From: an uncultured virus (IMG/VR IMGVR_UViG_3300045253_000007) | Lineage: Duplodnaviria; Heunggongvirae; Uroviricota; Caudoviricetes | Length of the DNA stretch: 20,000 bases | Strand: one strand, 5' to 3' | Virus record (IMG/VR): IMGVR_UViG_3300045253_000007 | In this document: piece by piece, positions 1 through 20,000 of the stretch | Layout: each line of letters starts with the position of its first letter | How positions within the stretch are numbered: the first letter of the stretch is position 1 | Notes under the pieces: generated by a model | Told to the model about the DNA's origin: nothing | Seen by the model: the letters and a program-made list of their open reading frames with translations, nothing else | Databases searched by the model: none | Position numbers and translations under genes: made by a program

Positions 1-14
1 CCTACACGGACTAC

Positions 15-86
15 GCACTCGTATAGCATAATTGGAAAATGCGCCGCCGAAAGCAGAGATAATGGTTCGATTCCTAGCGAGCAGCA
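15..86 (+). pseudogene. Degenerate tRNA-like element
   Basis: D-arm-like TAGCATAATTGGAAAATGC and T-loop GGTTCGATTCC are present, but the anticodon arm is shortened (CCGC-CGAAA-GCAG) and the acceptor and T stems are imperfect. Confidence 0.4.
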
Positions 87-87
87 T

Positions 88-178
88 GGAAGTCTAAGTC
101 AAGTTTGGCCTAATGACCACTGTCTTGAAAACAGTTGGGGAAGAAACGCCCGTGTGAGTTCAAGTCTCACGGCTTCCG
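88..178 (+). tRNA. tRNA-Ser(TGA)
   Basis: Acceptor GGAAGTC/GGCTTCC; anticodon arm ACTGT-CTTGAAA-ACAGT; long variable arm; T arm GTGAG-TTCAAGT-CTCAC; G73. Confidence 0.9.
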
Positions 179-179
179 C

Positions 180-208
180 TTGACACAGCCGGTAGGCTGT
201 GTTAGTAT
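180..208 (+). promoter_or_regulatory. SigA-type promoter overlapping an inverted repeat
   Basis: TTGACA(180-185)-N17-TAGTAT(203-208); ACACAGCC-GGTA-GGCTGTGT palindrome at 183-202. Confidence 0.75.
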
Positions 209-213
209 TAGTT

Positions 214-279
214 ACTGGTGGTAAAGAGTGAAAGTCGGTCAGGTGAGAATCCTGCGCACTAACTCCCTTTACCATTGGT
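214..279 (+). ncRNA. Small structured RNA with a T-loop-like hairpin (unassigned)
   Basis: 13-bp closing stem 214-226/267-279, AGTG/CACT inner stem, CAGG-TGAGAAT-CCTG hairpin; starts at the predicted transcription start. Confidence 0.45.
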
Positions 280-282
280 CAT

Positions 283-354
283 GTCAGTAGAGCATGTATG
301 GATATGCGCTAGGTTGAAGCCCTTGAAAACAAAGTTCAAGTCTTTGTACTGACA
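283..354 (+). tRNA. tRNA-Phe(GAA)
   Basis: Acceptor GTCAGTA/TACTGAC; anticodon arm CTAGG-TTGAAGC-CCTTG; T arm CAAAG-TTCAAGT-CTTTG. Confidence 0.8.
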
Positions 355-414
355 CAGGAACCAGAGAGGATACCCAGTATACAGGTGTTCTATTGTCAAA
401 GAAATCCTCTCAAT

Positions 415-485
415 GCAGCATTGGTATATGGGTTGTGCCCTTGCCTTCCACGCAAGAGAAGTGGGTTCGAATCCCGCATGCTGCT
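415..485 (+). tRNA. tRNA-Gly(TCC)
   Basis: Acceptor GCAGCAT/ATGCTGC, U73; CTTGC-CTTCCAC-GCAAG; GGTTCGAATCC T arm. Confidence 0.9.
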
Positions 486-519
486 CTGGGATGATGCATC
501 GTCCTAATATTTGATTGTT

Positions 520-591
520 GGTGGGTTCGTCTAGGGGCTCAGGACACCGGACTTTAATCCGGTAACGTTGGTTCGAATCCAACATCCGGCA
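520..591 (+). tRNA. Glu-like tRNA with a 6-nt anticodon loop (CTTTAA); possibly a pseudogene
   Basis: TTCGTCTAG...AGGACACCG D-arm typical of tRNA-Glu; CCGGA-CTTTAA-TCCGG; perfect T arm GTTGG-TTCGAAT-CCAAC; weak acceptor stem. Confidence 0.6.
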
Positions 592-602
592 ATAATCATT
601 AT

Positions 603-682
603 CCGTGTGTAATGGCGGTGGCTACGAACCACTAGTGCATAAAGGAATGAAAATGAGGGTTCGACTCCCTTCACGCGGTCCA
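603..682 (+). tRNA. D-armless tRNA-Arg(ACG)-like RNA with long variable region and encoded CCA
   Basis: Acceptor CCGTGTG/CACGCGG-T-CCA; only 7 nt replace the D arm; GGTGG-CTACGAA-CCACT; T arm GAGGG-TTCGACT-CCCTT. Confidence 0.7.
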
Positions 683-725
683 TCTACGAATTTGACTTTA
701 GTTCGTAGCGTGCTACTATCAACTC

Positions 726-1109
726 ATGAAACAGTGTAAGATTGATGGGTGCGATAGCACAGATTTGGCAACTAGAAGTTCTATGTGTAAAGAGCATCAT
801 AGGGAATATACTAGGGAACACTACAAAGCAAATAAAGTTGCTTATGTAGATAAAGCCAAAAGACACAGAAATTCTAATTCTGAACTTGTAAAAGAAGTCA
901 AGTCAATTCCATGTATGGATTGTGGAGTAAAATATCCTTACTATGTAATGGATTTAGACCACAGAGAAGATAAGAGTTTTGATATCAGTAGTCATCGCAG
1001 TAAGGGCAGATTACAAATCTTAGCAGAGATTGCTAAATGTGATGTAGTTTGTGCAAACTGTCACCGCATTAGGACATATGACCGTATGAGTGGTATACTG
1101 ATACCATGA
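726..1109 (+). CDS. HNH endonuclease
   Basis: CMDC...DLDH...CDVVCANCHRIRT HNH/zinc motif; preceded by TTGACT...TGCTACTAT promoter elements with the ATG at the predicted start (leaderless). Confidence 0.85.
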   Translation: MKQCKIDGCDSTDLATRSSMCKEHHREYTREHYKANKVAYVDKAKRHRNSNSELVKEVKSIPCMDCGVKYPYYVMDLDHREDKSFDISSHRSKGRLQILAEIAKCDVVCANCHRIRTYDRMSGILIP

Positions 1110-1264
1110 AAACATTTAGATATAGCGTCAGCATCGTCGTAGAGGTACCAGCCTTTAATGAGATAGATGCTGAGGAAGCAGTACGTGACGCATTCGGTCT
1201 TGGCGAGGTATGCGGCTTAGAAATCATCGAATCAGAGGTCGGAGACTTCACCCTTGCTAACTAA
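1106..1264 (+). CDS. Hypothetical acidic protein, 52 aa (MKTFRYSVSIVVEV...)
   Basis: ATGA overlap with the HNH stop; TG-TATACT -10 just upstream; not in the ORF track (<60 aa). Confidence 0.7.
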   Translation: MKTFRYSVSIVVEVPAFNEIDAEEAVRDAFGLGEVCGLEIIESEVGDFTLAN

Positions 1265-1385
1265 TGTCACTTGGTGCTCATTTTGTAGTAAGCGACCAAG
1301 CGACGGTATAGTAACTGTCGAAGACCGCGACGGACAGGTAATAGATTTAGCAGCCTGTACGTCTTGTTACAGAGCATTACTTTAA
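1254..1385 (+). CDS. Small CxxC...CxxC protein, 43 aa
   Basis: TTG start after GGAG; WCSFC...ACTSCY; stop abuts the next tRNA. Confidence 0.55.
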   Translation: MLTNVTWCSFCSKRPSDGIVTVEDRDGQVIDLAACTSCYRALL

Positions 1386-1458
1386 GGGCTTTTAGTGTTA
1401 ACGGGAGCACGCTTGTTTTGCAATCAAGTAGAGTCGGGTTCGAATCCCACATTGTCCA
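1386..1458 (+). tRNA. tRNA-Ala(TGC), degenerate
   Basis: G3:U70 pair; CTTGT-TTTGCAA-TCAAG; GGTTCGAATCC; mismatches in acceptor and T stems. Confidence 0.65.
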
Positions 1459-1514
1459 CATGACTAGAAAGGATACATATTATGACTTATAGGTAAATAA
1501 CTATAGGAGGTAAT

Positions 1515-1832
1515 ATGTCAGACTGGAAATATCGCGGCATCGTCAGGAGAGACTTCCGTAACGGCGGTGTTGAGATTGAAGATTTTGAAGACCCGCGCAT
1601 TCAGAAGCCTACCGGTGGCTACAAGAGTCAGCGTAAGGCTTGCAAGAAATCCAAGGACGGATTGCAGTGCGAGTTTTCTGAAAAGAAGGTCATTGGAACA
1701 CGATGGACCATTGACAGTGAGGCTGGAACGAGAGTTCCAAGCCTTCACATAATTGCTGTATGTCGCAGATGCGGAAAGTACAGTTGGGCTGGTAGATGGA
1801 GTTCTTACATCTACACAACCCTACAATTTTAA
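1515..1832 (+). CDS. Hypothetical basic Cys-containing protein
   Basis: 105-aa ORF with a strong AGGAGG RBS; CRRC motif. Confidence 0.75.
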   Translation: MSDWKYRGIVRRDFRNGGVEIEDFEDPRIQKPTGGYKSQRKACKKSKDGLQCEFSEKKVIGTRWTIDSEAGTRVPSLHIIAVCRRCGKYSWAGRWSSYIYTTLQF

Positions 1833-1866
1833 CTAAGACGGAACTGGCCGGTAAACCCAGAAACAT

Positions 1867-2043
1867 TTGAGAAATTACTGTAGCAAATGCAAGGCACGTA
1901 TCAAAGGTCACCTATGGATTGTCGGCAACGACGTTTACTGTGGCGCGTCTTGCCAGAGAAACGGTAAGTCACAATTTGAAAAGACTCGCTCTGCTTTGAA
2001 TAAGATGTTCAAAGAATACAGAGCGCCGACGCCTCAGGCGTAA
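1867..2043 (+). CDS. Small Cys-rich protein, 58 aa (MRNYCSKC...YCGASC)
   Basis: TTG-start ORF filling the gap before a hairpin; CxxC...CxxxC pattern. Confidence 0.55.
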   Translation: MRNYCSKCKARIKGHLWIVGNDVYCGASCQRNGKSQFEKTRSALNKMFKEYRAPTPQA

Positions 2044-2088
2044 TCTAGTGGCCGGTACATATCTCACGACTGTACCGGCTGCCACCAT

Positions 2089-2161
2089 GCCTTCGTAACT
2101 CAGGGGACAGAGTGAGAAGTTTCTACCTTCTTGGCCGCAGGTTCGAATCCTGCCGGGGGCA
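2089..2161 (+). tRNA. tRNA-Arg(TCT)
   Basis: GCCTTCG/CGGGGGC; AGAAG-TTTCTAC-CTTCT; GCAGG-TTCGAAT-CCTGC. Confidence 0.92.
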
Positions 2162-2265
2162 CTTGCATTGTCGTTGACAGTGTGGTAGTATGGTAGTTGT
2201 AACAAGGTGAGTTAACAACAAGCGTTCAGACAATCGGCTTGGCTCATTTATTTGGAAGGAAAACA

Positions 2266-3084
2266 ATGTCTATTACATTTTTAGGCACAGATTTTTCTGT
2301 GCCTATTTCTATGCAAGAACTGTATTCTGATAATACACCTAGAATCAAGATGGAAAATTTTGAGACGGTGTGTCAGAAGGCAGATACCGTCGTGGTTAAG
2401 CAAGGCTCTCTAGCAGAGTTTGTTAACGCGATGTTCTTGGTTGATTCTATTGCCTTAAAGGGCGGTAAGATTAGGAAGTTGATTCTTCCTTTCCTACCGG
2501 GTGCCCGACAGGATAGAGTTAATATAGACGGTGATGTTCTATTCACCGCTTCCTCAGTGGCGCAAATGATTAACTTGCGCGGCTTTGAGCAGGTCATTTC
2601 TGTTGACCCCCACTCCCGAGTAATGCCGGGATTCATCTACAACTTTGTCGAGTTTCCTCTCGCCAAGGTTTACGAGAAGTTGCCCAAGTCTTATGACGGA
2701 GTTATCGCTCCTGACAAGGGTGCTAAGGCTCGTGCCCGAACCGCTGCTCGTGTTCTGAATAAAACAGTCACGTACGCAGACAAGGTGCGCGACCCAGCGA
2801 CCGGTAGTCTATCAGGCTTTGCTGTCAACGTTGATGAAGACAAGCACTATATTGTCATTGATGATATAGCAGACGGTGGAGGCACGTTCCTTGGACTAGG
2901 AGAAAAGATTGCTGAACAAGGTGCCACGGCTGACCTTTACGTCACGCACGCTATCTTCTCAAAGGGAACAGACGACTTGAAAAAGATTTACAAGAACATC
3001 TACACAACAAATTCAATTAATAATGGACAGCGACCACTGGACGTAATCCGTCTGGACGTTGTGACAGAAATGGAGAAATACTAA
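2266..3084 (+). CDS. prs: Ribose-phosphate pyrophosphokinase family protein (candidate Adps of NARP1)
   Basis: PFLPGARQDR, VDPHS, APDKGA, VIDDIADGGGT, YVTHAIFS PRPP-synthetase motifs; ATG at 2266 follows GGAAGG. Confidence 0.9.
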   Translation: MSITFLGTDFSVPISMQELYSDNTPRIKMENFETVCQKADTVVVKQGSLAEFVNAMFLVDSIALKGGKIRKLILPFLPGARQDRVNIDGDVLFTASSVAQMINLRGFEQVISVDPHSRVMPGFIYNFVEFPLAKVYEKLPKSYDGVIAPDKGAKARARTAARVLNKTVTYADKVRDPATGSLSGFAVNVDEDKHYIVIDDIADGGGTFLGLGEKIAEQGATADLYVTHAIFSKGTDDLKKIYKNIYTTNSINNGQRPLDVIRLDVVTEMEKY

Positions 3085-4598
3085 TGTTTACGCTTAACCC
3101 GATTTTTCAGACGGACGGATACAAGTTGGACCACCGCCGTCAGTACCCGAAGGGTACACAGTACGTTTACTCAAACTGGACCGCTCGCGGTAGCCGAGTT
3201 CCCGGTATCAACAAGGTCACGTTCTTCGGCCTACAGTATGCGCTAAAGAAGTTGAACGATGAGTTTAAGGCTAACTTCTTCGCACGCGATGTAGACGAGG
3301 TTTGCAATGAGTATCAGGCAATGCTTGATTCTTTTCTAGGGCCGAACGATATCGGCACCGACCACATCAGGGCTTTGCATACTCTTGGCTACTTGCCTCT
3401 AGAGGTTAAGGCACTTCCCGAGGGTACCCGCGTTCCTCTCCGCGTTCCGATGCTTACCATCGAAAACACGCACCCGGAGTTCTTCTGGCTTACCAATTAC
3501 TTTGAGACAATCTTGTCTGCTGAGTTGTGGATGCCGATGACGAGCGCAACCGTTGCTTCTCACATTAGGCAAGACCTAAACGAGTGGGCATTGAAGACGA
3601 CCGGTAGCACCGAGGGCGTTGGTTTCAGCGGCCACGATTTCAGCATGCGAGGCATGGCCGGTGCTGAGGCTGCTATCGCTAGTGCCATGGGTCACCTTGT
3701 TGCCTTCACTGGCACCGAGACGGTTCCTGTTCTACAGGCTATTCCGTATTACTACCCCAACACAGGGTTCTTGGCCGGTACAGTTCCAGCAACAGAGCAC
3801 AGCGTTATGTGTGCAGGCGGTAAGGAAGACGAGACGGAGACATTCCAGCGTTTGCTAGATTTGTACCCGACTCAGATTCTAAGTGTCGTTTCTGACACAT
3901 GGGATTTCTGGAATGTTCTTACCAACATTCTTCCTAGCCTAAAGGACCAGATTCTTGCTCGCGGTGCAAACGGCGGTAAGTTGGTTGTACGTCCCGACAG
4001 CGGTGACCCTGCTGACATTATCTGTGGTACTAATGCTCAGGCAACTGATAATAACGGATGGGATTCTGTCGAAAAGGGTGCTATTCAGGTTCTCTGGGAT
4101 GAATTCGGCGGTACCATCAACGAGCAGGGCTACAAGGTTCTTAACCCAGCCGTAGGACTCATCTACGGTGACGCCATGAACCGTGGACGCATCAACAATA
4201 TTAACGAGCGTCTTGCAGCCAAGGGCTTCGCCAGCACAAACTGGGTCGCCGGTATTGGTAGTTTCAATTACCAATACCAGACTCGTGACACGTTCGGCTT
4301 TGCTATGAAGGCAACCAACGTTGTTATCGAAGATGAAGAAAAGGCTATCTTCAAGGACCCGAAGACAGACAATGGTTTGAAGAAGTCCCTAAAGGGTCGT
4401 ATCGGAGTCTTCACGCTAAAGAACGATGAGGACAACAGTCTTGTCAAGGGCAGCAAGGGCGACCTAGTTGCATTTGATGAACTCCGTAAGGATAGTAGCG
4501 CTTATGAAAATAGTCTGCTAGAGCCTGTGTTTAGGGATGGTGTCTTCATCAAGGAATGGACCTTTGATGAGGTTCGTGCAAACAGCGGACTCGTTTAA
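3084..4598 (+). CDS. nadV: Nicotinamide phosphoribosyltransferase family protein (candidate Namat of NARP1)
   Basis: TDGYKLDH, HDFSMRG, PATEHSVM, SVVSDTWD, VRPDSGDP, IYGD, KDPKTD NAMPT motifs; TAATG coupling to the prs-like gene. Confidence 0.95.
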   Translation: MFTLNPIFQTDGYKLDHRRQYPKGTQYVYSNWTARGSRVPGINKVTFFGLQYALKKLNDEFKANFFARDVDEVCNEYQAMLDSFLGPNDIGTDHIRALHTLGYLPLEVKALPEGTRVPLRVPMLTIENTHPEFFWLTNYFETILSAELWMPMTSATVASHIRQDLNEWALKTTGSTEGVGFSGHDFSMRGMAGAEAAIASAMGHLVAFTGTETVPVLQAIPYYYPNTGFLAGTVPATEHSVMCAGGKEDETETFQRLLDLYPTQILSVVSDTWDFWNVLTNILPSLKDQILARGANGGKLVVRPDSGDPADIICGTNAQATDNNGWDSVEKGAIQVLWDEFGGTINEQGYKVLNPAVGLIYGDAMNRGRINNINERLAAKGFASTNWVAGIGSFNYQYQTRDTFGFAMKATNVVIEDEEKAIFKDPKTDNGLKKSLKGRIGVFTLKNDEDNSLVKGSKGDLVAFDELRKDSSAYENSLLEPVFRDGVFIKEWTFDEVRANSGLV

Positions 4599-5530
4599 TG
4601 TACGAACCCATGTTGGCTCGCTCAGCCGAAGAGTCTGACCTTTCCACAAAGGACTGGACCGGCTGGTCGCTTGAACCCAAGCACGACGGCATGCGAGCAA
4701 TCATTGAAATTACCGATGCGGGAGTTGAAATATACTCCCGCACCGGTAAGTCACAAAAGGGTAAATGCCCTCACCTAGAACACGCACTGTCCTTTCTGCC
4801 TCACGGTACCGTGCTAGACGGCGAGATTGCCATGGTAGTTAATAGTATAACTGTCAATGGTCAAGATGTACCGGTGGTAGATTTTAATAAGACCATGCGC
4901 GTTATGGGCAGTGGTGTAGAAAAGGCAGTATTGCGCCAGCAGGAGTTGGGCGAGGTATCATTCCTTGTATTCGACATCATGCAATACTGTGGTGAAGATG
5001 TTACCACGTATTCTCAGAAGTACCGCAACGAGTTGGTTGACATGCTGGACGCAAACTACATGGTTCACAACCCAAAGTACGAGACTGATTTTGCTGAGGT
5101 TTATGCAGAACTTATTGCGAATGGTGTCGAGGGCGCTATTCTCAAAAACCTTAACGCAATGCAATACGTCGCCGGTAGGTCCAAGAATTGGCTAAAGGTC
5201 AAGTCTGCTAAGACCTTTGATGTAGTAGTCATGGGGTATACACCCGGTCAAGGTAAGTACGAAGGTAACCTAGGTGCTATCGAATTTGGTGCTTATCTTC
5301 CAAATGGTGTTTTGAAATATGTTGGTCGTTGTTCGGGCATGACCGATGAGGAACGTGGCTACTGGTTTAAGAAACTGTCTACCGGCGTTCATCCACATGG
5401 TGTCATCGAAGTTAAGGCTAATGAGATGGTTGGTTCTGGTGAGTATCGAACGCCTAGGCATCCTCAGTACGTAACTAAGCGCATAGACAAGAACCCAGAA
5501 GACTGTAAAATGGACCAGTTCAAGGCTTGA
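4598..5530 (+). CDS. ATP-dependent DNA ligase
   Basis: Motif I EPKHDGMR, LDGEI, FDIM, EGAILK, WLKVK and a C-terminal OB fold with TPRHP. Confidence 0.92.
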   Translation: MYEPMLARSAEESDLSTKDWTGWSLEPKHDGMRAIIEITDAGVEIYSRTGKSQKGKCPHLEHALSFLPHGTVLDGEIAMVVNSITVNGQDVPVVDFNKTMRVMGSGVEKAVLRQQELGEVSFLVFDIMQYCGEDVTTYSQKYRNELVDMLDANYMVHNPKYETDFAEVYAELIANGVEGAILKNLNAMQYVAGRSKNWLKVKSAKTFDVVVMGYTPGQGKYEGNLGAIEFGAYLPNGVLKYVGRCSGMTDEERGYWFKKLSTGVHPHGVIEVKANEMVGSGEYRTPRHPQYVTKRIDKNPEDCKMDQFKA

Positions 5531-5583
5531 CAAGCACTGTCCGATATGTTAGGGTTGTGCTTCACACCAACGAAAGGCATCAC

Positions 5584-6237
5584 ATGCGAAAGATTTTAAG
5601 CGCGGCGGTAGCGGTTCTTGTCATCCTTGGAGGATTCATCCTTGTTGCCCAGCACGCTCAGGCAAACAACAAACTAGCGGTATGCCACCCAGTAAACGGT
5701 AAGGGCGAACTAGGTAATGGTTGGGATTTGATTAGTCCTGATAAGGCATCGTCTCACATCAATGAGGCTTTGTACCCCAATGGTCATTACTGGAAGCACG
5801 AAGCCAAGGATGGACGCCATGACGAATATGCGGTTAACGGTAAGTGTGGCATGTTGCCCACGCCGACTCCTGACCCGATTCCCAGTATTAGGCCCAGTCC
5901 GTCTGTGACCCCAACGGTTACGCCTACACCAACAACGCCGGTAGACGTTATGGTAACCCCACAGTACCTACATCATGTTACGTGTATTCCAAAGTATAGT
6001 GATAACATGACAATTGTTCCCAACGTTGGATACACTGGCACCGTAAAGGACAATGGTGACTATGATGTCCTCACCTTTGTAGCCAAGCCGGGGTACATTT
6101 TGGATAATAACAGTAAGACCGAAGTCATCACTGTTAGGAAGATTGTACCTAGGTGCATCGCACCCAAGCCTACAGTCAAGCATACGCCTATTAAGGTTAA
6201 CTCTACACCGACAGCGCTACCCAATACGGGAGCCTGA
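5584..6237 (+). CDS. Secreted Pro/Thr-rich protein ending in LPNTG
   Basis: ATG 5584 after GAAAGG; signal peptide ending AQA; PTPTP linker; C-terminal LPNTGA-stop. Confidence 0.8.
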   Translation: MRKILSAAVAVLVILGGFILVAQHAQANNKLAVCHPVNGKGELGNGWDLISPDKASSHINEALYPNGHYWKHEAKDGRHDEYAVNGKCGMLPTPTPDPIPSIRPSPSVTPTVTPTPTTPVDVMVTPQYLHHVTCIPKYSDNMTIVPNVGYTGTVKDNGDYDVLTFVAKPGYILDNNSKTEVITVRKIVPRCIAPKPTVKHTPIKVNSTPTALPNTGA

Positions 6238-6243
6238 AAGAAT

Positions 6244-6284
6244 CTACCGGCTGGGTTGACAAGACCCAGCCGGTAGTGTAGAGT
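6244..6284 (+). promoter_or_regulatory. Inverted repeat (terminator-like) overlapping a SigA promoter
   Basis: CTACCGGCTGGGT/ACCCAGCCGGTAG 13-bp stem; TTGACA(6256)-N17-TAGAGT(6279). Confidence 0.75.
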
Positions 6285-6291
6285 TCTTCTT

Positions 6292-6471
6292 ATGGCCCAA
6301 GACTACTTCAAGTGTACTAGGTGCGGACGTATCAGGTCCGCAAAGTACATAACCAAGCACAAGGTTCGCGGGGTATGGAAAGACAGATGTATTGCTAAAA
6401 GTACCTGTGCTTCCATAGCAAAGAGAAATCGCAAGAAGAAACTTGACACAGCCTCACAACCTGTGGTATGA
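6292..6471 (+). CDS. Small basic Cys-rich protein, 59 aa (MAQDYFKCTRC...)
   Basis: ATG 7 nt after the -10 (leaderless); CxxC...C...C; K/R-rich. Confidence 0.65.
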   Translation: MAQDYFKCTRCGRIRSAKYITKHKVRGVWKDRCIAKSTCASIAKRNRKKKLDTASQPVV

Positions 6472-6472
6472 T
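6443..6472 (+). promoter_or_regulatory. SigA-type promoter for a tRNA cluster
   Basis: TTGACA-N18-TATGAT with an upstream TG. Confidence 0.65.
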
Positions 6473-6490
6473 ATCTAAGTAACAAATCAT

Positions 6491-6567
6491 GGTGGCCGTG
6501 GCGAAACGGTTAACGCGCTAGACTGTGAATCTAGTCAATGAGGGTTCGAATCCCTTCGGTCACCCCA
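6491..6567 (+). tRNA. tRNA-His(GTG)
   Basis: G-1:C73; CTAGA-CTGTGAA-TCTAG; encoded CCA. Confidence 0.93.
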
Positions 6568-6568
6568 T

Positions 6569-6642
6569 GCTTCGTTAGAGTAAACGGTTATCTCGCTTGC
6601 CTCTCACGCAAGAGAATACGGGTTCGAATCCCGTACGGAGTA
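6569..6642 (+). tRNA. tRNA-Glu(CTC)
   Basis: GCTTCGT/ACGGAGT; CTTGC-CTCTCAC-GCAAG; ACGGG-TTCGAAT-CCCGT. Confidence 0.9.
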
Positions 6643-6704
6643 CGTAATAAATGTGTGGTCTAGAAGCCACGAGCCGCTGGTATATCGGTTAGAATATACC
6701 ACTT

Positions 6705-6777
6705 GCGTCTGTAGTTATAGCGGTTAAAACATTCGGCTCTTACCCGAAGGTCCCCGGTTCGAATCCGGGTAGGCGTA
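6705..6777 (+). tRNA. tRNA-Lys(CTT)
   Basis: GCGTCTG/TAGGCGT; TTCGG-CTCTTAC-CCGAA. Confidence 0.9.
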
Positions 6778-6781
6778 CAAC

Positions 6782-6875
6782 GGTTAACACAAAATAGTTT
6801 CAGTGCCTTGAACAAGCGAGTGAGCGGCGGCTGTTCCCCGCCTAGGTGCTTCGGCCACCTAGCAAAGTGTTAGCC
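6782..6875 (+). ncRNA. Structured spacer RNA (unassigned)
   Basis: GGTTAACAC/GTGTTAGCC closing stem enclosing GGCGG/CCGCC and CTAGGTG/CACCTAG hairpins. Confidence 0.4.
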
Positions 6876-6951
6876 ATATTTTAATCTAGATGTAACGAGA
6901 GTCACATCAATCTGGCTGGAAGTCTTGACTTCCATCTGCTAGACTGGTAGT

Positions 6952-7098
6952 ATGAGAACATACGAAGAAGCACATGAGTTGGCGACGAAGGACGTTCAGC
7001 GTTTTGGTTCACTTCACGCAATGGATAAGGCAGATAGTCTTACCGGCGAAGTTGAAGAGGGATACCGAGACGGAATCATGTCAGTCTTCGCCAAGTAA
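6952..7098 (+). CDS. Hypothetical protein, 48 aa (MRTYEEAHELATKD...)
   Basis: Clean ORF just after a TG-n-TAGACT -10 element; leaderless context. Confidence 0.6.
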   Translation: MRTYEEAHELATKDVQRFGSLHAMDKADSLTGEVEEGYRDGIMSVFAK

Positions 7099-7134
7099 AA
7101 TAAATGGTCCTTTACAATGAAGTAAAGGATGCAT

Positions 7135-7205
7135 GGCCCGTTCGATTATTGGTAGGTCCAGTGTTTTTCAGGCACTAGAAAAGGGTTCGATTCCCTTACG
7201 GGCTA
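7135..7205 (+). tRNA. tRNA-Glu(TTC)
   Basis: GGCCCGT/ACGGGCT; AGTGT-TTTTCAG-GCACT; AAGGG-TTCGATT-CCCTT. Confidence 0.85.
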
Positions 7206-7212
7206 CGTTATA

Positions 7213-7370
7213 CAGCAGGATTGACTATCCGACAGTATTATCCGTCTTGACAGAAAGGGACGTTAAACACGGTTTCTGAGGGCTTGGCTAATTCACCACA
7301 GGAATTAGACGCTTTGATAGTTTCCGTTAGAGACTATACGGGCCGGGTCATGCCGGTAACAGGCTGCTAG
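7213..7370 (+). ncRNA. Multi-hairpin structured RNA (unassigned)
   Basis: At least four hairpins (7243-7262, 7288-7308, 7317-7337, CCGG/CCGG), possible CAGAAA/TTTCTG pseudoknot; no ORF. Confidence 0.45.
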
Positions 7371-7383
7371 TCACAGCCTTTAA

Positions 7384-7454
7384 TCAGATGTAGTGAAATG
7401 GTATCATGTTTGCTTGCCAAGCAAGCGGTGCGGGTTCGATTCCCGTCATCTGGA
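7384..7454 (+). tRNA. tRNA-Gly(GCC)
   Basis: TCAGATG/CATCTGG; TTTGC-TTGCCAA-GCAAG; GCGGG-TTCGATT-CCCGT. Confidence 0.85.
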
Positions 7455-7457
7455 CGC

Positions 7458-8245
7458 GAAAACTCACATCGATGCCTGCAAGCAAACGTGGTTTTGATAA
7501 CTAAATACATAGGGGCATGGCCCTGATAAGCAATCGCAAGATTGCGAAAGGTGGAGTGACACCCGCCGCCAGCAATGGTCAATTCATGCAATGCAAATCG
7601 TTAAGTAATATCCTATCAGATGTTGCAGTAACGTAAGCCACCCAGTCGATGTCCTATGGATGAGACTACCTGACAAGGTAAGAGGATAAACGGTGAGCGT
7701 TATGTTCGATACGCAGGGATATACGAATCCGAGGTTTGCAGCCAAGGGTGACTATCCATGAAACGTATGAAGTGGGCCGGTAGGCTCATGGGAGCGTAGA
7801 GATTGTAAGTAGCCGCAAGCGAAAGCATATTGAAGGAGTGAAGCATTCTTATTCTCAAAAGGAATCGGAACTTCGTGTTAAAGCACTTCTTCGTCAAGTC
7901 CCTTCGGGGCAGGGATTATATGCCCCGACATACAATGATAATGTATATCACAATATAAAGCAAAAGACTTTAACCCTGTGAGATGCGAAAGCGTCTTAAT
8001 GCCAGACCGAAAGGAATCTGGTGCAGAGGAAGGCCGCAAGCCCAATCTGTTTGGTATCAAAGTAGGAACCTTTAGCGGCTTAGCGGCTGCTCTTGTTTTC
8101 AAAATGAGCCGAGTAGCCTCACAGGTAAAGAGCGGTTGGCTTAACCAACTAGGCGCAGAGGCTACCGTAGCGATACGGTGGAAAAGCAACTAAACCATAC
8201 GGTTGCAAGAGGTCTCTATGTTAGGGTGAATTCTAAGCCCTCACA
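7458..8245 (+). ncRNA. GOLLD-like large ncRNA
   Basis: ~790 nt between tRNAs with no credible ORF; many GNRA/UUCG hairpins (7530-7545, 7980-7997, 8163-8180); long-range CCTGTGAG/CTCACAGG pairing; motif order TATTGAAG...CTCAAAAGG...AGCAAAAG...GAGTAG...GTGGA resembles GOLLD as I recall it. Confidence 0.7.
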
Positions 8246-8261
8246 CACCCTTCGGGGTCTT

Positions 8262-8331
8262 GGCGGTAGGGCACTGGTGTGCCGATATCTCTCATAAGGA
8301 TATGGGGTTGATTCGAATTCAACTACCGCTA
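8262..8331 (+). tRNA. tRNA-Met/Ile2(CAT)
   Basis: GGCGGTA/TACCGCT; TATCT-CTCATAA-GGATA; GTTGA-TTCGAAT-TCAAC; short D loop. Confidence 0.75.
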
Positions 8332-8333
8332 CT

Positions 8334-8408
8334 AGCGATAATGGAGAAAAGGTGTCTCGCAAGGCTCATAACCTTGAAATCGTCCGTTCGATTCGGAAGT
8401 CGCTCCCA
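8334..8408 (+). tRNA. tRNA-Met(CAT), initiator-like
   Basis: CAAGG-CTCATAA-CCTTG; AGCGAT/GTCGCT acceptor; TCCG-TTCGATT-CGGA; ends CCA. Confidence 0.75.
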
Positions 8409-8445
8409 GTTTGGTCGTTAGAAATTAATGTGATATACTAGATGT

Positions 8446-8790
8446 ATGGACACTAATGACATTGCATCCCTACAGGATATCGCCGCAGCGTATGAGGCGA
8501 TTGTATTGGCTGCTAAGACGATTATCAGTAACACCGCAGACAATGGTGTCGCTGATGCAGCAAATTGTGTCATCACAAGTGCTTCATCTGCGTTAGAGGA
8601 ACTATCAGAATATGTTAGTGACGATGACGAGGTTGACTTCGAAGGCAACGATGACGATGTTAATAACATTGCCACCAATGATTCAGGTGACCCGACAGAT
8701 GCATTTGCAGATGATGACGATAGAGAAACCAGTGCGGTATCCAAGGTTTGGACAGGTTCCAACCTAACACCGATGGGTTACACAAACTAA
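8446..8790 (+). CDS. Hypothetical highly acidic protein
   Basis: 114-aa D/E-rich ORF; ATG just after a TG-n-TATACT -10 (leaderless). Confidence 0.75.
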   Translation: MDTNDIASLQDIAAAYEAIVLAAKTIISNTADNGVADAANCVITSASSALEELSEYVSDDDEVDFEGNDDDVNNIATNDSGDPTDAFADDDDRETSAVSKVWTGSNLTPMGYTN

Positions 8791-8829
8791 ATAACCAGAT
8801 TGAACCACTGGTATAAAAGGGGTTCACGC

Positions 8830-8900
8830 CGCGCAGTGTACGGGGTATCCAACTGTCTGTAAAACAGAAGGCGAGGGTTCGATTCCCTCCTGCGCAACCA
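8830..8900 (+). tRNA. Atypical tRNA-Tyr(GTA)
   Basis: CGCGCAG/CTGCGCA-A-CCA (C1xA72 mismatch); CTGT-CTGTAAA-ACAG; GAGGG-TTCGATT-CCCTC; short variable loop, weak D arm. Confidence 0.75.
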
Positions 8901-8982
8901 TTAGGTAACTAGAAATCAACACCACCGAAATGTGAAATATGTAAGCGTGTTGTAGGTCAGGCCGGTACAGCCTGACTAACTT

Positions 8983-9054
8983 GGGGGATTAACTCAGCGG
9001 TAGAGTGCTGCTTTTGCAAGGCAGAAGTCATTGGTTCGAATCCTATATCCTCCA
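8983..9054 (+). tRNA. tRNA-Ala(TGC)
   Basis: GGGGGAT/ATCCTCC with G3:U70; CTGCT-TTTGCAA-GGCAG. Confidence 0.92.
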
Positions 9055-9056
9055 CG

Positions 9057-9129
9057 TTTAGGATAGTGTAAAGTAACACGCCAGCCTTTAACGCTGGTAA
9101 TGCGGATTAACGACCCGATTCTAACACCA
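9057..9129 (+). tRNA. tRNA-like gene with TTA anticodon (ochre-suppressor-like)
   Basis: D arm GTGT-AAAGTA-ACAC; perfect CCAGC-CTTTAAC-GCTGG anticodon arm; acceptor TTAGGA/TTCTAA; encoded ACCA; degenerate T arm. Confidence 0.6.
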
Positions 9130-9130
9130 T

Positions 9131-9202
9131 GGTCGTGTGGCCGAGTGGCTTAGGCACCTGTCTGCAAAACAGTTTACGTGAGTTCGAATCTCACCCTGAC
9201 CT
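9131..9202 (+). tRNA. tRNA-Cys(GCA)
   Basis: TGGCCGAGTGG D arm; CTGT-CTGCAAA-ACAG; GTGAG-TTCGAAT-CTCAC; U73. Confidence 0.88.
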
Positions 9203-9207
9203 CAAAA

Positions 9208-9238
9208 GAGCCGGTAGTCATTACGTGACTACCGGCTC
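9208..9238 (+). terminator. Inverted repeat, terminator-like, overlapping the next promoter
   Basis: GAGCCGGTAGTCA-TTACG-TGACTACCGGCTC perfect 13-bp stem; GTGACT-N17-TACAAT overlaps it. Confidence 0.6.
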
Positions 9239-9259
9239 GTTGTGTGTTACAATAGGTAC

Positions 9260-9664
9260 ATGAAGATAAAATTTGGATTCATAACGACAGCCTTCCTTAT
9301 AGCGAATGCTGCGTATGGTTTGGGGTTTGCTTTATTCAGCGGCGTAAATGCTTCTGGCGTAAGCAAGTCAAGTCTCTACAAATCTCTACATGAGACTTCT
9401 CAATCGCTACCGGCGCTCTGGGGTATTATTACCACCGTGGCGGTAGTTCTAGCCGTTGTGTACTCCAAATTTAACTACAAGGCCGTAGGAAGCCTCTCAG
9501 CAGCACTTGGGCTGGGAACGTGGCTGTTCGCCAGCCTTGTATATCTACAGACAGGCTTCGCCTTGACATTCATCACGGTTGGTCTGCTATACTTGTCGTT
9601 CTGGGTCTGGTTCTACTTCACGTATATCTCAAACCTAGATGTTAACAACAAACTGCGCCCATAG
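9260..9664 (+). CDS. Membrane protein (about 4 TM helices)
   Basis: Four hydrophobic segments; ATG 9260 sits 6 nt after TACAAT (leaderless start preferred over 9242). Confidence 0.8.
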   Translation: MKIKFGFITTAFLIANAAYGLGFALFSGVNASGVSKSSLYKSLHETSQSLPALWGIITTVAVVLAVVYSKFNYKAVGSLSAALGLGTWLFASLVYLQTGFALTFITVGLLYLSFWVWFYFTYISNLDVNNKLRP

Positions 9665-9726
9665 TTCAGCGGTAGAACGCTTGGTTCCGAACTAAGTGGG
9701 CGAGGGTTCGAATCCCTCTGGGCGCG
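9655..9726 (+). tRNA. tRNA-Arg(CCG)
   Basis: GCGCCCA/TGGGCGC; CTTGG-TTCCGAA-CTAAG; overlaps the last codons of the upstream CDS. Confidence 0.92.
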
Positions 9727-9730
9727 CAAA

Positions 9731-9867
9731 CGGTTAAGGACCGCATCCATGCCAAACCTCGTTGGCGACATAAACGAGGCAGTAGCCAAAAGCGGGTAAC
9801 AAAAGGTAATGCGTGTCGCGCTGACCTGAGTAGTGAAATCCGATTGGGAACCGGATAGCCTTAAACG
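9731..9867 (+). ncRNA. Pseudoknotted structured spacer RNA (unassigned)
   Basis: TTAAGG/CCTTAA closing stem; CCTCGTT/AACGAGG hairpin whose loop GCGACAT complements GTGTCGC (9813-9819); ATCCG/CGGAT hairpin. Confidence 0.5.
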
Positions 9868-9871
9868 TCAA

Positions 9872-9944
9872 GTCTCTGTAACTCAGTGGATAGAGTTTCT
9901 GTTTCCTAAACAGAGGGCCGCTGGTTCGAATCCAGTCAGGGACA
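9872..9944 (+). tRNA. tRNA-Arg(CCT)
   Basis: GTCTCTG/CAGGGAC; TCTGT-TTCCTAA-ACAGA. Confidence 0.92.
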
Positions 9945-9968
9945 CTCCTACTAGCCGAGAGGCGTGTA

Positions 9969-10961
9969 ATGACAGCAGTATATACTGAAACAATTGAGAA
10001 CCGCGCGGTAGTGGCGGCAGAACTACCCGGACTCAATGTGGCAGACCAAAAGACTACTATTTTCCAAAATGATAACAAGGTCGCGGTAGCAACTTCGGTA
10101 CTTCTTACTGGTGTTCCTTGGGACAAGAGCGATGGTGACTGGAAGCCAATCCCCGGTAAGCGCTATTATCGTTGGCGTACAGTTGGCTCTTACGGGTTCA
10201 TCAGGACAAAGACTGGTTTGGCTATGCCTTATCATTCTACTCGTGGTCCAAAGGCTAGAGACCATTGGCATAACCGCTTTCCACATATAGCGGCTGACAC
10301 CTTATCGGTACCGGGTCAGTTGGAAGATGCATACCGTCACGCAATGTGGGAAACATTCGGAGCACGTCGCGTGCAAGACCTGTATCCTATGATGGACACC
10401 TACCAACTTATCAACTATCCATCTATTCCTATTAACCTTCGTAGAGGTTTCAGAGAAAGTAGCCCGGAGATTTACGCCGGTATGGTGTTTGGCAAGAACC
10501 GTAATACTCCGCGTCTACAATCGGCGGTAGTGAATACAGATGCGTATGTAATCTCCCTTGCTCATCAGTTCAGAGGATTGGTCTCGGATGAAGCGCTTCT
10601 TTCCTTCATTGAGAACACCCATTTCGACAAAGAGATGGAAGAAACCTTTGAGGTACATAATCCTCTTGTCCGTAGGATGATTAAGTTTTTGAAGCAAGAG
10701 GACCGTGAAGATATTTTGTCTAGGGGACTAGACGCAGCAGATTTGAAGCGCATCATGCTACTTTCAAGATATGCTAGTATGCCTCAGAACAAGCACCACA
10801 TGACAGGTAGGTTTAGTGGTATTGGTGAGATGAAGTCTTGGTCTGAAATCTATATTTTCATGTATGGTTCAGATGTGGTCACGGAACGTTCTGCAATCAA
10901 TAGGGTTATCAACTCTGATTGGGATGACGACGAAGACCTTGACGATGAAGACGAAGAGTGA
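9969..10961 (+). CDS. Hypothetical protein, 330 aa with an acidic tail
   Basis: Long ORF with a GAGG RBS; no motif recognised. Confidence 0.85.
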   Translation: MTAVYTETIENRAVVAAELPGLNVADQKTTIFQNDNKVAVATSVLLTGVPWDKSDGDWKPIPGKRYYRWRTVGSYGFIRTKTGLAMPYHSTRGPKARDHWHNRFPHIAADTLSVPGQLEDAYRHAMWETFGARRVQDLYPMMDTYQLINYPSIPINLRRGFRESSPEIYAGMVFGKNRNTPRLQSAVVNTDAYVISLAHQFRGLVSDEALLSFIENTHFDKEMEETFEVHNPLVRRMIKFLKQEDREDILSRGLDAADLKRIMLLSRYASMPQNKHHMTGRFSGIGEMKSWSEIYIFMYGSDVVTERSAINRVINSDWDDDEDLDDEDEE

Positions 10962-10973
10962 TACACTAGACTA

Positions 10974-11085
10974 GTCAGTCCGAGGGTGGGCGATGATAAG
11001 GCAGATACGGCTTTGGCTGTTGTAGTAAGCGCGTAAATAACGTGGCTGCTAGATTAAGCGGAGAACGGTATCGTGTAGGACTGAC
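10974..11085 (+). ncRNA. Rod-like structured RNA upstream of tmRNA (unassigned)
   Basis: GTCAGTCC/GGACTGAC terminal stem and GATAC/GTATC inner stem; begins just after TTGACG-N17-TACACT (10939-10967). Confidence 0.45.
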
Positions 11086-11091
11086 AACTAA

Positions 11092-11454
11092 GGGGATGCC
11101 ATGGTATCGCCTCGGTGTAGAGAGAAATGAACGCAACCCGTGTTACGAAATGACAGACACGTTAAACAGTTATTTCAACAATAAATGCAAACGACGCAAT
11201 CGTTGCTAAGGCTATGGAAAACTTTGACTCTGAACTAGAGGCATTGCTTTCTGAGGCCGCTCTTATCTCTGCGTAAGTAGAATAAGACTAGGTACCGGCG
11301 ACCTAGCGAACCAAATGCCGGAATAGGAACTATCCTTAAATAGTTGGTGGACCCGGAGCAATCTGGCCTAGCAATACCGGGCGCGGTACGCAATGGTTGT
11401 ATAATGTTATTGATTAAAGCACTGAGTACGTGAGTTCGACTCTCACCATCTCCA
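11092..11454 (+). ncRNA. ssrA: tmRNA
   Basis: GGGGATG/CATCTCC-A acceptor with G3:U70; GTGAG-TTCGACT-CTCAC T arm; ATAAAT|GCA resume context; tag frame 11187-11276 ANDAIVAKAMENFDSELEALLSEAALISA*. Confidence 0.92.
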
Positions 11455-11563
11455 CGATTAGAGCGAAAGTAGTTTGGATTCAAAGTTCAAGGAGATTTTC
11501 AATAACCTACCAGCAGAGCAAAGGCGTGACATTTCAAACCGCTATCGTAAGTAGGAGGCAAGG

Positions 11564-12055
11564 ATGCTAGAGGTTCGTTTCAAAGATGTAATGGATTTAA
11601 CTCCTACAGAATACATGGCCTGCTATAAAGCCAATTATGGCGACGGTGGTTTCATGCAACAGGAACTAGTAGGCTGTCGAGAACCTACCTCTGTGCGTAC
11701 CGGCAAGGTTTACCTCCTTTGGGATGGACCGGAAGACAAACAGAGTTCTTTGCGTGGTTGGTGCCTTATTACTCCTATTAGGAGTTGGGGTGTACTTGCT
11801 GCAAGCAAGTGGAACCGCAAGAGAAGCAAGCACACGGTACAGTTCTGGGTAAAGCGCAACCACCGTAAGAAGGGTTATGGAAAGTTGCTCATGGACCTTG
11901 CCACCATGTACGAGCCGGTACCGCATGTTTTCCCGCACAGTAAGAATTCCAGCAGGCTGTTTAAGGATTATGATGTAACAGCATCGGCCAACGACAGGGC
12001 TTGGGTCCGCTGGGCAAAGGCGGATAAGAAGTGGCAGCAGAGGAACGCTGCATAA
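11564..12055 (+). CDS. GNAT-family acetyltransferase
   Basis: Motif A-like QFWVKRNHRKKGYGKLLM; AGGAGG RBS. Confidence 0.7.
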   Translation: MLEVRFKDVMDLTPTEYMACYKANYGDGGFMQQELVGCREPTSVRTGKVYLLWDGPEDKQSSLRGWCLITPIRSWGVLAASKWNRKRSKHTVQFWVKRNHRKKGYGKLLMDLATMYEPVPHVFPHSKNSSRLFKDYDVTASANDRAWVRWAKADKKWQQRNAA

Positions 12056-12056
12056 C

Positions 12057-12085
12057 TTGACATACCCAGCGCGGTAGTGTATAGT
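12057..12085 (+). promoter_or_regulatory. SigA-type promoter
   Basis: TTGACA-N17-TATAGT with GCGGTAGTG in the spacer. Confidence 0.8.
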
Positions 12086-12138
12086 AATACTGTTGGTCCT
12101 AGTAGAAGTCTAGGGTGAAAGAAGAAACCACCAACCAT

Positions 12139-12225
12139 TCTGGTAAGGCGACTGTTGGCTAGTCGCGGTTGGCTGTTAACCAACTCGGTTTGATTCCGTC
12201 TCAGGTTCGATTCCTGATTCCAGAG
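12139..12225 (+). tRNA. Atypical tRNA-Asn(GTT) with long variable arm and 6-bp D stem
   Basis: GCGACT/AGTCGC D stem; GTTGG-CTGTTAA-CCAAC; CGG-TTTGATT-CCG variable arm; TCAGG-TTCGATT-CCTGA. Confidence 0.8.
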
Positions 12226-12326
12226 CAAAGGCAGGGAACGCTACCGAATCTATTCCGTGGTGAGACTAGGGATGGAAAAGATATAAGATTGTTGTCTCAT
12301 CCAAATCTTATATCACGTATCCACAT

Positions 12327-12398
12327 TGGAGTGTAACTCAGCGGCAGAGTGGTCGGCTGTTAACCGACTTGTCGAAGGTTCGAATCCTTCCATTCCAG
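12327..12398 (+). tRNA. tRNA-Asn(GTT)
   Basis: TGGAGTG/CATTCCA-G; GTCGG-CTGTTAA-CCGAC. Confidence 0.93.
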
Positions 12399-12422
12399 CG
12401 TAAAATACAGATAAGGAACAAC

Positions 12423-12695
12423 ATGAGTTGGTCAGCAAGTTTTGACGTTGTTAATAATGACGTTGTTGAAGGTAGCGGTAGTGAATCAAACGTAGAGGTC
12501 GATTATCACAGTGACCAATACACGCAGGCAATAGTTGCTGCATTTGATTTGATTAACTCTGGTGTCTTCGGTGACCCAGACAACAATTCATTCAGGGTTA
12601 CTTTCAGTGGTCATGGCAATCCGGGACACGTTCCGCTTGCAGGTTGGTCAAATGATAGCATCTCTATCAGTATTTATCAGTTAAATAAAGTTTAG
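12423..12695 (+). CDS. Hypothetical protein, 90 aa
   Basis: ATG 12423 after AAGGA; the longer ORF-track start lies inside tRNA-Asn. Confidence 0.75.
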   Translation: MSWSASFDVVNNDVVEGSGSESNVEVDYHSDQYTQAIVAAFDLINSGVFGDPDNNSFRVTFSGHGNPGHVPLAGWSNDSISISIYQLNKV

Positions 12696-12910
12696 TTCGG
12701 AACCACGCGGGTAGAAATATCTGAGGAAAGTCCGGGCGGCAGGTAACAATCCATGTGGTAAAGACTAACTACCTCCCACTAAGCATAGCCTAAGAAGTAA
12801 TGTGAGGATGACGCAAGCGCAAACAGTTCTAGGGGTTACCACCTGTGATGAACGGGTAGCGTGCATAGTTAGATGTGGTTCTAAAACAGAACCCGGCTTA
12901 CGGAACTAAA
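12691..12910 (+). ncRNA. rnpB: Minimal RNase P RNA (bacterial type A-like catalytic domain)
   Basis: CR-I GAGGAAAGTCCGGGC (12723-12737); CR-V AACAGAACCCGGCTTA (12885-12900); CR-IV AGTTAGAT; P1 TTTAGTTC/GAACTAAA; P2 GGAACCAC/GTGGTTCT; P6 GGTAAC/GTTACC; L15 GGTA. Confidence 0.9.
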
Positions 12911-12928
12911 TATAACTTAATAAGCAGT

Positions 12929-13000
12929 GTTGGATTGGTGAACGCGGTATCACAGAGGCGTCGTATCCCTCAGTAAAGAGTTCAAGTCTCTTATCCAGCC
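12929..13000 (+). tRNA. tRNA-Thr(CGT)
   Basis: GTTGGAT/ATCCAGC; GAGGC-GTCGTAT-CCCTC (one mismatch); AAGAG-TTCAAGT-CTCTT. Confidence 0.7.
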
Positions 13001-13002
13001 CC

Positions 13003-13073
13003 GCCTCTTTCGCTTAATGGTAAAGCATCACTCTTGTAAAGTGAATCTATCAGTTCGATTCTGATAAGAGGCT
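13003..13073 (+). tRNA. tRNA-Thr(TGT)
   Basis: GCCTCTT/AAGAGGC; TCACT-CTTGTAA-AGTGA. Confidence 0.9.
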
Positions 13074-13078
13074 CGCAG

Positions 13079-13153
13079 GTCTCAGTAGTTCAGTGGTAGA
13101 ATACTTTCTTGGTACGAAAGTGGTCGAGGGTCCGATTCCCTCCTGAGGCCCCA
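13079..13153 (+). tRNA. tRNA-Thr(GGT)
   Basis: GTCTCAG/CTGAGGC-C-CCA; CTTTC-TTGGTAC-GAAAG. Confidence 0.88.
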
Positions 13154-13154
13154 T

Positions 13155-13228
13155 TTCTGGTTTTCTCTGTTGGCAGGGCGGCTTGGCTTTGAACCAAGTT
13201 TTCGTAGGTTCGATTCCTACACCAGAAG
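13155..13228 (+). tRNA. tRNA-Gln(TTG)
   Basis: TTCTGGT/ACCAGAA-G (U1:A72); CTTGG-CTTTGAA-CCAAG; GTAGG-TTCGATT-CCTAC. Confidence 0.85.
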
Positions 13229-13253
13229 CGAAGGACCAAAAGTCCTAACAGAT

Positions 13254-13285
13254 AGTAAAGCCTCGTAAGAGGCTTTACTGCTTTT
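13254..13285 (+). terminator. Rho-independent terminator
   Basis: AGTAAAGCCTC-GTAA-GAGGCTTTACT followed by GCTTTT. Confidence 0.7.
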
Positions 13286-13320
13286 AACACTTGCGATACG
13301 CAGGAGAATGGAAGGGCGTT

Positions 13321-13572
13321 ATGCCACACGAAAAGATTAAGCATGAACAACTGTTTGTTGAATCAAACAATCAATTAGTAGTTGGTTGGCATGGAGACGG
13401 ACAGGTTGTTGGATGGGTTCAGGTTTCGGTAGTTCCACCGGGATGGACCTCCACAGGAGATTGGTCAATTGTCGATATGACCGCTAAGGACATCGACAAG
13501 TTGATAAAGGTATTAAAGAAGGCTCGTAACAAAGCGTACCCGCGACAGCGCGGAGCGTTTGACAAGGAATAG
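13321..13572 (+). CDS. Hypothetical protein
   Basis: ATG after GGAAGG; C-terminal [11 protein letters not shown] helix similar to that of 14002-14271. Confidence 0.75.
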
Positions 13573-13573
13573 A

Positions 13574-13972
13574 ATGCAGTATTTTGACCCGATTCAGTGG
13601 CCCACCGAGGGTGACCTAGACACGCGCAGATGCGTTTTCGTTTATGAAGTGGCAAGGTTGCAGGCCGCAGCAGTAAATGCTCCAATTATACCGGAGCCGT
13701 GGGACACACGCGACGAAGCGTTTAAGACCCAGATGATTGAGGTTGTCAAGAGGTATTGCGAAATGGAAACCTTGCCGACACCCGAAGAGGCTCACGACTC
13801 TTGGTGGAATAAGTACATTGAGATGGGCTGGGTTTACGGGCCGGTAAGGGACAGAGACCTAAAGACTCACCCTGATATGGTTCCTTTTGATGAACTTGGT
13901 TATGAAGAACAAATCAAGGACGCGGTGTTCTTGGCTTTGGTTGACATCGCTAGGCAGTGGATTTTACAATAA
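13574..13972 (+). CDS. RyR-domain protein
   Basis: EEAHDSW...[24 protein letters not shown]...KD RyR signature; ATG 13574 after AAGGA. Confidence 0.85.
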
Positions 13973-14001
13973 GACTTGCGTGATGCAAGAGGAAAGAGGG
14001 C

Positions 14002-14271
14002 GTGATGCCTAAGGAAACGATAGGACGACAGCAGTTGTCCAGTAATGCATCCCCAGAGTCCAGAGTGATTCTAAAGTGGGGTAGAGAATCAAACGATGCT
14101 CAGTTGGGTATCGAGTTTGATGAATATTTTGTGTTTAACAAAGACTCACATAAGAAAGACCAGCCCACGTTTAACTCTCTCTGGTTCAATTTTGAGACCA
14201 GAGAGGACTACAACAGGCTTATTCGTGCGCTTCGTAAAGCCAGAGATGACGTAGACGGCAAGGACGCCTAG
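14002..14271 (+). CDS. Hypothetical protein
   Basis: 89-aa ORF with a GAGG RBS; NRLIRALRKARDD C-terminus. Confidence 0.75.
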   Translation: MMPKETIGRQQLSSNASPESRVILKWGRESNDAQLGIEFDEYFVFNKDSHKKDQPTFNSLWFNFETREDYNRLIRALRKARDDVDGKDA

Positions 14272-14305
14272 TACGTTTGGAATAGTCATATGCTATAATT
14301 AGCAT

Positions 14306-14959
14306 ATGACTATACCGGCACAAACACAGCGACACCACTTCGAACCGCCATGGCAGGGTGACTGCATACGCGGTTTGAGTATTACTGCCAAAGACCCTAA
14401 GGGTCCAGACGGTATTCGCGCGGTAGATACTAACTATCAGTGTACCGCCGATGGTGTTGTTTGCGCCCACTGGCAGAACGCTCGTCTTAATGGTTGTTTC
14501 TACATCGTAGTCAGCGTTGGTCGCCTAGGTGAAAAGCGTAGGGCTATGACACAAGAGGAACTAGATAGACCTATTATCAAGTGGACTACCGCCGAAGTTC
14601 TAAAGTGGCGTCGTACACGTTTCAACTACGGTACCTTTGCTTCTAAGTGGAGGGTTCATACTTGGGAAGAAATGGTGAAAGCAGCAAGGATTTTGGGTGT
14701 TACTATTTGCCCAGAACTAAAGTCAACAGAGTTTGCTACTGACCCTAATCGTGCAAGGTACATGAAGTTCATTGCCGATAAGTACCATTACACATGCTAT
14801 CCCATGACGTTGGTTACCATGAGAATGTGGCAGGGTAAGATGAAAAACTTCCATGATGCCGGGTTTGAGACGGCGTTATTGGCTCACGGTGCCCCACGAC
14901 CAACGGACCTTGCGTTTAATAGAAAATACATCAGTGCAATCTGGGGTAGTTTCGCCTAA
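14306..14959 (+). CDS. Glycerophosphodiester phosphodiesterase (GDPD)-like protein
   Basis: VDTNYQCTADGVVCAHW, WTTAEV, VHTWEEM and PELKS follow the GDPD motif order; TG-n-TATAAT 6 nt upstream (leaderless). Confidence 0.6.
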   Translation: MTIPAQTQRHHFEPPWQGDCIRGLSITAKDPKGPDGIRAVDTNYQCTADGVVCAHWQNARLNGCFYIVVSVGRLGEKRRAMTQEELDRPIIKWTTAEVLKWRRTRFNYGTFASKWRVHTWEEMVKAARILGVTICPELKSTEFATDPNRARYMKFIADKYHYTCYPMTLVTMRMWQGKMKNFHDAGFETALLAHGAPRPTDLAFNRKYISAIWGSFA

Positions 14960-14968
14960 GATTCAGGG

Positions 14969-15000
14969 TTGACACGGTACCACCAAGTGTGGTACCGTGT
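14969..15000 (+). promoter_or_regulatory. Promoter overlapping a perfect inverted repeat
   Basis: TTGACA at 14969; ACACGGTACCAC-CAAGT-GTGGTACCGTGT. Confidence 0.6.
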
Positions 15001-15028
15001 TTCCGTACCCACAACACAAGGAGTTACT

Positions 15029-15514
15029 ATGCGCATCAACAAGGGTGACCTATTCACCAGCGATTGCGAGGCACTAGGCCACGGCGTTAACGTGCGTGGA
15101 CTCATGGGAGCCGGTATCGCAAAGACGTTCAAGGAACGTTATCCAGAAAACTACCTGTCTTACGGACAGCAGTGCAAGGTCAACGGTCTAATTCCGGGCG
15201 GCGTTCTCGTTGTACCTTGTTACGAGGCAGACATGAATGCCAAGCACGTCCAGCGTTATATCGTAAATATGGCTAGCCAAAGGCAGCCCGGTCCAGACGC
15301 AACCTACTCGTGGCTTTTCTCTTCTGCTTTGGCAGCAGCCAAACAGTTGAAGTCCATCGGCGTTTACGAATGCGCCATTCCTGAGATTGGTTGTGGCATC
15401 GGCGGTCTTGAATGGCCGGTAGCGGAACTGATTCTTACTACCATTGAGCAACTCGTTCCCGGTTTCGAATGGGAAGTTTGGCAATACGCTCAGGTAACGT
15501 ACAATGAAGGTTAA
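15029..15514 (+). CDS. Macrodomain (ADP-ribose processing, DarG/TARG1-like) protein
   Basis: GDLF, HGVN..GLMGAGIA..FK.RYPE, PEIGCGIGGLEW; ATG 15029 after AAGGAG. Confidence 0.9.
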   Translation: MRINKGDLFTSDCEALGHGVNVRGLMGAGIAKTFKERYPENYLSYGQQCKVNGLIPGGVLVVPCYEADMNAKHVQRYIVNMASQRQPGPDATYSWLFSSALAAAKQLKSIGVYECAIPEIGCGIGGLEWPVAELILTTIEQLVPGFEWEVWQYAQVTYNEG

Positions 15515-15779
15515 GTTCTACAAAGGTCCATATCATGGCAAGGTGCAAGAGCACCAGATAATGAGTTTTGACTTACCAATAATTGTCGATGTGCTACCTA
15601 AGCGTTTTAGTGCAACATATTTTAATGCCAGCACGTATTATCCTACAACCATTCAAACAGACCGACACATTTATCGAATTAGGATGATGGGTGTCAAAGA
15701 CTCTACCGGCAAGATGTATCAGGCACCAGCCATGCACCCGGATGGTAGTCTTTTCTACGTATACGAAGGAAAATACTAA
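15504..15779 (+). CDS. Hypothetical protein
   Basis: 91-aa ORF overlapping its neighbours in operon fashion; N-terminal FYKGPYHG. Confidence 0.75.
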   Translation: MKVKFYKGPYHGKVQEHQIMSFDLPIIVDVLPKRFSATYFNASTYYPTTIQTDRHIYRIRMMGVKDSTGKMYQAPAMHPDGSLFYVYEGKY

Positions 15780-16267
15780 TGTGGACACTAAAACAACTTA
15801 AGTTATTACTTCGCAAGAGCGGTGGTACAACTGACTTTAGCCAGAGTGCGGTGGTTGTCTGGCCGGTATTCTACCCGGAGGACATGTTCCCGCCAAACGA
15901 CCCACATGTTACCGTCCTTTACATGCCTGATGTTAGTAACACTAATAAGAAGGACGTGATTGACGCTATCAAGAAAACAGACTGGAACACAATGCCGCTG
16001 GCTCGCGTCAGTGGACAGGAGATGTTTGGTCCGTTGAAGGACACGCCGGTACTGACGTTGGACCACGATTTCCTTGAAGAATACTGGAATCAATTGCAGG
16101 GTGAGTTTCAACTCGCTGGTATTGAGTATTCTCAGAGGTTCCCAGAGTACCGACCGCACGTCACCATCACGCAGGATGCGGTAGCGTTTGACAATTTCCC
16201 GACGCAGTTTCTTCTAGCGCCGGTAGAACTTTGGTGGCAAGAGCAGAAGGTTTCCATCAGTGACTAG
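15779..16267 (+). CDS. 2H phosphoesterase (Acb1 / 2'-5' RNA ligase superfamily)
   Basis: Two HxT motifs: PHVTVLY and FPEYRPHVTI. Confidence 0.8.
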   Translation: MWTLKQLKLLLRKSGGTTDFSQSAVVVWPVFYPEDMFPPNDPHVTVLYMPDVSNTNKKDVIDAIKKTDWNTMPLARVSGQEMFGPLKDTPVLTLDHDFLEEYWNQLQGEFQLAGIEYSQRFPEYRPHVTITQDAVAFDNFPTQFLLAPVELWWQEQKVSISD

Positions 16268-16472
16268 ATACATTGCAGAGCGCAAGGCGTTTATTGCAGT
16301 TATCATTATTGGAGGTCATCGACCGGGTGACCCAAACCAAGAACAAATAGTTGGACCTTTTATGACAAAAGGTGCAGCGGCATCTGCTATCACAGAACAT
16401 AGAAAACGTGTCTGGAAAAAGAGTTTCATTGACGGTTGGGTTGAATCTGCAACCGAGTGGGAACGTACTTGA
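16260..16472 (+). CDS. Hypothetical protein
   Basis: 70-aa ORF coupled to the upstream gene. Confidence 0.65.
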   Translation: MTRYIAERKAFIAVIIIGGHRPGDPNQEQIVGPFMTKGAAASAITEHRKRVWKKSFIDGWVESATEWERT

Positions 16473-16497
16473 CGCGCCGGTAGACATCTGATAGACT
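16469..16497 (+). promoter_or_regulatory. SigA-type promoter
   Basis: TTGACG-N17-TAGACT with TG extension and GCCGGTAG in the spacer. Confidence 0.65.
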
Positions 16498-16522
16498 ACC
16501 TCCATGACGAAGGGAGAAGACA

Positions 16523-16753
16523 ATGGCTGCAACTAAGGTAGACATTATCCGTTGGTTCCGCGAAGGAGTCAAGCAGGGTAAGAAGCGCATGATTGTTTGG
16601 TGCGATACTTACGACTACAGCGACTTTCCAGCATACACCGACAAGACCGGCGATGAACTGAAAAAGTATTGCCTTTCCGAAAATGGACATAACATGAAGC
16701 GCCTCATGGAAGTTTACGACCTTGAAGCCGACATGGACGAGCAGTTGGGATAA
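16523..16753 (+). CDS. Hypothetical protein
   Basis: 76-aa ORF, GGGAG RBS. Confidence 0.75.
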   Translation: MAATKVDIIRWFREGVKQGKKRMIVWCDTYDYSDFPAYTDKTGDELKKYCLSENGHNMKRLMEVYDLEADMDEQLG

Positions 16754-16757
16754 AACC

Positions 16758-16895
16758 GTGCGTTTCATTATTAGCCTCTACTGCAAGGTGTTTGGACACA
16801 AGTTGATTACGACTTGGAACCCAAACGAAAGGGCCAAGGGTAGCGAGGCTCAGTTCTGCCTTCGTTGCAACACTAACTATTGGAGGCTTCGATGA
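16758..16895 (+). CDS. Small C..FGHK...C.RC zinc-ribbon-like protein, 45 aa
   Basis: MRFIISLYCKVFGHK...FCLRC; fills the gap and overlaps the next ATG (ATGA). Confidence 0.65.
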   Translation: MRFIISLYCKVFGHKLITTWNPNERAKGSEAQFCLRCNTNYWRLR

Positions 16896-17125
16896 TAATG
16901 TTGAAGGATGACAATGGTTGTTGGGCCGCTTCCTGTCACAAGACTTTCACGCATACTTTGAAGATGCGCGTTCTGCCCACAGGTGACATGCCGGAATGGG
17001 AAAGCGAAATAGGATATTGTCTAGAGCACGCGCTGTACTTTGCCGCATGGTTGCCATATTGCTATCCCGGTGAACAGGAACTTATCTCAATTATGCCACC
17101 AGCAAGTGAACTATTTTCAAAATGA
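16892..17125 (+). CDS. Hypothetical protein
   Basis: GGAGG RBS; ATGA overlaps at both ends. Confidence 0.7.
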   Translation: MIMLKDDNGCWAASCHKTFTHTLKMRVLPTGDMPEWESEIGYCLEHALYFAAWLPYCYPGEQELISIMPPASELFSK

Positions 17126-17337
17126 GTTTAGTATTCGTTGACCTGTCATTTTGTAACTGGTGCCATGGTAAGATTTCGGCAACCAATTCAAAGGTTTACT
17201 TGCAGTTAAACAACAGTGGTAACGTGCGCAATGTAATGCACATGACATGTTTTGAAAAGTCTAATGCGGTCGTTAAGAGACGCGCTTCAAAAATTAAGAA
17301 TCCAGTTAGAGGATTTGGAAACAGAACAGGAGGATAG
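17122..17337 (+). CDS. Hypothetical CxxC...HxxC protein
   Basis: CNWC...HMTC; translationally coupled. Confidence 0.7.
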   Translation: MSLVFVDLSFCNWCHGKISATNSKVYLQLNNSGNVRNVMHMTCFEKSNAVVKRRASKIKNPVRGFGNRTGG

Positions 17338-17339
17338 CA

Positions 17340-18182
17340 ATGCAAATATTTATGGTTGGCGGTGCTGTCCGCGACGAGTTGCTTGGACAGAAGTCCAAGG
17401 ATTTGGATTACACCGTAGTTGTCAGTCCAGAAGAATGTTTTAATGGTCATTCTTGGGAAACTTACGACCCCTTCCGCGTCATGGTCAATAAACTAAAGTC
17501 TGACGGATATAAGATTTTTCTTGAAACTCCTGAATACTTTACTGTTCGCGCACAAACTCCTGACAAAAGAGAAACAGCCGACTTTGTTCTTGCTCGCAAA
17601 GAGGATAAGTACACCGATGGACGCAGGCCAGATAAGGTCGAGGTTGGAACACTTCTAGATGATTTGGGCCGTAGAGATTTTGGAATGAACGCTATCGCCA
17701 AGGCCGCAGACGGCTCTCTCATCGACCCGTTTAATGGTCGTGAGGATATCACCCAGCGTATTATCCGAGCCGTTGGTGACCCCGTAGAACGTCTTACAGA
17801 GGATGCTCTCAGGGCAGTCCGAGCCTTCCGCTTCGCTGTGACCAAGGGTTTCTTGATTCAGAGAGACCTTAGTAAAGCAATGGAGTCCGACGAGGTTCTT
17901 AACGCTATTGAAACCAAGATTTCTGACGAGCGCATTCAGCAGGAACTCTCCAAGGCTTTTAGGTTCGATACTGGTCTGGCCGGTAGTGTTCTATTTTACG
18001 GATATCCAGACTTGGCAGAAGCATGTTTCGCCGGTAGTGTATCACTTGACGCTACCATGAAGACAAAGGGTTTTAACAAGCCCAAGCCAGATAACAAGCG
18101 TAAAAACTTGCCAGAAGCGCGTAATGGTTGTACTTGCTCCTGTCACACAAGTGGCGGAATGCACATCTCTAAGTGCTGTTGA
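17340..18182 (+). CDS. cca: Class II tRNA nucleotidyltransferase (CCA-adding/poly(A) polymerase family)
   Basis: VGGAVRD...DLD, DLGRRDFGMNA, DPFNG, EDALRAVRAFRF, SDERI; AGGAGG RBS. Confidence 0.92.
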   Translation: MQIFMVGGAVRDELLGQKSKDLDYTVVVSPEECFNGHSWETYDPFRVMVNKLKSDGYKIFLETPEYFTVRAQTPDKRETADFVLARKEDKYTDGRRPDKVEVGTLLDDLGRRDFGMNAIAKAADGSLIDPFNGREDITQRIIRAVGDPVERLTEDALRAVRAFRFAVTKGFLIQRDLSKAMESDEVLNAIETKISDERIQQELSKAFRFDTGLAGSVLFYGYPDLAEACFAGSVSLDATMKTKGFNKPKPDNKRKNLPEARNGCTCSCHTSGGMHISKCC

Positions 18183-18193
18183 AAGGAAATAAT

Positions 18194-18382
18194 ATGAGGC
18201 TTTGTGAAAATGAAACAACTGAGGTATATCAGAACTATGGAGAAGAACTAAGTATTCTTCTTATTGATACCGCTTTGAAGGTTAATGAACTAGAAAAGTC
18301 TGAGGACTACTCTTGGTTTAATCTGACAGTTCAGACTGATATCGAAGAAGGCTACATAGTAACTCTTTACGCTCACGGTTGA
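18194..18382 (+). CDS. Hypothetical acidic protein
   Basis: ATG 18194 after AAAGGA. Confidence 0.7.
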   Translation: MRLCENETTEVYQNYGEELSILLIDTALKVNELEKSEDYSWFNLTVQTDIEEGYIVTLYAHG

Positions 18383-18407
18383 CAATCACGCGCCGGTAGT
18401 GTATAGT
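18379..18407 (+). promoter_or_regulatory. SigA-type promoter for a tRNA cluster
   Basis: TTGACA-N17-TATAGT with GCCGGTAGTG in the spacer. Confidence 0.8.
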
Positions 18408-18453
18408 AGTATTTGTTGGTGGCTGCTATAGGGTAGTAAGCGTCAACATTTAT

Positions 18454-18536
18454 GCGCCATTGGTGAAACGGTAAACACAGTAGTCTTAGAAACTACCGCC
18501 CGGACGGGTTTGAGGGTTCGACTCCCTTGTGGCGCA
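18454..18536 (+). tRNA. tRNA-Leu(TAG)
   Basis: GCGCCAT/GTGGCGC-A; GTAGT-CTTAGAA-ACTAC; long variable arm. Confidence 0.92.
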
Positions 18537-18577
18537 CAAATCCTAGTTGACATACGACAACAATAGGAGGTATCAAA

Positions 18578-18727
18578 ATGAAAGATGTTTGTGAGTTCTG
18601 TTCCGATAAGGAATGTGACGGCATTCAAACATGGGGTTCCGACCCTTATGCAAGTGAGATTAACGGCGATGACACAGATTACTTTATGTGTGAAGGTCAG
18701 CGTTGGGAGTCTGCACAAGAGATTTAG
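18578..18727 (+). CDS. Small acidic Cys-containing protein, 49 aa (MKDVCEFC...DPYASEI...)
   Basis: AGGAGG RBS 8 nt upstream; clean ORF between tRNAs. Confidence 0.75.
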   Translation: MKDVCEFCSDKECDGIQTWGSDPYASEINGDDTDYFMCEGQRWESAQEI

Positions 18728-18790
18728 TCTAAACCGCGATACGTGTTGGAAGAGATACGTTAATGGGAGCGGTATAAAAGATACCAATAT

Positions 18791-18871
18791 GCCAGTGTGG
18801 TGTAACGGCAGCCACGGCAGTTTCAAACGCTGTTGCCTTCGGGCGTGAGGGTTCGACTCCCTTCACTGGTA
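18791..18871 (+). tRNA. tRNA-Leu(CAA)
   Basis: GCCAGTG/CACTGGT-A; GCAGT-TTCAAAC-GCTGT; variable arm GCC-TTCG-GGC. Confidence 0.9.
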
Positions 18872-18879
18872 CGTAATAA

Positions 18880-18964
18880 GGAAATGTGTCCGAGAGGCTT
18901 ATGGTACAAACTTGGAAAGTTTGTGTAGGTAAAACTACCGCAGGTTCGAATCCTGTCATTTCCG
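18880..18964 (+). tRNA. tRNA-Ser(GGA)
   Basis: GGAAATG/CATTTCC-G; CAAAC-TTGGAAA-GTTTG; long variable arm. Confidence 0.93.
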
Positions 18965-19019
18965 CTGGATATGTAAGTCGCTCAATACATATAGTTAAAT
19001 TGGGTGTTTTATCCAACTC

Positions 19020-19096
19020 GTCCGCGTGGTCAAATTAGGCAAAGGCGCTCGGCTTAGACCCGAGAGATTTTGTGGGTTCGATTCCCACCGTGGATA
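19020..19096 (+). tRNA. tRNA-Leu(TAG), short variable arm
   Basis: GTCCGCG/CGTGGAT-A; CTCGG-CTTAGAC-CCGAG; GTGGG-TTCGATT-CCCAC. Confidence 0.85.
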
Positions 19097-19104
19097 CGCA
19101 ACAT

Positions 19105-19179
19105 GGTTCTGTAGAGAATTGGCATATCGCTCTGGCTTAAAACTAGAGGTCATTGTGGGTTCGAATCCCACCAGAACTA
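19105..19179 (+). tRNA. tRNA-Leu(TAA), short variable arm
   Basis: GGTTCTG/CAGAACT-A; TCTGG-CTTAAAA-CTAGA. Confidence 0.85.
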
Positions 19180-19180
19180 C

Positions 19181-19360
19181 GCATCTATAGCACAACATTC
19201 TACTAAGGATATCCGGTAAGGAATAAACGAAGGTAAGCGCACCTTCAAAGTAGCCACAAAGAGAAAACTTAGACTCTAGGTAGTACGCGAATGCCATAAG
19301 AGGGAGTGCATCTCCCGACCGGGGAAAGTATTTTGGTATGAAATCCAGATAGGTGCTCCA
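19181..19360 (+). ncRNA. 180-nt RNA with tRNA-like acceptor stem, T-arm and encoded CCA (unassigned)
   Basis: GCATCTA/TAGGTGC-T-CCA; TTTGG-TATGAAAT-CCAGA T-like arm; multi-hairpin interior. Confidence 0.6.
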
Positions 19361-19361
19361 A

Positions 19362-19435
19362 GCGTCCGTAGTTTAATTGGAAAAACCGCAGGCTTTTACC
19401 CTGTCAGACTCTCGGTTCGAATCCGAGTGGGCGTA
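19362..19435 (+). tRNA. tRNA-Lys(TTT)
   Basis: GCGTCCG/TGGGCGT-A; GCAGG-CTTTTAC-CCTGT. Confidence 0.9.
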
Positions 19436-19581
19436 CGATACGAGTAAGAAATTATTCGTAAGGGGTAACCAATCCCACTTAGTACCTTCGCCGGTATGAT
19501 GTAAGAAGAAAACTTCAAATTGGAAAGTCCCATTAAATACAGACACACCGAGATGCGCGGTACGAGTATTGTGGGCAACAA

Positions 19582-19654
19582 GCGTCTGTAGCATAATGGT
19601 AAATGCCCTTGTCTTATATACAAGTTTATTTCGGTTCAACCCCGAACGGACGTA
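19582..19654 (+). tRNA. tRNA-Ile(TAT)
   Basis: GCGTCTG/CGGACGT-A; CTTGT-CTTATAT-ACAAG; TTCGG-TTCAACC-CCGAA. Confidence 0.82.
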
Positions 19655-19766
19655 CAATAATACGGTAGAAATTATATAAACTCTACCGGGCGGCACCAGA
19701 GTTCGCGCGACGGAATCGCTTAGACATAATCATTCGCAAGATGATGAGTAGACTAGCAAAAGACAG

Positions 19767-19839
19767 GTGCTATTAGTCTCAGTGGTAGAGCGCTTCCCCG
19801 ACACGGAAGAGGTCGAAGGTTCGAATCCTTCATAGCACA
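19767..19839 (+). tRNA. tRNA-Val(GAC)
   Basis: GTGCTAT/ATAGCAC-A; CTTCC-CCGACAC-GGAAG (C33 instead of U33). Confidence 0.88.
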
Positions 19840-19924
19840 CTACCCAAGTAAACCTAGGCGGTCTAATCACTACCGGGCTAACCTAGGGAGCCATTGGCTC
19901 GGGCAGGCATACAAAAGTGATTAT

Positions 19925-20000
19925 GGAAGATGAAACTTGATGGTGATGGTGCCTCCCTGCTAAGGAGTGCGGTCCTGAAAGGGGCTTAGGTTCGAGTCCT
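19925..20000 (+). tRNA. tRNA-Ser(GCT), truncated by window end
   Basis: GGAAGAT start; CTCC-CTGCTAA-GGAG; long variable arm; AGG-TTCGAGT-CCT. Confidence 0.85.

Follow-up and report, generated by a model that had tools for sequence, protein, structure and literature searches.

A catalytic-domain-only RNase P RNA and a short class II tRNA nucleotidyltransferase among the tRNA and tmRNA genes of a large phage

An engineered Escherichia coli ribozyme without a specificity domain (S-domain), Eco CP RPR, is catalytic, can dispense with P18 (a delP18 form exists), and requires P6-type pairing of the J5/7 region with the P17 loop for activity, as set out in the sections of Mao et al. 2018 (PMC5839562) on these constructs. 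In type A RNase P, the GGU motif of L15 is described as pairing with the 3' RCCA of tRNA (PMC11143913, PMC5839562). CCA-adding enzymes are known in jumbo phages, and the part of Iyer et al. 2021 (PMC7824862) concerned with them reads them as RNA repair enzymes; neither RNase P nor tmRNA is mentioned in that paper. Horizontally transferred tRNA clusters of mycobacteria, presumed in the corresponding section of Behra et al. 2019 (PMC6582537) to be of phage origin, hold GOLLD RNA and an HNH endonuclease. No publication describing the phage mini RNase P RNA reported here was found.

The DNA analyzed (the window) is a 20,000-nucleotide stretch of an uncultured Caudoviricetes virus, and represents the part of a large, hitherto unsampled phage genome that is devoted to stable RNAs and auxiliary genes. 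The four components named in a first-pass annotation (tRNAs, tmRNA, class II nucleotidyltransferase, and RNase P RNA) are all present, within 20 kb and on one strand (Table 1), and the same four occur in the IMG/VR record G001. ARAGORN predicted 30 tRNA genes and one tmRNA, every one on the plus strand, while 31 tRNA matches were obtained at gathering score with Rfam; the union is 33, of which 28 are common to both, two are ARAGORN-only (12139-12226 and 12929-13002), and three are Rfam-only tRNA-like genes (89-177, 1386-1458, and 9057-9126). Together with a sub-threshold tRNA truncated where the window stops (19926-20000, 21 bits), this makes the earlier figure of about 35 a fair one.

Table 1. 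Coordinates of stable RNAs, ribozyme elements, and related features in the window.
Feature	Position	Strand	Evidence or remark
tRNA cluster: class II tRNA-like 89-177, Phe 283-355, Gly 415-486, odd tRNA 519-592	88..592	+	ARAGORN, Rfam
tRNA-like 1386-1458 (Rfam only), tRNA-Arg(tct) 2089-2162	1386..2162	+	ARAGORN, Rfam
tRNAs His, Glu, Lys, Glu, Gly	6492..7455	+	ARAGORN, Rfam
GOLLD RNA, conserved part	7831..8240	+	RF02032 188.3 bits vs gathering 150, E 5.8e-52
tRNAs Met x2, Tyr, Ala, tRNA-like 9057-9126, Cys, Arg x2	8262..9945	+	ARAGORN, Rfam
tmRNA, 29-codon tag reading frame	11092..11457	+	RF00023 94.3 bits vs gathering 47
tRNA-Asn x2 (first is 88 nt), upstream of ribozyme	12139..12399	+	ARAGORN
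Mini RNase P RNA, type A catalytic domain only, 228 nt	12689..12916	+	RF00010 73.2 bits, E 8.6e-21
P4 5' strand with J3/4 conserved block	12723..12737	+	Invariant in 13/13 members
P6 pseudoknot 5' strand GGTAAC	12742..12747	+	Pairs with 12835-12840
S-domain remnant: 4-bp stem GTGG/CCAC with variable cap, then conserved TAAGC... hairpin region	12755..12809	+	
P6 pseudoknot 3' strand GTTACC, within P17 loop	12835..12840	+	
L15 GGGUA	12854..12858	+	CGGGTA invariant in 13/13 members
J2/4 and P4 3' strand conserved block	12886..12901	+	All columns but one invariant
tRNA-Thr x3 and tRNA-Gln, starting 12 nt past ribozyme	12929..13229	+	ARAGORN
Hairpin AAAGCCTC-GTAA-GAGGCTTT then ACTGCTTTT	13257..13285	+	Read directly from sequence
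Class II tRNA nucleotidyltransferase, head and neck only, 280 aa	17340..18182	+	PF01743
tRNAs Leu x4, Ser, Lys, Ile(tat), Val, and one cut tRNA	18454..20000	+	ARAGORN, Rfam

The first-pass description of these genes as ending at the discriminator without CCA is correct insofar as 26 of the 30 tRNAs lack CCA, but C74 is encoded immediately after the discriminator in 29 of the 30, and the tmRNA 3' end reads ...A-CGA. Similarly, packing a few nucleotides apart applies to 7 of 30 ARAGORN gene junctions (7 nt or less), whereas most junctions span 50-500 nt or hold open reading frames. With U at -1 and A at -2 (19/30 leaders each) and with C74, the window tRNAs look like RNase P substrates; given that C74 and the leader features are the same whether or not a phage carries the ribozyme, they do not tie these substrates specifically to the phage ribozyme. 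The tmRNA has a G3-U pair in its acceptor stem and a tag predicted by ARAGORN as ANDAIVAKAMENFDSELEALLSEAALISA*. The GOLLD RNA, which was absent from the first-pass list, is flanked by tRNA-Gly (7384-7455) and tRNA-Met (8262-8332).

The RNase P RNA match spans positions 1-367 of the Rfam model in only 228 nt, with P1-P6 and P15-P17 kept and the S-domain and P18 lost; it is due to these two losses that its score falls under the gathering cut-off of 100. At the S-domain position, approximately 20 nt stand in for approximately 110 model positions in the Rfam alignment, and the pairs of the GTGG/CCAC stem are unchanged in 13/13 family members with a cap length of 5 to approximately 80 nt. J5/15 CAA, J2/4, and L15 GGGUA are conserved in the family; in the window ribozyme, P5 contains a G-A mismatch. 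Folded as a single sequence, the RNA does not outperform its shuffles in energy (z -0.31), which is expected of a pseudoknotted RNA and lends no support.

With its own model (R1), the window ribozyme scores 104.4 bits, and 15 loci, including those of Zooman and Big4, exceed 90 bits. The ribozyme is also encoded, without annotation, by the cultured Microbacterium phages A3Wally, Zooman, and Big4. GC content is 46 to 58% across the loci, which represent three or more diverged lineages and throughout share one precise deletion, that of the S-domain and P18; compact members were not found among 12 pattern matches in cellular genomes. In the 13-member alignment used for pairing and invariance counts, 78 of 228 residues are invariant, paired cells amount to 97.2% (36-42% with partners slid), and both sides change in a compensatory manner in 24 of 45 pairs, with the observed value reached in 0 of 500 shuffles; since the alignment was fitted to the family's own model, pairing in these nested helices is inflated, a bias from which P4 and P6 are free. 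Both lie outside that model: P4 never varies in any of its 7 pairs, and P6 forms 6-8 bp in 13/13 members from 10 distinct strand sequences, while non-cognate P6 pairings average 4.6 bp. A P6 of this length would be expected to stabilize the ribozyme core. Judged by these patterns, selection acts on the RNA, a genuine type A bacterial ribozyme that has been reduced to its catalytic domain. At 8/13 loci, no more than 12 nt separate the ribozyme 3' end from the 5' end of a tRNA, and tRNAs abut both ends of A3Wally-type copies.

The nucleotidyltransferase carries a PolyA_pol head domain (72.4 bits; cut-off 23), matches phrog_24229 at 166.5 bits, and shares the motifs GGAVRD...DLD, RRD, and EDALR and the YTDGRRPDKVE loop with the solved CCA-adding enzymes 6ibp and 1miv. 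The alignment to these stops at chain residue ~242 of 404-420, with a basic, Cys-rich tail in place of the body and tail domains, and the score against the NCBIfam equivalog is 141.6, below the cut-off of 290.

The best explanation, which we regard as reasonably probable, is that the conserved mini ribozyme and the short enzyme supplement host maturation of the phage tRNAs. A promoter near 12057 probably drives transcription of the ribozyme jointly with tRNAs, and a promoter-like site (12057-12085, 11/12 matches) is found there, at the tRNA-Asn pair; other such sites occur at the tRNA groups starting at 6492 (6443-6472, near-consensus) and 18454 (18379-18407). The hairpin downstream of the tRNA-Thr and tRNA-Gln genes may mark the end of this transcription unit; it is not called by a terminator scan needing 5 T in 8. 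Release of the ribozyme probably occurs through tRNA processing, as the 5' cut of the following tRNA would also create the ribozyme 3' end. The RNA would then most likely assemble with host RnpA protein and increase the capacity to remove 5' leaders from the large supply of phage pre-tRNAs and pre-tmRNA, and the short nucleotidyltransferase would most likely extend the N73-C74 ends present in the genes to full CCA, or repair ends. The engineered S-domain-less ribozyme is reported to be approximately 120-fold slower than the full-size form in the kinetic comparison of PMC5839562, such that a gain in capacity is not assured.

An alternative that we consider unlikely is that the mini ribozyme and the enzyme lacking body and tail are tools for acceptor-stem-only or damaged substrates that the host handles poorly, such as the tmRNA, tRNA-like elements, GOLLD flanks, or nicked tRNAs. 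The parts lost, namely the S-domain of the ribozyme and everything past the neck domain of the enzyme, are those that read the tRNA elbow, hence the substrates proposed. Candidate substrates are at hand in the window, including its tmRNA, the tRNA-flanked GOLLD RNA, and odd tRNA-like genes (the three Rfam-only genes, 519-592, and 12139-12226), and at one locus (L092) a shortened ribozyme directly follows a tmRNA 3' end. The engineered catalytic domain also cleaves hairpin model substrates, according to the assays described in PMC5839562. However, the short enzyme family is widespread among phages without the ribozyme, and the substrates neighboring the ribozyme are mostly ordinary cloverleaf tRNAs (40-72 bits, Rfam).

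The first-pass annotation had proposed one self-contained, co-inherited module that leaves the pool of phage tRNAs with little dependence on host maturation, a reading we find distinctly doubtful. Part of it stands: an RNase P RNA catalytic core that is conserved and structurally intact is encoded by the phage, as is a nucleotidyltransferase with all class II catalytic motifs, close to mostly CCA-less tRNA and tmRNA genes. The enzyme was also present in 3/3 whole records found through the ribozyme, although 55-66 kb separate the two in these relatives. Conversely, of 11 GenBank phages carrying an enzyme relative, just 3 have the ribozyme, even though 7-44 tRNAs occur in 10 of the 11. The ribozyme is dispensable; Cece (37 tRNAs), Talia1610, and Racecar possess the enzyme and large tRNA sets without it. 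A tmRNA is found alongside the ribozyme in G001/L116 and L132 and is missing from A3Wally, Zooman, Big4, and G002. Nor is self-sufficiency supported by the search for partners: RnpA (PF00825) was detected in 0/5 whole phage records with the ribozyme (control positive in 10/14 genomes), no RNase P protein was found among the 24 window ORFs, and the window yielded nothing recognizable as a 3' endonuclease, RNA ligase, or SmpB. Ribozyme, enzyme, tmRNA, and tRNAs make up a loosely associated kit and not a module inherited as a unit; this kit would supplement host maturation without being self-sufficient, and host parts still seem needed.

That no phage RnpA was found could also suit a decoy, in which the RNA titrates host RnpA and shuts down or redirects host tRNA maturation instead of serving the phage as an enzyme. 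The ribozyme retains P2-P4 and the J18/2 equivalent, which we take to be the protein-binding regions of type A RNAs. A decoy would have no need of the P4 active-site helix, the L15 GGU motif, or J5/15 CAA, yet all are conserved, and the phage's own tRNAs also require RNase P; we therefore hold this to be very improbable. Least credible is a decaying, functionless rnpB fragment acquired from a host by chance, for which the sub-threshold score, the loss of half of the molecule, and its absence from close relatives such as Cece might speak, but which appears close to refuted by the covariation; the shared precise deletion and the absence of compact members among the 12 cellular matches also speak against it.

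As in the phage T4 tRNA cluster, tRNAs lie close together and some lack CCA; T4 tRNAs are separated by RNase P cuts for which, in the account of the cluster in PMC11143913, T4 depends on host RNase P, with no phage RNase P RNA mentioned there. The window shares a tRNA cluster, GOLLD RNA, and HNH endonuclease with the clusters of Behra et al. (PMC6582537), where, in the portion dealing with cluster content, the sole RNase P RNA is host rnpB and no second, reduced copy is described. The nucleotidyltransferase has the Pol-beta superfamily class II head domain of phage CCA-adding enzymes (phrog_24229; PMC7824862), and differs from those treated in the relevant section of Iyer et al. in its 280-aa length, basic Cys-rich tail, and lack of body and tail domains.

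The RNA resembles E. coli M1 RNA (rnpB, RF00010) in its P4 blocks, P1, P2, P3, P5, P6, P15-P17, L15 GGU, and J5/15 CAA, and differs in its length (228 nt vs ~370), in lacking the P7-P14 specificity domain and P18, in its position inside a tRNA array with no cognate protein gene found, and in a P6 of 6-8 bp where 4 bp are given for E. coli (PMC5839562). It is like Eco CP RPR, as depicted in that paper, in having no S-domain and the same J5/7-P17 loop layout of P6; unlike this laboratory-made RNA, it is natural, has the longer P6, and keeps a conserved small two-hairpin remnant at the S-domain position. A natural counterpart in form, the archaeal type T RNA of Thermoproteaceae/Pyrobaculum (see also PMC3579882), is described in the pertinent passages of PMC5839562 as retaining P6 but lacking P18, with a degenerate S-domain. 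Type T RNA belongs to an archaeal lineage with archaeal protein partners, whereas the phage RNA bears bacterial type A sequence signatures, and the two presumably arose independently.

Judged from its sequence, the 228-nt RNA of the window that matches the Rfam RNase P RNA model RF00010 is a natural variant of the known type A RNase P RNA, with a structure under selection. The match covers model positions 1-367 in just 228 nt (E 8.6e-21), and its score lies below the Rfam gathering score (73.2 vs. 100 bits) because approximately 140 model positions are missing. No RNase P RNA is reported in the window at the gathering score; the match is seen with E-value reporting. Based on the RF00010 alignment, P1-P3, both conserved P4 blocks, P5, and P15-P17 are retained. 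The specificity domain (P7-P14), which in type A RNase P RNA binds the T-loop/D-loop elbow of tRNA, is absent and approximately 50 nt stand in its place. In the alignment, approximately 110 specificity-domain model positions are reduced to approximately 20 nt, and P18 is also absent (24 model positions vs. 0 nt). Coordinates of this RNA and of the other features discussed are summarized in the table below.

Principal features of the window, with strand and supporting matches where available
Feature	Position (nt)	Strand	Evidence or remark
HNH endonuclease	726-1109	+	inside tRNA array; 43% identical to one in the A3Wally tRNA array
PRPP-synthetase-like and NAMPT-like pair	2239-4598	+	NF006629, 518 bits; phrog_448, 620 bits
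ATP-dependent DNA ligase	4598-5530	+	
GOLLD RNA	7831-8240	+	RF02032, 188.3 bits (gathering score 150)
tmRNA	11092-11457	+	RF00023, 94.3 bits (gathering score 47)
Promoter-like site	12057-12085		near-consensus, 11/12 matches; 5' of tRNA-Asn x2, ribozyme, tRNA-Thr x3, tRNA-Gln
Compact RNase P RNA (ribozyme)	12689-12916	+	RF00010 match
P6 pseudoknot strands	12742-12747; 12835-12840	+	GGTAAC and GTTACC
Hairpin with T-rich tail	13257-13285		read directly, not called as terminator by terminator scan; 3' of ribozyme-tRNA group
RyR-domain protein	13559-13972	+	
DarG-like macro domain	14969-15514	+	NCBIfam, 89 bits, below cut-off
2H phosphoesterase	15779-16267	+	weak Acb1, LigT, and 2'-5' RNA ligase matches
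Class II nucleotidyltransferase	17340-18182	+	280 aa; PolyA_pol head domain, 72.4 bits (Pfam cut-off 23)

Structural conservation was evaluated across the 13 members that our own covariance model, built from the copy in the cultured Microbacterium phage A3Wally, detected at more than 90 bits among viral and metagenome contigs (the window RNA included, at 104 bits). A model-guided alignment was used because MAFFT with RNAalifold misaligned P2 and P3 and swapped P2 for P4. In this alignment, 97.2% of cells fall in standard pairs, compared to 36-42% when partners are slid, and 24 of 45 pairs show changes on both sides; none of 500 shuffles reached the observed values. Covariation backs P1, P2, P3, P5, P15, P16, and P17, with counts that lean towards the model because these nested helices were in the model to which the alignment was fitted. 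P4 and P6 lie outside the covariance model used for alignment. All seven P4 pairs are invariant in the 13 sequences. The P6 pseudoknot, which joins the J5/7 region to the P17 loop, forms 6-8 contiguous base pairs in all 13 members from 10 distinct strand sequences, compared to a mean of 4.6 base pairs for non-cognate strand combinations, and is longer in the phage family than the canonical type A P6. Invariant residues (78 of the 228 in the window RNA) are concentrated in P4, the CAA of J5/15, the GGGUA of L15, and J2/4. A pseudogene reading was rejected, as it cannot account for the invariant residues, the pairing, and the covariation. Single-sequence folding was uninformative (z -0.31).

The A3Wally equivalent, identified by RF00010 search, comprises 221 nt (93852-94072) and occupies precisely the unannotated interval that separates two annotated tRNA genes. 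Full copies also occur in the cultured Microbacterium phages Zooman and Big4, scoring 252 and 250 bits, respectively, with our own model. RF00010 searches with strict filters over more than 2 Mb missed the latter two copies despite the 250 bits obtained with the dedicated model, and BLAST searches with the ribozyme against phages matched just two records. Given that the Rfam gathering cut-off and fast filters miss the compact ribozyme, current phage annotations overlook it, and surveys at default settings will undercount compact RNase P RNA. Further viral contigs hold shortened forms (207-300 nt) of RNase P RNA next to tRNAs. At one locus (L092:1-312), one such RNA, 270 nt long, begins at the exact base where a tmRNA 3' end stops. 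At another (L118:152-869), a compact RNase P RNA is apparently interrupted by approximately 400 nt inserted in the remnant region, which leaves 152 to approximately 330 as its 5' part and 730-869 as its 3' part. None of 12 subgroup-signature matches in cellular genomes (one representative genome per species, approximately 186,000 prokaryotic species) was a compact member. The ribozyme was likewise not found in the enzyme-bearing phages Cece, Talia1610, and Racecar using Rfam and our own model, nor in B23, phi4:1_13, S-CBWM1, XaC1, and MT835470 using the Rfam model.

A tRNA starts within 12 nt of the ribozyme 3' end in 8 of the 13 loci, such that RNase P cleavage at the downstream tRNA would generate the ribozyme 3' end; in A3Wally-type copies, tRNAs adjoin both ends. 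In the window, a putative transcription unit would run from the promoter-like site through two tRNA-Asn genes, the ribozyme, three tRNA-Thr genes, and tRNA-Gln to the hairpin. The RNase P protein RnpA (PF00825) was detected in none of five ribozyme-bearing phage records (the control was positive in 10 of 14 genomes), nor was it found among the window ORFs. We therefore infer that a host protein, RnpA (C5), is the likeliest partner of the ribozyme. The ribozyme probably works, and by analogy to an engineered C-domain ribozyme (PMC5839562) it may cleave pre-tRNA 5' leaders. That study (Mao et al. 2018) describes an efficiency that depends on 'P6-mimic' pairing, a P18 that is dispensable in the engineered C-domain context, and archaeal type T RNAs in which P6 is kept and P18 is absent (PMC5839562). 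We propose that, in the phage RNA, the longer P6 would compensate for the lost domain contacts.

All recognisable window genes lie on the + strand. ARAGORN identified 30 tRNAs and the tmRNA, and Rfam at gathering score identified 31 tRNAs, together giving 33 genes for tRNAs or tRNA-like RNAs and, in addition, one truncated by the window end. Several of these are atypical (89-177, 519-592, 1386-1458, 9057-9126, and 12139-12226), and include a class II or Sec-like gene missed by ARAGORN, one gene with a 2-nt anticodon call, an 88-nt tRNA-Asn, and two Rfam-only genes. In the A3Wally region (MZ150783.1 84000-104000, locus L005), GenBank tRNA labels seem to take anticodon for codon; the genes on either side of the ribozyme, for example, carry the labels tRNA-Pro(ccg) and tRNA-Pro(cct), whereas ARAGORN assigns them to tRNA-Arg, with ccg and cct as anticodons.

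Encoded CCA is absent from 26 of the 30 window tRNAs, while C74 is encoded by 29 of 30, mostly without C75-A76. Leaders prefer C at -3 (20/30), A at -2 (19/30), and U at -1 (19/30). C74 is just as prevalent in phages in which no ribozyme was found (Cece, 44/44; Racecar, 30/31; Cellulophaga phi4:1_13, 20/20), and cyanophages carry T74 instead (B23, 11/12). The pattern of C74 without C75-A76 is seen in actinophages and in one Cellulophaga phage, whether or not they carry the ribozyme (window; loci L175-L187). C74 with a YAU leader was consequently rejected as a mark of ribozyme-bearing phages, given that it is equally strong in ribozyme-less phages and different only in cyanophages. These features suit GGU-motif RNase P generally, of either host or phage origin, and do not single out the phage ribozyme. 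Following established type A biology, C74 would pair with the conserved L15 G.

The nucleotidyltransferase carries the motifs GGAVRD...DLD, RRD, and EDALR and a flexible YTDGRRPDKVE loop, which align to the solved CCA-adding enzymes 6ibp and 1miv; the motifs correspond to the class II catalytic and templating motifs (GGxVRD...DxD, RRD, EDxxR). The protein is 280 aa in length compared to 390-420 aa, and the alignments to 6ibp and 1miv end at approximately chain residue 242 of 404-420, indicating that the protein lacks body and tail domains. In class II CCA-adding enzymes these domains bind tRNA; a basic, Cys-rich tail takes their place here. The protein is a member of a short phage family (phrog_24229) and scores below the NCBIfam equivalog cut-off (NF009814, 141.6 vs. 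290 bits). Its best matches are CCA-adding enzymes, and poly(A) polymerase and A-adding models match as well. A single-protein search of viral contigs returned no relatives.

The acceptor of the tmRNA is tRNA-Ala-like with a G3-U pair (GGGGATG/CATCTCC), and its 3' end reads A-CGA. The predicted tag of 29 codons ends in LISA, which is atypical compared to the ALAA of two other ribozyme loci (L116 and L132). The tmRNAs adjoining the ribozyme in these two loci encode 12-residue ANASRNDFALAA tags, unlike the 29 residues of the window. The GOLLD RNA, which was not listed in the first-pass annotation, lies between tRNA-Gly and tRNA-Met and probably reaches upstream into an ORF-poor gap (7456-8261). 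GOLLD was detected in 0 of 13 related phage records, a count that is uninformative because the control was silent everywhere.

The first-pass annotation had proposed that RNase P RNA, CCA enzyme, tmRNA, and tRNAs constitute a self-contained tRNA maturation module. The enzyme has relatives in 11 GenBank phages; 10 of these carry 7-44 tRNAs, and three (A3Wally, Zooman, and Big4) carry the ribozyme. Conversely, the enzyme is present in all three whole records found via the ribozyme, yet 55-66 kb away from it. A tmRNA above cut-off accompanies the ribozyme in the IMG/VR phage record G001 (locus L116) and in L132, and not in A3Wally, Zooman, Big4, or the whole phage record G002, i.e. in one of five ribozyme-bearing whole records plus L132. 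Consistent co-occurrence across related phages was thus not borne out, and the four-part set recurs in some lineages only. A full phage-encoded set of maturation activities (5' cleavage with its protein, 3' trimming, and CCA addition) was not supported either, as no RnpA was found, nor any 3' nuclease in the 20-kb window. The CCA-adding enzyme, tmRNA, tRNA array, and GOLLD-tRNA association are of known kinds. The parts of the proposed module resemble accessories that tRNA-rich phages have acquired independently of one another.

The remaining window proteins were named using Pfam, NCBIfam, and PHROGs. The PRPP-synthetase-like and NAMPT-like pair shares 38% and 50% identity, respectively, with the A3Wally pair and presumably resembles the phage NAD+ reconstitution pathway (NARP1). 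The genes encoding the DarG-like macro domain and the 2H phosphoesterase adjoin each other. With tblastn (E 1e-21 to 1e-26), the macro-domain gene is also found in the tRNA/ribozyme region of L143, L117, A3Wally, Zooman, and Big4, and it could act in anti-DarT counter-defence or in handling by-products of RNA repair. An HNH endonuclease within tRNA clusters, as in the window, is also described for mycobacteria (PMC6582537). Among unassigned window ORFs, no hidden RnpA, nuclease, or ligase was detected at E up to 1, and Atlas matches of a 330-aa ORF were at chance level (0.82). Whole-window megablast against GenBank phages yielded tRNA-sized matches only, and the phage lineage is therefore unsampled.

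RNase P RNA is one of two universal ribozymes, and to our knowledge bacterial-type forms without the specificity domain have so far been either lab-made or known from a single archaeal family. The existence of a conserved phage-encoded form would demonstrate that the catalytic domain can function by itself as an enzyme in nature, would place RNase P among the translation-related functions carried by large phages, and would allow the 'P6-mimic' result to be tested on evolutionary grounds. A broader reading, which we put forward as speculative and rather unlikely, is that phages have evolved a catalytic-domain ribozyme, braced by an enlarged P6, that captures host RnpA and pairs with a CCA enzyme likewise lacking the half that binds the tRNA body, giving processing of the acceptor end only with the elbow unread; such a pair would sustain the maturation of phage tRNA, tmRNA, and tRNA-like RNAs even if host RNase P were saturated, shut off, or targeted in the course of infection. 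The question lends itself directly to bench work, given that the cultured, non-pathogenic Microbacterium phages A3Wally, Zooman, and Big4 hold unannotated copies and that Cece is a relative naturally without the ribozyme.

In the open-access literature searched, no account of an RNase P RNA encoded by a phage was found. A 2024 RNase P review names none in its passages on phage, virus, or minimal forms (PMC11143913), and the term 'RNase P' has 0 occurrences in a jumbo-phage overview (PMC7824862). CCA-adding enzymes are already known in jumbo phages, where that overview reads them as RNA repair (PMC7824862). In relation to the engineered C-domain ribozyme of Mao et al. (PMC5839562), the phage RNA shares the same design and differs in its longer P6.

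Follow-up and report, generated by a model that had tools for sequence, protein, structure and literature searches.

A phage-encoded RNase P RNA homolog with a reduced specificity domain, embedded in a tRNA array

Introduction

RNase P RNA is regarded as a housekeeping ribozyme of cells, the bacterial rnpB RNAs being about 350-400 nt in length, and the translation parts known from phages are tRNAs, tmRNA and the CCA-adding enzyme. A stretch of 20,000 nucleotides from an uncultured virus (IMG/VR record IMGVR_UViG_3300045253_000007; hereafter the window) raises the question of whether phages also encode an RNase P RNA of their own, how far such an RNA may be reduced, and what it might do. An earlier note on this DNA, made from the letters alone, had proposed a virus-borne RNase P RNA in which the catalytic domain is intact and the specificity domain drastically reduced. 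Here we describe the homology, architecture, covariation, phage location and tRNA embedding of this RNA (the mini RNase P RNA), a known ribozyme in a structural form and a biological setting that are both new. Full-text searches of the openly accessible literature, huge-phage surveys aside, brought up no account of an RNase P RNA encoded by a phage, in agreement with the statement of the note that it recognised no described phage family of this form.

Results

An RNase P RNA homolog below the annotation threshold

In a search with 391 nt, positions 12689-12916 of the window aligned with positions 1-367 of the Rfam model RF00010 (bacterial class A) at 73.2 bits (E 1.7e-22), and RF00010 was the top match within the RNase P clan. 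The comparison with Rfam models that the earlier note had suggested thus favoured its reading over the full length of the model, yet with a score under the RF00010 gathering score of 100 bits; the RNA fails this cut-off, is unlisted in a gathering-threshold search, and is for this reason overlooked by standard annotation. Its relatives scored 60-85 bits against the same model (72 bits for the copy in the cultured phage A3Wally, see below). No ORF of at least 40 aa was found within 12696-12910 on either strand, and according to our own covariance model (R1) the RNA is present as a single copy within the 20-kb window. The minimum free energy fold of 12691-12910 showed no gain over shuffled sequences (z 0.24) and did not recover the RNase P structure, so thermodynamics alone lends no support to this structure; uninformative folds of this kind are usual with pseudoknotted ribozymes. 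The coordinates of the RNA, of its structural elements and of neighbouring features are listed in Table 1.

Table 1. Features of the mini RNase P RNA and of its surroundings in the window (both sides: pairs that change on both sides among the 24 family sequences).
Feature	Position	Strand	Remarks
Mini RNase P RNA, P1 to P1	12690..12911	+	222 nt; RF00010 73.2 bits, full model; R1 209.5 bits
P1, 5' strand	12690..12699	+	Pairs with 12901 and 12903-12911; 9/10 both sides
P2, 5' strand	12700..12706	+	Pairs with 12875-12881; 6/7 both sides
P3, short hairpin with GAAA loop	12708-12713/12718-12723	+	3/4 modelled pairs both sides
CR-I GAGGAAAGTCCGGGC with P4 5' strand	12723..12737	+	P4 strand 12728-12735, U12731 bulged; read directly and in RF00010 alignment
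P5, 5' strand	12736..12740	+	Pairs with 12810-12814, one G-A mismatch; 3/5 both sides
P6 pseudoknot, 5' strand GGTAAC	12742..12747	+	Partner GTTACC 12835-12840, within P17 loop; 6/6 both sides
P7, 5' strand ATCC	12749..12752	+	Pairs with GGAT 12806-12809
Hairpin Sa, at P8 position	12755..12779	+	GTGG 12755-12758/CCAC 12776-12779; 100% of cells paired; 3/4 both sides
Hairpin Sb, at P9 position	12783..12803	+	GCAT 12783-12786/ATGT 12800-12803; 71.6% of cells paired; 3/4 both sides
Conserved 13-nt Sb loop	12787-12799	+	Motif in 24/24
TAAGA pentamer in Sb loop, putative T-loop	12791..12795	+	TAAGA or TAAAA in 18/24; extra T in the other 6
P15-P16-P17 arm	12817..12862	+	
P15	12817-12820/12859-12862	+	
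P16	12826-12829/12850-12853	+	
P17	12831-12833/12842-12844	+	
GGGTA, 3' side of L15	12854-12858	+	Read directly
CR-IV string AGTTAGAT	12867..12874	+	AGNNRGAT string in 24/24
CR-V ACAGAACCCGGCTTA with P4 3' strand	12886..12900	+	Read directly and in RF00010 alignment
GOLLD RNA	7831-8240		
tmRNA	11092-11457		
Promoter-like site TTGACA-17-TATAGT	12057..12085	+	11/12 consensus matches; consensus match only
Downstream tRNAs, Thr x3 and Gln	12929..13229	+	First begins 17 nt past P1
CCA-adding enzyme	17340..18182	+	PF01743 5.4e-20; phrog_24229 1.4e-48

A family of related RNAs with covarying helices

A scan for the two universal RNase P strings at a short gap returned 11 loci on viral contigs, 52 in metagenomes and 25 in genome bins, and the resulting set comprised 83 non-redundant sequences including the window. 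The model R1, built from the window and 12 close relatives on a hand-drawn structure, split 22 of these 83 sequences (138-215 bits) from all others (at most 108.5 bits), and the copies in two cultured Microbacterium phages scored 210.7 bits (A3Wally) and 190.1 bits against it. The family as analysed consists of 24 aligned sequences (45-63% GC), one member of which (L140) sits in an 885-kb metagenome contig. When the signature of the specificity domain was scanned for, 2 of the 80 cases among the matches listed fitted the model, one on the contig of a known sequence (L001) and one on a viral contig new to the family (L253, 136.5 bits), and the remaining 78 were chance hits.

Plain MAFFT alignments, in which P7, Sb, P15 and P6 were misplaced by indels, were set aside, and the covariance model and an alignment-free test were used instead. 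In the 24-sequence alignment, standard pairs occupied 86.9% of the cells, compared with 67.8% after column shuffling (P7 and Sb's 3' side are imperfectly aligned, and the percentages for these two helices fall short of the pairing seen by eye), and 44 of the 63 pairs changed on both sides. The covariation score was 0.494 versus 0.163 and was reached by none of 500 shuffles, on an alignment that was fitted to our own structure and with related sequences whose phylogenetic relatedness the controls keep in; controls in which the partner was slid by 1-3 columns scored 0.05-0.10. In the alignment-free permutation test the pairing of each 5' strand with its own 3' strand was compared with that with the 3' strands of other members (5000 permutations; five of the 24 sequences form one close A3Wally-like group). 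None of the 5000 permutations attained the observed value for P1, P2, P3, P5, P6, P15, P16 and P17; for Sa and Sb, 89 and 88 of the 5000 did so, and P7 gave no signal.

The earlier note had named P2, P4 and P6 as the helices in which covariation should be sought. Changes on both sides were found in P2 (6 of 7 pairs) and in P6 (all six), but P4 has all 7 pairs invariant in 24/24 family sequences and so does not covary. The covariation is clearest in P6, where the window has GGUAAC/GUUACC and its relatives have, at the same site, very different yet mutually complementary strings (own-strand run 6.05, versus 3.47 with the strands of other members).

The large deletions relative to type A and the RF00010 score under the gathering threshold might be taken as signs of a functionless fragment of a captured host rnpB that is decaying. 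Such a reading is largely refuted by the covariation: one and the same architecture is kept over the 24 sequences in spite of their range in GC content, compensatory changes occur in every variable helix, the core is invariant, and even the insert in place of the specificity domain is conserved. We therefore regard decay as extremely improbable.

Phage location and tRNA neighbourhood

The window contains 31 tRNA genes (ARAGORN) in addition to the tmRNA and the GOLLD RNA, and matches to phage families were obtained for an HNH endonuclease, a ribose-phosphate pyrophosphokinase, NAMPT, an ATP-dependent DNA ligase, a macro-domain phosphatase, a 2H phosphoesterase and a tRNA nucleotidyltransferase (PHROG matches: HNH endonuclease, NAMPT, DNA ligase and tRNA nucleotidyltransferase). 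When the whole window was compared by megablast with 50,697 phage records, only tRNA-sized matches, in Streptomyces and Rhodococcus phages, were retrieved, which marks the window as part of an uncatalogued phage; for an actinobacterial host of this phage the sequence gives a weak hint. By blastn of the RNA against cultured phages, two phages of Microbacterium foliorum were found, the complete A3Wally genome (MZ150783.1, 194,724 bp) and one more, the record of which is likewise described as a complete genome. In both of them the RNA fills a gap of ~216 nt between two tRNA genes of a large tRNA array, and neither record carries an annotated feature at the locus, i.e., phage genome annotation is incomplete here because the score lies under the Rfam threshold. 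The family occurs also on IMG/VR viral contigs of 19-203 kb. The claim that the RNA is virus-borne is thus borne out by A3Wally, by the second Microbacterium phage record and by the IMG/VR contigs.

Alternatively, the gene could be cellular (e.g., from a CPR bacterium with a reduced genome) and the window not phage. The RNase P RNAs of CPR bacteria are diverged and lack P12, P13, P14 and P18 according to the available text of PMC8172020, the short-gap pattern also matches genome bins of Patescibacteria and Elusimicrobia, and L140 sits in a contig of 885 kb. However, the window subtype is missing from all 23 non-redundant genome-bin sequences (25 loci), the best of which (L188, 108.5 bits) has a different insert, the subtype is present in a complete cultured phage genome, and the gene content of the window is phage-like. 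A cellular origin is accordingly very hard to credit. The possibility of a cellular chromosome carrying a decayed rnpB, which the earlier note had itself raised as a refutation, was countered by the same cultured phage and phage-like genes and, as regards decay, by the covariation. The segment 12690-12911 is almost certainly a genuine homolog of RNase P RNA that is encoded by a phage and under selection, and the central claim of the note, an intact catalytic domain with a drastically reduced specificity domain, stands on the RF00010 match (73.2 bits) and on the covariation over 24 sequences.

Two genes for tRNA-Asn and then a short acidic ORF lie between the strong promoter-like site and the mini RNase P RNA downstream of it, and no credible terminator was found in this interval. 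Within the family, an upstream tRNA on the same strand ends -2 to +16 nt from P1 in 12 of the 24 members, and a downstream tRNA begins 2-17 nt past P1 in 7 of the 24, although these counts are non-independent because of the five sequences of the A3Wally-like group. Such close tRNA flanks suggest that the ribozyme's own ends may be set by the 3' processing of tRNAs and by cleavage with RNase P.

A complete type A catalytic domain

The window RNA has a complete type A catalytic domain, comprising P1-P5 with P4, the P6 pseudoknot, P15-P17 with the GGU of L15, and the regions CR-I, CR-IV and CR-V. Both the direct reading and the RF00010 alignment agreed with essentially all coordinates and helix calls of the earlier note, including, as a possible addition, an extra P2 pair (G12699-U12882). 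The J5/15 string GCAA is present in 24/24 members, and the L15 string C-R-G-G-T-A, the putative partner of the tRNA 3' CCA, in 22/24. P18 is missing (0 nt opposite 24 RF00010 model positions), and because of this AGTTAGAT falls in J15/2.

An RNA of this kind might also act as a decoy or regulator that, without cleaving anything, captures host RnpA or pre-tRNAs and thus diverts or inhibits the host RNase P. There is a viral precedent in the inactive RNase P-like RNA of camelpox virus (available text of PMC3001073), and the drastic reduction of the specificity domain would be in keeping with it. However, purifying selection acts on all elements of catalysis and docking (P4, J5/15, the GGT of L15, P6, CR-IV/V), which go beyond a protein-binding surface, and the RNA is placed among tRNAs that themselves need RNase P; we consider a decoy quite unlikely.

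A conserved two-hairpin module inside P7

P7 encloses exactly 53 nt (12753-12805), as against the ~53 nt given by the earlier note, which had also recorded the lack of P18, and in the RF00010 alignment 140 model positions of the specificity domain are replaced by 51 unaligned nt. The family support for P7 itself is weak (50% of the cells paired in the 24-sequence alignment; permutation test non-significant), in part because of a variable spacer of 0-3 nt. The whole P10-P14 arm is gone, and CR-II and CR-III, the canonical elbow-binding elements, were unrecognisable in the window RNA. Throughout the family the insert is a three-way junction made up of the P7 5' strand, Sa, UAA, Sb, G(C)A and the P7 3' strand, with Sa and Sb occupying, by position, the places of P8 and P9 in the canonical P7/P8/P9/P10 junction. 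The Sa stem, GUGG/CCAC in the window, covaries to GUAG/CUAC, GCAG/CUGC and CUGG/CCAG in relatives, and its tip is variable; the Sb stem, GCAU/AUGU in the window, is represented in relatives by GCCC/GGGU, GCUC/GAGU, GCUC/GAGC, GCAC/GUGC and GCCA/UGGU. The Sb loop follows the consensus R-C-Y-U-A-A-R-A-A-G-Y-A in 24/24 members (with an extra U in the A3Wally group and an extra G in L145), most relatives having UAAAA in the loop and the window UAAGA. Judged from these sequence patterns, the 53 nt inside P7 form a conserved module of two hairpins rather than a leftover. A homology of the 3' half of this insert to CR-III was considered and dropped as unsupported.

The earlier note had spoken of a loss of the elbow-reading domain, by which substrate specificity could be relaxed. 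The first of these statements is doubtful, the insert being a conserved two-hairpin module with a loop motif in 24/24 and a T-loop-like pentamer (UAAGA/UAAAA), and a relaxed specificity is not implied by a conserved insert whose pentamer resembles the type T T-loop. In the type T RNase P RNA of archaea, the remnant specificity domain is a single stem with one putative T-loop, UAAAA, which has been modelled as stacking on the tRNA's T-loop, although T-loops are hard to call from sequence (PMC13462272, available text). The resemblance of the Sb loop pentamer to this putative T-loop makes a contact with the tRNA elbow through a single T-loop a live hypothesis, and by analogy with type T we would put its chances at roughly even.

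Other viral forms of RNase P RNA

Taken qualitatively, and among the matches listed, the size of the RNase P RNAs that lie in the tRNA arrays of large viral contigs extends from the full-length form (308 bits) to as little as ~205 nt; in a scan with the 5' motif only, many of the matches listed lacked the 3' motif. One viral subtype (L009) has kept P8, P9, P10/11 and CR-II and carries 12 nt in place of P12-P14, and another (L006) has kept P8, P9, P10/11 and P18 and lost both P12-P14 and P15-P17. These differing states indicate that the reduction of RNase P RNA took several routes. Blastn searches with the fuller viral forms against cultured phages yielded only unannotated metagenomic records, or no match.

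Protein partner and substrates

A gene for RnpA (Pfam PF00825) was found in 0/5 and 0/4 viral records, including the complete A3Wally genome, seven of the nine records being incomplete or of unstated completeness; in a control, RnpA was detected in 10/14 named genomes. The absence of a phage RnpA in these records is compatible with the use of the host protein, and the use of host RnpA would be the simplest inference from the sequence. As a possible protein cofactor, the ORF directly upstream (12369-12695) was discarded: it is acidic, has no family match and is missing at the A3Wally locus.

The ribozyme might, on the other hand, be active without host RnpA, either alone or with an unrecognised phage protein, which would make the phage independent of the host protein too. 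PF00825 was unmatched in the nine viral records, many phage ORFs belong to no family, and catalytic domains can cleave protein-free in vitro (PMC5839562, available text). However, no conserved protein gene lies beside the RNA, which has tRNAs on both sides in A3Wally, and the upstream ORF of the window, acidic and without a family match, is a poor candidate. The CR-IV and CR-V regions, which contact RnpA in the bacterial holoenzyme structure, are conserved in the family, and the protein-free activity of bacterial RNase P RNA requires non-physiological salt; activity without host RnpA is in our view unlikely.

Concerning the substrates, CCA is encoded by only 4 of the 31 window tRNAs, so that the conserved GGU of L15 could pair with most of them only once CCA has been added.

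Discussion

From the sequence and its context we infer the expression, the catalysis and the protein partner of the window RNA as well as the role of its Sb loop, and we think it probable that the RNA actively matures tRNA 5' ends with the help of host RnpA. As the RNA subunit of a phage RNase P, it would combine the whole type A catalytic domain with a 53-nt two-hairpin module swapped in for a specificity domain of ~190 nt. It would be transcribed within a tRNA polycistron and released by the nucleases that cut the neighbouring tRNAs, i.e., by 3' processing of the upstream tRNA and by an RNase P cut at the 5' end of the downstream tRNA. Assembled with the host RnpA protein, the ribozyme would strip the 5' leaders from the many tRNAs of the phage, and probably from the tmRNA too, and the maturation of phage tRNAs could be kept running independently of the supply of host rnpB. 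The conserved Sb loop may serve as a single T-loop that touches the elbow of the tRNA, in the way modelled for archaeal type T. Overall, the interpretation given in the earlier note is partly supported: in what the RNA is and where it sits the note is largely right, while a lost recognition of the elbow is doubtful.

A conserved phage form of RNase P RNA would add a catalyst of tRNA 5' maturation to the translation parts of phages, and it offers a natural answer to the question of how small a bacterial-type RNase P RNA, and a substitute for its specificity domain, can be. Because the RNA is present in cultured phages of Microbacterium foliorum, several questions can be tested directly: whether it is active, whether it needs host RnpA, what the Sb loop does, and how the RNA affects fitness. 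A broader proposal, which we advance tentatively and with more doubt than confidence, is that phages hold a spectrum of unannotated RNase P RNAs, in which the window subtype would be the smallest natural bacterial-type form, excised from its tRNA polycistron by RNase P activity (perhaps its own) and reading the tRNA elbow by a single T-loop within a newly built module of two hairpins, a solution arrived at independently of archaeal type T. If true, phages would show, as experiments of nature, to what extent RNase P can shrink.

Comparison with known RNase P RNAs

With the bacterial class A RNAs (RF00010) the window RNA shares the same catalytic domain, including the bulged U of P4, P6, P15-P17, the GGU of L15 and CR-I/IV/V. 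It differs from them in its length (222 nt, compared with 367 positions of the RF00010 model), in the absence of P10-P14, CR-II, CR-III and P18, in its short P3, in the two hairpins at the sites of P8 and P9, and in being encoded by a phage, inside a tRNA array. The CPR RNase P RNAs, which are diverged, lack P12, P13, P14 and P18 and came to light only when the RF00010 threshold was lowered (Lui et al. 2021, PMC8172020, available text), resemble the window RNA in that both are type A derivatives without these four helices that score under this threshold. The CPR forms, however, are cellular, essential single-copy genes, whereas the window subtype is found in a complete cultured phage genome, and L188 from the genome bins carries a different insert, with a GTGAAA string.

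Archaeal type T RNAs are similar in size (the P finder table of PMC7191817, the available text of which does not contain the words 'phage', 'virus' or 'viral', gives 195-215 nt), and they likewise possess an intact catalytic domain with P15-17 and the P6 pseudoknot together with a minimal specificity domain with one putative T-loop pentamer (PMC7191817, PMC13462272, available text). In type T this domain consists of one stem, its T-loop lying between P7 and P9 (PMC13462272, available text), whereas the window RNA has a three-way junction of P7 and two hairpins and carries the motif in a hairpin loop. Moreover, type T works with archaeal proteins, whereas the core sequence of the window RNA is bacterial and the hosts of both cultured phages are Microbacterium. 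The resemblance to type T is thus best read as convergence.

The RNase P-related RNA of camelpox virus is virus-encoded as well, but it belongs to a eukaryotic virus, is of eukaryotic RNA origin and is reported as inactive in vitro (PMC3001073, available text), whereas the phage RNA keeps all elements of the catalytic core. Finally, the engineered Eco CP RPR demonstrates that a type A catalytic domain without its specificity domain still cleaves by itself, though with reduced efficiency, and that a P6-type interaction matters while P18 is dispensable (PMC5839562, available text). The Eco CP RPR variants are laboratory truncations, whereas the phage RNA is natural and conserved and keeps a small structured module in place of the specificity domain.

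tRNA genes and other features of the window

CCA was encoded 3' of the discriminator base in only four of the 31 tRNAs of the window, which also contains a gene for a CCA-adding enzyme (Table). The tRNA calls of Rfam and ARAGORN for the window differ, and some of the tRNAs on which the two disagree, or which show an odd anticodon, may be aberrant forms. The phage-encoded tmRNA, for which ARAGORN predicted a long tag peptide (ANDAIVAKAMENFDSELEALLSEAALISA), is likely a further substrate of RNase P. A GOLLD RNA was also identified, and it shares one tRNA-rich region with the RNase P RNA of the window.

Among the protein genes, the ribose-phosphate pyrophosphokinase-like gene and the adjoining NAMPT gene look like a phage pair for NAD+ salvage, and the macro-domain phosphatase and the 2H phosphoesterase could have a role in RNA repair or counter-defence.

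Table. Features of the window and reduced RNase P RNAs of two other viral contigs
Feature	Position	Strand	Remarks
tRNAs	89-177, 1386-1458, 9057-9126		called by Rfam, no ARAGORN call
tRNA with two-base "anticodon"	519-592		ARAGORN call
Ribose-phosphate pyrophosphokinase-like and NAMPT genes	2239-4598	+	adjoining
GOLLD RNA	7831-8240	+	188.3 bits (gathering score 150); model matched full-length
tmRNA	11092-11457	+	Rfam, 94.3 bits
tRNA-Asn	12139-12226		88 nt; ARAGORN call, not on Rfam gathering list
tRNA-Thr	12929-13002		ARAGORN call, not on Rfam gathering list
Macro-domain phosphatase	14969-15514	+	
2H phosphoesterase	15779-16267	+	weak Acb1 / 2'-5' RNA ligase matches
CCA-adding enzyme gene	17340-18182		
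RNase P RNA of L006	369-575		~207 nt; 118.5 bits
RNase P RNA of L009	385-653	-	

RNase P RNAs in other contigs

In the two records of Microbacterium phages that carry a window-type RNA (L204 and L205), the tRNA labels conflict at the same locus positions (e.g., tRNA-Pro(ccg) versus tRNA-Arg(ccg)). The labels of the tRNA-Pro(ccg) type in one record read the anticodon as the codon, and ARAGORN calls the disputed tRNA as Arg; the tRNA labels of one of the records are likely an annotation error. Another window-type RNA (L140, 212.8 bits) was found in an 885-kb metagenome contig that may derive from a megaphage or from a cell, with no tRNA within ~290 nt of this RNA.

RNase P RNAs near full size, scoring 181-308 bits, above the Rfam threshold, were identified in four viral contigs of 162-463 kb (L029, L038, L057 and L084). 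They are flanked by tRNAs in the first three, and no tRNA was listed adjoining the RNase P RNA of L084. The flanks in L029 additionally include a tmRNA match that is weak (41.3 bits, below the gathering score). Besides the window type, viral RNase P RNAs have been reduced by differing routes: that of L006 lacks P12-P14 and P15-P17 and retains P18, and that of L009 retains P8-P11 and CR-II, with P12-P14 replaced by 12 nt.

Follow-up and report, generated by a model that had tools for sequence, protein, structure and literature searches.

Results

A 180-nt stretch flush between two tRNA genes

Phage tRNA arrays are usually annotated by means of tRNA finders, to which elements of the design described here are invisible. 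The present locus raises the question of what fills a gap between two tRNA genes in one such array: a tRNA, the relic of one, a tmRNA-like RNA or another kind of tRNA-like product. The stretch of DNA analysed (20,000 nucleotides in total, hereafter the window) is contained in a 77,429-base contig of an uncultured phage. A total of 30 tRNAs and one tmRNA (11092–11455) were called in the window by ARAGORN; the tmRNA (11092–11457) was also called by Rfam, which additionally returned a GOLLD RNA (7831–8240) and three more tRNA matches. Glycine tRNAs were represented by Gly(UCC) and Gly(GCC) only. Other genes in the window included NAD-salvage genes, an ATP-dependent ligase, a macro domain and a 2H phosphoesterase. 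The immediate surroundings of the element are made up of the following features:

17340–18182, + strand: phage CCA-adding enzyme gene (PF01743, E = 5.4e-20), 1 kb upstream of the element
18379–18407, + strand: promoter-like site (TTGACA, 17 nt, TATAGT), a consensus match only (11/12)
19105–19179, + strand: upstream neighbour tRNA-Leu(UAA) (ARAGORN, Rfam)
19362–19435, + strand: downstream neighbour tRNA-Lys(UUU) (ARAGORN, Rfam)

The closest cultured relatives of the CCA-adding enzyme were found in Microbacterium and Arthrobacter phages (42–49% identity), and its closest metagenomic proteins were 58–69% identical. The promoter-like site sits upstream of the tRNA sub-array to which the element belongs. 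When the window was compared with the phage collection by megablast, its tRNA-Lys(UUU) was 94.5% identical to the tRNA-Lys(UUU) of Rhodococcus phage NiceHouse.

The 180-nt element (19181–19360) fills the gap from tRNA-Leu(UAA) to tRNA-Lys(UUU) exactly and on the same strand. The upstream spacer is one base (C19180), directly after A73 of tRNA-Leu(UAA) (Rfam end 19179), and the downstream spacer is also one base (A19361), directly before the start of tRNA-Lys(UUU) at 19362, which confirms the 1-nt spacing reported in the initial annotation. The tRNA-like ends described there, namely the acceptor pairing, T discriminator, encoded CCA and T-like arm, were likewise all present in the sequence:

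19181–19187, + strand: acceptor stem 5′ strand, GCAUCUA (GCATCTA), 7/7 pairs with 19350–19356, pair probability 0.98–1.0
19332–19349, + strand: T-like arm, stem UUUGG/CCAGA with 8-nt loop UAUGAAAU, ensemble probability up to 0.25
19350–19356, + strand: acceptor stem 3′ strand, UAGGUGC (TAGGTGC), pairing with 19181–19187
19357–19360, + strand: discriminator U73 and encoded CCA (T at 19357, CCA at 19358–19360)

The seven acceptor pairs include one G·U, at 4:69, and position 3:70 is A-U. At the DNA level the T-like arm consists of the stem TTTGG/CCAGA and the 8-nt loop TATGAAAT.

Dinucleotide shuffling of the 182-nt inter-tRNA gap reproduced 7-bp pairing of the gap ends in 1715 of 200,000 shuffles, and such pairing together with a T-like arm in none of 200,000. 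A lax scan for an acceptor stem and T-like arm located 100–320 nt apart gave 343 matches in 4.0 Mb (both strands), or 328 once ends used by called tRNAs were left out. The background of this lax pattern is high, and the significance of the element therefore rests on its position and register. The element is a real feature, well beyond chance. Its encoded CCA is less special, and constitutes weaker evidence than first thought: by inspection of 3′ ends, 6 of the 34 tRNA-type genes listed for the window encode CCA, and in four of those six the next tRNA starts after exactly one base.

A cloverleaf register with a 112-nt D-loop

According to the initial annotation, the D and anticodon arms were replaced by ~140 nt of inserted sequence. 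This did not hold. A cloverleaf scanner permitting a long D-loop, written during the search for analogues in related contigs, recovered the element, with a D stem and a remnant of the anticodon arm in exact tRNA register and the extra bases confined to a 112-nt D-loop:

19188–19189, + strand: U8 and A9, canonical register
19190–19193, + strand: D stem 5′ strand, GCAC, 4/4 pairs with 19306–19309, ensemble probability 0.1
19194–19305, + strand: D-loop of 112 nt in cloverleaf register, A14 first and GGGA last, with ~100 extra bases
19306–19309, + strand: D stem 3′ strand, GUGC, cloverleaf register
19310–19327, + strand: A26 and anticodon-arm remnant (stem 19311–19315/19323–19327, loop CGACCGG), 4/5 pairs with one C·A mismatch
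19328–19331, + strand: variable loop of 4 nt, GUAU, cloverleaf register

In element numbering, the stems correspond to 1–7/170–176 (acceptor), 10–13/126–129 (D), 131–135/143–147 (anticodon) and 152–156/165–169 (T). The GGGA that ends the D-loop supplies candidate G18, G19 and A21, and the remnant of the anticodon loop, CGACCGG, has an in-register 'ACC', a G at position 33 and a purine, G37. A 4-bp D stem combined, at canonical spacing, with 4/5 or more anticodon-arm pairs was seen in just 102 of 200,000 shuffles of the interior, in which the acceptor and T arm were kept fixed. The rarity of this register in shuffles is what identifies the interior as an expanded D-loop, as opposed to replaced arms. 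Across the whole element, the stems retain 20 of their 21 pairs, and several conserved loop positions are altered (U33 to G, and the T-loop).

The element thus appears to be tRNA-derived, and tRNA ancestry is well supported by the sequence. The earlier designation 'tRNA mimic' stands as far as ancestry is concerned, all arms, U73 and CCA being in register; the closest tRNA in the window, on the other hand, is only weakly similar.

Relation to the tRNA family and to glycine tRNAs

Measured against the tRNA family (RF00005), the element has the 7-bp acceptor stem, discriminator and CCA. It departs from the family in its D-loop (4-bp stem in register, but a loop of 112 nt where ~7–11 nt are expected), in its anticodon arm (4/5 pairs and G33 in place of 5 bp and U33, with the purine at 37 kept) and in its T-loop (5-bp stem, but an 8-nt loop without TTC in place of the 7-nt TTCRANN). 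ARAGORN made no tRNA call on the element with the intron option on or off, and Rfam returned no tRNA match to it at gathering score, nor when the limit was relaxed to E = 10. On account of the D-loop size, the missing U33 and 7-nt T-loop and the lack of a call by either finder, the element was filed as tRNA-derived and not as a tRNA. A tRNA carrying an anticodon-loop intron was considered as a candidate and rejected, as ARAGORN called none with introns of 0–300 nt allowed.

The bacterial glycine identity set comprises U73, G1-C72, C2-G71, G3-C70, C35 and C36. The element has U73, G1-C72, C2-G71 and in-register C35/C36, with A-U at 3:70. Its tRNA-like parts were best matched in the window by tRNA-Gly(UCC) (415–485), at weak similarity, the two sharing G1-C72, C2-G71, A3-U70, U73 and the D-stem strand GUGC.

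Folding of the element and its insert

RNAfold gave energies of −44.0 kcal/mol for the unconstrained element, −42.6 kcal/mol when the acceptor and T arm were imposed and −39.5 kcal/mol for the full cloverleaf. Thermodynamics thus mildly favours the fold proposed by the initial annotation over the cloverleaf (−44.0 vs −39.5), and the internal stems listed there exist, CCGG(T)/ACCGG, GAAGGT/ACCTTC, AGAG/CTCT and GGGAG/CTCCC belonging to the minimum-free-energy structure. Pair probabilities were low for the tRNA arms (0.1 in the D stem, at most 0.13 in the anticodon stem and at most 0.25 in the T stem) and higher for the competing stems CCGGU/ACCGG (0.8) and GGGAG/CUCCC (0.63). The favoured structure joins CCGGU in the insert to ACCGG in the anticodon loop; an alternative open to the anticodon-arm bases is a hairpin of 5 bp with a loop of 5 nt. 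A codon-like reading of the pairing between CCGGU and the 'anticodon'-containing ACCGG was considered, and no claim is made for it, ~0.3 perfect 5-bp matches being expected by chance.

The insert does not deserve to be called large and structured in any sense beyond its length: on its own it folded no better than shuffles (z = −0.48, with 54 of 200 shuffles folding equally well), and the whole element reached z = −1.47. No second copy of the insert was present elsewhere in the window, no similar stretch was found in 144 loci around related CCA-enzyme genes, and no terminal inverted repeat was seen by eye. The lack of another copy in the window and of a similar stretch in those loci means that the insert bears no mark of a mobile element. 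A small ribozyme in the insert was also considered, and no Rfam ribozyme family matched. Theta ribozymes are reported to be located after tRNA 3′ ends and not in D-loops (PMC10879173).

The internal reading frame and the tmRNA-like reading

The 16-codon frame pointed out in the initial annotation (EGKRTFKVATKRKLRL*, 19229–19279) is present and is preceded by AATAAAC, while the resume codon of the window's real tmRNA, GCA, is preceded by AATAAAT. The shared AATAAA context is short and A-rich. By simple arithmetic, a 16-codon open frame has about a 1-in-2 chance of occurring in random sequence.

These observations, together with terminal pairing that resembles the tRNA-like domain of tmRNA and a long helix (CCGGU/ACCGG) closing an internal multiloop in the minimum-free-energy fold, are what might be expected of a miniature tmRNA-like RNA, in which a tRNA-like domain encloses a short tag frame. 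Most of the remaining evidence argues against it. Position 3:70 is A-U where G3·U70 is needed, the G·U lying at 4:69 instead. Neither ARAGORN nor Rfam called a tmRNA on 19181–19360, though both find the real tmRNA of the window, which leaves the phage with a tmRNA of its own already. No pseudoknots were seen in an informal look, and D and anticodon arms in tRNA register would be unexpected for a tmRNA. In tmRNA tag frames the resume codon is typically of Ala type and the C-terminus hydrophobic, and the tag of the window's real tmRNA starts with A and ends with ALISA. The frame in the element, in contrast, has GAA as its first codon, within the GAAGGU/ACCUUC hairpin, and closes with the basic KRKLRL; neither the tag frame nor the G3·U70 pair of the tmRNA family (RF00023) is found. 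The tmRNA-like reading, one of the suggestions made originally, is largely refuted by the A3-U70 pair, the missing model match and the atypical frame, and we regard it as highly improbable.

Searches for homologues and synteny

Rfam placed no family on the element in a search of the whole window at gathering score, and with E up to 10 over 19100–20000 only a sub-threshold YrlA overlap was returned, located mostly on tRNA-Leu; no known Rfam family therefore accounts for the element. Alignment of 19100–19450 to the phage collection by blastn matched the flanking tRNAs and nothing else. Among the best 40 of 187 records matched by 18400–20000, only the tRNA-Lys match overlaps the element, extending over the last 6 bases of it. 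When the entire window was run by megablast against the same collection, which does not contain the window itself, four records were returned, all of them tRNA matches. Exact element patterns had no matches in IMG/VR viral contigs.

Loci around related CCA-enzyme genes were then fetched, initially 63 (0.5 Mb) and subsequently 144 (2.0 Mb). The best blastn E values for the element in these sets were 0.58 and 2.2, respectively, and nhmmer found no homologue in them. Nor was a homologue present in six related whole IMG/VR records (best E = 0.077), among which are two with a completeness of 94% and 97%; one match inspected from this search was a chance 14-mer within apparent coding sequence. A search for homologues in phage tRNA arrays, one of the checks proposed with the initial annotation, thus returned no sequence homologue in any of the collections covered, and as a consequence there is no covariation and no evidence of conservation to draw upon.

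A syntenic contig (L005/L066) has the order tRNA-Leu(UAG), Leu(CAA), Leu(UAA), a 180-nt spacer and Ile(UAU), and both the element and tRNA-Lys(UUU) are absent from it, which indicates that the pair was either gained in the window phage or lost in L005/L066. The stretch upstream of the near-identical tRNA-Lys in NiceHouse was examined as another candidate and rejected, as it holds other tRNA-like pieces and no homologue of the element. A weak YrlA-like permuted tRNA-like stretch lies just upstream of that tRNA-Lys(UUU), and the NiceHouse tRNA-like region has no relatives in the phage collection.

Genes of like design in another phage

A second IMG/VR contig (IMGVR_UViG_3300036652_001273, hereafter L081) carries two D-loop-insert genes together with a GOLLD RNA, 35 tRNAs and a related CCA-adding enzyme. 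A weaker further case brings the D-loop-insert candidates, including the window element, to four:

L081, 2027–2177: D-loop-insert gene with an 84-nt D-loop, ending GCCA
L081, 4272–4455: D-loop-insert gene with a 116-nt D-loop, ending ACCA
L123/L141, 20294–20427: weaker, fourth case, 3/4 D-stem pairs

The gene at 2027–2177 is flush between tRNA-Phe (ARAGORN end 2025) and tRNA-Ile (start 2179), with 1-base spacers. Both L081 genes resemble the window element in having an acceptor stem, D stem, anticodon arm, T arm, encoded NCCA and a D-loop of 84 or 116 nt. They differ from it in their canonical T-loops, their U33 (anticodon loops UUAACAC and AUAAGCG) and their minimum-free-energy fold, for which RNAfold yields a cloverleaf unaided, with the insert inside the D stem; the window element lacks all three. 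Fold z-scores of the L081 genes were unremarkable (−1.45 and −0.05). The L081 inserts have no sequence in common with that of the window, and neither these two genes nor the other long elements have another copy in the fetched loci.

Across 1.9 Mb, canonical T-arm and acceptor ends with only a distant partner (96–330 nt) were counted 59 times, compared to 13 in reversed-sequence controls. Long tRNA-like elements are therefore enriched in these phage loci; in further genes of this sort the extra bases are in the variable region or replace the anticodon arm. Three of the four D-loop-insert candidates have A at position 34, as against 6 of the 248 ordinary tRNAs that these loci contain, although four candidates make a very small sample, in which two loops are non-canonical. 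Full-text literature searches outside subscription journals turned up no account of a phage tRNA carrying a D-loop insert.

Discussion

We consider it moderately probable, judging from the sequence, that the element specifies a processed, CCA-ended, non-decoding tRNA mimic. As part of a same-strand run of tRNAs behind a promoter-like site, it is probably co-transcribed with its neighbours. RNase P, 3′-end trimming enzymes and CCA-adding enzymes recognise the stacked 12-bp helix of acceptor and T arm. Since the intact acceptor stem and T-like arm would form such a 12-bp helix, RNase P and 3′ trimming would be expected to release a 180-nt RNA ending in CCA, flush with the adjacent tRNAs. This RNA would probably not decode, in view of its G33, its mismatched anticodon arm, which may instead fold as a 5-nt-loop hairpin or engage the insert, and its 8-nt T-loop without TTC. 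Its likeliest role would be that of a substrate or competitor for the enzymes that read acceptor ends, such as RNase P and the CCA enzyme; GlyRS, by way of G1-C72, C2-G71 and U73, or host tRNA-directed nucleases may also be targets.

The main rival to this reading is a dead gene, that is, a tRNA-Gly disrupted by ~100 bp inserted in its D-loop and now decaying, with any RNA made from it having no role. We see this as rather unlikely, if the most serious of the competing explanations. Degenerate features (G33, the C·A mismatch and the non-canonical T-loop) are what decay would leave behind, and the lack of a tRNA-finder call, of detectable structure in the insert and of homologues, as well as the absence of the element from the syntenic L005 and six related whole records, all agree with it. 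Uniform decay should nevertheless hit stems too, we infer, and the stem pairs (20 of 21), flush junctions and CCA are intact. Stems that persist while conserved loops change are more readily explained by the upkeep of a helical scaffold than by uniform decay; this stems-over-loops argument for function is itself inferential. Also at odds with a dead gene are the well-formed occurrence of the same architecture twice in L081, and an insert which has no copy in the window, no likeness in the 144 loci and no mobile-element mark.

The same cloverleaf register could alternatively serve a working decoder, tRNA-Gly(ACC), with the expanded D-loop tolerated or the insert removed as an intron. Here the 'ACC' would supply C35 and C36 beside U73, G1-C72 and C2-G71 in a window otherwise limited to two glycine tRNAs, and both the U33-containing loops kept by the L081 genes and the excess of A34 among the D-loop-insert candidates point in this direction. 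G33, the mismatched anticodon stem and the 8-nt T-loop without TTC do not. Removal of the insert as an intron receives little encouragement either: ~100 nt is too short for a group I or group II intron, Rfam found no catalytic RNA family in the insert, and no splicing endonuclease was present among 13 ORFs of the window that were scanned. A decoding role is, in our judgement, decidedly doubtful. Somewhat less doubtful, yet still improbable, is a broader proposal suggested by the sequences of the four candidates, according to which they would form an undescribed class of 'D-loop-expanded' tRNAs in phage tRNA arrays. Members would be complete cloverleaves with encoded CCA and a lineage-specific D-loop module of 70–116 nt, preferentially with A34 anticodons of four-codon boxes (ACC in the window, AAG and AAC in L081), and would either decode, with changed recognition of the elbow, or be chargeable and act as decoys, evading or soaking up host defences directed at tRNAs. 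The element described here would then be a divergent representative.

The non-decoding tRNA mimic that we favour would, if real, imply that a D-loop can carry a 100-nt module while the acceptor/T-arm 'handle' persists. It would bear on how phages may feed or jam the enzymes of tRNA processing, charging and tRNA-cleaving defence, on natural tRNA scaffolds for RNA expression and on the annotation of tRNA genes in viral metagenomes. A merely disrupted tRNA gene would be an ordinary relic.

Comparison with known systems

tmRNA (RF00023) resembles the element in its acceptor stem and T arm, CCA end and large internal region, and is set apart from it by the element's lack of G3·U70, of a plausible tag and of a model match. 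The YrlA family (RF02553) offers a second partial likeness, a tRNA-like module within a longer non-coding RNA. Its match here was far below threshold (14.7 bits vs a gathering score of 69, E = 7.1) and lay at 19132–19260, mostly over tRNA-Leu; unlike YrlA, the ends of the element form an acceptor stem and not a Ro-binding stem.

Non-canonical introns, D-loop positions included, occur in archaeal and red algal tRNA genes, where a splicing endonuclease, a protein enzyme, cuts them out at bulge-helix-bulge motifs. What these genes have in common with the element is a cloverleaf that is complete apart from an intervening sequence in its D-loop; the element, however, lies in a bacteriophage-like contig, and no splicing endonuclease was seen in the window. 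Unusual types of tRNA intron are reported to exist (PMC4090602).

The tRNA-like RNAs of phage tRNA clusters are a known but poorly understood kind, and it is there that the element belongs. Within this kind, T4 rnaC and rnaD (species 1 and 2) are the closest named precedent. To our knowledge, their function is still unknown. The T4 annotation lists them as small stable non-tRNA RNAs, 139 and 119 nt long, within and next to the tRNA array (NC_000866), and 'RNA species I and II' appear in a figure legend for maps of the tRNA region (PMC2330249). They have no sequence homology to the element, blastn of the T4-containing phage collection having matched the flanking tRNAs only. rnaC has a canonical T arm (CCGGG/UUCGAAU/CCCGG) beside an acceptor-like 3′ end, and the 3′ end of rnaD reads ...GCGCACC followed by A. 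By inspection, rnaC is without a clean 7-bp acceptor stem or an encoded CCA, both of which the window element has. If its RNA is made and processed, the element would contribute a concrete and readily testable case to the old problem of stable RNAs in tRNA clusters, as posed by T4 species 1 and 2, a case in which all four tRNA stems are retained and the extra bases are confined to the D-loop.

D-loop-insert candidates and their anticodons

Four tRNA-like genes with D-loop inserts were considered as candidates, in the window and in two comparison loci, L081 (IMG/VR contig IMGVR_UViG_3300036652_001273) and L123:

Window 19181-19357, D-loop-insert candidate
L081 2027-2174, D-loop-insert candidate
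L081 4272-4452, D-loop-insert candidate
L123 20294-20427, D-loop-insert candidate

Adenine at the first anticodon position (A34) was present in three of the four (anticodons ACC, AAG and AAC, each corresponding to a four-codon box) and in only 6 of 248 ordinary tRNAs encoded at the same loci.

Unusual tRNA genes and inter-tRNA spacers

Several tRNA genes in the window were atypical or were not assigned by ARAGORN:

89-177, tRNA matched by Rfam, missed by ARAGORN
1386-1458, tRNA matched by Rfam, missed by ARAGORN
9057-9126, tRNA matched by Rfam, missed by ARAGORN
519-592, ARAGORN 'tRNA-???' with a two-base anticodon

The three Rfam matches scored 30-38 bits; the one at 9057-9126 has an encoded CCA and is followed one base downstream by tRNA-Cys. 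A tRNA-Asn(GUU) at 12139-12226, which at 88 nt is long for a class I tRNA, adjoins a normal 73-nt tRNA-Asn; a tRNA-Asn(GUU) of the same 88-nt length was also called in both contigs syntenic with the window (L004, 5360-5447; L005, 4717-4804). The tRNA at 19926-20000 (21 bits) is truncated by the end of the window; by eye, its sequence reads as class II with a GCU (Ser) anticodon.

A 9-bp hairpin (GCCGGTACA/TGTACCGGC) followed by TGCCACCA occupies 2049-2088, ending one base upstream of tRNA-Arg(UCU), and may represent a further acceptor-like minihelix or a processing signal. Two inter-tRNA spacers, at 19437-19581 (145 nt) and 19656-19766 (111 nt), returned no call. The former carries a direct repeat, TACGAGTA, close to both of its ends, and its 3' part is similar to sequence upstream of tRNA-Ile(UAU) in L005.

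Other RNAs and protein genes associated with the tRNA arrays

A GOLLD RNA was identified by Rfam within a tRNA array at window 7831-8240 (188.3 bits, E = 5.8e-52). L081, which is unrelated to the window, likewise carries one in a tRNA array (2880-3315), with a tRNA match nested inside it at 2954-3018. The window also encodes a phage tmRNA (11092-11457) whose predicted tag, ANDAIVAKAMENFDSELEALLSEAALISA, is unusually long; tags in the related contigs end in AEAALVNA (L004) and AEAALVTA (L005).

Pfam matches adjoining the tRNA arrays (window 2239-6237 and 14969-16267) comprised a phosphoribosyltransferase domain, a NAMPT/NAPRTase-family enzyme, an ATP-dependent DNA ligase, a macro domain and a 2H phosphoesterase (a weak Acb1/LigT-like match). 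Together, they look like an NAD-regeneration, RNA-repair or counter-defence set.

An unannotated region in Rhodococcus phage NiceHouse

In Rhodococcus phage NiceHouse, 530 bases without annotation (2480-3007) lie 5' of tRNA-Lys(UUU), and no relatives of this region were found in the phage collection. It includes a 7-bp hairpin with ACCA one base upstream of the tRNA-Lys(UUU), as well as a tRNA-model match (20.9 bits) in which the anticodon arm is replaced by 88 nt. A T arm and the 3' strand of an acceptor are present as well, together with ACCA and the complementary 5' strand with a D arm, an arrangement corresponding to a YrlA-like permuted topology (19 bits).
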